Assembly (NCBI GenBank): GCA_002869385.1 | Contig: PKTB01000002.1 | Location: forward strand, 3,264-67,263 | Length of the DNA stretch: 64,000 bases | Direction of reading: 5' to 3' | Source: Marinilabiliales bacterium | Lineage (GTDB): Bacteria > Bacteroidota > Bacteroidia > Bacteroidales > ML635J-15 | In this document: in pieces, positions 1 through 64,000 of the stretch | Numbering within the stretch: position 1 is the stretch's first letter | Layout of the letters: every line of letters begins with the position of its first letter | Notes under the pieces: generated by a model | What the model was told of the DNA's origin: nothing | What the model saw: only the letters and a program-made list of their open reading frames with translations | Databases searched by the model: none | Program-made: the position numbers and the translations under genes

Positions 1-1697
1 GATGATGATACAGTATATGTTGGTGTGCTGGATGCATCTTGCCATTCAAAATTAACACCACTTACATTTGGATTAATTACAAATGGATCTCCATTACATA
101 TCAATGTATCGTTTATAAAATCAAATGGTGGTAGAGAATTACTGACGTGAACCATCATTGATAAAGATTATTCAACACAGCTTGCATCTCTTGTAAAATA
201 CATCGTTACAGTATAGTCTCCAGAACTAGTATAAGTATGGAAAACATCGTAACCGGTAGCGGTGTTACCGTCACCAAAATCAAACCAGACTCCTGATATT
301 CCAACGCCATCTGTATAAAAACCAACACCATTGGCTGATTCTTCGCAATTTAAAGTGTCTTGATATACATCGTAAGATATGGAGTCGTTTCCTATTACAA
401 TATTAAAATCAACATTTAATGGCTGTATATTTGCTCCCGCTAGGTAGCCGTAAGACTCAACATCTCCAAATCCGTAAACTGTTGTTAGAACACCTTCGGG
501 GCACGAAACAGTATGAGTTCCTTGTGCAACATTTTGACGATTATAAGAGTAATCAGGATTTGATGGTACCGTTGTCCATCCTGCTATAGTTGAGCCGTCT
601 AAAGTTACATTTCCCGTATAAGGTGTTTCGCAAACAATATTGGTGTAGAATTGATTAATAGCTGGTGTGTTAAAAGCCTGGAAAACAATACTTTCTAAAG
701 TTTGCTCGACAGGAGATAACATAATCATAAATGGGTCAGAAGTTACACCATCGCATGAAGTCCCCCTACTATATTGAGCAACAGAAATAGGACCGTCACC
801 AACAATATAACAACCAACATTAAGGTAAACTTCATGGAAATCACCAGCATTTAATAATATTGGAGCACCTCCATTTATTGTAATATTAGTGTTGTCTTCA
901 CTAGCTAGGATTCTATATTGATCTCCATTTCTTGTCATTAATGGGACTGTGATATACTCTTTTCCCCATGCTTTTAGAGGTATCATTTGTTCGTATAGAT
1001 GGTCGCAATAATCGCAAGTTGTAGGTACCTTAGCACATTTATTTCCTGCAAAAACTGCAAAATTGTTACAGTTCCCAACATCTGTAGCACTGACAGTTGT
1101 TCCTGTAAGGTCCCCAGTACTCTTAACTAAATATACTTCACCTTGGTCAAGTGTAATTGTGAAAGGGACTCCGGCACCTACACCCCCTGAAATAGCTACC
1201 GTCGGAACAATCTCAATACTTGTATTATCTTGAATTCCGACAACTATAAACATTGTTGGCTCAGTTGAAGAAAATAAACTGTATGCATTAATTAAATAAG
1301 AGTCACCGAGAGCATGTGTTGGCATGACAAGTGTCGCATCTGAAGAAGCTGTCCTTTGATTAGCAGAATATGCTGCAATATCATTATTCGAAACAATATG
1401 TATGCCTTTGTTAATAACAGTGTTGCCAATATCAATAGCTACATCTTGTGCCGCAGGGATAGTTACTTGTACCGAACCATTTGGTGCTATTGTGAAGTTT
1501 TCTGACCATCCTGTTCCTGGAATACTAACCGTTCCGGTACTACCTGCTTCGGAAGTTAAATACAACAAAGTATTTGCCGGATCATCAAAGTTCTGCATAT
1601 ATGCAAGCCAAAAATCATTTCCGAGAGTACTGTATTGAGAATAGGCTGATATATAACCTAGTAATACAAATGTAAAAACAATGTATAATTTTTTCAT
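1..1697 (-). pseudogene. Secreted multidomain adhesin, N-terminal part (signal peptide, IgGFc-binding-protein-N-like domain, PKD domain). It continues past the left edge and has one in-frame TAA at complement 168..170.
   Basis: The ORF 168..1697 starts MKKLYIVFTFVLLGYISAYSQ (signal peptide) and has the GNDFWLAYMQNF...LYLTS motif typical of the IgGFc_binding N-terminal domain. The C-terminus reads FDFGDGNTATG...YTVTMY (PKD). Translating the same frame past the TAA gives SLSMMVHVSNSLPPFDFINDTLICNGDPFVINPNVSGVNFEWQD, open to base 1. Confidence 0.7.
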
Positions 1698-1843
1698 ATT
1701 TGGTTGTGGTCACAGATTCCAAAGCAAATATAATAAATATTTTAATATCTTGTATTCTAAATATCTTATTTTTAGTTGTTTAGAATGTGTTTTATTTAAT
1801 CATTTATTTTAGCATTAAACTTGTATATTACTACAAGCTTTTA

Positions 1844-1851
1844 TAATTTTG
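1844..1851 (+). promoter_or_regulatory. Candidate Bacteroidota -7 promoter box (TAATTTTG, consensus TAnnTTTG) immediately upstream of mqnA
   Basis: Exact match to TAnnTTTG, 5 nt before the ATG at 1856. This spacing implies a leaderless or very short leader. Confidence 0.35.
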
Positions 1852-1855
1852 CTAC

Positions 1856-2605
1856 ATGATAAAAATATCAAATGTTGATTATATAAATACTTTGCCTTAT
1901 AAACATGCATTTATAAATTCTGACTTTATAAAGAAGAATGCTGTTGTTAAAGGAGCCCATCCTGCAGGTTGTGTTGATGAACTGTTAAATCATAAAGCAG
2001 ATATTGGTTTAGTTCCTGTTGGTGCATTGGATATGTTAAAGGATATTAAACTTATTCAAGAATATGGAATAATTTCACAGAAAAGTGTTGATTCTGTACT
2101 TCTTCTTTCAGATGTTCCAAAAGAAAACCTTAAACAAGTTTATCTGGATTATCAATCAAGATCATCAAATGGTTTTGTTAGAATTTTATCAGATAAGTTA
2201 TGGAAATTGAATTTTGAATATTTAGTCTCTAAAAAAGGTTATGAAAATAATATTTATGATAAAACCGGTGGCCTGGTTATTGGAGACCGGGCATTGAAAT
2301 TGAGGAATAAGTTTAATTATTGTTATGATATTGCTGAAGAATGGTACAAGTTGACTCAAAAACCTGCTGTTTTTGCTATATGGGTAGCAAACAGTAATGT
2401 AGAAGATGAATTTATCATGAGTTTTAAGACTGTTCTTGAAAATGCTGTGGTGCATAAGAATGAAATTGCTGAAAAATATGCTTCTGAGTATTCGTATTTT
2501 GATTTAAAAGATTATTTGCGGAATAAGATTTGTTATCGTATTGGTAAAAACGAGATAGAAAGCATGAATCTATATAAGAAGTTATTAAAAGAATTATCTG
2601 ATTGA
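1856..2605 (+). CDS. mqnA: Chorismate dehydratase-like protein, futalosine menaquinone pathway (MqnA / VitK2_biosynth family)
   Basis: 249 aa. Starts ISNVDYINTLPY; also has ADIGLVPVGAL, LVIGDRALK and PAVFAIWVAN, all typical of the MqnA periplasmic-binding-like fold. Confidence 0.7.
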   Translation: MIKISNVDYINTLPYKHAFINSDFIKKNAVVKGAHPAGCVDELLNHKADIGLVPVGALDMLKDIKLIQEYGIISQKSVDSVLLLSDVPKENLKQVYLDYQSRSSNGFVRILSDKLWKLNFEYLVSKKGYENNIYDKTGGLVIGDRALKLRNKFNYCYDIAEEWYKLTQKPAVFAIWVANSNVEDEFIMSFKTVLENAVVHKNEIAEKYASEYSYFDLKDYLRNKICYRIGKNEIESMNLYKKLLKELSD

Positions 2606-2698
2606 CAATCTATAATGTGTCTTTATCTTTTGTCATCTTAAATGATTTGTTTTATCTTAGCAGCTTAATAACTAACCAAAATATTACTTTTTAATTAC

Positions 2699-4276
2699 AT
2701 GAAACGAGGATTATTTATTTTATTTGTTTTGAGTTCTGTGGTAATGTTTGCTCAGGATGATCTAAGCTCTTCAGATTGGAAAATGACTCAGGCAAAAATG
2801 TTTTTCGAGGATGGACAAACTGAAAATGCATTAGAGATATATCTTGAACTATATCAGGATTTTCCTACAAATGATTTCTTGAATTTAAGAATAGCAGAAT
2901 GTTATAATGATATTTATGATTATGAAAATGCATATGCGCATCTCAAGAATGCTATTGATAATAACCCTTCCTCTGAATATTTAGACGATATCAATTTCTG
3001 GTTTGGTCGAACTCATCATAAAATGGGAGATTTTGATCTTGCTTATTCTTATTATGAAAAGGTGAAAAAAGGAACTGAACTAATAGATAGTTTATATGTT
3101 CAGAATTTAATGCAACAATGTTTGTCAGGAAAAGAGATTTATGAAAACAAGGGTAATTATTTTTCTGAAAATTGCGGACCTAATGTTAATTCTGAATATA
3201 ATGAGATATTTCCGGTAGTAGCTTTTGGCGAAGATAAACTGTTTTTTACAACAGACCGAAAAGTTAATGAACATCAGGATGGTCATCCTTCAACAGGACT
3301 TTGTGATTATTCTGTTATGGAATCATACATAAAAGAGGGACAGTTTCAAAAAGCAGTAGTTCCAGATCAGGTTTTCTCTAATGGGAAAGATTATATTTTG
3401 ACATCTGTTGGAGCAGGGAATGGAGAGTTTATTCTCTATAAAAATAGCCCCGAATTTGAAGATAACGGAGATTTATATTATCTGTTATTGACAGATGAAT
3501 TTGATGTTTCACAACCGGTAAATATGGGTGAAACTGTTAATTCAATTAAATTTGAAGGAGCGGGAAGTTTGGATTTTATCAATCAGAAGTTCTATTTCTC
3601 ATCAAATAGCAACAATAAAAAGTCAGAAGAAAAGGATATCTTTTACAGTAACAAACGAAATTCAAACTTTTCAAATAGCTTGGTCGTTGATGAATTTAAT
3701 AGTGAGCTCGATGAGGACTTTGTTTATATTCATCCGGGAGGTGATTTTGTTGTTTTTGCATCAAACTCTGGTAAGTCGATGGGTGGATACGATCTTTTTA
3801 TAAGTGTGCTTAAAGATAAGAAATGGAGCGAACCTGTAAATCTTGGATATCCTTTTAACTCAGTTGAAGATGAGAGGCAGTTTTCACTTTCTGTTGACGG
3901 GCAATATGCCTATATTTCATCTGACCGTATAGGAGGATAGGGGAGAATGGATATTTATAAAATGGAATTTGGTACATTTATGCAGGAAAAATTTGGCTTT
4001 CATCCGGGTTTAACTGTTATACAAGGGCAAGTAACAGATGAAAATTATGATGAAGTATCAACAAAAATTTCTATAAGCAATGATTTAAAAGATTGCTATA
4101 ATCAAAAAGTAGATACAGATCTGGAAGGATATTTTTCTGTTGCTGTTAAAACGGGAACAAAATATACAATCGAGATTAAAGAAAGTGCTTACGAAAAGTA
4201 CAGTTTAACTCTTGATTTAACAGATTCTTCCAGATCCAGAGTTAATTTTGATATTGAACTTCAAACAAAAGAATAA
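2699..4276 (+). pseudogene. Secreted TPR plus PD40 (TolB-like beta-propeller repeat) protein with a C-terminal beta-sandwich domain; in-frame TAG at 3938..3940
   Basis: ORFs 2699..3940 and 3947..4276 share a frame. The junction reads SSDRIGG*GRMDIYKM, which recreates the PD40 repeat signature GGxGxxDIY also seen internally (SNSGKSMGGYDLFISV). Signal peptide and TPR-like N-terminus are present. Confidence 0.7.
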
Positions 4277-4302
4277 TTATGTAATACATTGTCAGAGAGT
4301 TC

Positions 4303-4701
4303 ATGACTGATGATTACGAAGCCGTTCTTAATGTTTGGCTACAAACTGATATTGGAGGAGCGCATCGTGGAGATAATTTACAAATAATACAAAATACCAT
4401 TACTAATGGTGGAGTTTTGTTTGTTCTTGAAGAAATAAAAACTAAAACAATTGCCGGAACATCATGGATAACAAATGATCATAGACGGTTATACCTTCAT
4501 CATTTCGGAATTTCACCTTATTTTCAGGGAAAAGGATTAAGCCATCTTTTAATGGAGAAAAGTATGGAGTTTGCCAGAAATTTAAAACTGCAGATAAAAC
4601 TTGAAGTCCATAAAGATAACCTCAAAGCCCGCCAACTTTACGAAAAATATAGCTTTAAATATCTTGGTGATTATGAGGTATTTATTGTTAGGGATATATA
4701 G
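4303..4701 (+). CDS. GNAT family N-acetyltransferase
   Basis: 132 aa with an acetyl-CoA-binding-type motif FQGKGLSHLLM and a GNAT-like length and layout. Confidence 0.65.
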   Translation: MTDDYEAVLNVWLQTDIGGAHRGDNLQIIQNTITNGGVLFVLEEIKTKTIAGTSWITNDHRRLYLHHFGISPYFQGKGLSHLLMEKSMEFARNLKLQIKLEVHKDNLKARQLYEKYSFKYLGDYEVFIVRDI

Positions 4702-4723
4702 AAAAAGCGGAGCTTTTAAATTT

Positions 4724-4764
4724 CAATATTCAATAAGCAATATTCAATAAGACATATTCAAGAG
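4724..4764. repeat. Tandem 14-bp repeat (CAATATTCAATAAG x2 exact plus one degenerate copy), i.e. two AT-rich heptads per unit
   Basis: Bases 4724-4737 and 4738-4751 are identical and 4752-4764 is a decayed third copy. The 7-nt periodicity continues toward the TCAYCNG array. Confidence 0.8.
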
Positions 4765-4815
4765 ACAAGGATAAAGATAACATCAGTATTTAAGTAGAAA
4801 TATTTCTCACATCTA

Positions 4816-4864
4816 TCACCCATCACCCGTCACCGGTCATCGGTCATCGGTCACCTGTCACCTT
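4816..4864. repeat. Heptanucleotide tandem array, 7 units of TCAYCNG
   Basis: Read directly: TCACCCA TCACCCG TCACCGG TCATCGG TCATCGG TCACCTG TCACCTT. Intergenic, between the GNAT and MATE genes. Confidence 0.9.
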
Positions 4865-4906
4865 TTATCGCTAAACTCCCGGCATCTAACATCCGACCAA
4901 AAACCC

Positions 4907-4914
4907 TATATTTG
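4907..4914 (+). promoter_or_regulatory. Candidate -7 promoter box TATATTTG upstream of the MATE gene
   Basis: Exact TAnnTTTG match, 16 nt before the GTG start at 4930. Confidence 0.45.
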
Positions 4915-4929
4915 CAAAAAAATTGAAAA

Positions 4930-6231
4930 GTGAACCGAAGAATTTTAAATCTCGCCATCCCTAATGTGATAAGTAATATCACTGTGCCTTTTGTGGGTAT
5001 TGTTGATATTGCTCTTGTGGGACGTATGGGCTCTTCTGCATTTATCGGAGGAGTAGTATTTGGTTCGATGGTTTTTACTTTGATTTATACAGGACTTGCA
5101 TTTCTTCGGATGGGGACAACCGGACTGACTGCTCAGGCCTACGGGGCATCAGATTATAAAGATGCTGCTAATTCGCTTTTAAGAGCCATGTTTTTTGGAT
5201 TAATTGCTGCTTTTATATTGATAGCTTTACAGATCCCGGTTAAAAATCTTTTGATTTTAAATCTTGATGGCTCAACCGAAGCATTATCGTATGCTGCAGA
5301 TTATTTTAATGTTAGAATATGGGCAGCTCCTGCAACACTCGCTGTATTTGTTTTTATGGGCTGGTTTATAGGAATGCAGAATTCAAAGATACCAATGATA
5401 ATTACTTTGGTAATAAGTTTATCAAATATTATTCTGAGTTCAATTTTTGTGATTGTTTTTGATATGAAGATTGAAGGTGTCGCACTTGGAACTGTATTGT
5501 CTCAATATATTGGATTGATAATTAGTTTAATATTCTTTTTCTGGAAATATAAAAGAGTCATCACCCTTTTTCAGCGCAAGGCGATATTTATTGTGGATAA
5601 ACTAAAGCGTTTTTTTAGTGTTAGTCGAGATATTTTTATCAGATCTTTGTTGCTGACAGGAAGTTTTTTTCTGTTCAATGCAGTATCAGCAGGATTAGGA
5701 GATGATTATTTGGCATTAAACTCTGTAATGCTACAATTTCTTTGGATTTTTGCCTGGGTTACTGATGGCTTTGCCTATGCAGGTGGAACTCTTGCAGGCA
5801 GGTATATCGGAGCTAAGGATCGACCAAGCCTCATTGATGCTGTGAAAAAATCTGTTGTATTTGGCTTTTTACTGGCTTTGGCATTTACATTAGTTTATAT
5901 TTTTGCCAGTAGAGGAATTTTATATCTATTGACAGACAGTCAATCTGTTATTTTGCTGGCTGAAGAATACTATTTTTGGTTATGGATTATTCCAGTAATT
6001 AGCTTTCTTGCTTTTTTATATGATGGTATATATGTTGGTGCAACTGCAACCTCAACAATGAGAAATATTATGCTTGTATCTGTATTGGTAATTTACGTAC
6101 CAGCTTTATTTATCTTTAAGTACTATTGGGGTAATCAGGGAATGTGGCTTGCCATTATTTTCTTACTTGCAACCAGAGGTGTAGGACTTGGATTATTTTT
6201 GAAAAAATCAGTTTATAATAAGGTGATTTAA
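4930..6231 (+). CDS. MATE family efflux transporter (DinF-like)
   Basis: 433 aa, about 12 predicted TM helices, N-terminus ILNLAIPNVISNITVPFVGIVD typical of MatE. Confidence 0.8.
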   Translation: MNRRILNLAIPNVISNITVPFVGIVDIALVGRMGSSAFIGGVVFGSMVFTLIYTGLAFLRMGTTGLTAQAYGASDYKDAANSLLRAMFFGLIAAFILIALQIPVKNLLILNLDGSTEALSYAADYFNVRIWAAPATLAVFVFMGWFIGMQNSKIPMIITLVISLSNIILSSIFVIVFDMKIEGVALGTVLSQYIGLIISLIFFFWKYKRVITLFQRKAIFIVDKLKRFFSVSRDIFIRSLLLTGSFFLFNAVSAGLGDDYLALNSVMLQFLWIFAWVTDGFAYAGGTLAGRYIGAKDRPSLIDAVKKSVVFGFLLALAFTLVYIFASRGILYLLTDSQSVILLAEEYYFWLWIIPVISFLAFLYDGIYVGATATSTMRNIMLVSVLVIYVPALFIFKYYWGNQGMWLAIIFLLATRGVGLGLFLKKSVYNKVI

Positions 6232-6253
6232 TCGCTATTTCAGTAATCTTTGA

Positions 6254-6309
6254 TACCGATTACCGACTACCGATTACCGATTACCGACTACTGATAACCG
6301 ATTACTGAT
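6254..6309. repeat. Heptanucleotide tandem array, 8 units of TACCGAY, with degenerate tails to about 6320
   Basis: Read directly: TACCGAT TACCGAC TACCGAT TACCGAT TACCGAC TACTGAT AACCGAT TACTGAT. It lies between convergent genes. The reverse complement (register GTAATCG) differs by one base from the TCATCGG array (register GTCATCG). Confidence 0.9.
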
Positions 6310-6333
6310 ACAACGATTACATTCAATATCTAA

Positions 6334-7083
6334 TTAATCCGGGCATCCAATATTTTCAAATAAATTTCCAAAATCATTTCCCCATGTGATTATTTGTGGG
6401 CATTCTTCAGAATAAGCTGTAACAGAACCATGTTGAATATCTTCAAGGATTATTTGCTGAGTAGCATTTATATGACTTTTACATAGCGATCTGTGAACAA
6501 TTTGAATAAAATCACATTCTAAATGACTTGCTTTTAAATATCCGCTTCCGATATTATATATATAAGCATAATTACAATCGCCTTTAAGCGTGTAATCTCC
6601 GGTTGTAGCATGACATCTAAAGAATAAACTATCACAATAAATATTTAAATCGGATGTAAATATACCGGCCCAGGTTTGAATTGAAAGATTATCAAATTTT
6701 AATGTGTCATTAGCAGTAGTCTTTAAATCACATGCCTGATTAATTGTAATTTCTTCAATTACAGGTGTTTTAAGTATAATAATTGGCTTAATATCCTTCC
6801 TTAAAAAATCACAACCGTTATTATCTTCTATGATAAGAGTATTATTTACGACTGAATATTCTATGTATGGGATAAGATTTTCTCCGGCAATAATTGTAAT
6901 TGAAGACTCAGAAGAATTTTCTATATAAATCTCCAAATCGCTTTCAATAATAATTTTATTAAAATAATTTATTGGAGTTTCTACCGTTTTTATTTCACCA
7001 TTTGATTTAAAACATCTGTTATCATCGGTGTTGCAGGATGTTAATATGATTATGGTAAAAAGTATGAGAAATATAATCTTCAT
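6334..7083 (-). CDS. Cys-rich lipoprotein, DUF2807 / GIN-domain-like (tentative)
   Basis: Lipobox ILTSC. The layout (F..I.I....eI.I......I.I.a.eNLi.yIe..V.NNTL.I) resembles DUF2807. This is a call from memory of the family pattern only. Confidence 0.45.
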   Translation of the reverse strand: MKIIFLILFTIIILTSCNTDDNRCFKSNGEIKTVETPINYFNKIIIESDLEIYIENSSESSITIIAGENLIPYIEYSVVNNTLIIEDNNGCDFLRKDIKPIIILKTPVIEEITINQACDLKTTANDTLKFDNLSIQTWAGIFTSDLNIYCDSLFFRCHATTGDYTLKGDCNYAYIYNIGSGYLKASHLECDFIQIVHRSLCKSHINATQQIILEDIQHGSVTAYSEECPQIITWGNDFGNLFENIGCPD

Positions 7084-7134
7084 ATCACGAAAAAAAATAT
7101 TTTTGCTAAGATAATATTATTAATACGAGTATCC

Positions 7135-8178
7135 ATGAGTAAAAAGAAAAAAGTATTCCTTATAATTTTTATAGTTATCGCACTAGCAGCAGTAGTGGCA
7201 TTTATTTTTGGAAAGAAATACCGCGATTTTATTTTTGCACCAAATGTAGTTGTTGAGAATGAACCCGCATATATTCATATTCCAAACGGTTCGGATTATG
7301 ATGACCTGTTGTTGATTCTTGAAGAATCGGGTTATATCGAAAATATGGAATCTTTTAAACAGGTAGCTGATTGGAAAAAGTATGGTGAAAAAGTATTGCC
7401 TGGACGATATGAGATACATGATGGTATGTCAAATAATGAGTTGATAAACTTGTTGAGGAGTGGTAAGCAGTCTCCTGTAAAACTTAGTTTTATCAGTGTT
7501 CGTAGTTTGCCGATTCTTGCCGGAAAAGTCGCAGTCTATATTGAGGCAGATTCTACAGAAATTGCCGACCTATTAATGAACCCTGAAACAGCAGCGAAAT
7601 ATGGATTTAATGAGCAAACTTTTCCTGCGATGTTTATCCCGAATACATATGAGTTTTACTGGAATACTTCAGCTGATAAATTTGTAGAAAGAATGGCTCA
7701 GGAATTTAAAAATTTCTGGAATGCAGATAGAATCCAAAAAGCTCAGGATTTAGGAATGTCTCAGTCAGAAGTTAGCACAATGGCATCAATTGTTGAAAAA
7801 GAAACTCAAAAGAATGATGAAAAAGCAAGAATAGCAGGTGTTTATATTAATAGAATTCAAAAGGGCATGCTCTTGCAGGCTGATCCAACAGTTGTTTTTG
7901 CAGTTGGAGATTTTACACTTCAAAGGGTTTTAAAACGTCACCTGCAATACGATTCTCCTTATAATACTTATATTTATGAAGGTTTACCTCCTGGACCAAT
8001 TTGTATCCCATCAACATCATCAATAGATGCTGTATTAAATTATGAAAACCATTCATATTATTACTTCTGTGCAAACTCCGATTTTTCGGGATATCATGTT
8101 TTTGCATCAAGTTTATCACAACATAATGCTAATGCTCGAAAATACCATAATGCATTGAGGCAGGCAGGAATTAGATAA
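7135..8178 (+). CDS. mltG: Endolytic murein transglycosylase MltG (YceG family)
   Basis: N-terminal TM anchor. Motifs ASIVEKET, GVYINRIQKGMLLQADPTV and YNTYIYEGLPPGPICIPS. Confidence 0.85.
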   Translation: MSKKKKVFLIIFIVIALAAVVAFIFGKKYRDFIFAPNVVVENEPAYIHIPNGSDYDDLLLILEESGYIENMESFKQVADWKKYGEKVLPGRYEIHDGMSNNELINLLRSGKQSPVKLSFISVRSLPILAGKVAVYIEADSTEIADLLMNPETAAKYGFNEQTFPAMFIPNTYEFYWNTSADKFVERMAQEFKNFWNADRIQKAQDLGMSQSEVSTMASIVEKETQKNDEKARIAGVYINRIQKGMLLQADPTVVFAVGDFTLQRVLKRHLQYDSPYNTYIYEGLPPGPICIPSTSSIDAVLNYENHSYYYFCANSDFSGYHVFASSLSQHNANARKYHNALRQAGIR

Positions 8179-8250
8179 ATAGAGAAAATCCTTTTATCAA
8201 TAAATCAAAATCAGAGAGAAAAAATAAGCGAGTCATTAACTTGTTACATA

Positions 8251-9297
8251 TCACCCATCATCCGTCATTTTCATCGTTTTAATAAAGTCTTTCAATTTTT
8301 CGATTTGAGAGTTTGTGCCAAGGACGAATAGCTTATCTTTACAGCAAATCATATAATCGGCTGAAGGGTTTAGTACATATTCACCATCAGTTTTACGAAC
8401 ACCAATTATATTTACACCTGAAATATCCCGAATTTGCAATTCGCGAATGGTTTTCTTTTGAAACTCTACGCCTATATTAGTAAAATCAATTTCTTCTAAT
8501 GAAACATCATTTTTTTGTTGAATCATTATATGGTCGAGAAATTCTACAACATCAGGTTGAGCAACAAGTTTTGCCATTCTTTGACCACCAATTTTATCTG
8601 ACATTATAATATTTGTTGCACCAGCTCTACGTAACTTTTTATCAGAATTGTCATCAGAGGCGCGGCTAATAATCTTTAAATCGGGATGCACTTCTTTTGC
8701 AGATAGAACAACGAAGAGGTTATCTGCATCGTTTGGTAGTGTAGTAATAAGGGCTCTGGCTCGTTCAATTTTTGCAGCTTGAAGAACTTCGTCCTGAGTA
8801 GCATCTCCCTGGATAAACATTAAGCGTGGGTCTTCAGTGATTTGTTCAATAAGCTCCTCTTTTTGCTCTATAATAAGTACTTCAAAACCATGATCCATTG
8901 ACTCTCTCGAAGCTTGTTTGCCATTACGGCCATAACCACAAATAATTACGTGTTTGTTTAGGTTTTCGATTCTTTTTTTCACTTTCTTAAGTTTAAAATA
9001 ATTATGAAAAACTCCATCAACCAGATATCTTGTCAGAGTAGATAAAGCGTAAGCAAAAATTCCAAAGCTAAAAATTATTAGAAAGACTGTAAAGATTTTA
9101 CCTGACATAGATAATGGCTGAATCTCTCTAAAACCAACAGTTGAAATTGTTATGATTGTCATGAAAAATGCATCAATAAACTCATATTCCTCAATCAGGA
9201 TATATCCAATAGTTCCGACAATTATCATCAGAACAAGAAAGAAGATAGCCAGAAAGCTGTTATTTCTGAAATTGAATTTATTATTAGACATGGTCAA
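8251..9297 (-). CDS. Potassium-channel-type protein (2-TM pore plus TrkA-N/TrkA-C RCK domains)
   Basis: Pore helix and filter region ITISTVGFREI. Rossmann motif VIICGYGRNGKQ and a C-terminal TrkA-C-like segment. The last 7 codons (KMTDDG) are encoded by heptamer-repeat-like DNA. Confidence 0.75.
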   Translation of the reverse strand: MTMSNNKFNFRNNSFLAIFFLVLMIIVGTIGYILIEEYEFIDAFFMTIITISTVGFREIQPLSMSGKIFTVFLIIFSFGIFAYALSTLTRYLVDGVFHNYFKLKKVKKRIENLNKHVIICGYGRNGKQASRESMDHGFEVLIIEQKEELIEQITEDPRLMFIQGDATQDEVLQAAKIERARALITTLPNDADNLFVVLSAKEVHPDLKIISRASDDNSDKKLRRAGATNIIMSDKIGGQRMAKLVAQPDVVEFLDHIMIQQKNDVSLEEIDFTNIGVEFQKKTIRELQIRDISGVNIIGVRKTDGEYVLNPSADYMICCKDKLFVLGTNSQIEKLKDFIKTMKMTDDG

Positions 9298-9334
9298 TCA
9301 CCTTTATTTGCTAAAATAGTAAATTTAATGGATA

Positions 9335-10000
9335 TTATTTCTTTTTATATTCATTAATTGCTTCTTGTAAAATGTTTTCCGCAAATTCTTTTTCTTCGAA
9401 ACCCATAACTTCAACTTTATTGGGACCTTTATAGTTTTCAAACCATGTTTCAAGGATTACACAGACACCCTTAAATTGAGTATTTAATTCCTTTATTGAG
9501 TTAATTTCATTAAATGGAGAGTCTATTTTAACTGCAATTAGCTTGTCGTCCTGTTCTCCGCGGTCGACCATTTTCATGATTCCGATAAGTTTACATTCTA
9601 TTACTGATCCTTTTTCGGAAGCGTCACCCAGGACAATAACATCCAGAGGGTCACCATCACCTCCGAGTTCTTTTGGTAAATATGTTTGTGGAATCATTCC
9701 GTAATTAGCAGGATATGCTAAGTACTGAACTATTCTGGGTTTCCCATCAATTTCTTCTAAACTAAGGTCTCCAGAAGTTTTATCTACTTCACATTTTTCA
9801 AGAGTACCTGCCGGAATTTCAATTACTACATTTATATTACCGTTTTCGGCGATTGGCTTATAATCATGGAGAAGGTGCTTGTTAACTAATGTTTCATCGA
9901 CTTTTGGTTTTGTATGATCTTTAACATTATATTGACATCCAATGAATAACAATGAAATTGTCAGAAGAAATAAAGAACTTAGTTTTATTGTTTTTGCCAT
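9335..10000 (-). CDS. ppa: Inorganic pyrophosphatase, family I, with a lipoprotein signal
   Basis: Lipobox LFIGC. Motifs VVIEIPAG, YPANYGMIPQT and DGDPLDVIVL. Confidence 0.85.
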   Translation of the reverse strand: MAKTIKLSSLFLLTISLLFIGCQYNVKDHTKPKVDETLVNKHLLHDYKPIAENGNINVVIEIPAGTLEKCEVDKTSGDLSLEEIDGKPRIVQYLAYPANYGMIPQTYLPKELGGDGDPLDVIVLGDASEKGSVIECKLIGIMKMVDRGEQDDKLIAVKIDSPFNEINSIKELNTQFKGVCVILETWFENYKGPNKVEVMGFEEKEFAENILQEAINEYKKK

Positions 10001-10002
10001 TT

Positions 10003-10317
10003 TTATCTTAATTGGAAATACATTAATACAACAAAACCTAGTAACCCGAGTAGCATTAAAATTTTTATCTGATTTTTCTTTTTCTTGATTTCTTCTTCGT
10101 TCATTGGACGAATATTACCGGCAGCAGCTTGTTTTTTCTCCATAGCTTCGCCAATAATTGAGCCTAAAAGAACTCCAGCAATAACGCCTATTCCAATAAA
10201 ACTCATATTGTCAAAAATTATACTAATAGGAATGCCGATGCCAGCGAAACTTGCAAATCCAATTGTTACTCCCAGACTTTTATAGTGTCCTTCATGCTTT
10301 TTGTTGTCTTTTTCCAT
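10003..10317 (-). CDS. Small membrane protein (glycine-zipper-like TM segments)
   Basis: 104 aa with two hydrophobic Gly-rich segments. Directly upstream of ppa on the same strand. Confidence 0.45.
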   Translation of the reverse strand: MEKDNKKHEGHYKSLGVTIGFASFAGIGIPISIIFDNMSFIGIGVIAGVLLGSIIGEAMEKKQAAAGNIRPMNEEEIKKKKNQIKILMLLGLLGFVVLMYFQLR

Positions 10318-10381
10318 TATTTAGTTTTCCACAAATTTAGTTTATATTTTTAAAAATAGTATCTTTACAAAAAAAATATAA

Positions 10382-11023
10382 ATGAGAATTAGTTTATTGA
10401 TAATATTTTCAATCTTTTTTGTTTCCGCTATGATTGCACAGGAGGAAACAGTTTACTTTGGTAATGAAAATATTTTTGAAGATTCAATTAACGAAACATT
10501 ATCAAAGTCTCCTTTAAAAGATAATAATCGATTAAATGTCCGATTTAGTTCAGGAATGATGTATTCAAACTATTATGGTAATGGGCTTTTTACAGCTTAT
10601 GCTGCACCTGAACTAAACTATAAGCTAACAAATAGGTTCTCTGTTTCCGGAGGATTTATGATGACATCAACAACAGTTCCGTCTATTATGATGAATGAGT
10701 CTGCCTATCCTGATATGATGGAAAACAAAATGTTTAGCTATTATATGTTTGCAAAAGGAGAGTATATAGTTAACGATAAGTTACGTGTTAATGCAACAAC
10801 AGCATTTGATGTTAGCCCGGGGCAGACATATAACAGACTTGCTTTTGGATCTGTTGGTTTTGATTATAAAATTGGAGAAGATTCTTTTATAAGTGCGGAA
10901 TTTATAATTGATAATAGACCTTACAATCCGATGTTTCATCAAACTCCTTTTGGTGCATACGATAATAGTAGAATACGACCATATGGAAACTCACTATTTT
11001 CAGATCATTTTACTGAGTGGTAG
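10382..11023 (+). CDS. Hypothetical secreted / outer-membrane protein
   Basis: Signal peptide MRISLLIIFSIFFVSAMIAQ. Alternating-hydrophobicity segments suggest a beta-barrel. No recognised family. Confidence 0.4.
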   Translation: MRISLLIIFSIFFVSAMIAQEETVYFGNENIFEDSINETLSKSPLKDNNRLNVRFSSGMMYSNYYGNGLFTAYAAPELNYKLTNRFSVSGGFMMTSTTVPSIMMNESAYPDMMENKMFSYYMFAKGEYIVNDKLRVNATTAFDVSPGQTYNRLAFGSVGFDYKIGEDSFISAEFIIDNRPYNPMFHQTPFGAYDNSRIRPYGNSLFSDHFTEW

Positions 11024-12861
11024 AAAAATATTCAAATAATATTTCTTCGATTTTCCCAACAAATATTAAAGAACTCAAAAATTCTAATTGGGATTATGTT
11101 GATGTTATTCTTATTAGCGGTGATGCTTTTATAGATCACACCTCATTTGGAACTGCTGTGATTGCCCGTGTTTTACATGATGCCGGTTACAGAGTTGCAG
11201 TATTACCTCAGCCTAATTGGCAAGACGATCTACGGGATTTTAAAAAGTTTGGAAAACCCAGATTGTTTTTTGGTGTTAGTGCAGGAAATATGGATTCTAT
11301 GCTGAATCACTATACTGCCGGTAAAAGAAAACGTTCCGAGGATGCCTATTCGCCAGGTGGAGAACCAGGCAAGCGCCCCGATTATGCAACAATTGAATAT
11401 TCCAGGATTTTAAAAGGTTTATATCCTGATGTTCCACTTGTTATTGGAGGCGTAGAGGCATCAATGAGAAGGTTTGTTCATTATGATTATTGGAGCAATA
11501 AATTAATGCCTTCTGTATTGGAATCATCCGGTGCCGATTTGCTTGTTTATGGTATGGCTGAAAAGTCAATTCTTGAAATTGCTAATCGATTAAACGATGC
11601 TGGACAAATATATAATTGTTATGATATCAGACAGATTGCATATTTGAGCGATTTTGATGATGAAATTTCAAATGATATAGTTCTTAGTTCATATTCTGAA
11701 GTTTTATCTCATAAAAATAAGCATGGAGAAAATTTTGTTAAAATAGAGAAAGAATCGAATCTTGGTTCCAATTGTAGAATTATTCAGGATCAGAAGAAAA
11801 AAAGACTTATTGTTAATCCTGCATATGATGTTTTGACAGAAGCAGAAATAGATAGAATTTATTCATTACCATTTACAAGATTACCACATCCTAGATACAT
11901 TGGTAAAAAGCCCATACCTGCATATGAAATGATAAAGGATTCGGTTACAATGCACAGAGGCTGTTTTGGTGGATGTAGTTTTTGTACTATCTCTGCTCAT
12001 CAGGGTAAACTTGTAAGTTCACGGTCGGAAAAGTCTATCCTGAGCGAGTTGGATTACATCTCAAAAATGCCTGAATTCAAAGGTCACATTACTGATTTAG
12101 GTGGTCCTTCAGCTAATATGTATCAAATGAAGGGAATAAATCAGGATATATGTGACAAATGTGTACGTCCTTCCTGTATTTTTCCTTCAGTTTGTAAAAA
12201 TCTTGACACCTCACATAAACCACTTATTGATATCTACGAGAAAGCATCAAGAATTAGAGGAATTAAGAATATTAGCATTGGGAGTGGGGTTAGATATGAT
12301 CTGGCTATGCATCAGACAAACTCTCCTGAGGTCAATAGAATTAATCACAGATATCTTGAATTATTGATTTCCAAATATGTTTCAGGAAGACTTAAAGTTG
12401 CTCCGGAGCATAGTTCCTCAAAGGTTTTAAAAACAATGAGGAAAAACTCGTTTAACACATTCAGAAATTTTGAGAAACTATTCAGACAGGTTAACAAGAA
12501 GTTTGGATTAAATCAGCAATTAATCCCATATTTTATTTCAGGCCATCCATCGAGTACTGAAACTGATATGGCTGAATTGGCATTGGAGACAAAAGATATG
12601 GGCTTTAAACTTGAACAAGTACAAGCATTTACTCCAACACCAATGACTCTTGCAACAGTAATGTATTATACCGGTATTAATCCCTATACAGGTAAAAAAA
12701 TATTTGTTGCTCGAGATAAAACTGAAAAAGAAAATCAGTTGCAGTACTTCTTTTGGTATAAATCTGATATCAGAAAAAAAATATTAAACAATCTTAAAAA
12801 GTCTGGCAGAAAAGACCTTATTGACAGGTTTTACGGTAAAAAATCTGCAAAGAAGAGATAA
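11017..12861 (+). CDS. ygiQ: YgiQ family radical SAM protein (UPF0313)
   Basis: DVILISGDAFIDHTSFGTAVIARVL and the radical SAM cluster motif CFGGCSFCTI, with a basic C-terminal tail. The family-typical N-terminus (M-F-x-P-T) aligns to ATT-TTC-CCA-ACA at 11050, so the listed GTG start at 11017 may not be the true one. Confidence 0.85.
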   Translation: MVEKYSNNISSIFPTNIKELKNSNWDYVDVILISGDAFIDHTSFGTAVIARVLHDAGYRVAVLPQPNWQDDLRDFKKFGKPRLFFGVSAGNMDSMLNHYTAGKRKRSEDAYSPGGEPGKRPDYATIEYSRILKGLYPDVPLVIGGVEASMRRFVHYDYWSNKLMPSVLESSGADLLVYGMAEKSILEIANRLNDAGQIYNCYDIRQIAYLSDFDDEISNDIVLSSYSEVLSHKNKHGENFVKIEKESNLGSNCRIIQDQKKKRLIVNPAYDVLTEAEIDRIYSLPFTRLPHPRYIGKKPIPAYEMIKDSVTMHRGCFGGCSFCTISAHQGKLVSSRSEKSILSELDYISKMPEFKGHITDLGGPSANMYQMKGINQDICDKCVRPSCIFPSVCKNLDTSHKPLIDIYEKASRIRGIKNISIGSGVRYDLAMHQTNSPEVNRINHRYLELLISKYVSGRLKVAPEHSSSKVLKTMRKNSFNTFRNFEKLFRQVNKKFGLNQQLIPYFISGHPSSTETDMAELALETKDMGFKLEQVQAFTPTPMTLATVMYYTGINPYTGKKIFVARDKTEKENQLQYFFWYKSDIRKKILNNLKKSGRKDLIDRFYGKKSAKKR

Positions 12862-12906
12862 TTTATTAACTTTGCTAAAATCCTTAAAATTAGCAAATTA
12901 GATTAA

Positions 12907-13464
12907 ATGTTTGATAGTATTTATACTAAAGCTCTTCTGTTTTTAATTATTATATCTTTTTTTTCCTGTGTAGGAACAAAAATACATGATGACAGATTTC
13001 ATACGTTTACTTGCAAGTCTGAGTGGTCAGAAACAGAAATTGAAATATGTGAATCTACATCAACAATTATTGAAGGATCTGATTCGACAAAAATAATATT
13101 TAAGAAAACTAATTTACCTGGACAAGGGCAGGCTCAACCATTATTAAGAACAGTCTGGAGAAAACCGAAAAATAGGACTTATGTAGTCAGTGTACAGTTT
13201 TGTAACAAGCGAAATGATTTGTGTTTTGATATACTTCCCGATTCTGCAAAAACCGGACTCGTTGGACATGAGTTAGTTCATGTGCAGGATTACAAAAACA
13301 GAGGTTTCTTTAATATGCTTTGGATGGGGATTAAATACTCATTATGTAAAAAATACAGAACAAGAATTGAATATGTAACCGATTCAACTACTATAGCTAA
13401 TGGGATGGGATACGAAGTGTTGAATTTATTAAGGTTTGTTGAGAATTCAGGCTTAGCTTCTTAG
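12907..13464 (+). CDS. Hypothetical lipoprotein with an HExxH motif
   Basis: Lipobox FFSC. GHELVHVQDY is a zincin-like HExxH. No further family assignment. Confidence 0.4.
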   Translation: MFDSIYTKALLFLIIISFFSCVGTKIHDDRFHTFTCKSEWSETEIEICESTSTIIEGSDSTKIIFKKTNLPGQGQAQPLLRTVWRKPKNRTYVVSVQFCNKRNDLCFDILPDSAKTGLVGHELVHVQDYKNRGFFNMLWMGIKYSLCKKYRTRIEYVTDSTTIANGMGYEVLNLLRFVENSGLAS

Positions 13465-13755
13465 AAATATTTGAAAAGAAAAGAAAAATTTTACATGGAT
13501 ACTCTTGAAATTATTCGATTGATTGAGTTAACAGACTAAATTGTTAAAATTTCTTGTAAATGGCATACGTTTTAAAACTTGTATTAACTCTCATTAAATC
13601 AATAAAATGTTATGATTATTATCATGTTTTTAACTAATGGTTTTGATAAAAAAGTGACTTTTTGAGTATCAACCTATTAAAATATCGCTATTTTTGAAAT
13701 AATTTAAAACAAACAGGGGTTTATTAATATATATAAATATTAATAAATACTTATT

Positions 13756-14397
13756 ATGAAAAGTGCCGCGACGAAAATAGTTTTGATTTTACTAGTAGTT
13801 ATTGGATCAACATATGCAGGTATGTCCCAGTCAACTATACAATTCAAGCTTGCAATGCTTGGAGTTCATCCTTTTGATGAAAAAAATAGCCAATTGTTTG
13901 AGAATAAGATAGATGCAAATGGAGTATTTATTACCGAGCCTGCAATTATTGTTGGTTATGAGAGCTTTTTACTTGCCGATGTTTTTGCATGGAGAGGAAT
14001 GTTTGGTTTTGTAATCGATGCTGCATCTAAACCGGCTATTGTTTTGCATCTTGGAGTAAAACAAAGATTGGTTCAAATTTGGAGAAACTCAATTAGTATT
14101 GGTGTCGGTGGGAATTTGTACGGTCGAGATTCCTGGTCAACTATACCCGGTTATGTTCAGGATAATTCATGGAATGCTAATGGTGACTGGGAGTACAAAT
14201 GGGGGATTATGGCAGAACTTGAATATGCACTTTTCCTAAATGATAATAACGATATTACATTGTACGTTTTATACGGTCATCAACCAAATACATTTACTTT
14301 TACTGTAGGATATAAATATTGGTTCTCTTCAATAATCAAGCATCCTAGGAAGTGTGGCTCATGTCCGTTCCAAAAAGAAGGTAAGTGGAATCCCTAG
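13756..14397 (+). CDS. Hypothetical secreted / outer-membrane protein
   Basis: Signal peptide and an aromatic-rich, beta-strand-like sequence. No family recognised. Confidence 0.35.
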   Translation: MKSAATKIVLILLVVIGSTYAGMSQSTIQFKLAMLGVHPFDEKNSQLFENKIDANGVFITEPAIIVGYESFLLADVFAWRGMFGFVIDAASKPAIVLHLGVKQRLVQIWRNSISIGVGGNLYGRDSWSTIPGYVQDNSWNANGDWEYKWGIMAELEYALFLNDNNDITLYVLYGHQPNTFTFTVGYKYWFSSIIKHPRKCGSCPFQKEGKWNP

Positions 14398-14418
14398 TAT
14401 CAACTAAAAAATATTTTT

Positions 14419-16302
14419 ATGGAAATTAAACGTGTATTTGATATTTTAGAGTTATACAAGAATGATTATTCTGAACTAACAGACGCATTTTCATATAAAG
14501 ACAAAGGAGACTGGGTTAATTTCTCAGCTCAGGACTATTACAAATACTCTCATTTATTTGCTTGTGGGCTAATCAATTTGGGATTTAAAAAAGGCGAAAA
14601 GATTGTTACTATGTCACAAAGTCTTCCACATTGGAATATCGCAGACATGGGAATATCTCTTGCTGGTATGGTTCATATTCCAATATATACAACTCTAGGT
14701 CCTCAGGAGTTAGATTATATTCTCAGACATAGCGAAGCACGTATTATTATTGTATCAGATGCTGGATTATACAAAAAACTTAAACCGGTTGCTGATAAGA
14801 TAGATGCTATTGAACAAATTTATACCTTCCATCATATCGAGGGAATAACAAACTGGGTTAGTGTAATTCAGGATGCTCAGGAAAAAGAATCTGTATTAAT
14901 GGCTGAGCTTGAAAAGAGAAAACAAGAAATTCAAGAGGATGACCTGCATACTATTATTTATACTTCAGGAACAACAGGCAACCCAAAGGGTGTAATGATA
15001 TCGCACAAGAATATAATGAGTAATGCTCTGGCTGTTCGTGATATAATACCAATTGATCATGGACAAAAGGCTTTAAGCTTTTTGCCTTTATGCCATATTT
15101 ATGAGCGAATGCTTAATTATGCGTTTCAAATAAAAGGAATCTCTGTATATTATGCAGAGAGCTTGGGTACAATAGTAAACGATTTGAAAGATATTAAACC
15201 TCATTTATTTAATTCAGTTCCTAGATTGTTAGAAAAATTCTACGACAGAATAATGTCGATTGGTAAAGATCTGAAAGGTATTAAAAGATGGATCTTTTTC
15301 TGGGCAGTTCGACTTGGTACAAAATATAGTGAGAATGGTAAAAATAGCGGTTTTTATAATTTGAAACTATCAATAGCTAGGAAACTTGTCTTTAAGAAAT
15401 GGATTGTTGCTTTTGGTGGAAATATAGTTGCTGTAGTTTCCGGTGGTGCAAGTTTGCAAGTTAGATTAGCAAAGTTGTATACTGCAGCAGGTATTAGAAT
15501 TTGTGAAGGTTACGGGCTAAGTGAAACTTCACCTGTTTTATCTGTTAATCCAATGGATTGGGAAAATGCAAGATTAGGAACAGTGGGGCCAATTATTGAT
15601 GGTGTAACAATCAAAATTGCAGAAGATGGTGAGATTTTGGCTAAAGGACCAAATGTTATGATGGGGTATTATAAAGACCCTGAAACTACAAAAACTGTTA
15701 TTGACGAAGACGGATGGTTCCACACTGGTGATATTGGCGAGTTTGTTGAAGACAAATATTTAAAGATTACAGATCGTAAGAAAGAAATATTTAAAACATC
15801 TAGCGGTAAATATATTGCACCGCAGGTAATTGAAAATAAATTTAAATCTTCAAGTATTATTGAGCAGTTAATGATAGTTGGAGAGAATGAAAAATTTGTT
15901 AGTGCACTTATTTCACCTAACTTTAATTACCTGCACCGTTTTGCATCTAAACATAAGATAAGATACCGTGATAATGCTGAGTTGATTACTTTCCCAGAGA
16001 TTATCAAAAAAGTGCAGAAAGAAATTGATAGTGTTAATGAAACTCTTGGTGAGCACGAAAAGATTAAGCGTTTTAGATTAGTTTGTGAAGAGTGGTCGCA
16101 ACAAACAGGAGAGTTATCACCAACATTAAAGTTAAGAAGAAATAAAATTTATACTAAATATGACAATATTTTAACTGAAATATACGGACATGGGGCTGAT
16201 AAAACCGAAGATATGGGTAAGGATAAAGAAAGCACAAGTATTGAATCCCGTATTACTAATGGTATGAGAAAATTAATGAATATAAAGTCCGACAAAGATT
16301 AG
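14419..16302 (+). CDS. Long-chain fatty acid-CoA ligase (AMP-binding superfamily)
   Basis: Motifs IIYTSGTTGNPKGVMISH, EGYGLSETSP, TGDIGEF and ITDRKKEIFKTSSGKYIAPQ. Confidence 0.9.
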   Translation: MEIKRVFDILELYKNDYSELTDAFSYKDKGDWVNFSAQDYYKYSHLFACGLINLGFKKGEKIVTMSQSLPHWNIADMGISLAGMVHIPIYTTLGPQELDYILRHSEARIIIVSDAGLYKKLKPVADKIDAIEQIYTFHHIEGITNWVSVIQDAQEKESVLMAELEKRKQEIQEDDLHTIIYTSGTTGNPKGVMISHKNIMSNALAVRDIIPIDHGQKALSFLPLCHIYERMLNYAFQIKGISVYYAESLGTIVNDLKDIKPHLFNSVPRLLEKFYDRIMSIGKDLKGIKRWIFFWAVRLGTKYSENGKNSGFYNLKLSIARKLVFKKWIVAFGGNIVAVVSGGASLQVRLAKLYTAAGIRICEGYGLSETSPVLSVNPMDWENARLGTVGPIIDGVTIKIAEDGEILAKGPNVMMGYYKDPETTKTVIDEDGWFHTGDIGEFVEDKYLKITDRKKEIFKTSSGKYIAPQVIENKFKSSSIIEQLMIVGENEKFVSALISPNFNYLHRFASKHKIRYRDNAELITFPEIIKKVQKEIDSVNETLGEHEKIKRFRLVCEEWSQQTGELSPTLKLRRNKIYTKYDNILTEIYGHGADKTEDMGKDKESTSIESRITNGMRKLMNIKSDKD

Positions 16303-16312
16303 TAGTATTTGT

Positions 16313-17119
16313 ATGGATAATATCATTAAGAATAAAATTTCTGGTTATGTTAAGATAGAAGCAAAAAACATTTACTACGAAATAATTAATTCTGAGCAGC
16401 TTAACTCTACAGATAAGCTGCTCATATTTTTGCACGAAGGATTAGGTTCTGTTGCTCAGTGGAAAGATTTTCCTGTTTTAATTTCAAATTAATTAAAAAT
16501 ACCCGCATTAGTCTATGATAGGTTTGGTTATGGAAAGTCATCAAAATTAAAAAATGAGCGTAATGAAACTTATCTCGAAAAAGAAGCTAAGGAAGACTTA
16601 CCTATTTTATTGATAAAACTTGGATTTCATGACAGGAATAAAATTCTGATTGGTCATAGCGATGGAGGGTCAATAGCATTAATATATGCATCTCAATTTC
16701 CTGAAAGAACTTATGCTGTTATTACTGAAGCAGCTCATACTTTTGTAGAACATCATACTATTAAAGGTGTTAAACCTGTTGCTGATTTGTTTGAAAACGG
16801 TGGGTTAAAAGAGAAATTGACAAAATATCATGGTGAAAATACTGAATCAATGTTTTATGGCTGGTATAATGTATGGTCCAGTAAAAAGTTTAGTAAATGG
16901 AATATCGAATCATATCTCTCAAAAATAAAATGTTATGTTTTAGCAATTCAGGGAAAGGATGATGAATACGGGACGTTTAAACAACTAGAATCCATACAAA
17001 CGCATATTGGTAATAATCGTATTAAAATACTTTTTATTGATAATTGTGCTCATACACCTCACGTTCATTTTAAAGAATATGTTAGTGAAATGATGATAAA
17101 ATTTATCAAGGATTTATAA
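16313..17119 (+). pseudogene. Alpha/beta hydrolase; in-frame TAA at 16490..16492
   Basis: The ATG at 16313 gives MDNIIKNK...LLIFLHEGLGSVAQWKDFPVLISN*LKIPALVYDRFGYGKS, which runs in frame into ORF 16610..17119 with the nucleophile elbow GHSDGG. Confidence 0.8.
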
Positions 17120-17139
17120 AAAAATCATGAGAAAAATCA

Positions 17140-17147
17140 TATCTTTG
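17140..17147 (+). promoter_or_regulatory. Candidate -7 promoter box TATCTTTG upstream of the acyl-CoA dehydrogenase gene
   Basis: Exact TAnnTTTG match, 40 nt before the ATG at 17187. Confidence 0.4.
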
Positions 17148-17186
17148 GTGCTCAAACAGACAATACTAACTTAAAATCTTTAAATT

Positions 17187-18329
17187 ATGAACTTTGAGTT
17201 TACCGAAGAACAATTGATGATTAAACAAGCTGCTCGTGATTTTGCAGTCAGAGAATTGTTACCAGATGTATTAGAAAGAGATGCAGAAGCAAAATTCCCA
17301 CATCGTCAGATGAAAATGTTGGCAGAGCTAGGATTCTTTGGAATTTTAGTTGACCCAAAATACGGTGGTGGAGGTATGGACTCAGTTTCATACGTATTAG
17401 CATTGGAAGAGATTGCAAAAATTGACGCATCAGCTGCAGTTATCTTAGCAGTACATAACTCTTTGGTTACTTACGGTATTGAGACATACGGAAATGAAGA
17501 GCAAAAGCAAAAGTTCTTACCTGATTTAGCTTCAGGAAATAAAATAGGAGCATTCTTACTGTCAGAACCAGAAGCAGGGTCTGATGCAACTTCACAAAAA
17601 ACTACTGCTGAGGATAAAGGTGATTACTACCTTCTGAATGGTACAAAAAACTGGATTACTAGTGCCGATAATGCAGGAACATATCTTGTAATGGCACAAA
17701 CAGACCCAGAGAAGAAACATAAAGGAATAAATGCTTTTATAGTTGATCGAAACAGCGAAGGAATCTCTTTAGGCCCACATGAAGATAAAATGGGAATGCG
17801 TTCGTCTGATACTCATTCTGTAATGTTTACAGATGTTAAAGTGCCTAAAGAAAATCGTATTGGTGAAGATGGTTTTGGTTTTAAATTCGCAATGAAACTT
17901 TTAGATGGTGGACGTATAGGTATTGCTGCTCAAGCTATAGGTATTGCCGGAGGTGCTTTTGACCGCGCATTAGCATATTATAAAGAGCGTAAAGCATTTG
18001 GAACAGAAATTAGTAATCATCAGGCTATCGCTTTCAAACTTGCTGATATGGCAGTCAAACTTGAAAATGGTAGAAACCTGATTTACAAGTGTGCATGGTT
18101 AAAAGATAAACATAAAGACTATAGTGTTCTTAGTGCTATGGCTAAACAATATTGTGCTGATTCAGCAATGGAAATAACTACTGAAGCTGTGCAAATACAT
18201 GGTGGTTATGGTTATGTTAAGGAGTACCATGTTGAGCGTCTGATGCGTGAAGCCAAAGTAACTCAGATATATGAAGGTACCTCCGAAATCCAAAAAATTG
18301 TTATTTCAAGGACAATTTTGAAAGATTAA
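17187..18329 (+). CDS. Short/medium-chain acyl-CoA dehydrogenase (butyryl-CoA dehydrogenase-like)
   Basis: 380 aa. Motifs SEPEAGSD, KMGMRSSDT, LDGGRIGIAAQA and IYEGTSEIQ. Confidence 0.9.
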   Translation: MNFEFTEEQLMIKQAARDFAVRELLPDVLERDAEAKFPHRQMKMLAELGFFGILVDPKYGGGGMDSVSYVLALEEIAKIDASAAVILAVHNSLVTYGIETYGNEEQKQKFLPDLASGNKIGAFLLSEPEAGSDATSQKTTAEDKGDYYLLNGTKNWITSADNAGTYLVMAQTDPEKKHKGINAFIVDRNSEGISLGPHEDKMGMRSSDTHSVMFTDVKVPKENRIGEDGFGFKFAMKLLDGGRIGIAAQAIGIAGGAFDRALAYYKERKAFGTEISNHQAIAFKLADMAVKLENGRNLIYKCAWLKDKHKDYSVLSAMAKQYCADSAMEITTEAVQIHGGYGYVKEYHVERLMREAKVTQIYEGTSEIQKIVISRTILKD

Positions 18330-18332
18330 AAC

Positions 18333-18340
18333 TATATTTG
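18333..18340 (+). promoter_or_regulatory. Candidate -7 promoter box TATATTTG upstream of etfB
   Basis: Exact TAnnTTTG match, 42 nt before the ATG at 18382. Confidence 0.4.
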
Positions 18341-18381
18341 CGGCTTAATTAGAAATAATATAATTAAATATAATCTAAATT

Positions 18382-19131
18382 ATGAAAGTACTAGTTTGTA
18401 TTGGAAACGTTCCTGACACAACCACTAAAATTAGGTTTGATGCTGAGATGAAAAATCTTGACACAAACGGAGTACAGTGGGTTATTAATCCTTGGGACGA
18501 ATTAGCTCTTACAAGAGCACTCGAAATTAAAGAAAAATCAGGTGGAAAAATTTAAAAAGTATCTGTTGTAAACGTTGGAGGTGCTGGTTCAGAACCAACA
18601 ATCAGAAAAGCTTTGGCTATTGGTGCTGATGATGCATTAAGAGTTGATGCAGAACCAACAGATTCATATTTTATTGCTGCTCAAATCGCTGAAGTGGCAA
18701 AAAACGAAGGATACGATATTATATTTGCCGGCCTAGAATCAAGTGATTTTAATAGCGGTATTGTTGGTACAATGGTAGCAGAATTTATGGATATACCATC
18801 AGTATCTGCAGTTTCATCATTTGACTTTAATGACGGAGCATTTTCAATAACTCGCGAAATTGACGGTGGTAAAGAATCTATTTCTATTGAACCTCCTTTT
18901 ACAATTGTTGTGCAAAAAGGTATTTGTATCAATCCTCGTATTCCTGCAATGAGAGGAATTATGATGGCAAGATCAAAGCCGATTAAAGTTTCACAACCTG
19001 TAGAAACAGAAGCATTAGTTGAAGCAACTACATTTGAAGTGCCACCTGCTAAAGCAGAATGTAAAATGGTTGATCCTGAGAATACAGATAATTTAATTGA
19101 CTTACTTCACGGAGAAGCAAAAGTTATCTAA
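18382..19131 (+). pseudogene. etfB: Electron transfer flavoprotein beta subunit; in-frame TAA at 18553..18555
   Basis: MKVLVCIGNVPDTTTKIRF...VINPWDELALTRALEIKEKSGGKI*KVSVVNVGGAGSEPTIRKALAIGADDALRV is contiguous in one frame with ORF 18613..19131. Confidence 0.9.
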
Positions 19132-19164
19132 GATTTTATTGATTAAAAATTAAAAAATATTGTT

Positions 19165-20130
19165 ATGTCAATTATAGTTTTTTCAGAAAATAGAAATGGT
19201 AAAGTAAAAAAGCAGTCATTAGAAACTGTAGCTTACGCAAAAAACATTTATAATAATATATCTGCACCTGTAGTAGCTGTTTCTATTGGTGATGTTTCAA
19301 ATGATGAACTTGCAGTTTTAGCTGAATATGGAGCCGATAAAATTATCGCTGTAAATAATGCAGATTGGAACACTCACGATACTAAAGCTTACGCCAAACT
19401 TATGCAGGAAATTGCAGAAAAAGAAAGCGCAAATGTTTTTGTATTTAGTCATACAAGCATGGGAAAAGCAATTGCTCCACGTTTATCCGTTAAATTAAAA
19501 GCAGGTTTAGTTTCAAATATTGTAGCTCTTCCTCTAGCATATTCACCAATGGTTTTCAAAAGAAAAACATATAATGGTGGAGCTTTCCAGCAAATGACAG
19601 TTAAGTCAGAGAAATGTGTTATTACTTTAAATCCAAATTCATGCGATATTGTTAAGAACGAAGTTGCAGTAAATATTGAAGAGTATACACCTACTGCTGC
19701 TGAGTTTGCTACTAAAGTTGAAAGCCAGGATTTAATAACAGGAAAAATATTATTAACAGAAGCAAGTATAGTTGTTTCTGGTGGTAGAGGACTTAAATCA
19801 GGTGATAACTGGGGTATGATTGAAGAGTTAGCTTCTGAGCTGGAAGCAGGTTTAGCTTGTTCTCGTCCGGTTTCTGACGAAGGTTGGAGAGGCCACGAAG
19901 AGCACGTAGGTCAGACAGGTAAAATTATTGCCCCTGATTTATATGTAGCTGTTGGTATCTACGGTGCTATCCAGCATATTGGTGGAGTGTCAGGATCTAA
20001 AGTTATAGTTGCAATTGATAAAGACAAAGATGCACCTATCTTTAAATATGCCGATTACGGTATTGTTGGTGATGCTTTTGATGTTGTACCTAGACTAATT
20101 GAATCTGTAAAGAAGTTTAAAGCTTCTTAG
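19165..20130 (+). CDS. etfA: Electron transfer flavoprotein alpha subunit
   Basis: 321 aa. Motifs SGGRGLKS, LACSRPVSDEGW and LYVAVGIYGAIQHIGG. Tyr sits where the family motif GISGAIQH has Ser. Confidence 0.9.
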   Translation: MSIIVFSENRNGKVKKQSLETVAYAKNIYNNISAPVVAVSIGDVSNDELAVLAEYGADKIIAVNNADWNTHDTKAYAKLMQEIAEKESANVFVFSHTSMGKAIAPRLSVKLKAGLVSNIVALPLAYSPMVFKRKTYNGGAFQQMTVKSEKCVITLNPNSCDIVKNEVAVNIEEYTPTAAEFATKVESQDLITGKILLTEASIVVSGGRGLKSGDNWGMIEELASELEAGLACSRPVSDEGWRGHEEHVGQTGKIIAPDLYVAVGIYGAIQHIGGVSGSKVIVAIDKDKDAPIFKYADYGIVGDAFDVVPRLIESVKKFKAS

Positions 20131-20150
20131 AAAAATATTAATTTATAATA

Positions 20151-20186
20151 AAACGCCCTCTAATTTTTAGAAGGGCGTTTTTATTT
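20151..20186 (+). terminator. Rho-independent terminator after etfA
   Basis: 9-bp stem AAACGCCCT (20151-20159) / AGGGCGTTT (20172-20180) followed by a T-rich run. Confidence 0.75.
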
Positions 20187-20247
20187 CTCCATATTGGGCT
20201 GTTAATATTAATTGGTAATTTTCGTTTGGTATTTTATCCCATAGTTG

Positions 20248-20255
20248 TACATTTG
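20248..20255 (+). promoter_or_regulatory. Candidate -7 promoter box TACATTTG upstream of the Fe-S oxidoreductase genes
   Basis: Exact TAnnTTTG match, 30 nt before the ATG at 20285. Confidence 0.4.
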
Positions 20256-20284
20256 CGGCTGATTAAAACTAAAAAACTAAAGAA

Positions 20285-21568
20285 ATGTCACAAATTGTTT
20301 TTATCGTATTATTAGCAATTACAATAGGAGTCTTTGCTTATTCGGCATTCAGGATTTACCAGTTGTTTAAGTTAACAAAACCTGCATATCCTGTTAAAGA
20401 TTTTGGGAAGAGAATTAAAAGAACAGTAGTAAATGCATTTTTGCAGGAAAGAATTTTTCGCAATCCAATTGCAGGGTTTATGCATGCAATGGTGTTTTGG
20501 GGATTTTTAGCAATACTTATTGGTAGTATTGAAATGGTTGTTGATGGTATTGCAGGAACAGATCGTGCATTATCAGTTCTGGGAGTTTTTTACGACATTA
20601 TTATGGCTGTGGGTGATGTCTCTGCTTATATCATTGCATTATTTGTTGTGATTTTTATTATTCGACGAACTATACTTAATATTAAAAGATTACATGGTAA
20701 GGAATTAACTAAGAAGAACCATGCAGATGCTCTTTTAGCACTAACTATGATCTTTGCGTTAATGATAACTTTAGCCGGAATGAATATTTTCTATTTAGCA
20801 GAACATTCTAGTTTTGAGGGTATTTATCCGGTAAGTTCATTTATTGCTCCTTTATTCTCAGAAATGTCATCAGGTAGCATTGTGTTATTGCATGATATTA
20901 GCTGGTGGTCACATATTTTACTAATATTTGTATTTGCAAATATTCTACCTTACTCAAAACATTTCCACATTTTTATGTCAATTCCTAACGTTTTCTTTAG
21001 TAGGCTTACTCCACTAGGAAAAATGACTAATATGGATAGCATTACCAAAGAGGTTAAACTAATGATGGACCCTGAAACTGCTTTTGCTGCAGCTCCCGAA
21101 GGAGATGAGGCTCCGGCACGCTTTGGTATACTGGATGCTGAGGATATAACATGGAAAAATTATATCGATTCTCTAGCATGTACACAATGTGGTAGATGTA
21201 CTTCTGTTTGTCCTGCAAATATTACTGGTAAAGAGTTATCTCCAAGAAAGATGATTATCGATATCAGAAGAAGAATGAAAGCTAAAGGACCGCATCTTGT
21301 AAAAGACAACTCATATTCTGACGATATTACTCTTATAAGAGGATTGATTAGCGAGGAAGAAATTTGGGCATGTACAACATGTAATGCTTGTGCAAAAGAA
21401 TGTCCGTTAAATATAGATCATCCAACATTTATTCTTGACCTAAGAAGGTATTTGGTTATGGAAGAATCTGCTGCACCGGCTGAATTAAATGCTATTTTCT
21501 CAAACATTGAGAACAACGGAGCACCATGGCAGTATTCAAATGAGGACAGATTAAATTGGACAGAATAA
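20285..21568 (+). CDS. Membrane-anchored 4Fe-4S dicluster protein (N-terminal half of an EtfD-like oxidoreductase)
   Basis: About 5 TM helices, then CTQCGRCTSVCP and CTTCNACAKECP ferredoxin-type motifs. Confidence 0.75.
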   Translation: MSQIVFIVLLAITIGVFAYSAFRIYQLFKLTKPAYPVKDFGKRIKRTVVNAFLQERIFRNPIAGFMHAMVFWGFLAILIGSIEMVVDGIAGTDRALSVLGVFYDIIMAVGDVSAYIIALFVVIFIIRRTILNIKRLHGKELTKKNHADALLALTMIFALMITLAGMNIFYLAEHSSFEGIYPVSSFIAPLFSEMSSGSIVLLHDISWWSHILLIFVFANILPYSKHFHIFMSIPNVFFSRLTPLGKMTNMDSITKEVKLMMDPETAFAAAPEGDEAPARFGILDAEDITWKNYIDSLACTQCGRCTSVCPANITGKELSPRKMIIDIRRRMKAKGPHLVKDNSYSDDITLIRGLISEEEIWACTTCNACAKECPLNIDHPTFILDLRRYLVMEESAAPAELNAIFSNIENNGAPWQYSNEDRLNWTE

Positions 21569-21625
21569 AAAAAACAAAACTCAAATTACAAAATCCAATA
21601 AGCAAACTGAGAGTATAAATATAAG

Positions 21626-21688
21626 TTTGAGTTTAGGATTTAGAGATTTGAATTTATAATTTGAAAATTGATTATTGAAATTTAATAT
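21626..21688. repeat. Degenerate AT-rich heptad tract (9 units, each starting TT)
   Basis: Read directly: TTTGAGT TTAGGAT TTAGAGA TTTGAAT TTATAAT TTGAAAA TTGATTA TTGAAAT TTAATAT, ending 3 nt before the ATG at 21692. Confidence 0.55.
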
Positions 21689-21691
21689 ATT

Positions 21692-22492
21692 ATGAGTGAA
21701 GCATTAAAATCAAAGATTGAAGTACCTGTAATGTCAGATGTTTTTGCTGCAGGTAAAAAACCGGAATATTTATTTTGGGTAGGATGTGCAGGTGCTTTTG
21801 ATAATAGATATATGAAAGTTGCTAAAGCTTTTGCAACAATTTTAAATCATCTTGGAACTGATTATGCTGTATTAGGTAAAGAGGAGTCTTGTACAGGTGA
21901 CCCAGCTCGCCGTGCAGGAAATGAGATGCTTTATCAAATGCAGGCAATGACAAATATTGAATTATTTAAAATGTATGAAATCAAAAAGATAATTACTATT
22001 TGTACTCACTGTTATAATATACTTAAAAATGAATATCCAGACTTAGGAGCTGAATTTGAAGTTGTAAATTATCTTGATTTTATTGTACAGATGATAAAAG
22101 AAGGGAAATTAAAAACAGATAATTCTAAAACTAAAGGTATAAAAGTTACTTATCATGATCCATGTTATCTTGGACGTGCAAATGATATTTACGAATCGCC
22201 TCGTTTTATTATTCAATCATTAGGCTTAGAGTTTGCTGAAATGAAGCGCAATAAGAGCTTTGCTCTCTGCTGTGGTGCAGGTGGGGCTCAGATGTTTAAA
22301 GATGCTGAAAAAGGAGATAAAGAAATCTTTATTGAAAGAACAGAAGAAGCTCTTGAAACAAATCCCGAAGTTATTGCAACAGCCTGTCCATTTTGTATGA
22401 CAATGATGACAGATGGATTAAAGTACAAGAATAAGGAAGAAGAAATAAAGAACTTAGATATTGCAGAAATTATCGCTGAAGCTCTGATTTAA
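21692..22492 (+). CDS. (Fe-S)-binding protein with two CCG cysteine-rich domains (heterodisulfide-reductase-like; C-terminal half of an EtfD-like oxidoreductase)
   Basis: Motifs FWVGCAGAFD, YHDPCYLGR, FALCCGAGG and ATACPFC. Confidence 0.8.
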   Translation: MSEALKSKIEVPVMSDVFAAGKKPEYLFWVGCAGAFDNRYMKVAKAFATILNHLGTDYAVLGKEESCTGDPARRAGNEMLYQMQAMTNIELFKMYEIKKIITICTHCYNILKNEYPDLGAEFEVVNYLDFIVQMIKEGKLKTDNSKTKGIKVTYHDPCYLGRANDIYESPRFIIQSLGLEFAEMKRNKSFALCCGAGGAQMFKDAEKGDKEIFIERTEEALETNPEVIATACPFCMTMMTDGLKYKNKEEEIKNLDIAEIIAEALI

Positions 22493-22508
22493 TCAGAGCT
22501 TTTTTTTG
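22481..22508 (+). terminator. Rho-independent terminator overlapping the stop codon of the CCG-domain gene
   Basis: GCTCTGATT / AATCAGAGC inverted repeat followed by TTTTTTTT. Confidence 0.65.
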
Positions 22509-22566
22509 CCCAAATTTTCTAAAAAAAGTTGTTGAATACCATATTTTTTTGTTCAAAAAAAAATCC

Positions 22567-22574
22567 TAATTTTG
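22567..22574 (+). promoter_or_regulatory. Candidate -7 promoter box TAATTTTG upstream of crt
   Basis: Exact TAnnTTTG match, 31 nt before the ATG at 22605. Confidence 0.4.
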
Positions 22575-22604
22575 TTAGGTAAACAACCCAACAAACAAAC
22601 AAAT

Positions 22605-23375
22605 ATGGACTACACAACTCTAAGGTTTGGCATTTCAGAAAATATTGCCGAAATTGTTATAGACAGACCTAAAGCATTAAATGCATTAAATTCAACAGTT
22701 TTCAAAGAATTAAACAGTGTTCTTGATCAGATAGAAGCAAATTCTGAAATCAGAGCTGTTATTGTAACAGGTGAAGGAAAAGCTTTTGTCGCCGGAGCTG
22801 ATATTGCTCAAATGTCAGATATGGAAACTGATGAAGCAAAAATTTTCGCTCAAACAGGTCATGATACTTTTAATCGTATCTCTCATTTAAAGATGCCTGT
22901 TATTGCTGCAATTAATGGCTTTGCATTAGGTGGAGGATGTGAATTAGCTATGGCCTGTGATATAAGAATTGCAAATAATTATGCAAAATTTGGTCAACCG
23001 GAAGTTAATTTAGGATTAATTCCAGGGTATTGTGGAACTCAGAGACTATCACGTTTAATAGGATTATCAAATGCTATGCATTTATTGGTTACTGCTGATA
23101 TGATTGATGCAAATGATGCTTATAGATTAGGTCTTGTTCAAAAGGTGTGCGATGCTGAAGAACTGATGAATGAAGCAAGAAAAATGGCATCAAAAATAGC
23201 ATCAAAAGGGAAGCTTTCTGTTGAAAAAGTTAAAGAAGTTACTCTAAAAGGGTTTTACATGAATTTTGATGATGCTTCTGATCTTGAAGTAAATGAATTT
23301 GCTAATCTTTTTGGTAAACCTGAATCAAAAGAAGGTATGACTGCTTTTCTTGAGAAAAGAAAACCTGAATGGTAA
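22605..23375 (+). CDS. crt: Short-chain enoyl-CoA hydratase (crotonase)
   Basis: Colinear with clostridial Crt: RPKALNALN, GEGKAFVAGADI, INGFALGGGCELAMACDIRIA and FGQPEVNLGLIPGYCGTQRL. I start it at the ATG at 22605 rather than the listed TTG at 22572. Confidence 0.9.
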   Translation: MDYTTLRFGISENIAEIVIDRPKALNALNSTVFKELNSVLDQIEANSEIRAVIVTGEGKAFVAGADIAQMSDMETDEAKIFAQTGHDTFNRISHLKMPVIAAINGFALGGGCELAMACDIRIANNYAKFGQPEVNLGLIPGYCGTQRLSRLIGLSNAMHLLVTADMIDANDAYRLGLVQKVCDAEELMNEARKMASKIASKGKLSVEKVKEVTLKGFYMNFDDASDLEVNEFANLFGKPESKEGMTAFLEKRKPEW

Positions 23376-23416
23376 AATCTAATAAAAACAAATAATAACA
23401 AACTAAACTTAGAAGT

Positions 23417-24754
23417 ATTAATTACGACGAAAGATTTGAAAATGTAACAGTATTAGGAGCTGCCGGAAAAATGGGTAGCGGAATTCTGTTGCTGACGTCA
23501 ATGGAGATGTTTGACATTTCTATGAAACCCGAAAATCGGGATAAACAGTACACGCTTTATGCTTTGGATATTTCTCAAAAAGCACTTACAGGTTTAATGA
23601 AATATATCCGATTGCAATTGGTTAAAGCTGCAGAGAAGAAACTTAATATTTTACGTAATGTTTATGCAGACAGAGCTGACCTAATTGACAATGCTGATAT
23701 TATTAACGAATATGTTTGGGATGTAATGGGAATTATTCGCCCTGTAACAACTTTAGAATCTGCTTATGAGTCTAAAATAGTTTTTGAGGCTGCAAGTGAA
23801 AATCCTGAGTTAAAAGTGAAAATGTTCTCACAGATTAATGAGAATTCTAAAGTTGAGCCATGGTTCTTTACTAATACATCATCAATTCCGATAGGCTATC
23901 TAAATAAAGAAGCAAAACTTGACGGTCGTGTATTAGGTGTTCACTTTTATAACCCACCAGCAGTACAAAAGCTAGTTGAAGTTATTAAGTGCGATGAGTC
24001 AAAACCTGAATTGTCTTAGATAGTAACTCAGTATATTAAAAATATGCGTAAAATTGAAGTTCCTGCTTATGATGTAGCTGGATTTATTGGAAACGGACAC
24101 TTTATGCGTGATGCATTGTTTGGAATCAATATGCTTGAAAGACTCAAGTCTGAAATGAGCTTTGCTGAAGCAGCTTATTGTGTAAATAAGGTTACTCAGG
24201 ATTTTATGATTAGACCAATGGGTATTTTCCAACTAATTGATTATGTTGGAATTGATGTCTGTCAGTTCATTATGAAAGTTATGAATCCTTACGTTTCTGA
24301 TGAAACAATACATAGTCCTTTGCTTGACTCTTTAATGGAAATTCAAGTAAAAGGTGGTCAAAATCATTATGGGTCTCAAAAAGACGGATTTATAAAATAT
24401 GAAAAAGGAAGAATTGCAGCATATTGGGACATGGATAAAAAAGCATATGTTTCAGTAGATGAAATTGCTGAAAAATGTGATGCATACCTTGGTGAGTTAC
24501 CAAAAGGACACACTCCATGGAAAGCGATTGTAAGAAACAAAGCTAAGAATGATATTCTTCAGGCATATTTTAATGCGATGAAAGAAACAAATAATAATGG
24601 AAGTAAACTTGCTCTCGAGTATACTAAAAAATCCAAAGATATCGGACAGGGACTAGTTGACAATAAAGTTGCATATACAGCTGATGATGTAAATACAGTT
24701 CTACTGACAGGATTTTTCCATGCTTATGGTCCAATTAACGATTTTATTAATTAA
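23417..24754 (+). pseudogene. 3-hydroxyacyl-CoA dehydrogenase family protein; in-frame TAG at 24017..24019 and no ATG/GTG/TTG ahead of the Rossmann motif
   Basis: ORFs 23471..24019 and 24044..24754 share a frame (…KCDESKPELS*IVTQYIKNMRKIEVPAYDVAGFIGNGHF…). The frame is open from 23399 and encodes NVTVLGAAGKMGSGI, so the NAD-binding loop starts before the first ATG. ATT at 23417 is the only plausible start. Confidence 0.8.
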
Positions 24755-24772
24755 ACATCAGGAGGAAAAATT

Positions 24773-26011
24773 ATGAAACTCAGAAGAAAAGTATATATGG
24801 TTGCCGGTTATAATACAATATCAATGGGATCCGGTAGAAAAGAATTTCATCCTAAAAAACCTCGTCCGGGATTAGAGGATTACCTTAAAGAAGCTGGTCA
24901 GGGTGTGTTAAAGCAAATTGGCGGAGCTAAAAATGTTGACGAATGTGTTGTCGGAAACTTTATCGCAGCACGCTATAATCGTCAGGGGAATATGGCAGGA
25001 TTCTTCCCATTTATTGATGAAGGTCTAAGATATAAACCCGCAATTCGTACAGAAGGAGCTTGTGCTTCTGGAGCTTTAGCTCTTGCAGCAGGTATTAAAT
25101 CTGTTCTAGCTGAAACTGCCGAGGTTGTTTTGACTTTAGGTACCGAAGTGCAGAATAGTGTAAAAGCTGTTTATGGTGCAGATATCCTTGCAGCTGCAGG
25201 TTGGGCTAACGAACGTAAAGATGGTCATGTTCATTTCTTCCCAGGAAAATTTAGTGACAGAGCAGTAGCATATTACGAAAAATTTGGCTATGATAAAACT
25301 CGTCATGGTATGGCAACATGGTATAAGAATGCTGTTGAGAACGCAAGATTATGCCCGACTGCTCAAGAATATCATAATACAACTAAAGATCTAATGGCAG
25401 TAGGTATGACTAAGCCAAATGGTCGTAGTTTTGTTGATAATCTTAATGTTTTTGATTGCTCAAAAGTTTCTGACGGTTGTTCAGGTATTGCAATTATGTC
25501 TGAAGAAGGTCTAAAAAGATGTGGAATTGACGTTAAAGATGCTGTTGAAGTTATTGGACTTGGAATGGCGGAAAATGATTTGACTGCTGCACCAGAAGAT
25601 TTAACAAGACTAGATACTACTGCTGTCGCAGTTAAGAAAGCGTTTGAAAGTGCCGGAGTAACAAAAGAAGATATTGCAACTGTTGAATGTCACGACTGTT
25701 TCTCAATTGCCGGAATTATGGCTATTGAGGCAATTGGCTTGGCAGAGCATGGTAAAGGACCTGAGTTTGTTAGCGAAGGGCATTCTTCTCGTACAGGTAA
25801 AGTCCCATTTAATACAACAGGTGGATTGTCAGGTTGGGGCCACCCAACAGGTGCAACCGGTGTTCACCAGGCAGTGACCATTTGGGAACAATTAACAGGA
25901 AAAGCAGGTGAAGCTCAGATTGAAATTCCTGCAGACAGACCTTACGGTTTAACAATAAATATGGGTGGTGACGATAAAACACTCGTTTCTATTGTTTATA
26001 AGAAAAACTAA
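24773..26011 (+). CDS. Thiolase-family protein (acetyl-CoA C-acyltransferase-like)
   Basis: Active-site context RTEGACASGALAL. C-terminal GGLSGWGHPTGATGV and NMGG. Preceded by AGGAGG at 24760-24765. Confidence 0.8.
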   Translation: MKLRRKVYMVAGYNTISMGSGRKEFHPKKPRPGLEDYLKEAGQGVLKQIGGAKNVDECVVGNFIAARYNRQGNMAGFFPFIDEGLRYKPAIRTEGACASGALALAAGIKSVLAETAEVVLTLGTEVQNSVKAVYGADILAAAGWANERKDGHVHFFPGKFSDRAVAYYEKFGYDKTRHGMATWYKNAVENARLCPTAQEYHNTTKDLMAVGMTKPNGRSFVDNLNVFDCSKVSDGCSGIAIMSEEGLKRCGIDVKDAVEVIGLGMAENDLTAAPEDLTRLDTTAVAVKKAFESAGVTKEDIATVECHDCFSIAGIMAIEAIGLAEHGKGPEFVSEGHSSRTGKVPFNTTGGLSGWGHPTGATGVHQAVTIWEQLTGKAGEAQIEIPADRPYGLTINMGGDDKTLVSIVYKKN

Positions 26012-26025
26012 GAATTCTAGCATAT

Positions 26026-26060
26026 AAAAAAAGTGCCTTAACAAAGGCACTTTTTTTTTG
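26026..26060. terminator. Bidirectional rho-independent terminator between convergent genes
   Basis: An A-run, a GTGCCTT/AAGGCAC stem (26033-26039 / 26044-26050), then a 9-nt T-run. Confidence 0.8.
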
Positions 26061-26075
26061 TCTTTTTATTAAAGA

Positions 26076-27479
26076 TTATGGACAAACATTAACTCCAAGA
26101 GATTGACTAGGTCCATCACCGCAAGCATTTGATGGAGTAACAACAACGTCTCCGTCAAGACTACCCGGAGTAACATTTACACTATTTGTTCCCTGTCCGG
26201 AATTAATTGTCCAACCTGCAGGAACTTGCCATGTATAAGTATACCCTTCATCAGTTACAGAATAATCGTAATCTGCGGTTCCACTTGAACTAACACTAAT
26301 GTTATCGAACCATACCTAGAAAGTATTGGAGTTATTATATTGGCAAAGTGCCTCAAGATAAAATAATATATTTGATTTGTCGACAATGGCAGATATATCA
26401 AATGTTACAACTACATGTGCACAGCTTCTTGATTCCGTAAATTGAAAACCTTTACCATTCATACCTGAGTCATAAGTAACATCAATGCCATCAACTTCTA
26501 CGCTTACGACATTGTGCTCGTAGCCACCATCTGCCCACATATAAAATCTAATCCAATCATCTGTTTGCGAAGCAAAGTAAGAATGGGTAACATCAAATTC
26601 AATTGTAACTTCATCATTACCGGAACAATCTTGCTCTGGTAGCCTTAAGAAATTCACCCAGTAATTATTCCAGTTTCCTGAGTATCCTACCCAACCTCCC
26701 GGACAGCCACCTGATGATGCATAATCAATTGGAGTATTCCAATCTGGTGCAAACCAAGAAGTCGTTGGAGCTGAAGAACCGTGGACTAAAACATCTGAAT
26801 TAAATTCTTGTAATGTACTTATTGGAGTTGAAGGACAAACTTCTGTATCTCCAGATATAGCGCTTGGTTGATCAGGTAGTGGTAATATTGTAAGTGTAGC
26901 AGCATCACTAACTACAGGAGGAGGTGTGCTTCCGGTAACAACACAGCGATATAAATAACCATCATTACCAGCAACTACTCCAGTTAAAGTTAAACTAGCT
27001 GTAGTGTAATTACTATATGTAGGATTTGATCCAGCTGCCTCAATATCCTCCCAATTTGAACCTGTATTAACCTGCCATTGGAATGTTACTCCTCCTGTTG
27101 AACTAACTGAAAATGTCGCATTATCTCCGTCGCAAGCAGATTCATTTGTAGGTTGAGTATCGATAGTTATGCTCGAAGAACCCGAACTACCACAAAGACT
27201 TAACCATAATACTCCATCATAGTAATTAATACAATTCTCACTTAAATTGTATATAATTAGACCAGTAGCAGGTGAAGTAATTGCATCACGTTGAGCCTGT
27301 GTAAGTCGTGGAGGAAGAAACCAGGACTCAGAAGAGTTTAACTCCAGAAGTGCAGACTCGTCAGGTGTGTTTGTGTTAATTCCTACATTCTGTGAAAATG
27401 ATTCTTCTGCTCCTAATCCTAAGATTAATAGTAAGCCAAAAATTAAGGTAATTACCTTGAAATAATACTTCTTATTCAT
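26076..27479 (-). pseudogene. Secreted Ig-like / PKD-like repeat surface protein; in-frame TAG at complement 26316..26318
   Basis: Signal peptide. N-terminal NTPDESALLELNSS..FLPPRLTQAQRDAITSPATGLIIYN module common in Bacteroidota surface proteins. Across the TAG it reads NNSNTF*VWFDNISVSSSG...YTWQVPAGWTINSGQGTNSVNVTPG...NACGDGPS, ending at a TAA at complement 26076..26078. Confidence 0.65.
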
Positions 27480-27599
27480 GTTGATAGGTTGTGAAATTTA
27501 GCTTAAAAATACAAAAAATATCTTATTTATCTGCATTTTATATAATATTTAAATTCTATTCATTTATTATTATCTTAGCACAATAATTATGAAATTAAG

Positions 27600-29657
27600 A
27601 TGAAAATACTTGTAATAATAAGTTTTGTTTTATTGGTTGTAAGTGGGACTGCTCAAAATAATAAGGAGTTAAAATCCACGGTTGATTCTGCTACTTCAAT
27701 ATCTGCGATTAATCCAGATTCTGCTTTATATTTGTTAAATAGCGTAGAGAAGGATATTATTGCATATAAAGATTATGAATTATTGGCAGAATTATATAGG
27801 CGCCAGGGTAATTGTTTTTATTTCAAATCTGAGTATATTAACGCTAAAGATTATTATAATAAATCACTTGATATTAGACAATCAGGTTATATGTCTCAAA
27901 CTGATTCGACGAATCAGAGTGAAATAGGGAATCTTTTCTACAACCTCGCAATTGTTAATCAATATTTGGGAAATTATCCCGAAGCTATTGAAAATTCAAA
28001 AAAGCTTGAAGTTATTTATAAAAATATTAAAGACTATGCAAATTTGGCATTTAGGTGTTATAATTATACTGCGAAGCTATATTATTATCTAGGTGATTAT
28101 GACTCTGCAATGGAATATAGCTTTAAGGAGGTGGAATTGTCAACAGAAAAAAAGGATACTTTAAGCTTATCCTATGCATACGATTTTCAAGCAATTCTTT
28201 TTCAGGCGATGCAAGATTTTGATCACGCATTGGACCTACAGTTTGAATCATTATAACTGCGGAAAGTGATTGGCGATTCTTTGTTAATCTCATATTCATA
28301 TAATAATATTGGTTCAACTTTACTTGAAAAAAAGGAGTTTCAAGAAGCTTTAGAGTACTTTGAAATTTCACTTGATATTAAACTTAGAAATTCATTTACT
28401 GGTGTAGCTGCCACTTATAATAATATGGGTTTATCATATCAGGAAATGGACGATTATCCCAAAAGTAGAGATTTTTATAAAGCTTCTTATGATTATTGTC
28501 ATCAAAATAAGGATGATTATGGGATTGTTACCTCTGCCATTAATTTAGGAGTTATAAACCATTTGATGAATAATTCTGCAAAAGCAGAGAAGTATTTTTT
28601 GGAAGCTTATAATATTGCATTTAAAAATGGATACAAGAAACTAATTGTTGAAGCAACAGAATTTGCACATGATTTCTTTTATGACATGGGAAGATATGAG
28701 CAAGCATATGATATGCTTAAACAATATGTTATCTACAGTGATTCTATTCAAAATGATGATGTTATTAAAGAAATTGCAAGATTAGAAGCTGAATTCGAAT
28801 ATAATCAGAAACAAATTTCGGACTCAATAATGTATCATCAGCAAAAAATCCATGATGAAGCATTACATGAGGAAGAGCTTAAAAGAAAAGAACAATTAAT
28901 TTGGATACTAGCTGTTACTTTTGCATTTATAGTATTTATTGCCTTTGCATTATTTAAAGCTTATCAGCTTAGAAGAAAAAATCGTGAAAATCAGTTAAAA
29001 CAACAGGCTTTAGAGATAGAAAAGAACTTGTTGCGTTCACAAATGAATCCTCATTTTATTTTTAATGCAATGAACTCTATACAAAGTTTTATAGCAGAAA
29101 ATGATTCATACTCAGCACTAAGATACCTTTCAAAATTTGCGAAGCTTATTCGATTAATTCTTGAGAATTCAATGCATCAAAATATTCAATTGCAGGATGA
29201 ATTACAATCTTTAGAGTTGTATATGGAACTAGAAAAAGTCAGGTTTAATAATAAATTTGATTTTAAGATTAATATTGACGATAAAATAGAATCAGATATT
29301 ATTGAAGTTCCTCCTATGTTAATTCAGCCATTTGTTGAAAATGCAATTATTCATGGAGTAATGCCATTAGAAAAAGAAGGTTTAATTGAAATCAATATGA
29401 GAAAAATTGATGGAGAGAACCTGATTTTATGTGAGGTTACAGACAACGGAATTGGTAGAGAAGCATCGGCGGCATTAAAAAAGTCACATGGGAAGAAGCA
29501 TAAGTCTGTTGGTATGCAGGTTAGCCGTCAAAGATTAGAATCATTAAATAAGCAAACACAGAAGGAAATGAGTTATCAGGTTGAAGATATAGTTTGTGAT
29601 GGCAAAGTATGTGGTACCAAAGTCAGTATAATAATTCCATTTATATCAGAATTCTAA
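27600..29657 (+). pseudogene. TPR-repeat sensor histidine kinase (LytS/His_kinase type); in-frame TAA at 28254..28256
   Basis: ORFs 27600..28256 and 28266..29657 share a frame (ALDLQFESL*LRKVIGDSLL). TPR repeats are followed by a TM helix, LRSQMNPHFIFNAMNSIQ (His_kinase) and an ATPase domain. Confidence 0.8.
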
Positions 29658-29664
29658 ATATACT

Positions 29665-30600
29665 ATGAATAGATTAACCAACTTATTAGGGGTAAAATAC
29701 CCGATAATTCAAGGTGGCATGATTTGGTGTAGTGGATGGAAGCTTGCCTCAGCAGTTAGCAATGCTGGAGGATTAGGTCTTATAGGTTCTGGCTCAATGA
29801 CTCCTGATATTCTCTGTGAACATATTGATAAATGTTTTAGTGCTACCAATAAACCCTTTGGAGTTAATATCCCATTGATTTTTAGTCATGCTGAAGAGTT
29901 TATAGAGATTGTTAGGAAGAAAAAGGTTCATATAGTAGTGAGTTCTGCAGGTAATCCGGCAAAATATACTCAATTACTTCAATCCGATGGTATTAAAGTA
30001 TTACATGTGATTGCAAATTTAAAATCAGCATTGAAATGTGAATCTGTTGGAGTAGATGCGATTGTGGCAGAAGGTGTTGAAGCTGGTGGTCATAATGGTC
30101 GCGAAGAAACGACAAGTATGGTTTTAACTCCAATGATAGTAGATTCAGTTAAAATCCCTGTTGTAACTGCCGGAGGAGTATATGATGGGAAGTCAATGCA
30201 TGCAGCCTTTAGTTTGGGAGCTTCTGGTGTTCAAATAGGCAGTCGTTTTGCCATTAGTTCCGAGTCATCAGCAAACCAATTATTTAAGGAAGAAGTAATT
30301 AAATCAGGAGATGGAGATACACAATTAGCACTAAAAAAGCTAATTGCAGTGAGATTGCTAAAGAATGAATTTTATAAACAGATAAAGGATAGAGAAGATT
30401 CTGGAGCATCCGCAGATGAACTTCTGAATCTTTTGGGATAAGGGAGATCAAAAATCGGAATGTTTGATGGTGAGATTGATAAAGGAGAGTTAGAGATTGG
30501 TCAAGTTGCTGCAAGAATAAATAAAGTTCAAACGGTATCTGAAATTTTTGATGAAATTATCAGAGAATTTAATCAGATACATATAAATAAGTTAGTCTGA
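29665..30600 (+). pseudogene. Nitronate monooxygenase / FabK-like FMN oxidoreductase; in-frame TAA at 30439..30441
   Basis: YPIIQGGM and AEGVEAGGH motifs. Across the stop it reads ELLNLLG*GRSKIGMFDGEIDKGELEIGQVAARI, the family-typical C-terminus, ending at a TGA at 30598..30600. Confidence 0.8.
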
Positions 30601-30767
30601 CTTAATCATATCTGAAACAACAAGGCTCTAGTTTTAAAATATTGATAATGAGTTATTTAAACTTCTGCTTAAAAACAAGTCTTATCTAAAAAAAAACTAT
30701 CTAAATCATTGTTATTTTGCTTAATTAATCTTATTTTAGCAACTAAATTTTTAAACCATAAATTGCT

Positions 30768-31670
30768 ATGAACATAACAAAACTCGAAGATGTAATTCAG
30801 GCGGTTAAGTCTAAACCAAAAAAAAGATTATCTGTAGCATTTGCCAATGACGCTCATACAATTGAAGCTGTTAGCGAAGCAATTGATCTAGGAATTGTAG
30901 AAGGAATTCTTGTTGGTGATGAAAAAACCATAAAAGAAGTGTGTGCTAAGGAAGATATTGATGCGAATAAATTTACAATTGTTCAGGAAGCTGATCAAAT
31001 GGCAGCAGCTAATACAGCTGTTCGACTAGTAAATGAGGGCAAAGCTGATTTTATTATGAAAGGTCTTGTTAGTACGGATAAATATATGCGTGCAATTCTT
31101 AATAAAGAAACAGGACTATTACCTCCAAAAGCAGTTTTAAGTCATGTTGTAGTAATGGAATTGCCAACTTATCATAAACTTCTAGTGGTTACAGACGTTG
31201 CTGTTATCCCTGCACCGGATTTAAAACAAAAAGTTGCAATTACAAATTATGCGATATCAGTATCAAAAGCTCTTGGTATTGAAACTCCAAAAGTAGCAAT
31301 GATTGCTGCAACTGAGCAAATGTCAGCTGCAATGCCAGCTTGTGTGGATGCTGCTATTATTGCAAAAATGGCTGAACGTGGACAAATTAAAGGAGCATTG
31401 GTTGATGGACCATTAGCTTTGGATGTTGCAATTGATAAGGAGTCTGTGCAGATAAAGAAACTTAAGAGCTGTGTAGATGGAGAAGCTGATTGTCTTGTAT
31501 TCCCTGATATTGAAGCTGCAAACGTTTTCTATAAAACTGCATCAAAACTAGCAAACGCAGAATTGGGAGCTATGCTTGTCGGTGCTAAATGTCCAGCAGT
31601 ACTTACTTCGAGAGGTGATTCTGCTCAAACAAAAACTTATTCAATTGCTTTAGCTGCATTATCTGAGTAA
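30768..31670 (+). CDS. ptb: Phosphate butyryltransferase / phosphate acyltransferase
   Basis: 300 aa PTA_PTB family; directly precedes butyrate kinase. Confidence 0.8.
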   Translation: MNITKLEDVIQAVKSKPKKRLSVAFANDAHTIEAVSEAIDLGIVEGILVGDEKTIKEVCAKEDIDANKFTIVQEADQMAAANTAVRLVNEGKADFIMKGLVSTDKYMRAILNKETGLLPPKAVLSHVVVMELPTYHKLLVVTDVAVIPAPDLKQKVAITNYAISVSKALGIETPKVAMIAATEQMSAAMPACVDAAIIAKMAERGQIKGALVDGPLALDVAIDKESVQIKKLKSCVDGEADCLVFPDIEAANVFYKTASKLANAELGAMLVGAKCPAVLTSRGDSAQTKTYSIALAALSE

Positions 31671-31702
31671 TATATTAATAAAACTAAAAACTACATATAA
31701 TA

Positions 31703-32785
31703 ATGAATATTCATAAAATTTTAACAATTAATCCTGGATCAACATCAACCAAAATTGCAGTTTTTGAAAATGCGAAAAACATTTTCCTTAAAAATATCAA
31801 ACACTCTTCCGAGGAACTTGCACCATATAGCAGTATTACTGAACAATATCAGTTTATAAAAGAAACTATATTGAAAGCTCTCGCAGAAGATGGTATTGAT
31901 ATAAATACTATCACATGTATTGTTGGTAGAGGTGGTGTAGTTAGACCAATCCCTTCAGGTGTGTATGAGGTAAATGATGATATGAAGAAAGACCTTATTA
32001 TTTCTGCATTTGGTGAGCATGCTAGTAATCTTGGAGGCCTTATTGCTGATGATATTGCCCAAGGATTAGACAATGTTAAAGCATATATAACTGATCCTGT
32101 AGTTGTTGACGAGATGCATGATATTGCAAGAGTCGCAGGACATCCTGAATTTGAAAGATTATCTATTCTTCATGCTTTGAATCAAAAAGCTATCGCACGT
32201 AAATATGCATCTGAAAATAATGCAAATTACGAAGACCTTAATCTTATTGTTGCGCATCTAGGAGGTGGTATTTCTGTTGGTGCTCACTTAAAAGGCCGAA
32301 TAGTAGATGTTAATAATGCATTAAATGGTGAAGGTCCTTTTTCTCCTGAGAGATCGGGGACATTACCAAGTGGGCAATTAGCAGCACTTTGTTTTAGTGG
32401 CAAATATACTCATGATGAAGTGAAGCTTATGATTAAAGGAAAAGGTGGATTATCAGCTTATTTAGGAACAAATGATGCTTATGAAGTTGAGATGAGAGCT
32501 AAAGAAGGAGATGAAAAAGCACAATTTATTTCTGATGCTATGGCGTATCAGGTTGCTAAAGATATTGGAGCATACGCCACTGTTTTAAAAGGAGAGGTTG
32601 ATGCAATTCTTCTAACAGGTGGAATAGCTTACAATAAACAGTTTTGTACATTTGTTGATGATATGACTAAATTTATAGCACCAATGAAAGTGTATCCTGG
32701 TGAAGATGAAATGTCCGCTCTAGCAATGAATGGCTTATTGGTTCTGCAAGGAGAAGTTGAACCAAAACTATATACTTGTAAATAA
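31703..32785 (+). CDS. buk: Butyrate kinase
   Basis: Colinear with clostridial Buk: INPGSTSTKIAVFE, VGRGG, HASNLGG, LNLIVAHLGGGISVG, GEGPFSPERSG and LTGGIAYN. Confidence 0.9.
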   Translation: MNIHKILTINPGSTSTKIAVFENAKNIFLKNIKHSSEELAPYSSITEQYQFIKETILKALAEDGIDINTITCIVGRGGVVRPIPSGVYEVNDDMKKDLIISAFGEHASNLGGLIADDIAQGLDNVKAYITDPVVVDEMHDIARVAGHPEFERLSILHALNQKAIARKYASENNANYEDLNLIVAHLGGGISVGAHLKGRIVDVNNALNGEGPFSPERSGTLPSGQLAALCFSGKYTHDEVKLMIKGKGGLSAYLGTNDAYEVEMRAKEGDEKAQFISDAMAYQVAKDIGAYATVLKGEVDAILLTGGIAYNKQFCTFVDDMTKFIAPMKVYPGEDEMSALAMNGLLVLQGEVEPKLYTCK

Positions 32786-32851
32786 AAATAGTTGCCATAA
32801 TGGATGCGTATCTAACATGGTTTTCTGATATTTAAATTAAAAACATTAAAA

Positions 32852-33226
32852 ATGAAAAAAGTTATCAATACTTCAAATGCTCCTAAAGCAATAGGACCAT
32901 ATAGTCAGGCTATAGAGTCAAACGGAATGCTATTTATTTCTTGACAAGTTCCTGTGAATCCTGCAAATGGAGAGATCCCGGAGGGTATTACAGCTCAAAC
33001 AGACCAAGTAATGAAGAATATTGCTGCAATTTTAGAAGAAGCTGGTTATAAATTTGAAAATGTGATCAAATCAACTTGTTTATTGAGTGATATGGCAAAT
33101 TTTGCTGCGATGAATGAGGTTTATGGAAAATATTATCCTGAGAATCCTCCTGCACGTGCTGCATTTGCTGTAAAAGCACTTCCTCTTGGTGCTTTGGTTG
33201 AGATTGAAACAATTGCTGTTAAGTAG
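32852..33226 (+). pseudogene. ridA: RidA family reactive-intermediate deaminase; in-frame TGA at 32942..32944
   Basis: The ATG at 32852 gives [36 protein letters not shown], where the family consensus is F(I/V)SGQ(I/L/V)P. It is in frame with ORF 32954..33226. Confidence 0.85.
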
Positions 33227-33262
33227 TTAGTTTTAATCTATGTTTAATTAAATTAATTTATT

Positions 33263-34414
33263 TTGAAAATTTATATTGCCGCTTACAATAAAGTAAGTAA
33301 TCAACAACTTAAAAGTGCAAAATCTGCATTTATGGAAAAGTTCAGCGGAGTTCAGAACTCTGACTTCGTTGATGAAGACCCTGAAATTATATGGTTTATA
33401 ACTGGTGGTTCTGAACATAATGCTTTAGAACAAATTGAACCCCAAAAAAGATACTGCTTTATTGCGAATCAGGATGATAATTCTTGGGCTGCAGCTACAG
33501 AAGTAAAAGCCTTATTAAATGAGAAAGGAATTAAAACCAGAATATTTAATTATGATCTTTTAGAAAGTCTCGAAGACTTATATGTGTTTTTTGAAGAAGG
33601 AGAAGAATATCAAACAACTCACCTAGCTATGATTGGCAAACCTGAAAGTTGGTTGGTTTCTAGTGTTCCGGATTATGATTTACTAGAGGAAGTTCTTGGA
33701 ATAAAAATTTTGGAATTTGATTGGCAAGACGTACTTAATCAGGATGAATTTTCTGATAACGATTCGTTTGATAAGTATTTTGGAAAGCATGAGTTTGCTG
33801 ATTTTGGTAAAAACAGAAGCATGTTTAATAAGCTGATGAATCTAATCTCTGTTGAAGGTGTTTCGGCTTTGTCTTTTGCTTGTTTTTATTTTGTAGAGCA
33901 GAATGAATACACAGCATGCCTTCCGGTAGCAGCTTTAAACACAATGAATATTCCTGCTACTTGCGAAGGAGATCTGTGTGCAGCAGCAGGTATGATTGTT
34001 CTATCGAGACTTAAAGGGATAGTCCCTTGGATGGCAAATATTAATTATATCGATAAAGAGTACGCTATATTCTCTCACTGTACTGCAGGGTTAGATTTTA
34101 TTAATGATTTTAAAATCAATACTCATTATGAATCAGGAAAGGGTAGTGCAATAAACGGAGAAGCAAAAGGTGGCCAGGTTACTATTTTTAGGTTAGACCA
34201 CCAATTAGAATATTGTTACTTATCATTAGGTGAATTGGTTGATTCCGGCGATTTTATTACTGGTTGTAGAACGCAGGTAAAGATAAAAATGTCAAGTAAA
34301 GATTTATTTTTGCTTAGAGAGTTTCCGCTTGGTAATCATCATTTAATTGCTCATGGTGATGTAACTGACCCATTAATAGAATATTTTACAAATAAAGGTT
34401 TTAGAATTGTATAA
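33263..34414 (+). CDS. Hypothetical protein, possibly with a fucose/arabinose-isomerase-like fold (tentative)
   Basis: 383 aa with a TTG start. The C-terminal PLGNHHLIAHGD recalls sugar isomerase C-terminal domains. The assignment is weak. Confidence 0.3.
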   Translation: MKIYIAAYNKVSNQQLKSAKSAFMEKFSGVQNSDFVDEDPEIIWFITGGSEHNALEQIEPQKRYCFIANQDDNSWAAATEVKALLNEKGIKTRIFNYDLLESLEDLYVFFEEGEEYQTTHLAMIGKPESWLVSSVPDYDLLEEVLGIKILEFDWQDVLNQDEFSDNDSFDKYFGKHEFADFGKNRSMFNKLMNLISVEGVSALSFACFYFVEQNEYTACLPVAALNTMNIPATCEGDLCAAAGMIVLSRLKGIVPWMANINYIDKEYAIFSHCTAGLDFINDFKINTHYESGKGSAINGEAKGGQVTIFRLDHQLEYCYLSLGELVDSGDFITGCRTQVKIKMSSKDLFLLREFPLGNHHLIAHGDVTDPLIEYFTNKGFRIV

Positions 34415-34450
34415 ATAAAAAAAGTCCGCTAACTAAGCGGACTTTTTTTA
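34415..34450. terminator. Bidirectional rho-independent terminator
   Basis: An A-run, a GTCCGCT/AGCGGAC stem (34424-34430 / 34436-34442), then a T-run. It lies between convergent genes. Confidence 0.8.
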
Positions 34451-34466
34451 TTTAGCTTATATAATA

Positions 34467-34913
34467 CTATTCAGAATAAACTTCAAAGTCAACACTTACT
34501 TTGATGTTTTTATAAATTTTAACTGTTGCAGTGTAATTTCCAACTTCTTTAATTCCTTCACCTTTAATTACAATGTTCTTACGATCAATGTCAAAACCTT
34601 CTTTTGCAAGAATTTCTGAAAGCATAATAGTATTTACAGAACCGAAGATTTTACCTGTTTAGCTAGTTTTAGCCGGTACTTTAATTTTAAGACCTTCCAT
34701 TTTACTTGCAACAGCTTCTGCATCTTCGCGTAGTTTTGTCTCTTTATGAGCTTTTTGTCTCATGTTTTCTTCATGCATTTTTTTAGCAGTTTTGGTTGCT
34801 AAAATTGCATATCCTTGAGGAATGAGATAATTTCTTGCGTAACCTGCTTTAACATTTACGATATCATCAACATGTCCTAAGTTCTCTACGTCTTGTTTTA
34901 ATATAATTTCCAT
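34467..34913 (-). pseudogene. rplI: 50S ribosomal protein L9; in-frame TAA at complement 34659..34661
   Basis: [34 protein letters not shown]…KVPAKTS*TGKIFGSVNTIMLSEILAKEGFDIDRKNIVIKGEGIKEVGNYTATVKIYKNIKVSVDFEVYSE, all in one frame. It is third in the rpsF-rpsR-rplI operon. Confidence 0.9.
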
Positions 34914-34930
34914 AATCTTAGCCTCCTTTT

Positions 34931-35200
34931 TTATTTCATCAAATCAGTTACATATGGCAATAGAGCTAAATGACGAGCTCTTTTAACTGCCTGAGCAACT
35001 TTACGATGATACTTTAATGATGTTCCTGTAATACGACGAGGTAAAATTTTACCTTGCTCATTTAAAAATCTTTTCAAAAATTGAGGATCTTTATAATCAA
35101 CATATTTGATACGATTTTTTAGGAAACGACAATACTTTTTCTTTTTTACTTCTACTGCCAGAGGAGTAAGATATCTGATTTCTGAATTACTTTGTGCCAT
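34931..35200 (-). CDS. rpsR: 30S ribosomal protein S18
   Basis: KKYCRF…[48 protein letters not shown]. Confidence 0.95.
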
Positions 35201-35202
35201 AA

Positions 35203-35556
35203 TTATGCCTCCTTCTGATTTTGTTCTTTTTTCATTCTGCGTTTTTTCTCACTGTATGCAACTGCATGTTTGTCCATTTTGAAAGTTAAGAATCTCATGA
35301 TTCTTTCGTCACGTCTGAACTGTGTTTCTAAGGTTTCAATAAATGCACCTTCCGATTTGAACTCAATCAGATTATAAAATCCTGTTGATTTTTTCTGGAT
35401 TGGATAAGCAAGTTTTTTTAAACCCCAATCATCTTCATGAACTATCTCACCTTTGTTATCGGTGATGACTTTCCTGAATTTGTCGACCGCTTCCTTCATC
35501 TGTGCTTCAGACAAAACGGGAGTTGCAATGAAAACGGTTTCGTACTGGTTAATCAT
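35203..35556 (-). CDS. rpsF: 30S ribosomal protein S6
   Basis: [19 protein letters not shown]…[17 protein letters not shown], then a basic C-terminal tail. Confidence 0.95.
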
Positions 35557-35600
35557 AACTCTTTGTTTTTAATTAATAATTCTTTATAAAATTTGAGCTG

Positions 35601-35608
35601 CAAAATTA
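35601..35608 (-). promoter_or_regulatory. Candidate -7 promoter box (TAATTTTG on the minus strand) for rpsF-rpsR-rplI
   Basis: The plus strand reads CAAAATTA. About 45 nt upstream of the rpsF ATG. Confidence 0.45.
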
Positions 35609-35722
35609 CTACAATTATTTAAAAGAGAAAACTTTAAAGCTACTTTTTTTGATAATTTGTTAGCATATCAAATTTTACTAATAATCAGTGATATTGTTTT
35701 TCAAAAAAGTTACATTTGCAAT

Positions 35723-36985
35723 ATGAAACGGATTTTGGATCAGATAGAACTATTTTTACTGATATTTACAGTATTTATGCTGCCGATTCATATTAAAATC
35801 ACTTCTCTTACAATTGGGGCATTATTTGTAATTTCATTATTGAAAGTTGATAATTATAAGTCGTTTTTAAATTTATTTAAAAGTTTTAAATTTTATATTT
35901 TGATCTCGCCTTTGATAGCATCAATTCTGGGGCTACTTAATACAGAGTATATTCCAGAGGCTAAGTCACAGGTTGAAATAGTACTTTCTTTAGCCGTTTT
36001 CCCTTTTATTTTTACATCATTCTCAAACAATCAAATACCAAAGAAAATATAATATTTACTTAGTTTTTATTTAATAAGTATTGTTTTTGCTTATTTTATA
36101 TGTCTTGCCGTTGCTGTCCCTCATTATTTTCGATCAAGAGATATAGATGTTTTCTTTTATTCCCATTTTAGTTCTATAATAAAAGGGCCTCATCATCTCT
36201 CTTATTATGTTTTGTTTGCGATATTTTTATTGGTATTTAATATTATTAAAAAACTTGAGCTATTTACTAGAGAGTCAAAACAATTAAGAGTATTTAAGTA
36301 TGTTAGTTTGATAATAATGATCTTGTTTTTATTCCAATTGTCAAGTAAGATTACTATTTTATTACTTGTGATTTTCTTTATGATCATGATAGTTTATATA
36401 GCAAGAAATAAAATACTAAACTACAAGCAGATTATAACGATTAGTGTGGTGATGATTGGAATGTTTGCTTTGATGTTTTGTATGCCAAAACCACGAGCCA
36501 GATTCTTAAGCATGTATCATTCTGCAATTGATTTCAAAGTGAGTAAAAAAAGTCAGGAATCAACCAAGCTTAGGTATGCAGCTATCAATGCTGGTTATCA
36601 TTTAATACAAGAAAATTTTTGGACAGGTGTTGGCACAGGCGATTTGTCGACAGAGATGAGTGAATATTACAAAGAAAATGGAATTAAATGAGCATATATT
36701 CAGCACATTTCACCACATAATCAGTTTATGCGGACATTCGTTATGTACGGAATTTTTGGTTTTCTTGGTCTTATATTGTTGTTTGTAGTTATGATAACTG
36801 ATGCAGTTAGAACTAAAAATACAATATACTTATTTTTGTCTGTTTTAATGGTGTTTTTATTTGCTGTTGAAGATATGTTTATGATTCAGGATGGTGTTGT
36901 GTTTTTTGCGATGTTTACATCATTTTATATGTTTGCATTTGATTTTTTAAAAATTAAAAGAAAGGTTGTGAGGGTTAATGAATAA
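35723..36985 (+). pseudogene. O-antigen ligase / Wzy_C family membrane protein, paralog 1; in-frame TAA at 36050..36052 and TGA at 36689..36691
   Basis: ORFs 35657..36052, 36212..36691 and 36728..36985 are all in one frame with no other stops between them. Multi-TM, with the Wzy_C-type motif SPHNQFMRTFVMYGIFGFLGL. I start it at the ATG at 35723. Confidence 0.7.
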
Positions 36986-38255
36986 GGTTCTTGATTATAT
37001 TGATTTTTATGTATACGTTTTAATAGCGTTTTTAATTCCTGTTTTCTCAAAAGCAATTCCTATTCTTATAGTGTTTTTAATTCTTACTACTTTTTTGAGA
37101 ATTTCTACATATAAGAATTTGTTTAAGCTTTTAAAATCAATCGATTTCTATATTTTGATTGCACCATTTTTGCTAATAGTTATAGGTTATTTCTATTCAA
37201 CAAATCGTCCCGAAGCATTTGTAAATATAGAAACGGGGTCATCTTTAATAATTTTTCCATTCATTCTTTATTTTAGCCGGAATAATCATCTTAAGGAAAA
37301 GTTTAATTGGATTTTTAAGGCTTTTGTAATAAGTGTTTTATTTTCGTATGTCATCTTATGGGTTGAGGCTTTACCAAAGTATCTTGAAAATGGAGATGCC
37401 TTTTTTCTTTATTATACAAGCTTTAGTAAGATAATAAAAACACCTAATCACCTTTCTTATAATGTGCTATTTGCTGTAGTAATAGTTCTTCTAAATTTAT
37501 TTGGGATTGAAGATTTACTTATTAAGAAACGAAGTAAATTCTCGATTTTTATCAATTTATTTCTCTTTTTAGTATTATCGGTTTACCTATTCCAACTTGT
37601 AGCAAAATAAACAATTTTTATTTACTTATTGATCATCCTATTAGTATTGGCAATTTCGTATTATAAAAAGATTATTAAAACATATGCTTTAGCAACATTA
37701 TTAATTTTTGTTATAGGTCTTTCATTATCAATGCTTGCTATTCCTAGAGTAAAAACAAGATTTACTAATTTGATTGAACTTGTTGTTAATAGGGATAAAG
37801 TAGATTACACGCAACAAGAGTCATCTACAATGCGTTTTTCTGCAATGAAGTCCAGTGTTGAGATTATAAAAGAGAATTGGCTAATTGGAGTTGGCCCCGG
37901 AGATGTTGTCGATGAGCTGGAATTAAGTTACGAAAGAAATAATTTTAGAGCAGCAGAATGTAAACACACTAATCCGCATAATCAATTCTTACGATCATTT
38001 TTAATGTCCGGTATTTTTGGACTAATTTCATTTATATTGATATTTTATATTCTATTCAGAAATGGGATTAAAAAGAAAAGCGTTTTAGCATTTTTATGGT
38101 CATTTATAATGTTGATTATATTTTTGGTTGATGATATGTTCATTTTTCGAGATGGAGTTGTTTATTTTGCTTTTTTTACTTCATATTTCATTTTTATTCA
38201 TCCAAAATCTAAGGCATTTATCGAAAAGAATAATACAATAAGTTCGCAAACATAA
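36978..38255 (+). pseudogene. O-antigen ligase / Wzy_C family membrane protein, paralog 2; in-frame TAA at 37608..37610
   Basis: ORFs 36978..37610 and 37629..38255 share a frame (LFQLVAK*TIFIYLLIILLV). It is colinear with paralog 1 (LFQLSSKITILLLV; NPHNQFLRSFLMSGIFGLISF). Confidence 0.7.
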
Positions 38256-38276
38256 GAGTAATAACTACTTTTAATC

Positions 38277-39083
38277 ATGATTCAAAAAATTACCAGCAAT
38301 AAAAATAAATTAATCCGTAATGTAATTTTATTACAATCAAAATCACGTGAAAGAAAGAAGCAAAATCTTATTGTTATAGAAGGTCGCAAAGAGATAGAGC
38401 TTGCTTTTCAATCGGGAATTAATGTTAAACAGTTATTGTATTGCAATGAGATTATTTCAAGTTCGGAAGTCCAAAAAATGTTCGAGAATTTAAGTAATGA
38501 TATTCAATATTTCGAAGTTAGCCGTGATGTTTTCTCAAAAATTTCATATCGTGAAACTACTGGCGGGCTAGTTGCTATTGCAGAAACTCCTGAAAAAAAT
38601 CTATGTGATTTAAAAATTACTGGAAAATCTGTTTTTGTAATATTGGAGTCAGTTGAGAAACCTGGTAATCTTGGTGCAATAGCCAGAATCGCTGATGGCT
38701 CAGGTATTGATGGTGTTATTGTTACAGAGCCTCTAACAGATATTTATAATCCTAATGCTATTAGGGCTAGCTTAGGATGTGTTTTTACAAACGATATTAT
38801 TGTTGCTGAATTTTCGGATGTAATTGATTGGTTACAGAAGAACAAAATAAAGTCGTATGCTGCAGAGCTTAAAGCTTCGGAGCTTTATCATAAAGCCGAT
38901 ATTCAAGGAAATGTTGCATTTGTCTTTTGAACAGAGGCAACAGGATTAACAGATAGGTGGATTAATGCTTGTGATTATAGAATAAAAATACCAATGCTGG
39001 GATATATTGATTCATTAAATGTGTCAGCTTCTGTTGCAGTTGTTGTCTACGAAGCAATGAGACAACGTAATTTTTTGGTTTGA
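38277..39083 (+). pseudogene. TrmH/SpoU family RNA 2'-O-methyltransferase; in-frame TGA at 38928..38930
   Basis: LESVEKPGNLGAIARIADGSG, then NVAFVF*TEATGLTDRW…IPMLGYIDSLNVSASVAVVVYE, where the SpoU motif is (V/L)FG(S/N/T)E..G(L/I). The frame ends at a TGA at 39081..39083. Confidence 0.85.
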
Positions 39084-39125
39084 TTATTGTATAAATGAAT
39101 ATGAAATACATAAAAAACTAAACAG

Positions 39126-39554
39126 ATGAAAAAGTTAGCATTTATAATATTGTTTTTTATTTCAATAGGAGTAATGGCTCAAACGAGCGAATTTGCAAAA
39201 TTAATTGATAAGACAAAACAGAGTTATTTAGACCGAGGATATGAACTCATTGCTCAAAAGAGCGACTCAATAGTGTCCGGAGTACCTTTGGTAAGCCCTG
39301 AAATAAATCTTGATTATAAAACTTATTATATTGTACTTGTTCAACTTGATGGTTGTTTTTATTGTGAGTATGATATTCAATTTGTTGACGATAAAGATTA
39401 TCTTTTTGAACTTGATTATGAGTTTCTTGTAGAAGATGGACTTAAGCAAGGAGTTTATAAGTTCAATAACGAGCAAAATACTACTGGAAAGTATGTCGTA
39501 TTTTTAGATTCAGACCTGCCATATTATGCTAATATCTTTATTTTTAAAAAATAA
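39126..39554 (+). CDS. Hypothetical secreted protein
   Basis: Signal peptide MKKLAFIILFFISIGVMAQ. No family recognised. Confidence 0.4.
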   Translation: MKKLAFIILFFISIGVMAQTSEFAKLIDKTKQSYLDRGYELIAQKSDSIVSGVPLVSPEINLDYKTYYIVLVQLDGCFYCEYDIQFVDDKDYLFELDYEFLVEDGLKQGVYKFNNEQNTTGKYVVFLDSDLPYYANIFIFKK

Positions 39555-39613
39555 TTGTTGAGCATATAAATACATCTAACTGATTTTTTTTAACTTTATA
39601 GAAATTTGTTCTT

Positions 39614-39820
39614 ATGGAATATGGAATAAAATTCTATTTAGCTATTATCCCAATAGTTTTAATTAATTTGGGGCTAGTAATATGGTCTGTTATTGATTGG
39701 AGTAAACGAAGTAAATTTAAGTTAATTACAAAGAATGTTTGGCTTATTATAATTCTGTTTATTCAGTTTGTAGGTCCTATATTATATCTGTTAATGGGGA
39801 GGGATAATGATGGTGATTAG
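39614..39820 (+). CDS. Small membrane protein, PLDc_N (phospholipase-D-nuclease N-terminal) family
   Basis: 68 aa with 2 TM helices. Pattern SVIDW…K..WLIIILFIQFVGPILYLLMGR. Confidence 0.6.
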   Translation: MEYGIKFYLAIIPIVLINLGLVIWSVIDWSKRSKFKLITKNVWLIIILFIQFVGPILYLLMGRDNDGD

Positions 39821-40748
39821 TTGTTCGGAGCTCACAAAATATTACTCCGGCGAAAAAATACCTGCAATAAAAAAACTAAATCTTGATGTAGCAAAAGGTG
39901 CAGTGTTTGGTTTTCTTGGTCCTAATGGAGCAGGGAAAACTACTACTATAAAAATACTTACAGGTCAGATGTCTCCGGATTTAGGTAAAGTGTACATATT
40001 AGATTCGGAAATGACAGTTAAATCCATTGATATTAAGAGAAAGATTGGATATATTGGTCAGGACCATATGATGTACTCATGGATGAAATCTGAGGAACTT
40101 TTGCTTTTTGTTGGAAGTATTTTTGGTCTTTCAAAGTCAGATGCAAAAAGCAGAGCAAAAAACCTGCTTGATATTTCTGGTTTAAGTCAAGCAAAAAATA
40201 AAAGAGTCTCTGCTTTGTCGGGTGGTATGAAACAACGTTTGGGAATTGCACAAGCTATGATGGGCAAACCCGAAGTTTTGTTTTTGGATGAGCCTACTTC
40301 TGCACTAGATCCTATTGGAAGAAAAGAGGTTTTGAATTTTATTCATGAAATTAAAGATGAAACAACAGTTTTTATGTCGACACATATTCTTGAGGATGTT
40401 GAAAGAGTATGCGATACAGTTGCAATAATTGATAATGGTGAAATTATAATTCAGGAAGAGACTAAAAACTTAAAAGAGAAATTTTCAAATAATATCATTG
40501 AATTAGAATTTGCAAATCAAAATGAACTTGAAACTTTAAAGAAAATTGTAAATAATAGACCTGATTTAGGAGAGATTATTAACGAAAGTTCAGAATTCCT
40601 TGTTATTCATCCCAAAGATATCGATTACTCTAGGAAAGGTTTTCTGGATGAAATTAGTAGAAACAATATTGGTTTGTTAAGGTTTGAATTATCAAAACCC
40701 AGCCTTGAGGATATTTTCGTAAAACTGGTAGAAGGTAAGAATGAATAA
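39807..40748 (+). CDS. ABC transporter ATP-binding protein
   Basis: Walker A GPNGAGKTT, signature LSGGMKQRL, Walker B LFLDEPTSALD. Confidence 0.9.
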   Translation: MMVISCSELTKYYSGEKIPAIKKLNLDVAKGAVFGFLGPNGAGKTTTIKILTGQMSPDLGKVYILDSEMTVKSIDIKRKIGYIGQDHMMYSWMKSEELLLFVGSIFGLSKSDAKSRAKNLLDISGLSQAKNKRVSALSGGMKQRLGIAQAMMGKPEVLFLDEPTSALDPIGRKEVLNFIHEIKDETTVFMSTHILEDVERVCDTVAIIDNGEIIIQEETKNLKEKFSNNIIELEFANQNELETLKKIVNNRPDLGEIINESSEFLVIHPKDIDYSRKGFLDEISRNNIGLLRFELSKPSLEDIFVKLVEGKNE

Positions 40749-41505
40749 AAAACTATTTTTCATATTGTTAAAAAAAGAGCTACGCGAGCAATTGCGAAAT
40801 TCTAAATTACTTGTGGTTCTTGCTGTTTTCTTTTTCTTTGGAATTGTATCACCCATTACTGCGATGTTTATGCCCGATATTATCGCAGGAATTTCTGATT
40901 CACAAAATATACAGATTGAAATCCCGGAACCTGTATGGCAAGATGCAGTTAGTCAATATTTAAAAAATCTTACTCAAATGGGTTCATTCATTCTCATTAT
41001 TGTATTTATGGGAATAGTTTCAAAAGAAAAGGAATCAGGCTCGTTAATTTTTTTGATTGTTAAACCAGTTAGTCGATCTGTATTTCTGCATGCAAAGTAT
41101 TCATCAGTAGCGATAACAGCATTAGCGGGAATGTTAATAGCATACTTGTCATCTAGCTTTTATACATTTTTATTTTTTGATAGATTTGATTTACTAGCAT
41201 TTTCAAAAATAAACCTGATGATGTTTGAATATGTTTTATCTGTATTGGTTATTACAGTATTTTTTAGCTCTTTGTTTAAATCACAGATATTAGCCGGAGT
41301 TTTAAGCTTTGCGTCATATCTGATTTTTAATCTGCTTTCGCAAGTTGAATCTTTAGGTAAATTCTTACATGGTGGAATTTTAACTCAGACAAATAATGTA
41401 TTGTCTGAATCTCCAATTGATTATACAGTTTTTGTTTCAAGTCTTGCAATAATGATATTATGTATATTTATTTCATCAATTGTTTTTAAACGTTGGGAAC
41501 CTTAA
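40741..41505 (+). CDS. ABC-2 type transporter permease
   Basis: 254 aa, 6 TM helices, with a start overlapping the ATPase stop. Confidence 0.7.
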   Translation: MNKKLFFILLKKELREQLRNSKLLVVLAVFFFFGIVSPITAMFMPDIIAGISDSQNIQIEIPEPVWQDAVSQYLKNLTQMGSFILIIVFMGIVSKEKESGSLIFLIVKPVSRSVFLHAKYSSVAITALAGMLIAYLSSSFYTFLFFDRFDLLAFSKINLMMFEYVLSVLVITVFFSSLFKSQILAGVLSFASYLIFNLLSQVESLGKFLHGGILTQTNNVLSESPIDYTVFVSSLAIMILCIFISSIVFKRWEP

Positions 41506-41546
41506 TGAAAGAAATCTGTTATAGTTAAAAATTAGTCTTTTTAACT

Positions 41547-42002
41547 ATGGAAACACGAGCAAAAACAGTTGAAGAGTATTTGGAAACTCTTCCTGAGGAT
41601 AAAAAATCTGCATTAATTAAACTTAGAGATACTATTAAGCATAATATTCCTGAAGGCTTTAAAGAAACAATGGCGTATGGGATGCCATCATTTGTTGTAC
41701 CTCATGAAATTTATCCTAAAGGTTATCATGTTAATCCAAATGAACCATTACCATTTATAAGTTTTGCATCTCAAAAGAATAATATCTCGATTTATCATAT
41801 GGGAATGTATTCAGATACTAATTTAATGGACTGGTTTCTTGATGAGTATCCTCAATATCTTTCAACAAAACCAAATATTGGAAAAAGTTGTGTAAGGTTT
41901 CGTAAACCTGAACAAATTCCTTATCAGTTAATAGCAGATCTTGTTAGTAAAATGACTCCTCAGACCTGGATTGATATTTACGAAAAGAACTATCGTAAAT
42001 AA
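41547..42002 (+). CDS. DUF1801 (YdhG-like) domain protein
   Basis: TVEEYLETLPEDKKSALIKLRDTIK…MAYGMPSF…ISFASQKNNISIYHMG. Confidence 0.6.
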   Translation: METRAKTVEEYLETLPEDKKSALIKLRDTIKHNIPEGFKETMAYGMPSFVVPHEIYPKGYHVNPNEPLPFISFASQKNNISIYHMGMYSDTNLMDWFLDEYPQYLSTKPNIGKSCVRFRKPEQIPYQLIADLVSKMTPQTWIDIYEKNYRK

Positions 42003-42054
42003 ATTTGTTTTCAGTTTTTAATATTTTCTGTATTTTTATCTAAAATACAGTCTT

Positions 42055-42471
42055 ATGAAATATGTTTACATATTGGCCATTGTATTTGGTTTTGGTATGC
42101 TCGTCTATTTTTATGGGTTTAACTTTGATAATATGTCAGAGGAGCAATTAATAGATACAGTATTATATTGGTATGTTCCTTTAACTTTTGGTTTGTATGG
42201 AATTGTCGCTTATTTGGTTCGAAAAACAGCATCTAATAATCAAGCGAGAGCAATTCAACTAATGTTTTCGGGCAAGAATGTTGGATTAACAGTATTATCA
42301 GTGTTTTTATTAGCATACACAGGACTTGTTGGATTTTTAGTATTTATTATCCCATTATCTGTTATAAAACTGAGTTCAAAAATGTACGATTTTCTATCAG
42401 CGCTTATTGGTACAACTATATGGATTGGTGGACTTTGGGCATTTTTTTATTTCTTTTGGGCATCATTATAA
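42055..42471 (+). CDS. Hypothetical membrane protein (4 TM helices)
   Basis: Hydrophobic profile only. Confidence 0.4.
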   Translation: MKYVYILAIVFGFGMLVYFYGFNFDNMSEEQLIDTVLYWYVPLTFGLYGIVAYLVRKTASNNQARAIQLMFSGKNVGLTVLSVFLLAYTGLVGFLVFIIPLSVIKLSSKMYDFLSALIGTTIWIGGLWAFFYFFWASL

Positions 42472-42480
42472 AATTATATT

Positions 42481-43593
42481 ATGAGAATCAAACCATTTAC
42501 CCTCGAACGATATTTTGCAAAATATGAGTTTAGTACAAAATATTTAATCTCTAGTTCAGATTGCGATGGTTATTCGCTAGACTATATCTTGAAACAAGCA
42601 AATCAGGAAGAACTGTCATTATGGAACAACCTTAAGTTCGGATATACTGATTCTTCGGGATCTGATTTTTTACGAAAAGCAATAATTAATCAATATAATT
42701 ATATTAATGAAGATGAAGTTAAAGCTATGACACCTGGAGAAGCAAATTATGCATTAATGAATATTTTGCTTACAAAATGTGATGAAATTGTTTGTATTTC
42801 ACCTGCATATCAGAGTCTGTACCAGGTTGCCGAAAGTTTGGGTGCAAAAATTAAATTTTGGAAACCTGTGAAAATGGGTGAGGGATTTTATTTTGACACT
42901 GATGATTTAAATAATTTAGTAAATGAAAATACAAAACTTATAATTATTAATTTTCCCCATAATCCAACTGGATTTGTACCAACGATTACTGAGCAACAGA
43001 AAATAGTTGAAATTGCATCTAAGTACAATACAATCCTGTTTTCAGATGAAATGTATCATAAGATTGTTCATAAACCGGAATACGATATTCCATCGTTTTG
43101 CGATATCTACGAGAATGCAATAAGTTTATGGGGTATGGCAAAATCCTTTGGTCTTGCAGGAATGCGTTTTGGTTGGATTGCCAGTAAACGCACTGATATT
43201 TTAAACGATGTGGTTTCATTTAAAGATTATTTGTCAATTTGTAATAATGCAGCAGGAGAGGTGTTGACGACTATTGCCTTAAATCATAAGGATAAGTTTA
43301 TCGACCCGAATATTGAAAAAATAAAAAAGAATAAGGCAATATTTGTGGAATTTGTAAATAGACACTCTGATTTATTGGGATTCTCAGATACAAAAGCAGG
43401 TTCAACGGCATTTGTAAGGTTAAACTTTGATAAAAATGCATTTGATTATTGCGAAGATTTGGTTAAAAAAACAGGTATTATGATGATTCCATCAGAGATG
43501 TTTGAATATGGAAACTCCCATGTAAGGATTGGATTTGGAAGAGAGAATTTTGAGGAGGTTTTGGGAGTTTGGGAAGGGTATATTTACAGATAA
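42481..43593 (+). CDS. Class I/II PLP-dependent aminotransferase
   Basis: NFPHNPTG, and WGMAKSFGLAGMRFGW (PLP lysine context). Confidence 0.8.
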   Translation: MRIKPFTLERYFAKYEFSTKYLISSSDCDGYSLDYILKQANQEELSLWNNLKFGYTDSSGSDFLRKAIINQYNYINEDEVKAMTPGEANYALMNILLTKCDEIVCISPAYQSLYQVAESLGAKIKFWKPVKMGEGFYFDTDDLNNLVNENTKLIIINFPHNPTGFVPTITEQQKIVEIASKYNTILFSDEMYHKIVHKPEYDIPSFCDIYENAISLWGMAKSFGLAGMRFGWIASKRTDILNDVVSFKDYLSICNNAAGEVLTTIALNHKDKFIDPNIEKIKKNKAIFVEFVNRHSDLLGFSDTKAGSTAFVRLNFDKNAFDYCEDLVKKTGIMMIPSEMFEYGNSHVRIGFGRENFEEVLGVWEGYIYR

Positions 43594-43747
43594 ATATTAA
43601 CTAAATTTTTTCTATCATTGGGGAGGTAGAGGAACATTTATCGAACATGATATTGTTGGCAAGAAGGTTAAATAAAAGAATAAATTCAAATTATTTTCGT
43701 TTTAATTTTAAACCCATACAACCATTTCAAATCTGGTTTACACTTTA

Positions 43748-44284
43748 ATGCAGAGTATGGATAAGAAAACCGAGAAAATATTGGTCAAAAAGTGTTTACG
43801 AAATGATAGATTGTCGCAAAAGCAGTTATTTGATCAATATAAAGATGCAATGTATACTCTTTGTTATCGGATAACAGCCGATGAGGAAGATGCGAAAGAT
43901 GCTCTGCAGGAAGGTTTTATAGCGGTTTTTAATAGTTTGTCCTCATTTAGTTTTAAATCAACTCTTGGTGCATGGATTAAAACAATTATCGTTAGAACAG
44001 CTATTAGAAAAACTAAGAAATTGTATTTCGAATCAATTGAAAATGTAGAAGACGAATCTTACACATTTGACGAATCTTTAAATGGAGAAATGCTTCATAA
44101 AGCTATTATGATGCTTGATCCTGGTTTTCGTTCTGTGTTCATACTCTACGAAGTTGAAGGATATTCTCATAAAGAAATTGCAGAAATCGCAGATATCTCA
44201 GTAGGGACATCCAAATCACAACTTCATTATGCGAAAAAGAAACTAAAATCAATCATCGTAAATCAGTTTGAGTATGAAAGATAG
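43748..44284 (+). CDS. ECF-type RNA polymerase sigma-70 factor
   Basis: Region 2 (FDQYKDAMYTLCYRI…DALQEGFIAVF) and region 4 (EGYSHKEIAEIADISVGTSKSQLHYAKKKL). Confidence 0.85.
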   Translation: MQSMDKKTEKILVKKCLRNDRLSQKQLFDQYKDAMYTLCYRITADEEDAKDALQEGFIAVFNSLSSFSFKSTLGAWIKTIIVRTAIRKTKKLYFESIENVEDESYTFDESLNGEMLHKAIMMLDPGFRSVFILYEVEGYSHKEIAEIADISVGTSKSQLHYAKKKLKSIIVNQFEYER

Positions 44285-45509
44285 TAATTTACATAAGGCA
44301 ATACAGGAAATGCCACAATTTGAGGCTCCTGATATATGTGGAAATATCGAAAAAAATATTAAACCTACTAGAAAAAAGCTAATTGTACCCATTGTTTTAT
44401 TAATGCTTATTGCAATTAGTACAGTATTGGTTATTTCACACTATTCGAAAACACCTGTAATTGAATCCGCAAATCGCAATAACGAATTGTATAAAGATAA
44501 TACTGCATTAAATTTACATTCAGAGGATGAAAATATAGAAGAGACTTTTGAATTTACTGAAGCCGGTGATTCTCAAATAACAAGGATTACAGAAGAAAAT
44601 ACAGATATTCCAGAATATTATCCTGCTGATCTAATAGTATATTTAAATATTGATATTGATTTGTCGGATGAGGATTTGATTAATCAGGATGTTATATTAG
44701 ATACTAATGTTTCTCAATTAAAAATAGAGGAGCGAATTGTATATAAAGAAAAAGGTGTAAATCTGGTAAGAAATCCGAGTTTTGAAGATTATAGAATTTG
44801 TCCTGCAGGTATAGTAGGAAGACCTTCAAGAAAACTTATTCCTGATTGGCAAGTGCCAAACAAAGGAACTCCTGATTATTTTAATGTGTGCAGTAAAAAA
44901 GAAGCTGGTGTGCCAATAAACTTTGCAGGTCGTGCAGAAGCTCATTCTGGTGAAGGATATGTTGGAATTATTTTGCGTCAGAATTTCACCAGGGATAACA
45001 AAATCACTGGAGAAAAAGCTGTTATTTATCGTGAATACATACAAAACGAGTTAAAATCAGAATTAGTAAAAGGTAAAACATACAAGATAACTTTCTGGGT
45101 ATGCAATTCTACAAATTCAAGGTTTGCTGTTGATGGTGTAGGAGCATGTGTAACGGTCGGGAATGAATGGACAACTCATAAAGAAGTTCTTGAGATAATA
45201 CCGGTTGTTGAAAATCCGACAGGAAATGTCCTGATGAATCAAAATTACTGGGTAGCAATTGAAGGTTATTATACCGCTCAGGGTGGCGAAAAATATTTAA
45301 CAATTGGAAACTTTAAAAATAATTTCTCTACAAATTATATGATGCAAAGCAATGAATCAGCTTTCAACTACTCATATTATTATATTGATGATGTTAGTGT
45401 TATTGAGGTTGAAGAAGAAGTTGAAACCTATATAATAGACGAAAACTCAGAATCAGTTGTTGATGAAGATAATATTTCGTTAGCCGAAGAAAATTATACA
45501 GACTGGTAA
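44268..45509 (+). CDS. Single-pass membrane protein in the anti-sigma position, with a large extracytoplasmic beta-sandwich-like domain
   Basis: It overlaps the sigma gene by 17 nt, with a TM helix at about aa 37-58. The C-terminal domain is NLVRNPSFEDYRICP…WQVPNKGTPDYFNVC…GEGYVGIIL…YLTIGNF…YYYIDDVSVIE. Confidence 0.55.
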   Translation: MSMKDSNLHKAIQEMPQFEAPDICGNIEKNIKPTRKKLIVPIVLLMLIAISTVLVISHYSKTPVIESANRNNELYKDNTALNLHSEDENIEETFEFTEAGDSQITRITEENTDIPEYYPADLIVYLNIDIDLSDEDLINQDVILDTNVSQLKIEERIVYKEKGVNLVRNPSFEDYRICPAGIVGRPSRKLIPDWQVPNKGTPDYFNVCSKKEAGVPINFAGRAEAHSGEGYVGIILRQNFTRDNKITGEKAVIYREYIQNELKSELVKGKTYKITFWVCNSTNSRFAVDGVGACVTVGNEWTTHKEVLEIIPVVENPTGNVLMNQNYWVAIEGYYTAQGGEKYLTIGNFKNNFSTNYMMQSNESAFNYSYYYIDDVSVIEVEEEVETYIIDENSESVVDEDNISLAEENYTDW

Positions 45510-45567
45510 AATATAATTCATCCGTATTATAATTATTCGTAAGTTTGGGAAAACAAACCAAACAACT

Positions 45568-46212
45568 ATGAAAAATCTATTATCAATCGTAGCACTTCTG
45601 ATAATATTTAGCAGTTTTGCTTGCAACTCTTCAACAAATTCAGAAGTAAATGACAACACTGAGGAAAATCAAATAGTCAAAAAGGAATACAAACTTGACA
45701 AAGAACAATCTCTAATTTCATGGGTGCGTAATGTGGATTATAAGCACATTAGTAAGCAAGTCTTTATGTTTGGCGCTTATGTTGATGTTACAATGGATAA
45801 TGTTCAGTATGAAACATCAGGTAGTTTAATTCCAACAGAGGGTGAATTATATACCGAAGATGATATTATTGTAAAAGGAGAAGTTGAGATAGATCTTAGC
45901 TTAACACGTTTTTACAGTGAAGAAGAAGAGAGCTTTTTTGTTAATGAAACTTATCCTCCTGCAACTCTAAAAATGAATGAGTTTATTGATAATGAAGATG
46001 GTAATTTTACTGTTAAAGCTGAATTGATAATGGAAGAAACTACTGTTTCAATAGAATTTCCAGCAATTATATCTCAGACTGAAGAAGAAATTGTTTTATC
46101 CGGCGAAATTAAAGTACAATCATCCTCACTTCCTATTTTAAATCAACCTGATCCGGAAAATGTAAATATGGATGAGATTGTTTTTGGGATGGAATTGGCG
46201 TTTATTCTTTAA
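45568..46212 (+). CDS. Hypothetical lipoprotein (possibly YceI-like)
   Basis: Lipobox FSSFAC. There is only a weak resemblance to the YceI layout. Confidence 0.35.
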   Translation: MKNLLSIVALLIIFSSFACNSSTNSEVNDNTEENQIVKKEYKLDKEQSLISWVRNVDYKHISKQVFMFGAYVDVTMDNVQYETSGSLIPTEGELYTEDDIIVKGEVEIDLSLTRFYSEEEESFFVNETYPPATLKMNEFIDNEDGNFTVKAELIMEETTVSIEFPAIISQTEEEIVLSGEIKVQSSSLPILNQPDPENVNMDEIVFGMELAFIL

Positions 46213-46247
46213 ACATTTTTTTAACTTTTTAATTAGTTGATAGTTTT

Positions 46248-49200
46248 ATGTTGAAGACAAAAGTAAAATTATTGATTCTGATTATCTTATTCTTTAGTAG
46301 TTCATTAAAGGTATTTAGTCAGCCAATTATATCTTCATTACAAATAGTAGAAGTAGGAAATACTTCAGTATCTCTACAATGTGAAGTGCTAAATGAGAAT
46401 GTAAATTTTGTTACTAATAGAGGTTTTGTTTGGGATGATACAATGAATCCAATAATAGAAACAGGTATGGGATTTTCGGACTCAGGTGAAGATATTGGAT
46501 TGTTTTGTGATACTATTACAGGTTTTAATGATGGGCAGATATATTATATAAGAGCATATGCTATAAATGATGATGGAATAACATATAGTGATACAGAACA
46601 GTTTTCAACACTAGAACTGAATAATTGTGGAGTAATAACAGATTTGCGCGATGGGAATACATATGAAACAGTTGAGATTGGTGCACAATGTTGGATGGCT
46701 GAAAATCTTAGATATTTGCCAACTGTTACAGGTGATTTTGCAGATTGGTACAGTGAATCTTCAAATTACGCAGTATATGATTACATAAGTAATGACAATC
46801 TTGTTTCGCAAGCAATCCTTGAAGATGAATATAGAAATTATTGTGTACTGTACAATAGTTATGCTGCTAACGCTGCTTGCCCGGAGGGTTGGCGACTACC
46901 CACAGAAACTGATTTAAATGTATTGGAAAATTATATAATAAATACCTCAGAATTTGATCATGCTTATCTATTAAAGTCTTGTAGACAAGAGTCGTCACCA
47001 TTGGGTGAAATGTGTGAAACTGAGCAACATCCAAGATGGGATGAATCAGATTATTATGGAATTGATAATTATGGTTTTAATGCATTACCCGGAGGTTTGA
47101 GACATTTAACAGGTAGTTTTCTTGATATGGGGTCTACAGGTTACTGGTGGGGATCGAATATTAATAAGGATAATCAGTCGGTAAGATTTTCAATGTCTAT
47201 CGATAATAATAACTTAAATATTTCGTATCGTGAGCGAGAAATGGGGTATTCAATTCGATGTATTCAAGAAACATCTTTAGGAGCAATAGCTCCAGAAATT
47301 ATTACTGTTGAACCATTTGATATTACACAAATGAGTTTTGTGACAGGAGGAGAAATCGTAAATGATGGTTCGTGTTCGATTGTTGAAAAGGGAATTGTTT
47401 ATGGTAATTTTACTGGTATAAATTTATAATTAAATGACGGAAAAATTCTTTGTGGTATGAGTAGCGAGAATTATACCACAAAACTGCTTGGGTTTAATGA
47501 CGATTCAACTTACTATATTAGGGCTTATGCAATAAATCTTGTGGACACAGCTTATGGAGATGAAATTGAGATTTTAATGCCAAACTTTGATGATTGTGGC
47601 TTATTGACAGATATTAGAGATGGTAATATCTATAAAACTGTGCAAATTGGGAATCAATGCTGGTTGGCTGAAAATTTAAAATATTTACAGGAAGTAACAG
47701 GTCCCAATGAGGAGTGGGTTTCTGAAGATCCCAAATATGCAGTTTATGCTTATTTAGATGCCTTAAACTCTGTTGCAGATGCAAAGCTAGAGGAGAACTA
47801 TTTGAATTATGGCGCATTATATAATTGGCCAGCTGCACAAGATGCATGTCCTGAAGGTTGGCATTTGCCGACAAACACAGAATTGGAACAATTATTTGTT
47901 AGTGTTGAGGAGTACTCTATTGAGTATTTTGAGGAATACTTTTTGGGTTTGGGAAATGCAATGAAATCATGTAACAAGAGTCTCGAAGGTTGTTATTGTT
48001 CAACAACAAATCATCCATATTGGTCTGTTAGTAATTCTGCTGTCAGTAGAAATTTTGTTGGGTTTAATGCTTTTCCAGGAGGACACAGAACTGATGATTT
48101 CTCAGGTTTAATCTATAGTGGTAGGTTCTGGGTAGATGATTACGATTATATTAATCATACTTCAACACCTTTACTTTTTACACTTAGTCATACCAGTAAT
48201 GATTATTATCTAAACGATGTTAACATTACAGAGACATACAGCCCGGGTTATTCTATTCGCTGTATTAAACATGCTGATTTATCTGCCAGTATTCCAAGTT
48301 TAGTTTTAAATCAAGTAGGTCCGACAACAGAGAATGCTGTTGATTTAAGTGCAGAAATTACTGATATAGGAGGAGATAATATTGTGTTGAGAGGGTTTGT
48401 TATTAGTAGTACCCCATCGCCTGAATTAGAATCATGTGAATCATACAAACTTATAGAAGATCAATTATTGGAATATGCGGCTACTTTACAAGGTTTTTCA
48501 CCAAATAGCACATATTACATTAGAGCATTTGCAGAAAACAATGTTGGGATAGGTTATAGCAATGAGATTGAAATAAATACATTAGCTTTCTCAGATTGTG
48601 GTGAGTTAGTTGATTCTAGAGATGGCAAGACATATAAAACAAGCATTATAGGAGAACAATGTTGGATGTCTGAGAATCTTAAGTATTTACCATCAATTAA
48701 TGGCCCTAATTCAGATTGGTCTACAAATGAGCCAGCTTATACTGTATATGATTATACAGATGAAGCAAACTCTATTCTAGATGCTGAAGCTACTGAATAC
48801 TACAATGCATATGGTGTTTTATATAATTGGGCATCAGCCCCAAATGCATGTACAGATGGCTGGCATTTGCCGACCATAAATGAGTGGGATGTATTAATTA
48901 GTTATCTAGAACAAACATATGACCTTATTAATGAATCTAATAGCGCTTGTCAAGGTGTTGCTCATACTTTAGTTTCATGCAGGTCTTTAAATTCATTAAT
49001 TGATTGCTATTGTCAGGTTGTCGAGCATCCATATTGGAATTACGGTGTAAGTGACGACTGTAGAAGCGATTGGTTTGGTTTTTCTGTATTACCTTCAGGA
49101 ACAAGATCTTATAATGGTACTTACTCAAATATGGGCAGCTCGACAGGTTTCTGGATAGTTGGATATACTACAGATTATAATGCAAGTATTATATTCTTTG

Positions 49201-52200
49201 GTTCATCTGATAATATTAATCTATACCATCAGAATAAAAGAAATGGTTCTCCTATTAGATGCATTAAAGACTATAGCCCTTTAGCTGATGTGCCTCAAGT
49301 GTCGACAAATGATATTATATCAACCGAAGCTACTATGATTAAAGTGTAGTGTGAGGTTGTAAGTAGTGGTGGCGTTCCAGTTGTTGAAAGAGGTTTAATC
49401 TATAATACTACCCCTACTTTAGATATTGATAATAACTTGGGTTATTTAGCTAGTGGTGTAGGACCTGGGGTATATGAAGTTTCTATTAATGGTTTAGATA
49501 AAAATACTGAGTATTATTTTAGAGCTTATGCAATTAATAGTTCTGGTATTGCATATGGAGATGTGATTTCTGCAAGCACAATCGAATATGATAATTGTGG
49601 TGTTCTTTTTGACGATAGGAATGGTAAAGTCTATGAAACAGTAATTATTGGATCCCAATGTTGGATGGCCGAGAACTTAAAATATTTGCCTGAGGTCACA
49701 GGGAATGATGCTGAGTGGTATTCAACTGATCCAAGATATGCTGTATATGATTATGATGATATTGCTAATTCAACAATATATGCTCTCAGTAATCCTAATT
49801 ATGGTGATTATGGAGTCCTTTATAATTGGTATGCTGCTATTGACGCTTGTCCAGAAGGATGGCATTTGCCCGATACATTAGAGTGGTCATTTATGTTTAA
49901 AGAAATACAAGATAATTTTGGTATCGAAAACATAAATGATGAATATGGAATGGGAAATTCTCTAAAATCATGTAGACAAGGGGCAACACCATTGCAATGT
50001 GAATGTGAAGTTAATGATCAGCCTAGATGGGAATACTATAATGATGAGTGTTATGGAACAAATCTTTTCGGGTTTTCAGCTTTGCCTGGAGGTATCAGAC
50101 ATTATTTATCTGGTAATTTCGGTGATAATGGATATGTTTCATATATGTGGTCTGCAACACCTTTGGATGAAATAGATGCTTTTTGTTATTATATGCATTC
50201 AGGTTTGGGGGATATTAGACGATACGAAAGAGAGAAGGAATATGGATTTTCTATACGTTGTGTTAAAGATTTGTCTGAAGATACTGAAGAACCGGAAATA
50301 ATTACTTATACCCCTACAGATGTTACTTTAACATCTGCGCTAATTGGATGAGAGATCGTTACTAGTGACGACGTTGTAGTTTTTCAAAAAGGTGTTTTAG
50401 TTGGTATTGGACCTAATGTTACATATCAAAATAACCTAAGAACATATCTTAGCGATGATAATAGTTTAGATTTTGAGTTTTATTGTGACAAATTGATGGT
50501 TGGAACAAATTATTATTGTAAAGCATTTGCAATTACAAGTTTTGGGTTGCAGTATGGACAGGCACATCTTTTAACCACTGTTTCTGTTGAGAATTGTGGA
50601 ATAATAACTGATGAGAGAGACCTAAACTCTTATAAAACTGTTAAGATCGGTAATCAATGTTGGATGGCGGAGAATTTAAAATATTTGCCAAGTGTAGATA
50701 GTCTTTCATCTGATTTAGAAATGACTAGCCCACAATATTTTGTTTCAAGCTATTCTGGTGAAGAGAATGATGTATGGGAGGCTATAAACACTGAGGGGTA
50801 TGCGGCTTATGGCGTGCTTTATAACTGGTATGCAGCAACTGGAGGAGGAAGTGCACCTAATAATCAAATTGGAGTTCAGGTGATTTGCCCAAGTGGATGG
50901 CATTTGCCATCTGAGCAGGAGTGGATTGTTTTTGAAATGAACATGGGTATTCCGGATGAAGAAATTTTCGATTTTTATCGTGGGGATAACGAAGGATGTA
51001 AACTTGCAGGTAATTATAGTAAATGGAATATTGATTCTTTGGTGCTAGATGATGAATTTGGAGTATCAGGTTTTAATGCTTTACCAGGTGGAGCAAAATA
51101 TAATACAGGAATTAGTTCAGTAGGGGCTTATGGGAATTTCTGGGTTTCAGCTGATACAAGTGTAAATGATTTTATTTATCGACGTTTGGCCTATAGCAGT
51201 CCTCGAATTTGGAGAGGTGAATTATCCAGTTGGAATGCTGCTTTTTCAGTACGTTGTATGAAGAATTTGAATAGTGAAATAGTTGTGCCAGAAGTAATTA
51301 CAGGAGATGTAATTTCAATTTGTCCAGATTCCGTAATATTGTCTGGAAATGTGTTGTTTGATGGTAATGAATTGTTGGCTAACAAAGGAATAATAATTGG
51401 GTTAAATCCATTTTTAACTGTTGAAGATAATGTTGAGATTATATCTGATCCTTCAATTGATTTTGAGATATTTTCAACTTTTTATGGTTTAATGCAGGGA
51501 ACAACCTATTATTTTAGGGCATATGCTATAAATAGTGTTGGTACAGCTTATGGTGAAGTTAGAAGTTTTGATGCTGATTATTGTGGTGAAGTAGATTTAA
51601 ATATTGTATATTCTGAACCACAGCTTTCTTCCGAAAATAATTTAGATGTTTGTTGGGATTACGAAAATGATCAACCTAATGAAATGCAGATACAATTATC
51701 AGGGACATATCCACCTGCTGCATATCCATTGGATGATGAATCGATATACTATACTTGGGATTTTGGTGATGGAAGTCCAATTGAAGAAGGAATAGGCTTA
51801 AACGAAGTTTCACATATTTATCCTGAAAGTGGAGGATATAATCTTTTGGTAACTATTACAGATTCACAAGGTTGTGAAAATGCTAATATAATAAATCAGA
51901 TTGTTAGAGTCTCATTCCCAATTGATTGGGTATCTGAGTCCACTTATCTTTCAAATAATACTATTCTACAAGGAGAGTTTGTCGAAATGTGTGTTGCCTT
52001 TAATGATACAATTTGGACTCCGGAAATTTCATATCAGTTGTTCGAAAATACTGATACAACATTAATTATATACTGTGATGGTAATGTATATGAAACATCA
52101 TCAAGTATATTTATTGATTTATTTAATGATGGTGATATCATAAATTCAGAAAATTCATTCAATTCTGTTAATCTGAATTTAGTTCATTCATTTTTGGGAG

Positions 52201-53303
52201 ATCTTGCGATGTTTTTAGAATGTCCAAATGGTCAAAGGATGCAGCTGGTTGAACAAGATGGTGGTGGAATAAATCTGGGTGAGCCACCTGATGTAGGCTT
52301 TTGGTATACATTTGCTCCGAACGCAGATATGACACTACATGATTACGTTAACACTTTAAGTGTCGGAACTGTTAGTGCAGGGGAATTCTTGCCATATGAA
52401 AGTTTTGAAAACTTAGTGGGTTGTCCGATAAATGGAGAATGGAAGATCTTAATATATGATCAATGGTCTGCAGATACTGGATATCTTAATAGCTGGCAAC
52501 TTGATTTTACTGATGAGGTATTCACGATGTCTAATTATTCAACTAATTATCAGGTTATTGATTGGGAAGGAGGATATGGTTCTTATATGGTAGGTCCAAC
52601 AGATTCATTGTGTGTTTCTGGGACATACTTTACAACATCAACACCTGATGTGACTTCTGAAGAAATTTTTACATGTTTTGTTATAGATGAATTGGGCTGC
52701 ATGTTTGATACAAGCTTAAATATAACTGTTTTAGGATTATCAAATGGGAATCTTCCAGAGGTTGAAATTAATTCAGTAACTAATTTTACTCAAGGGTCAG
52801 CCCTCTTTACAGGTACTGTTTTAGATGAGGGGGATTACCCTGTGATGTCAAAAGGTTTTGTCTGGAGTCTTTACGAAGATCCTGTAGTTGCAGATTGTGA
52901 TGGTTTGACGAATGAAGGTGCCGGTTCTGGAGAATTTAGCAGTGTCGTTTCTAATTTGGAAAGTGGACAAACTTATTTTGTTAGATCATATGCAACTAAT
53001 GAAGCAGGTATAACATATAGTTCTTCAATGAGCCTTGATTTTATTAATGAGGAGGAGTATTTGAATTTTGATATAGATAGTTTTGATTTATATCCAAATC
53101 CTGAAAAAAAAACAGTTAGGGTAATAAATGTTACAAATAAAAATATTTTGAAGATATACGATGTTGTCGGAAAATTAGTAATGACAATAAGTATTAATGG
53201 AGATACAGATATAGATATATCAGAACTTGAAAATGGAACATATATATTTGTTGTTTATTCTGAAAAGAATGGAGTAAGACTTAAGAAGCTAATAAAGCAA
53301 TAA
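46248..53303 (+). pseudogene. Giant T9SS cargo protein: five Ig-like + FISUMP (Fibrobacter succinogenes major paralogous domain) modules, a PKD domain, a proprotein-convertase P-domain and a type-A Por sorting tail. In-frame TAA at 47427..47429, TAG at 49347..49349 and TGA at 50349..50351.
   Basis: ORFs 46248..47429, 47457..49349, 49437..50351 and 50493..53303 are all in one frame; I translated each gap and found no other stops. The FISUMP signature CWMAENLKYLP…YG.LYNW…CPEGWHLP…GG.R…(F/Y)SIRC(I/V)K occurs five times. The P-domain reads HSFLGDLAMFLECPNGQRMQL. The C-terminal LYPNPEKKTVRV…IYDVVGKLV…NGTYIFVV is a T9SS CTD. Confidence 0.85.
46626..51264 (+). repeat. Five tandem coding modules of about 1 kb each (FISUMP domain plus Ig-like spacer) inside the giant gene
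   Basis: The module starts (CG.(I/L).D.RDG..Y.TV.IG.QCWM) fall near 46626, 47595, 48591, 49596 and 50595. Confidence 0.8.
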
Positions 53304-53320
53304 ACACTTTTATTTACGTT

Positions 53321-54742
53321 TTAGTTTATAATTTTCATCAACTCCTCAAAACTCATTGGAGATGCAACAATTTTATTAGTTTTAGCATCAACCAGAAACA
53401 TTGTCGGAGTGGATAATATATAATATGATTCTGCTTCTTTACTGTTAATCCCACCCTGTGTCAAAATATGAATCCAACCGGGCAATTCCGGAATGCGTTT
53501 TTCCCATTTAGGAATTTCTGTATCTGACTCGTCTAGACTTAAAGCAAAAACTTCGAGTTTTGATTTATTGTTTTTATGCCATGCAAATAATTCTGTTATC
53601 AGGGCATGACAATGTTTACAATCTGCAGACCAAAATAAAACAAGTTTGTATGGTGCTTTTGTTTTATAATTGTGAAAACTAATATCTTTACCTGATTCAT
53701 CTTTAAATGTAAAATCAGGGGAAATTGCACCGTCTGTTAAGTTTTGTATGCCTGTAACTCTTTTGTCAATTTCCTTTCTTTTATAGGTCATGCAATTGGG
53801 ATCTTTAGTGTATTTCTCAAGCATTGTAATGCCTTCCTGAATATTCATCATTTCGTATCCATTGAAAAAATAATCAACCATCCAGCCATAGAAATATGGA
53901 TCACCTTTTTTTGATTCTTCAATTGCTTTTTCACCAGCCTCAAGAAATAATTCAGTCAGCATTTCCTGACTTGTTGCAAGCTCAATGTATTTGTTTACAT
54001 AATTATCCATCCACGATTTTAAATACGAAGTTCTGAGGATGTTTTTGTTGGTGAAATCCATACCTGTAAAATAATTATCTATCAGGCTTTGTTGACGTTC
54101 CATAATGTTTCCTTCCCAGTTTACATCAGGAACATAGTAGAAATAGAACATATTTGAACAAAAAAGATTTTTATGTTCTTTTAGTTGATTGTCTATCCAA
54201 TCATTGTGTTCTTTTCTTCTATCCTGAAACTCTTTTATTCCAGATTTGTAAAAATCAGAATCCTGATTATCATATTTAAGTATGAAAGTCTGAATTACAT
54301 CAAGCATTTCAAGGTTTTGCATAGTTTGATTTGCAAATTCACTTAGAACTTTGTTTTCAATGTCAGATTCATTAAAGTATGAGCTGTCTGGGTTATTTAT
54401 AAAATTAGGATTTGCAAAAAACACAACATTTTGCTTATTGATAATTATCATACGTTCTGCTTGTTGTGGCCTTCCAGATCCTTGCTTTCCGGCATACTCA
54501 AAAAACAGAATAAATTCACCAGGTAAATATTTTTCAGGAATTTCAATATTCTTTTGTTCACCATTTCTTACTGATGGAAACTCTTTTATCAGATTGTTGT
54601 TTCCTTCAGCGATAGAATATATTTGCAGTTTGCTTTCAGGTACTCCTGATAATGTTACTTTTAAGTTTGTCTGTGCATTTACAAAATAACATGAAAGTGT
54701 TAAGGCAATAATAAGGGAAAAAGTTTTTATTAAATTATTCAT
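53321..54742 (-). CDS. Thioredoxin-fold (TlpA/AhpC-like) lipoprotein with an N-terminal DUF4369-like domain
   Basis: Signal peptide. C-terminal FWSADCKHCHALITEL (CxxC) and …STPTMFLVD. Confidence 0.7.
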   Translation of the reverse strand: MNNLIKTFSLIIALTLSCYFVNAQTNLKVTLSGVPESKLQIYSIAEGNNNLIKEFPSVRNGEQKNIEIPEKYLPGEFILFFEYAGKQGSGRPQQAERMIIINKQNVVFFANPNFINNPDSSYFNESDIENKVLSEFANQTMQNLEMLDVIQTFILKYDNQDSDFYKSGIKEFQDRRKEHNDWIDNQLKEHKNLFCSNMFYFYYVPDVNWEGNIMERQQSLIDNYFTGMDFTNKNILRTSYLKSWMDNYVNKYIELATSQEMLTELFLEAGEKAIEESKKGDPYFYGWMVDYFFNGYEMMNIQEGITMLEKYTKDPNCMTYKRKEIDKRVTGIQNLTDGAISPDFTFKDESGKDISFHNYKTKAPYKLVLFWSADCKHCHALITELFAWHKNNKSKLEVFALSLDESDTEIPKWEKRIPELPGWIHILTQGGINSKEAESYYILSTPTMFLVDAKTNKIVASPMSFEELMKIIN

Positions 54743-54807
54743 TATTTAAGAAGTTTAAATACAAAATTATATTTAATATGTTGATTCAGCAATAAATATA
54801 TTGAAAA

Positions 54808-56001
54808 TCATGCCAGAATAACTGTACTCACAACCTTCTTTTTTAATTCATCAATTTCGAGTTGAATATAACCAGGTTTTGTTTTGTCGATACAATATCC
54901 TGCAATAAATTCATCTAGACTTAACTTTTGTCCCGGAACAGGAGGGAAGATGCTTTGTTGTATACAGCCATCGATCCCACTTGGCATTCCATCTGAACCA
55001 AAAATAAGGTCTTTCCCTGGAATAAAGCCTGCATCATCAATCAGCATTCTAAATGGATTGTTTATTTCGCAGTGCTTTTGGCTAAGTCTGTCTGAGTAAA
55101 TTACAGAATCCCAATTGAAATTTGGCTGCATACTCAAAATAATTCCAAGTTTTTTAGCGCGTATTGCTTGATCTTTAGTAATGAATTGTGAATGTTCAAT
55201 TCTTATATCCTGAGAGCCGATAGATTGTTTTAATTCCTCGAGGCTTTTAATAACTTGTTCAGATGCTTTGTCTCCAATGCAGTGTATTGCCAAACCTGTA
55301 TTTAATTCTAATAATTCTTCGATAGTTTGCAATATTTGACTATCAGAATACGTCAGTATGGGATTTGAGTTTATTTTATATCCTGAAATTGTCGCTGTGC
55401 AAGCACCAAGAGCACCATCAGTAAATATTTTAACTCCTTTGACCTTATCTTTTTGATTTTGATTTAATTCTGGAAATAATCTAGGAGAAATCCACAAATC
55501 TATTCTTTCCTGATGTCCGGATTCTATTGTGAAATCAATTAATTCAGAATCTGAAATGTACATATCAGAATTAATGTAAATGCCTTTTTTTTCAGAATCT
55601 TTTAAAGCATGTTCTAAACTATTTTTATCAAATTTGAAGAATCCGGAAATAAAACTAATGATTTGCTGGAGATTCTTTTCTACCCATAGCTGATTATTGT
55701 TGTTTTCAACCCATGCAGGGAAACTCTGGCATATTATGTTTGCAGCTTTACTATTGAAGTAATATTTGTGCAAAGAATTGTTTATAATAATTACAGCTTG
55801 ATTATTATTAAAATCACTATCGGTAAAATTGTAGTATGCGTCAAACCAACCTTTAGCAATGGTGATTTCATTTTTGTCTTTTAGTAATAAATCGAGTGCT
55901 TGTTTTTTCTCATTAGTATTAAACAAATCCAGGGCTTTGTTTAGCCCTGAATATGTATAAAAGTGGTTATGATTATCTTTTAGAAGCGGAATACTTACCA
56001 T
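54808..56001 (-). CDS. Amidohydrolase family metal-dependent hydrolase (Amidohydro_3-like)
   Basis: KDNHNHF, IHCIGDKA, RIEHSQF, SMQPNF and FGSDGMP. It overlaps the upstream ompA-family gene by 7 nt. Confidence 0.7.
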   Translation of the reverse strand: MVSIPLLKDNHNHFYTYSGLNKALDLFNTNEKKQALDLLLKDKNEITIAKGWFDAYYNFTDSDFNNNQAVIIINNSLHKYYFNSKAANIICQSFPAWVENNNNQLWVEKNLQQIISFISGFFKFDKNSLEHALKDSEKKGIYINSDMYISDSELIDFTIESGHQERIDLWISPRLFPELNQNQKDKVKGVKIFTDGALGACTATISGYKINSNPILTYSDSQILQTIEELLELNTGLAIHCIGDKASEQVIKSLEELKQSIGSQDIRIEHSQFITKDQAIRAKKLGIILSMQPNFNWDSVIYSDRLSQKHCEINNPFRMLIDDAGFIPGKDLIFGSDGMPSGIDGCIQQSIFPPVPGQKLSLDEFIAGYCIDKTKPGYIQLEIDELKKKVVSTVILA

Positions 56002-58118
56002 GTATCTTCTTCATAAATCAATTCGTCATCTTCGTCAATTTGTCCAAGAACCTTTAATTCGGTTCGTCTGTTTTTCTGACGTCCTTCAGGATTGTCAGTA
56101 CCATCTGGATTAGTGTTAGGAGCAATTGGATAATGCTCGCCATAACCTTTAGGTACAAGTCTTTCTTCGTCAATACCTTTATCGATTAGGTAATCAACAA
56201 CTGATTGAGCTCTGTCCTGAGATAATTGCATATTAAACTCATCTGTATCAACACTATCAGTGTGAGAACTAATCTCTACTATTAGGTTTGGATATGCTTC
56301 AAGTATTTTGTAAATGGTATTGTCAATAGTGATTTTTGCAGAGTCAGTCAATTCAGCCTTTGCAAATTCATAATAAATGTTTTTAACAATAAAAGACTGA
56401 GATGGGAATGTACTAACCATAATTGCATCCATTACCAATGTGTCCGATCTTGTAATCCCCTTAGTTGTTAAAGGTAATCGTATCTCTTTATTGTTAAAGT
56501 CTTTTACTGATATTACGTAATCTTTACCTTGATCCAGATTAAAGAAATAATTTCCTGGTGTCGTCATACTTGTCTTTACAAAGAACTCTCTTCCCTGATC
56601 GTCTTTAACAAATAAGTTTACCGGATAATCATAGAGTAGCTCTATTTCATCACTTTTGTCAAGTACATCTAAGCCAAGATCCATATCAGCTTTGTATTCA
56701 TCTCTGATACTTAGGAAAAATAGCGAATCAGTAATACCGAAGACTTCGCCTGTAACTGCGATATTTATAAAGTCTCTGTAAATAAATTCATATATATCAT
56801 CACAGCAATTTTCGTGACGCAATGAATATCCACCACTACGATTTGATGTGAAATAACCTCTGTGTCTTGTATCCTCAAGAATATAATATAAGTCGTCAAA
56901 ACTTGAATTTATTGGATAGCCAACATTTTTGGCCCCTTCGAAACTCTTTCCTTCACCAAAAGTTTTATAAATATCAAATCCACCCATTCCAGGCTGTCCT
57001 TCAGAGCTAAAATACATTGTTTTTGTATCAATATTGTAATATGGAGTTATTTCGTCCATAACAGTATTGATTCTTTTACCACAGTTTTTAGGTTCTTTCC
57101 AAAGTTCTTTTTTAGGATCAAAATATGTGTACCATATATCCCAGCCACCACGACCTTCTTCGCGATTTGAAACAAAATACAAAACATCCGTGCTTTTTCG
57201 TGAAACTCCTATTGTCGGCATTGTATTGCTGGTCATTGGCATGTTTACAATTTCCGGAAGAGCTATAGGCTCTTGCCATTCATTGTCTTTCAATTCAGAA
57301 ACAAATATTTTACAAATTACATTATGTTTAAAATCTTTTTCGCATCTGGAAAAGTAAAATCTTTGTTTATCTGCAGAGAAGGCACAATTACCGGTATTGA
57401 TATTTACTCCGTTAATAGTTGTATCCCATTCTCCAAGATTTTTCCATTTATCGCCTTGTCTTTGTGCTAAATAGAATTTTCTTGTGTGTAAAATGTCTAC
57501 GTCAGGGTCATAATATTTGATTTCGTCTTCTGGTAAAGATGCAAATATAAGTTTATCCTTATCATAAGGGATGGGAGAGAAATCGATATGAGGTTTATTT
57601 ACAGCTGTGTCTAGCAATGTTATAATTACGTTTAATGGGCTATCGACCAAAACTGGTATTGCAGCTATACCTTCGATGTAATCTTTAGCTAGTCTGTTAT
57701 ATGTTTTAAGGTCTCGTTCTCTTTTAGTTTCAGAGATAAACAAATTAAAATATTTATCAGCTTCTTCATATTCACCTAAAATATGCAAACATCTGGCATA
57801 ATTAAACAGGTCTAGGAAATTCTTTTTAGGGTCAGTTTTATAGGATTTTAGTAAATATACTTTGGCTTCCCTGTAATTTTTTTCTCTAAGGTAAAGGTTT
57901 CCAAGTGCACTTAGTACTTTTGGTTTATCTGGTTTTAGTTCGTTATAGATTTTATAATAATCAATAGCTGAGAAAATGTCACCTGACTTTTCAGCAATTT
58001 TAGCTTTCTTTAGTACTTGAAATGGTTTTAATGTTTCAGTATTAGGATCTTTATCCTGACTAAAAACATATCCTGCTGAAAGTGATATTATTGCGGCTAT
58101 AAGTAATATTCTTTTCAT
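55995..58118 (-). CDS. OmpA family protein with N-terminal TPR and PD40 repeats
   Basis: Signal peptide and TPR repeats. GGWDIWYT / GGFDIYKT PD40 signatures. C-terminal OmpA_C (ISSHTDS…N..LSQDRAQSV…G…RR…NRRTE). Confidence 0.85.
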   Translation of the reverse strand: MKRILLIAAIISLSAGYVFSQDKDPNTETLKPFQVLKKAKIAEKSGDIFSAIDYYKIYNELKPDKPKVLSALGNLYLREKNYREAKVYLLKSYKTDPKKNFLDLFNYARCLHILGEYEEADKYFNLFISETKRERDLKTYNRLAKDYIEGIAAIPVLVDSPLNVIITLLDTAVNKPHIDFSPIPYDKDKLIFASLPEDEIKYYDPDVDILHTRKFYLAQRQGDKWKNLGEWDTTINGVNINTGNCAFSADKQRFYFSRCEKDFKHNVICKIFVSELKDNEWQEPIALPEIVNMPMTSNTMPTIGVSRKSTDVLYFVSNREEGRGGWDIWYTYFDPKKELWKEPKNCGKRINTVMDEITPYYNIDTKTMYFSSEGQPGMGGFDIYKTFGEGKSFEGAKNVGYPINSSFDDLYYILEDTRHRGYFTSNRSGGYSLRHENCCDDIYEFIYRDFINIAVTGEVFGITDSLFFLSIRDEYKADMDLGLDVLDKSDEIELLYDYPVNLFVKDDQGREFFVKTSMTTPGNYFFNLDQGKDYVISVKDFNNKEIRLPLTTKGITRSDTLVMDAIMVSTFPSQSFIVKNIYYEFAKAELTDSAKITIDNTIYKILEAYPNLIVEISSHTDSVDTDEFNMQLSQDRAQSVVDYLIDKGIDEERLVPKGYGEHYPIAPNTNPDGTDNPEGRQKNRRTELKVLGQIDEDDELIYEEDTW

Positions 58119-58161
58119 CTGCTAGTTTGTTTCTTTTACACTTAAGTTTTCTGCACTAATC

Positions 58162-59184
58162 CTAATACCTGTCACATGGTAGGGCTACTTGAGTAAGAGT
58201 CCTACTAAGATCTTTATATACAATAGAAATTTCAAATGCACCTCGGTTATTTGTTGCCTGGCTAAGTTTGGATACGTTAATATCATAACTTAATCCAACA
58301 TCAAATCCATAAACACTCACACCACCTGTGAAAATAAGAGCATCAAAAGTATTTAGAGCTGTACGCATTTCAAAACCACCAAAAGCTTTCTCAATCAGAT
58401 TTCCTTCATCTAAAAGGTAATATGCTTGTGAGCCGATAATCCAGTCTCCGGCACGTTTGTGATACATAGTTAATAAATGTGGCTTAAGTATAATATTATC
58501 TTTTAGAGGATATTCTACACCACCATGTATAACTACACGCATTGGTAAATTATCTTCAGTTCTTAAGAAAGATTCTTCCGGACTGTTAATATGAAAAATT
58601 GCGAGTCCACCAAAAGGTTTAAGCTTGCCAAAGTCTCCTTTATATGATACGCCAAAGTTAATATCGGGATAATTAATATTCTCGTCCCATGTAGTAATAT
58701 TGTTCGGTAATTCTGGGTCAAATACACCACTTGTTTAGTTGTATTGACTTGGTACAGTTAATCCGTCAAGAGAGAATGATTTAACTATATATCCTACTTG
58801 CAAACCTACTCCAATTTGGTGAATCTGATCAATCTTACGCATATAATTTGCAGACAAGAATAGTTTATTTACAGTAAGCATACTGCTTCCAGACTTATCA
58901 TTTACAAAGAACACTCCTAATCCAATATCAGAGTCTTTTGTTAGTTTAAAGGGTTTATCAAAACCAGCTGATATAGTTTTGTAAGGAATACCTATGGCAC
59001 TCCATTGAGTACGATAATTGTTAGTAAATCTCCAATTGCCATCAAAAAATCCTGTTTGGGAAGGATTTAGTGACATAGGTGATGCATAAAACTGAGAAAA
59101 GTGAATATCTTGTGCATTCACAATTTTGCTAGTAAATAAGCAACTTATTGCTATCCCGACTAATATAAAAACTATCTTTTTCAA
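58162..59184 (-). pseudogene. porP: Type IX secretion system membrane protein PorP/SprF; in-frame TAA at complement 58735..58737
   Basis: AQDIHFSQFYASPMSLNPSQTGFFDGNWRFTNNYRTQWSAIG is the PorP/SprF signature. Across the stop it reads TVPSQYN*TSGVFDPELPNN…FGGLAIFHINSPEESF…, joining in frame to ORF 58162..58542. Confidence 0.85.
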
Positions 59185-59209
59185 TGCTTAAGACTTTATA
59201 TATTTTGTT

Positions 59210-59217
59210 CAAATATA
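59210..59217 (-). promoter_or_regulatory. Candidate -7 promoter box (TATATTTG on the minus strand) for porP/sprF-ompA-amidohydrolase
   Basis: The plus strand reads CAAATATA, 26 nt upstream of the porP ATG. Confidence 0.4.
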
Positions 59218-59553
59218 ATATTTGCTTTGACAACTTACAAATTTTACTCAAAAAAAGCATGACATTGGAGTGTGAATATTGAAAAAGAGATAAACAGATA
59301 ATATAAAACTAATGTGATATTTGATTCTTTTAAGCATGCTTATATTTTTCTATGTTTGAATAGTAATGTTTAGTTAGTTGCTTGTAATTTATATAAAAAT
59401 TTAATAAATTTATATCATGGAAAATGTAATTCTAGAATTAAAACATAATATTTGTTTATTATCAAATTGTTATTTATAATTCAATAGACTATTATTCCCT
59501 AATTTTACATGTAATAAAAAACTTATTAAACAATAAATTATTACTGAAAACAG

Positions 59554-59602
59554 GCTATAGCTGATAGGTTCTCTTAACAACAATTATCAGTTATAGCTTT
59601 TT
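59554..59602 (+). other. Terminator-like hairpin (13-bp stem, 18-nt loop, T5 tail) inside the long divergent intergenic region
   Basis: GCTATAGCTGATA (59554-59566) pairs with TATCAGTTATAGC (59585-59597), with one G-U pair, followed by TTTTT. Confidence 0.45.
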
Positions 59603-59646
59603 ATACAATACCTGTGAATGTTTATTAAGTATTTCGTATTTCCGTT

Positions 59647-59772
59647 ACATCATTCATCCTACACCGGTCACCTGTCATCCGTCATCTGTCACCCATCATC
59701 GGTCATCCGTCACCCGTCACCCGTCACCGGTCATCGGTCATCCGTCACCCGTCACCCGTCACCCGTCATCAA
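59647..59772. repeat. Heptanucleotide tandem array, about 18 units of TCAYCNG (15 clean units from 59668)
   Basis: Read directly: …TCACCTG TCATCCG TCATCTG TCACCCA TCATCGG TCATCCG TCACCCG TCACCCG TCACCGG TCATCGG TCATCCG TCACCCG TCACCCG TCACCCG TCATCAA. It lies 108-233 nt upstream of the adhesin ATG. Confidence 0.95.
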
Positions 59773-59824
59773 ACAGTTTTTAATATTTTTTACCTATGCA
59801 AATTGTTTTTTAAGTAAAAAAGTT

Positions 59825-59832
59825 TAATTTTG
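59825..59832 (+). promoter_or_regulatory. Candidate -7 promoter box TAATTTTG upstream of the PKD adhesin gene
   Basis: Exact TAnnTTTG match, 48 nt before the ATG at 59880. Confidence 0.4.
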
Positions 59833-59879
59833 TTTGTAATATCGAAAGATACTGTTTTTTAATTAAAAGCATTGTAATA

Positions 59880-62800
59880 ATGAAAAAAGGTATGAGAATA
59901 TTTTGGGTTTTGATGTTTGTTTTATTTGCATCAATTAGTTTTGCTCAACCGGTTGTTAGCTTTGATGCTTCAGCTATAGAAGCATGTGCACCGGCGGAAA
60001 TTACTTTTACAAATACAACAACAGGATGCACTGGAGCCGCTACTTATTATTGGTTAGACGGTAGTGGAGATAATTCAAATAATGAGAATCCTACTTTTTA
60101 TTATAATAGTGGAGGTACTTATACTGTTTCTCTTGAAGTTACCTGCGATGGTTTTACTGAGTCAAATACTATGGAGATAACTATCTATGACCCACCATCA
60201 GCATGATTTGCAGAAACTCCTTTAACAGGATGTGTCCCATATAATGCTAGTTTTAATGATGAATCAATTGAAGGTGATGGCCCTATAAATGGTTGGCAAT
60301 GGTATTTTGGTGATGGATTTAGTTCAACAACTCAGAATCCTTCACATCCATACACTACTGGAGGTAGCTTTAATGTTAGTCTTATTATAACAGACGTTAA
60401 TGATTGTACTGATGAATATACCAGTAATGGATTGGTTTCAGTTGCAAATCTTCCTGTTGTAAGTTTTACTGCAGATGAACCTTATATGTGTTATACTCCA
60501 CATACGGTAGAATTTACTGCAAGTGTTACAACTTCTTTTGGACTTGGATACACACTTGAATGGGATTTTGGTGATGGCAGCCCAACAGGTTCAGGCTCAC
60601 CTGCCAGTCATGAATATACAGTTGATGGGCTTTATGATGTTTCTTTAACTGCAACAGATGAATATGGTTGTGAAACTACAGTTGTTTATACAGATTTTGT
60701 TCAGTTAACAACAGCTACTCCAGAATATACTGTTTTGGAAGGCGATATTGTTTGTAAGGATCAACCTGTTCATTTTCAAAATGAAACAAGTTATTCTTGC
60801 TCATGGGATTTTGGTGATGGTTCTCCAACAAGTTATAACCCAACACCTGAACATATTTATTCGGCTTCAGGTGATTATGAAGTTACATTTACTGTTGATC
60901 CAGGAGGAACATGTGAAGCTAGTACTAGTTTTACTTTGACTGTTGAAGAGGTTACAGCTTCTTTTACAACTGATCCGACAAACTTATATTCTTGTACTGT
61001 TCCTTTTGAAGTTGACTTCTCCAGTACTGTTTCTGCAAATGTAACAGGTTATTTCTGGGTCTTTCAGGATGGAGGATCTTCTAATGAAGCAAATCCAACA
61101 TATACTTTTAACTCTGTTGGATCATGGCCTGTTGCTTTAACTGTTACGACAGAGCATGGTTGTGCGTATACATCTTTCGGACCTGTAGTTACAATAAATG
61201 TTCCTGATGCAAGTTTTACTGCTGACGAAATTGAGGGATGTGAACCATTAACAGTTAACTTTACATACACAGGAACAACACCTCAACCAAGTATTGAAGA
61301 CTATAGTTTGGATTTTAATAACGGCCAGACAATTTCTGGTGGAGGTCCTGCAGAATCTTCAACATTTGATGCTGGTGAATATACTGTAACATTAACAATT
61401 ACAGACGACCAGGGATGTATCGGAACTTCAACTGTTGATTTAAATATTGGAACTGTGTATGAACCTGATATAGATGTTTTTAATAATGATGAAGATCATA
61501 CTGTACTTGAAGACCACTACATTTGTGCACAAGACACTATGGCATTGTGGCTTGCTGAATGGGATTGGGAAGATTATGAATTTACTTGGTGGATTGATTC
61601 TTCACAAAATCAACAGGCAAGTCAGGAATATACTGAATATGCATTTGATCAGGATACAGGTTGGTATGACCTCAACATTATCACTTTGTATAACGGTTGC
61701 CGAGATACGATATATTGGGATAGTCTTCATGTTGATGGGCCTATTATAAATTCAATAAGTAATTCGACAGATTGTGCAAGTCCACTGGATTTTGTTTTTA
61801 CTTTAAATGAAACCGAAGCCGAATATTGGCATTGGGAGTTCTATTATTGGAGTGGAGATACTCAAATAATGATTGAAGAAGAAGATCCATCAACAAATAA
61901 TATATATCCAATAACATTTCCGGCGCAACAAAGCTATTGGTGTCGGGTAACTGCATATAATTCAATAACTTCATGTGAATTTGTTGATTCTGTTGAGATT
62001 AGTATATCTGCACCTCAAGCTATCTTTACACTTATTGATGATTAAATATGTGCAGAAACTCCACTTATTTTAAACGGTGGATCTTCGCTTAATGTTTCTG
62101 AATATTACTGGGATTATGGTGACGGGCAAAATTCCGGTTGGGTTACAGAGTCAGCGGTTCAACATGTTTGGAACAATACAGGCTGGTATACTATAACACT
62201 TACTGTTAGAGATGGAAACGGTTGCGAAAATTCAATAACTGATGATATTCATATATTAGGACCTGATATCGATATTAATGTAAGTGACACTTTTGGTTGT
62301 AATAGCCTTAATGTAACATTTACTGATAATTCTGTGGCAGACGAAGCAATTATCCAGGTTCTGTGGGACTTTAATAATGGTGATCAGTTAAATGGAAGCA
62401 TTGTTGAGTACACGTATGACGAAGTTGGAACATATGATGTGACAGTTTATGTTCAAACTGCTTCAGGTTGTTTGGCAGATACAACTTATTTCGATTTAAT
62501 TACTATTGCATCTGTAAACGCTGCATTTGCCGCACCAAATCAAATTGCTTGTGTTGGAGATGAACTTACATTTAATGCAGGAGAAACTTATCCGTCATAC
62601 GTTTATTCGTGGAACTTTGGTGAAGGAGCTCCTCTAGTAGTGAACAATCCAAATCCAACACATACATATACTTCAGGAGGCTATTTTGATGTGACTCTAA
62701 ATGTTGATAATTTGTTAGGTTGTACAGATGAAATAACATACGAAGATTTTATAATTGTTCAAGACCCAACTGCTAATTTTAGTCTTGGTGATAATACATT

Positions 62801-64000
62801 ATCATGTTATCCGGCAGCTCCTGATATTATTCAAAACTCTAGTGTTTTACCTCCTGAGACGATATTGACTTATCAATGGATTATGGGAAATAATGATACT
62901 GTTAATGTCGAAGACCCTGATTATCTGTATACGATGCCCGGCACATATGATATTGTTCTTAATATTGAGACATCAGCAGGATGCACTGATACATATACTC
63001 AGCAGTTAATAGTAGAAGGACCTTATGCAGATAGAAATATTAGCACTCATGATGCATGTGTTGATGAACAAGTCTATTTTGAGTTGACTGATATGAATGA
63101 TGTTATCGATTATAATTGGGTAGTTGGAGGAGGAGATGCATATGATCTTACTTCATTTGAACACTCTTATGATATTATACATGTTGATGGATATTATATT
63201 GCAAACCTGACTCTTACTTCTGGTCCATTCTGTACTGTTTATTTTACAGATACTATTTATATTCACGATGTTTATGCCGGAATTTTACTCACAGACCCTG
63301 ATGCTGTTGTTATTGATGGTGGAGCTTGTGCCCCTTATGATGCATTGTTAACCAGCGATTCAGAAGGAGACGATTTTATTACCTGGTGGGTAGACGGTGA
63401 TGAATATGGTACTGGGCTTGGTAGTCAACCAATTACTTTTGAAAATAATGGAACTGAAGACTTAACAGTGGATATCGAATTGACTATAGAAGATGCATTT
63501 GGATGTACAGACACAGCAACAACATCTATAGAAGTGTGGGCAGTACCTCAGGTTACTATTCATAAAGATACAATTATATGTTATGGTGATGAATTAGCGA
63601 TTTACGCAACAGGTGGAACAAGTTATAACTGGACTCCAAATTCTGCAATTTCAGATGTTAATAGTGCAACACCAAGCGTAAGTCCGACTGAAAATACAAT
63701 GTACACTGTAATGGTATATAATGATCATTTATGTGAAGGTACAGATTCTGTATATATCACAGTTATGCAGGAACAAAATATAACTTTAACTCCTGAAATT
63801 GATAGTATTATGATTGGAGATTCTGTCTATTCATTATTAGTAGCAGACCAGGAAAATTTGACTTATTTATGGACTCCACAATCACATATTTCATGTTATG
63901 ACTGTCCTATGCCTGTATTCTATCCTGAAGAAGATACTCGTTATAATTTAACAGTTGAGGATAGCATGAAGTGTTTCAGACATAATTACTTTATTGATAT
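59880..64000 (+). pseudogene. Very large PKD-repeat surface adhesin (SprB/CHU-type T9SS cargo architecture) that runs off the right edge; in-frame TGA at 60204..60206 and TAA at 62043..62045
   Basis: Signal peptide, then more than 12 PKD-like repeats (…F….GC.P..V.F.. / W.FGDG..S…NP.H.Y…G.Y.V.L). ORFs 59880..60206 and 60432..62045 share a frame. I translated 62046..64000 in that frame and it stays open to the end, reading ICYGDELAIYATGGTSYNWTPNSAISD… near the edge. Confidence 0.85.

Follow-up and report, generated by a model that had tools for sequence, protein, structure and literature searches.

The premature stop codons in the window, the whole 64-kb stretch of DNA that was analysed, result from a data-quality problem, not from the biology of the organism, an uncultured Bacteroidales bacterium, whose genes are intact. 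They are best accounted for by oxidative DNA damage carried into the consensus of this assembly, an explanation to which we assign a probability of about 0.85. The stops would be the nonsense subset of approximately 99 G:C>T:A changes private to the assembly.

Premature stop codons in the window

An earlier note on this sequence had listed 20 in-frame stop codons, spread over 17 otherwise intact genes, with no frameshift. All 20 are present in the window sequence at the coordinates and on the strands given there, and they sit in 16 genes rather than 17. Downstream of each stop the reading frame stays open for another 50-983 codons. Pfam domains span the stop in the hydrolase, etfB, 3-hydroxyacyl-CoA dehydrogenase (hadh), NMO/FMN oxidoreductase, ridA, rplI, both O-antigen-ligase-like paralogs (in paralog 1, the second stop), the TrmH-like methyltransferase and PorP/SprF. 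In four other assemblies of this contig the affected genes are predicted as single intact products, e.g. the FISUMP giant (2351 aa), the PKD adhesin (1470 aa), the adhesin (1139 aa), the histidine kinase (685 aa) and the TPR protein (525 aa). Thus the stops do break single genes, as had been proposed. The absence of frameshifts is also confirmed, as the window and the reference align over all 64,000 bases with no gaps.

The earlier note was right that only substitutions interrupt these otherwise intact genes, but it overlooked two premature stops, in the genes of a GNAT acetyltransferase (4282-4284) and of a 210-aa hypothetical protein (13462-13464), and the loss of the hadh start codon (23417-23419). 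The true number of nonsense changes is 22, in 18 of the 53 genes of the window. Among the genes hit are rplI, etfB, ridA and trmH, and hadh carries a nonsense change together with the start codon loss. The sites are listed below; the reference is the ENA/Logan sequence.

168..170, minus strand: adhesin, codon 510, TAA; reference GAA (Glu), plus-strand C>A at 170
3938..3940, plus strand: TPR/PD40 protein, codon 414, TAG; reference GAG (Glu), G>T at 3938
4282..4284, plus strand: GNAT acetyltransferase, codon 2, TAA; reference GAA, G>T at 4282
13462..13464, plus strand: 210-aa hypothetical protein, codon 186, TAG; reference GAG, G>T at 13462
16490..16492, plus strand: alpha/beta hydrolase, codon 60, TAA; reference TCA (Ser), C>A at 16491
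18553..18555, plus strand: etfB, codon 58, TAA; reference GAA (Glu), G>T
23417..23419, plus strand: hadh, start codon lost, ATG>ATT; G>T at 23419
24017..24019, plus strand: hadh, codon 201 of 445, TAG; reference GAG (Glu), G>T
26316..26318, minus strand: Ig-like/PKD_6 surface protein, codon 388, TAG; reference TCG (Ser), plus-strand G>T at 26317
28254..28256, plus strand: TPR histidine kinase, codon 219, TAA; reference GAA (Glu), G>T
30439..30441, plus strand: NMO/FMN oxidoreductase, codon 259, TAA; reference TCA (Ser), C>A at 30440
32942..32944, plus strand: ridA, codon 31, TGA; reference GGA (Gly; Gly in 27/27 relatives), G>T
34659..34661, minus strand: rplI, codon 85, TAA; reference TCA (Ser), plus-strand G>T at 34660
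36050..36052, plus strand: O-antigen-ligase-like paralog 1, codon 110, TAA; reference GAA, G>T
36689..36691, plus strand: O-antigen-ligase-like paralog 1, codon 323, TGA; reference GGA, G>T
37608..37610, plus strand: O-antigen-ligase-like paralog 2, codon 211, TAA; reference TCA, C>A at 37609
38928..38930, plus strand: SpoU/TrmH-like methyltransferase, codon 218, TGA; reference GGA, G>T
47427..47429, plus strand: FISUMP giant, codon 394, TAA; reference GAA, G>T
49347..49349, plus strand: FISUMP giant, codon 1034, TAG; reference TCG, C>A at 49348
50349..50351, plus strand: FISUMP giant, codon 1368, TGA; reference GGA, G>T
58735..58737, minus strand: PorP/SprF, codon 150, TAA; reference GAA (Glu in P0008), plus-strand C>A at 58737
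60204..60206, plus strand: PKD adhesin, codon 109, TGA; reference GGA, G>T
62043..62045, plus strand: PKD adhesin, codon 722, TAA; reference GAA, G>T

Comparison with other assemblies and relatives

The same contig was compared in ENA ERZ794998 (5.6x), ENA ERZ794999 (53x), Logan SRR5894289 and JGI 3300007102. The ENA and Logan sequences were compared over fetched stretches that jointly cover all 99 G>T/C>A sites described below, and the JGI sequence only where fetched. The two ENA sequences and the Logan sequence are identical to each other wherever the fetched stretches overlap. At each of the 22 nonsense sites they have a sense codon, their gene calls are intact, and they keep the unchanged base at every covered site among the 99. 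None of the changes of the window is present in the fetched stretches of the JGI assembly. Sense codons in a second assembly had been proposed as the mark of a technical artefact, and GAA, GAG, GGA, TCA and TCG are indeed what the ENA, Logan and covered JGI sequences contain. This supports consensus errors, one of the candidate causes suggested earlier.

Over 64,000 bases, the window differs from the ENA/Logan sequence by 110 substitutions and no indels. Comparison with relatives, a check that had also been suggested, favours the reference state. In addition to ridA G31 (27/27), related genomes have the reference state at R52 of buk, which is conserved in 115 of 115 relatives and replaced by Ile in the window, and at H62 of rpsF, which is kept in 10 of 10 relatives and replaced by Asn. 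A few differences between the window and ENA look natural (position 15601 and positions 33346-33367); at 33346-33367 related genomes favour the state of the window. NCBI nr contains two protein fragments, P0249 and P0248, whose break falls at the PorP/SprF stop of the window (58735), and therefore the stops are present in a public record.

The JGI assembly has changes of its own. It differs privately at 18 positions in 33 kb, always by G>T or C>A and in 16 cases in GR context, and the overlap of this set with the changes of the window is zero. One of the private changes is a nonsense change in a DUF2807 gene. The FadD protein of the JGI assembly is shortened and ends just upstream of a GAA codon.

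Substitution spectrum and coding consequences

Almost all substitutions in the window (99 of 110) belong to one class, with 50 G>T and 49 C>A, so that 0.47% of all G:C pairs are changed to T:A. Every premature stop arises from one such change in a GAA, GAG, GGA, TCA or TCG codon. The rate of change depends on the base 3' of the G: it is 1.03% for GG (40/3896) and 0.73% for GA (53/7277), against 0.10% for GC (4/4024) and 0.03% for GT (2/5997). The 16 trinucleotide contexts are uneven (chi-square p = 2e-10). Preference for a G followed by a purine is the known signature of 8-oxoguanine. The spectrum fits both CCG>CAG, described as an oxidation artefact context (PMC3616734), and the 8-oxoguanine pattern, in which changes favour the 5' G of GG and GAA and most often turn glutamate codons into stops (PMC10904009).

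The distribution of the changes over the window is uniform (KS p = 0.91, variance/mean 0.93), and neither strand bias nor strand-phase blocks were seen there. The numbers of nonsense, missense, synonymous and intergenic changes are 22, 62, 11 and 3, compared to 19.6, 65.6, 9.7 and 3.7 under a neutral expectation weighted by sequence context. Thus there is no sign of selection on the changes in the window: nonsense changes are not depleted, and synonymous ones are not in excess.

Proposed mechanism and known systems

The proposed mechanism is guanine oxidation. 8-Oxoguanine forms mainly at a G located 5' of another purine, and polymerases pair it with A, leading to a T in the read. GAA, GAG and GGA, as well as TCA and TCG on the opposite strand, contain just such a GR site and are a single change away from a stop. 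Since the genome is AT-rich and such sites are one step from a stop, random oxidation would be expected to produce about one stop per 3 kb, with no indels and with all three stop codons. The damage probably arose outside the living cell, in the sample or during extraction, storage or library preparation, and the errors may have entered the consensus via very few template molecules per position or through a poor consensus step. The direct observations here are the spectrum and its sequence context, a pattern free of selection, gene copies that are intact elsewhere and the independent private set of the JGI assembly. Counted against the damage account is the error level of about 1% per susceptible site in the consensus of a genome that was assembled elsewhere at 5.6x and 53x.

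A similar situation is the OxoG artefact, that is, C>A/G>T errors that arise when guanine is converted to 8-oxoguanine as DNA is extracted or acoustically sheared (Costello et al. 2013, Nucleic Acids Res 41:e67, PMC3616734). As in that artefact, nearly all changes are G>T/C>A, there are no indels, a G located 5' of another G is preferred (the published CCG>CAG reads CGG>CTG on the G strand), and the changes are missing from independent data on the same DNA, unrelated to biology and blind to the coding effect. However, the OxoG errors, which are G>T in read 1 and C>A in read 2, occur in deep human data sets at a low allelic fraction and are removed at variant calling, whereas the errors in the window are fixed in a deposited metagenome-assembled consensus; besides, GA sites in the window are changed almost as often as GG sites.

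The same chemistry operates in cells deficient in MutY/MUTYH (COSMIC signatures SBS18/SBS36 and E. coli mutY lines; PMC10904009, PMC10995721). The window resembles them in the dominance of G:C>T:A, in the preference for the 5' G of GG and GAA, in glutamate-to-stop being the commonest effect, and in the skew towards stop gains and missense changes. On the other hand, real mutator lineages are selected and viable, whereas in the window the nonsense changes are at the neutral expectation and hit 18 of 53 genes, and the sister assembly has a separate private set.

Recently host-restricted bacteria such as Sodalis and Mycobacterium leprae are rich in pseudogenes that have arisen by frameshifts, deletions, IS insertions and all types of substitutions. 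The window is similar to these genomes in that many genes are interrupted while the flanking sequence is still intact. However, not a single indel occurs over its 64 kb, and one substitution class makes up 90% of the differences; natural pseudogene decay, with its mixture of indels and all substitution classes and its downstream decay, was rejected on these grounds.

Alternative explanations

The context of 8-oxoguanine changes is identical in living MutY-deficient cells (PMC10904009), so chemistry alone cannot separate damage outside the cell from mutagenesis within it. A hypermutator clone, deficient in GO repair (mutY/mutM-type) or oxidatively stressed, in which about 0.5% G:C>T:A changes arose so recently that selection had no time to act, would fit the spectrum and the GG/GA context equally well. 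The natural-looking differences at 15601 and 33346-33367 indicate that the window is an independent population sample, and given the approximately 10 differences that are not G>T it is a slightly different one, hence, in principle, conceivably a distinct clone. Nevertheless, we consider such a clone unlikely. Nonsense changes occur at the neutral rate with no excess of synonymous ones, and the ancestral sequence is unchanged in three other assemblies. With premature stops in 18 of 53 genes and invariant residues of buk and rpsF replaced, extrapolation to the whole genome yields a cell that is not viable. Moreover, to account for the non-overlapping JGI set, two mutator clones would have to have arisen independently, each becoming fixed in its sample. 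Thus, of the recent mutator or mutagenesis history suggested in the earlier note, the 8-oxoguanine chemistry stands, and the history itself is disfavoured by the absence of selection, the unsurvivable load and the separate JGI set. No mutY, mutM or mutT was identified among the genes of the 64-kb window. It seems very improbable that the window comes from a real clone, or from one cell, of an anaerobic Bacteroidales bacterium undergoing oxidative mutational meltdown, with about 0.5% of the G:C pairs converted in vivo through 8-oxoguanine and a third of the genes knocked out before selection set in.

It is also highly unlikely that a base-caller, read-corrector, assembler or polisher systematically turned G to T in the pipeline of the GenBank and JGI versions. 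These two affected versions are 135,315 and 135,316 bp long, compared to 135,219 and 135,228 bp for the clean ENA ones, and the near-equal size of the affected pair, unlike ENA, suggests a pipeline common to the pair and other than that of ENA. However, the order GG > GA >> GC, GT is what guanine oxidation chemistry predicts, and we know of no software error mode with such context dependence and strand symmetry.

Programmed readthrough, suppression or reassignment of stop codons that keeps the genes functional has a close to negligible probability. All five in-frame TGA codons correspond to glycine, which superficially resembles genetic code 25. However, ordinary GAA, GAG, GGA, TCA and TCG codons stand at the same positions in other assemblies of the genome, and these sense codons in independent assemblies refute the readthrough or suppression proposed earlier. 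TAA would have to stand for both glutamate and serine, and so would TAG. All three codons also serve as genuine terminators in the window, where 36 of the 51 complete genes end in TAA, 10 in TAG and 5 in TGA, and synonymous, missense and intergenic sites are changed as well, in neutral proportions. There are no tRNA genes in the 64-kb window.

Significance

Oxidative damage of DNA, if it is indeed the source, is seen here in a clear case of entering the consensus sequences of metagenome assemblies that have been deposited. In this GenBank-type record, false truncation affects about a third of the genes. Such errors would increase pseudogene counts, decrease completeness estimates and, as in the case of PorP/SprF, break up proteins in nr; they could also pass for genome decay, recoding or hypermutation. 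Stops produced by substitutions only, nearly all from glutamate, glycine and serine codons via G>T at GR sites, could provide a cheap flag for assemblies of this kind. For the organism itself the stops have no biological importance, since its genes are intact.

Premature stop codons and intact copies of the interrupted genes

The 20 in-frame stop codons listed in the earlier note were all found again at their positions and strands, and the frame stays open beyond each of them for another 50 to 983 codons, much longer than chance gives at 33% G+C. Pfam domains run uninterrupted over the stop positions (Abhydrolase_1, ETF, 3HCDH_N, NMO, Ribonuc_L-PSP, Ribosomal_L9_C, Wzy_C, SpoU_methylase and PorP_SprF). 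Thus the reading of these loci as single interrupted genes is correct, although the 20 stops sit in 16 genes, not in 17. No tRNA genes were found in the 64-kb window.

A query with the repaired PorP/SprF sequence retrieved an intact database protein of 340 aa (P0008) that differs from the window only by Glu at the stop. Starting from P0008, rpsR, a 214-aa protein, the VitK2 protein and FadD, contigs were reached that together cover the window from end to end.

Assemblies of the same contig
ENA ERZ794998, NODE_86: 135,219 bp, coverage 5.6
ENA ERZ794999, NODE_66: 135,228 bp, coverage 53
Logan SRR5894289_311
JGI 3300007102, Ga0102541_1277314: 135,316 bp

In these assemblies each interrupted gene is annotated as one intact product; for example, the FISUMP protein has 2351 aa, the PKD protein 1470 aa, the adhesin 1139 aa, the kinase 685 aa, the TPR protein 525 aa, RidA 124 aa and L9 148 aa. 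ENA and Logan are identical at all bases where they overlap. Compared with them, the window has 110 substitutions and 0 gaps in 64,000 bases, which bears out the earlier claim that frameshifts are lacking, and the stop sites are sense codons, as this check against a second assembly of the same genome showed.

G>T (50) and C>A (49) changes account for 99 of the 110 differences. Each of the 20 listed stops arose by one substitution of this class, namely GAA>TAA (eight), GGA>TGA (five), TCA>TAA (four), GAG>TAG (two) and TCG>TAG (one). Two more stops and a lost start codon, missed previously, are also G>T changes.

4282-4284: stop in codon 2 of the GNAT gene, GAA>TAA
13462-13464: stop in codon 186 of the gene for a 210-aa protein, GAG>TAG, with 25 residues lost
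23417-23419: start loss in the 3-hydroxyacyl-CoA dehydrogenase gene, ATG>ATT (G>T at 23419)

A nonsense change is present in 18 of the 53 genes of the window. No exact matches were found to its etfA, buk, ACAD, 104-aa and 213-aa proteins, because they carry G>T missense changes, nor to the ORF 4303-4701, because the GNAT gene is cut at codon 2 by the stop.

Sequence context and neutrality of the changes

Of the 99 changed guanines, 93 have a purine as their 3' neighbour. The rates by 3' base are 1.03% for GG, 0.73% for GA, 0.10% for GC and 0.03% for GT (trinucleotide-context chi-square p = 2e-10). Oxidation of guanine to 8-oxoguanine (8-oxoG) is known to behave in this way. Costello et al. (PMC3616734) described a library artefact of C>A/G>T changes at CCG>CAG, where the oxidation potential is highest. 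The substitution class of the window is the same as in that 8-oxoG artefact, and the preferred guanine in the window is the one 5' of a purine. In MUTYH-deficient mice, G:C>T:A changes are reported at the 5' G of GG and GAA, with Glu>stop as the commonest amino-acid change (PMC10904009).

Such a process makes stops unusually readily, since GAA, GAG and GGA (TCA and TCG on the opposite strand) are GR sites, that is, guanines followed directly by a purine, one step away from a stop. This explains the excess of nonsense changes (22) over the context-free expectation (12.7). The changes show no trace of selection. The neutral expectation, calculated with a separate rate for each 3' neighbour, is 19.6 nonsense, 65.6 missense, 9.7 synonymous and 3.7 intergenic changes; the observed numbers are 22, 62, 11 and 3. 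The changes are distributed uniformly along the window (KS p = 0.91, variance/mean 0.93).

No strand bias was seen (0.75% vs 0.95% of GR sites, p = 0.25), and no strand-phase blocks or single-strand runs occur in the window; thus there is no evidence of damage to one strand of one long template. The stops share no motif beyond the 3' purine, and methylation-motif base-calling errors are disfavoured for this reason.

Residues at the stop positions in relatives

The source is an uncultured Bacteroidales/Marinilabiliales-like anaerobe whose genes in the window include ptb-buk, etfAB, acyl-CoA dehydrogenase, thiolase and type IX secretion cargo genes. Among the species representatives of GTDB and the metagenome contigs of JGI, its closest relatives have at most 85% amino-acid identity (butyrate kinase); they served as outgroups, being too distant for recovery of ancestral codons. 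A scan of genome contigs with the 383-aa protein, a poorly conserved query, gave no match.

The residue opposite each stop was read from translated alignments to the relatives' loci. It is Glu in etfB, the 3-hydroxyacyl-CoA dehydrogenase and the first O-antigen-ligase-like paralog, Gly in ridA (27 of 27), trmH and again the first ligase paralog, Ser in the FMN oxidoreductase, rplI and the second ligase paralog, and Lys or Asn in the histidine kinase. One G:C>T:A step is implied at nine of ten sites, whereas codon usage would predict 28.6% (binomial p = 1e-4). Among private amino-acid changes at otherwise invariant columns, G:C>T:A makes up 16 of 43 in the window and 33 of 229 in the relatives (p = 9e-4). 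For example, Arg52 (AGA) of buk, invariant in 95 relatives, is Ile (ATA) in the window. The outgroups side with the reference, the ENA/Logan sequence, at 29 of 38 informative sites and with the window at two, both of which lie inside a small A>C cluster and outside the G>T class.

The other 11 of the 110 differences resemble the usual variation within a population or the usual sequencing errors. At 15601 (T>G, Cys395Gly in FadD relative to ERZ794998), the window state also occurs in NCBI, Logan and another ENA record (P0251), which makes this difference a true polymorphism between samples. Six differences fall within 22 bp of the gene for the 383-aa protein, at 33346-33367 (four A>C, one A>G, one C>A). 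As the outgroups carry the window's residue at codons 34 and 35, this cluster looks like natural microvariation or a reference error rather than oxidation. A further difference at 33004 was grouped with it.

The JGI assembly and public records

In the comparable 33 kb, the JGI contig has 18 differences from ENA/Logan, at window-equivalent positions between 2266 and 55042. Every one is a G>T or C>A change, GR context holds for 16, and the window shares none of them. One of them creates a Glu>stop change in the DUF2807 gene at position 6945, and the JGI FadD protein (P0252) stops short immediately before a GAA codon. A private set of the same class means that the process recurs and that its changes are particular to each assembly.

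The 90% cluster of P0008 includes two NCBI nr proteins from a contig of 135,315 bp. One fragment of the PorP/SprF gene (window 58162-59184), P0249 (128 aa), ends exactly at the window stop 58735, and the part downstream of the stop is P0248 (178 aa). Thus the window matches a deposited GenBank record. The two halves stand separately in nr, one of them with an ATT start. An in-silico edit as the source of the stops was rejected, since the nr fragments are split at the same stop and the JGI contig shows the same process independently. The sample accessions gave no literature match.

Origin of the stops

The stops are probably a known technical artefact, to which we assign a probability of roughly 85%. 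Template DNA would have been oxidised and copied as G>T, and the resulting errors may then have reached the consensus sequence in JGI-style assemblies, with the ENA/Logan ones left unaffected. Candidate routes of entry are a very low effective template number, heavy duplication, and the choice made in consensus or bubble resolution.

Error from oxidised template is the most economical reading. Readthrough, suppression or recoding that keeps the genes functional is excluded: other assemblies of this genome have sense codons at these sites, TAA and TAG would each stand for two different amino acids, all three stops serve as normal terminators (36 TAA, 10 TAG, 5 TGA), and synonymous and intergenic sites are struck by the same substitution process. 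The alignment of all TGA sites to Gly suggested recoding of TGA as Gly (code 25); this was rejected, since GGA>TGA results from a plain G>T change and GGA stands at these sites in the other assemblies. Natural pseudogene decay is likewise excluded by the lack of indels and the single substitution class. A living mutator deficient in GO repair, that is, a true clone undergoing oxidative mutational meltdown, would fit the chemistry, but a third of its genes would have to be knocked out without trace of selection, and a second clone with different sites would be needed for the JGI sample; we consider it very improbable.

Neighbouring genes

Two tandem O-antigen-ligase-like (Wzy_C) paralogs overlap by 8 bp at 35723-38255, and orthologs of both occur in three relatives' loci (L002, L003, L065). 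The surface-protein cluster at 46248-64000 has the composition typical of a type IX secretion cargo neighbourhood, comprising the 2351-aa protein with Fib_succ_major repeats and Por_Secre_tail, a TPR/OmpA protein, PorP/SprF and the 1470-aa PKD adhesin. The region 17187-26011 encodes acyl-CoA dehydrogenase, etfBA, an Fe-S/CCG oxidoreductase, enoyl-CoA hydratase, 3-hydroxyacyl-CoA dehydrogenase and thiolase; ptb-buk at 30768-32785 completes this butyrate-type fermentation set, which is partly syntenic in the Marinilabiliales MAG BM518 (L001).

The biological interest of the stops themselves is low. The split PorP/SprF gene in nr shows the artefact spreading into protein databases.

Follow-up and report, generated by a model that had tools for sequence, protein, structure and literature searches.

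The window, the 64,000-nucleotide stretch of DNA analysed here, belongs to the NCBI-deposited version of a ~135-kb contig whose nearest relatives are uncultured Bacteroidales, and T9SS, PorP/SprF and Por_Secre_tail genes are present. Across the whole window, five in-frame TGA codons, and no others, lie within real genes (Table 1). The original prediction had placed three of these on conserved glycines, and the peptides that it quoted were found verbatim: ridA reads MLFIS-TGA-QVPVNP, the SpoU/TrmH methyltransferase reads AFVF-TGA-TEATGL, and a module of the giant surface protein begins SALIG-TGA-EIVTSDD, the paralogous module of the same protein reading SFVTGGEIVNDGS. The ridA column is glycine in the three PDB homologs shown, and the SpoU column is glycine in the three PDB homologs shown and in 20 of 20 genomic orthologs. 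The two TGAs that had been called uninformative, in wzyA and in the PKD-repeat gene, also fall on glycine, as the codon is GGA in the syntenic relative L001 and in the ENA copy of the contig, respectively.

Collinear copies of the contig that carry no indels were found in JGI 3300007102 (Ga0102541_1277314; 135,316 bp), in ENA ERZ794998 (NODE_86; 135,219 bp, with a coverage of 5.57 in the contig name) and in two Logan runs, SRR5894287 and SRR5894289; the identity of the window to these assemblies is 99.8%. At all five TGA sites the other public assemblies have the glycine codon GGA and the genes are intact, which bears out the placement of the internal TGAs on glycine. The SpoU product, for example, is 268 aa long in P0001 and P0122, and 217 aa long in the window's own P0121; NCBI nr contains this truncated form, from a contig of 135,315 bp. 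Since the conspecific alleles are plain GGA, selenocysteine insertion and programmed read-through were dropped as candidates. We also searched the surroundings of the stops for a shared sequence motif, which a base-calling error at methylation sites might leave, and found none.

The inventory of internal stops in the original prediction was right in its five TGAs and incomplete otherwise, as it missed at least 12 in-frame TAA or TAG codons in real genes, including rplI, etfB, porP/sprF and both O-antigen-ligase-like genes. These occur at the same rate as the TGAs, in the TGA-bearing genes and in others, and raise the number of nonsense codons in the 64 kb to at least 17, with ridA and spoU also among the broken genes. 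About 9 of the 28 genes in the compared span are interrupted, too many for a viable genome. Most of the TAA and TAG codons were identified by comparison with the other assemblies. The stop that divides the histidine kinase gene falls just outside the compared span and was inferred from gene length, and three further stops were identified from the protein domains around them.

Table 1. In-frame stop codons in genes of the window, and the terminal stop of spoU (positions counted from the first letter of the window)
Codon (change)	Gene	Position	Strand	Evidence
TAA	alpha/beta-hydrolase gene (16313..17119)	16490..16492	+	Abhydrolase_1 domain spans stop
TAA	etfB (18382..19131)	18553..18555	+	ETF domain spans stop
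TAG	3-hydroxyacyl-CoA dehydrogenase gene (23471..24754)	24017..24019	+	N- and C-terminal Pfam domains flank stop, contiguous in register; window DNA only
TAA	TPR-histidine kinase gene (27600..29657), divided by the stop	28254..28256	+	gene length: single 685-aa product in JGI and ENA
TAA (TCA>TAA, C>A)	NMO-family gene (29665..30600)	30439..30441	+	comparison with other assemblies
TGA	ridA (32852..33226)	32942..32944	+	window-private G>T; GGA in JGI and ENA; Gly in PDB homologs and L001
TAA (TCA>TAA on coding strand; G>T on +)	ribosomal protein L9 gene rplI (34467..34913)	34659..34661	-	comparison with other assemblies
TAA (GAA>TAA)	O-antigen-ligase-like wzyA (35723..36985)	36050..36052	+	comparison with other assemblies
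TGA	wzyA	36689..36691	+	GGA in JGI, ENA and syntenic relative L001
TAA (TCA>TAA)	wzyB (36978..38255)	37608..37610	+	comparison with other assemblies
TGA	SpoU/TrmH methyltransferase gene (38277..39083)	38928..38930	+	GGA in JGI, ENA and Logan SRR5894287
TGA (genuine stop)	spoU	39081..39083	+	closest ortholog (L001) ends ...RQRDFLV-TGA at same position
TAA (GAA>TAA)	2351-aa surface protein gene (46248..53303); 46248..47429 thus mimics a separate gene	47427..47429	+	comparison with other assemblies
TAG (TCG>TAG)	2351-aa surface protein gene	49347..49349	+	comparison with other assemblies
TGA	2351-aa surface protein gene	50349..50351	+	GGA in ENA and Logan SRR5894289
TAA (GAA>TAA, coding strand)	PorP/SprF T9SS gene (58162..59184)	58735..58737	-	comparison with other assemblies
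TGA	1470-aa PKD-repeat gene (59880..>64000)	60204..60206	+	GGA in ENA
TAA (GAA>TAA)	1470-aa PKD-repeat gene; apparent end of ORF 60432..62045	62043..62045	+	comparison with other assemblies

Base-by-base conspecific comparison covered 35.7 kb, starting after the first 28 kb of the window, and revealed 58 differences and no indels. The differences comprised 34 G>T and 22 C>A changes (56 of 58) and no transitions, and all five TGAs are G>T changes from GGA relative to three or four other assemblies, which supports the G:C>T:A signature proposed in the original prediction. ENA and the two Logan runs agree with each other, and the changes in the window are all private, being reproduced in no other assembly. 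In a 20.8-kb three-way comparison, G>T/C>A made up 32 of the 34 changes private to the window and nine of the 10 private to the JGI assembly, and none of the G>T/C>A changes was common to the two. Between 48 and 64 kb, where ENA and Logan SRR5894289 are identical, 26 of the 27 window differences were G>T/C>A. The polarity of the changes was assessed with L001 as the outgroup: of 17 amino-acid-changing sites, L001 sided with the other assemblies at 13 and with the window at none. A hypermutation test against L001 gave G>T versus T>G counts of 151 versus 127 in the stop-bearing part and 47 versus 30 upstream, L001 being too diverged for this purpose.

The giant-gene region of the conspecific copies was reached via PorP/SprF; a 700-aa C-terminal query from the giant protein did not retrieve the conspecific 2351-aa product, and a contig scan with an OmpA-like protein query yielded relatives of at most 85% identity and no conspecific contig. 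Exact-protein look-ups gave no match for six ORFs in the first 28 kb, for ORF 58162..58542 or for the truncated SpoU P0121. The failed matches in the first 28 kb fit the presence of errors there too, without proving them. A literature search on the accessions of the sample and runs gave no hits.

The effects of the changes match those of random G>T/C>A hits, with no purifying selection. The 58 changes consist of 40 missense, 13 nonsense, 4 synonymous and 1 intergenic, against a random G>T/C>A expectation of 76%, 13%, 7% and 4%, respectively. Synonymous changes numbered 4 of 56 where 3.9 were expected, and nonsense changes were in slight excess (13 versus 7.4 expected; P = 0.03), probably due to the bias in sequence context. 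With all changes placed in the C>A orientation, the 5' neighbour was C in 27 cases (10.1 expected), T in 25 (19.5 expected), G in 4 (10.2 expected) and A in none (16.2 expected). The altered G is thus mostly followed by another G or by A, and never by T, a preference that is that of guanine oxidation (8-oxoG).

This spectrum accounts for the glycine pattern. Of the sense codons that a single substitution turns into TGA, 20% are GGA, and five glycines out of five would be beyond chance if point mutation were unbiased (P = 0.0004). A process restricted to G:C>T:A can reach TGA only from GGA or from the rare cysteine codon TGC, with GGA forming 90% of the routes, so TGAs made by error land on glycine and imitate genetic code 25; five out of five then has a probability of 0.59 and is an expected by-product. 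The TGA-on-glycine pattern is almost certainly not a real biological feature.

The original prediction had also noted that a TGA=Gly code (table 25) would look the same. Decoding of TGA as glycine, by code 25 or, early in a reassignment, by a suppressor tRNA-Gly(UCA), would agree with the alignment of all five TGAs to glycine, with the low GC content (33%) and with TGA being a minority stop codon. The code 25 of Gracilibacteria and Absconditabacteria (Campbell 2013 and Rinke 2013, as summarised in PMC8629427) resembles the window in these conserved glycines and the low-GC genome. However, the GGA alleles of the conspecific assemblies refute code 25 at these five sites, and we assign next to no probability to glycine decoding. 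At least 12 in-frame TAA or TAG codons stand alongside the TGAs, some within the same genes, and TGA still acts as a terminator: the terminal TGA of spoU coincides exactly with that of its ortholog, TGA closes 3 of the 27 intact genes of the error-free reference, and the 11,288 codons of that reference contain no internal stop. TGA would also represent just 5 of ~714 glycine codons here, and the Bacteroidales host lies outside the known code-25 clades, in the wrong phylum (PMC8629427). No tRNA genes, and hence no tRNA-Gly(UCA), were seen in the window or in four scanned loci (L001, L082, L097 and L098), and no release-factor domain was found among the subset of window ORF products scanned against Pfam. 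A related trap is known from Codetta screens, in which pseudogenes drive false stop-codon inferences (Shulgina & Eddy 2021, PMC8629427). There, as here, stops arise non-randomly from certain neighbour codons, point to one amino acid and so suggest a false reassignment; the changes in that case are transitions in real pseudogenes (e.g. TGG>TGA, Trp), whereas here they are G>T errors (GGA>TGA, Gly).

The alternatives that retain the standard code treat the stops as real mutations. If the genome were degenerating under relaxed selection, with real nonsense mutations inherited by the lineage in ordinary fixed pseudogenes, this would be in keeping with the many interrupted genes and with the frequent loss of surface-protein and O-antigen genes in nature. 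We regard this as extremely improbable, as the stops are missing from all other assemblies of the contig at 99.8% identity, the interrupted genes are otherwise undamaged, with 49–92% protein identity to their L001 orthologs and no indels, and the spectrum lacks transitions. In living cells, 8-oxoG mutagenesis, which the GO system counters, likewise yields pure G:C>T:A changes in a GG/GA context. A sub-population without GO repair (a mutY/mutM-type mutator), captured as a lineage or as a mosaic of cells, might therefore produce the same dominance of G:C>T:A transversions, and the independent assemblies, which have no errors common to JGI and the window, possibly come from different libraries or samples. 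A mutator clone must nevertheless be viable and show some selection, and here the effect classes equal random expectation, synonymous changes being no more frequent, and nonsense changes no rarer, than chance predicts. Core genes are struck at the neutral rate: the nonsense codons of the window extrapolate to between about one quarter and one third of the gene set, rplI, etfB and porP/sprF among them, a load that no single clone could carry together. Each assembly, moreover, has a different private set of G>T changes, and not one of the 58 changes is a transition. A mutator origin thus seems unlikely. We consider it less likely still that an environmental Bacteroidales population without effective GO repair, in which cells carry private 8-oxoG loads, was sampled as a mosaic by a low-coverage assembly.

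The TGAs are part of a scatter of G>T/C>A changes that is private to the NCBI copy of a low-coverage contig and does not reflect recoding; our data make it very likely that this scatter derives from 8-oxoG-type damage or an equivalent error. We infer that in vitro damage or consensus error, and not in vivo mutation, is the cause; a technical origin of the G:C>T:A signature in a low-coverage assembly, which the original prediction had not considered, is the most likely one. The source is an uncultured Bacteroidales bacterium whose contig was assembled from a low-coverage metagenome. Oxidised guanine, or an equivalent G>T read error, would have passed into the consensus owing to low unique coverage, giving private substitutions that would be absent from the organism's genome. 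As a G that precedes G or A is favoured, the first base of GGN and GAN codons would often be struck, converting GGA to TGA and GAA to TAA, and damage on the other strand would convert TCA to TAA and TCG to TAG. Private G>T/C>A substitutions have a density of ~1.6/kb in the window consensus, and consensus errors at ~1 per 600 bp would need unique coverage to be very low, PCR duplication to be heavy or error correction to be weak.

The closest known counterpart is the oxidative (8-oxoG) artefact of library preparation, which generates C>A/G>T errors in a CCG>CAG context (Costello et al. 2013, PMC3616734). The window agrees with this artefact in a spectrum that is nearly all G>T/C>A (as is the JGI-private set), in strongly favouring C on the 5' side of the altered C (CCN>CAN), i.e. 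the 5' G of a GG step (PMC3616734), and in changes that are not reproduced between assemblies and bear no signature of selection. It differs in also using TCN, CCG not being the top context in this AT-rich genome, and in that the errors in the literature are read errors at low allele fraction, whereas those in the window stand in a deposited consensus.

The finding is mainly a practical caution, in that oxidative G>T errors in a deposited metagenome contig would interrupt about a third of its genes. Because GGA forms most of the G:C>T:A routes to TGA, such errors give a clean but false TGA=Gly signal, which could mislead codon-reassignment screens, pseudogene counts and protein databases; truncated products of the window's record are already in NCBI nr. 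An artefact of this kind can be quickly told from true recoding by in-frame TAA or TAG on Glu and Ser codons and by transversion-only differences from sister assemblies. For the organism itself there is no biological consequence: the bacterium reads TGA as a stop, as in the standard genetic code that it uses, and has intact genes.

Read-through of TGA links genuine coding segments at exactly five sites in the window (32942, 36689, 38928, 50349 and 60204). The original prediction placed such codons on conserved glycines, and the peptides quoted for it were found in the window sequence. In ridA, the three PDB homologs shown carry the SGQ-motif Gly opposite the TGA; in the SpoU/TrmH methyltransferase gene, spoU, three PDB homologs and 20 of 20 genomic orthologs all place the (F/L/M)G(T/S/P/A)E Gly there. 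The nearest GTDB species representative, the uncultured Bacteroidales bacterium L001 (protein identity 49-98%), is syntenic with the window at 20.6-22.5 kb and 30.7-44.3 kb, and has Gly at the TGA sites of ridA, wzyA and spoU. The observation is correct and extends to both sites initially left unscored (36689 and 60204). As spoU ends in the window with ...RQRNFLV-TGA at 39081, and its L001 ortholog ends in the same place with ...RQRDFLV-TGA, TGA still functions as a terminator in this lineage.

The window has a GC content of 33%, contains no tRNA genes in its 64 kb, and carries a Bacteroidales-type gene set: T9SS cargo proteins with Por_Secre_tail, PorP/SprF, a beta-oxidation/Etf cluster, rpsF-rpsR-rplI and pta-ackA. 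Translation with table 11 left the majority of ORFs unbroken, and the 60 ORFs of at least 100 aa end in TAA (41), TAG (12) or TGA (7). Relative to L001 there are two insertions, one of about 8 kb at 22.5-30.7 kb (enoyl-CoA hydratase, 3HCDH, thiolase, TPR-His kinase, NMO) and one of about 3 kb at 39.6-42.4 kb (PLDc_N, ABC transporter pair, DUF1801). Two tandem paralogous O-antigen-ligase-like (Wzy_C) genes at 35723-38255 overlap by 8 nt, share about 35-39% identity with each other's L001 orthologs, and are also kept as a pair in L001. The T9SS cargo protein gene at 46248-53303 encodes an fn3-like module repeated five times and a Fib_succ_major (TIGR02145) domain, then PKD, P_proprotein and Por_Secre_tail; downstream lie genes for a thioredoxin-like protein, an amidohydrolase, an OmpA-like protein, PorP/SprF and the 1470-aa PKD protein.

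A protein search with SpoU recovered an unbroken 268-aa product (99% identity) on a 135,316-bp JGI contig. The 90% cluster of this protein also holds an unbroken ENA/Logan version, and a 217-aa NCBI version on a 135,315-bp contig that is identical to the window's truncated ORF. We compared the window with the conspecific loci from JGI (L081), ENA (L082 and L097, NODE_86_length_135219_cov_5.569649) and Logan (L083 and L098). The JGI, ENA and Logan loci are collinear with the window with zero indels, and in the conspecific loci ridA (124 aa), L9 (148 aa), wzyA (420 aa), wzyB (425 aa), SpoU (268 aa) and PorP/SprF (340 aa) are unbroken, as are the single 2351-aa surface protein (window 46248..53303) and the single 1470-aa PKD protein (59880..>64000).

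In a three-way comparison over 20,807 bp, 34 changes were private to the window (17 G>T, 15 C>A, 1 A>C and 1 G>C) and 10 to JGI (5 G>T, 4 C>A and 1 T>C). The JGI record thus has its own G>T/C>A set, the same type of error at a lower rate; these nine changes in L081 (Ga0102541_1277314), eight missense and one intergenic, fall at window-equivalent positions 30681, 32108, 34993, 37221, 38283, 40969, 42724, 42840 and 45030. The ENA-private differences form a cluster of six inside 22 bp (L082, window-equivalent 33346-33367, in the 383-aa gene 33263..34414; 4 C>A, 1 G>A and 1 A>C, unpolarised), which is a local mis-assembly or strain variant. Between 48 and 64 kb, G>T/C>A changes in the window account for 26 of 27 differences, and ENA and Logan SRR5894289 agree fully. 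Taken together, the 35.7 kb of compared sequence yield 58 changes private to the window, among them 34 G>T and 22 C>A, with no transitions. At 17 amino-acid-changing sites the outgroup L001 matches the other assemblies 13 times and the window never.

The window contains 12 further in-frame TAA/TAG stops within real genes, all absent from the original prediction; those in wzyA, wzyB and rplI came to light through same-frame adjoining segments and alignment to L001. Where a conspecific copy is available, the source change is GAA>TAA, TCA>TAA or TCG>TAG; the four stops outside the compared span were placed from Pfam domains across or beside the stop and from gene lengths. At least 17 codons in the 64 kb are broken, and about 9 of the 28 genes in the compared span carry stops. 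Separately, a TAG at 3938 parts two same-frame ORFs, 2699..3940 (TPR protein) and 3947..4276 (109 aa, CarboxypepD_reg domain), and may be another error-made stop dividing one gene.

In-frame TAA/TAG stops and the fatty-acid/butyrate beta-oxidation cluster of the window
Feature	Position	Strand	Gene or content	Remark
TAA	16490		alpha/beta hydrolase	outside compared span
TAA	18553		etfB	outside compared span
TAG	24017		3-hydroxyacyl-CoA dehydrogenase (3HCDH)	outside compared span
TAA	28254		TPR-histidine kinase	outside compared span; single 685-aa gene in JGI/ENA
In-frame stop	30439		NMO gene	
TAA	34661	-	rplI (ribosomal protein L9)	alignment to L001
TAA	36050		wzyA	gene also bears TGA 36689
TAA	37608		wzyB	
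In-frame stops	47427 and 49347		2351-aa giant gene	two stops
In-frame stop	58737	-	porP/sprF	
In-frame stop	62043		1470-aa PKD gene	
Beta-oxidation cluster	14419-26011		acyl-CoA synthetase, alpha/beta hydrolase, acyl-CoA dehydrogenase, etfB, etfA, Fe-S/CCG oxidoreductase pair, enoyl-CoA hydratase, 3-hydroxyacyl-CoA dehydrogenase, thiolase-like gene	

The 58 changes comprise 40 missense, 13 nonsense, 4 synonymous and 1 intergenic. Applying every G->T and every C->A to the unbroken reference gave a neutral expectation of 76.2% missense, 13.2% nonsense, 6.9% synonymous and 3.7% intergenic. The synonymous count matches this expectation, and nonsense changes (5 GGA>TGA, 4 GAA>TAA, 3 TCA>TAA and 1 TCG>TAG) are not depleted (13 observed versus 7.4 expected, P = 0.03). 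Genome-wide, a load such as the at least 17 broken codons in 64 kb is impossible in a living clone.

The changes depend strongly on sequence context. In the C>A orientation, the 5' neighbour of the changed base was C in 27 cases (10.1 expected), T in 25 (19.5), G in 4 (10.2) and A in none (16.2); equivalently, the 3' neighbour of the altered G in a G>T change is G or A, seldom C and never T. This order is the established one for guanine oxidation, most favoured at the 5' G of GG, then at GA. Every GGN codon opens with a GG step and so offers its first G as the 5' G, which makes Gly codons a preferred target; beside the five GGA>TGA we found five GGT>TGT and one GGG>TGG. Of the sense codons that a single G:C>T:A change turns into TGA, GGA offers 289 sites and TGC 32, so that 90% of error-made TGAs would fall on Gly under G:C>T:A versus only 20% under unbiased mutation, which fully explains the TGA-Gly pattern without recoding. 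The division between G>T and C>A follows G and C content (61% versus 57% expected), the pattern that damage on either strand would give.

The context preference agrees with the CCN>CAN of the 8-oxoG library artefact (Costello et al. 2013, PMC3616734), which the window resembles in the three features tested, spectrum, context and non-reproducibility; the absence of selection is in line with this. The ENA contig name gives a coverage of 5.57, from which we infer that the consensus could have been set by individual damaged templates or by PCR duplicates of them. A real population deficient in GO repair, the mutY/mutM-type system against 8-oxoG, is a small possibility as the source of the changes; against it, each assembly has its own private set, transitions and selection are absent, and no living cell could bear the gene-inactivation load, and these four points favour a technical origin. 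Of the two readings originally offered, the G:C>T:A signature is borne out by the private G>T/C>A spectrum against the other assemblies, whereas a TGA=Gly code (code 25) failed on the four of its five defining features put to test, the fifth being a tRNA-Gly(UCA) together with loss of RF2. The case is akin to the false stop-codon inferences that pseudogenes yield (Shulgina & Eddy, PMC8629427), although the residue there is Trp and here is Gly, because the errors in the window are G>T rather than transitions. The TGA-on-Gly pattern is thus no real biological feature of this organism, and the main value of the case is as a quality-control warning.
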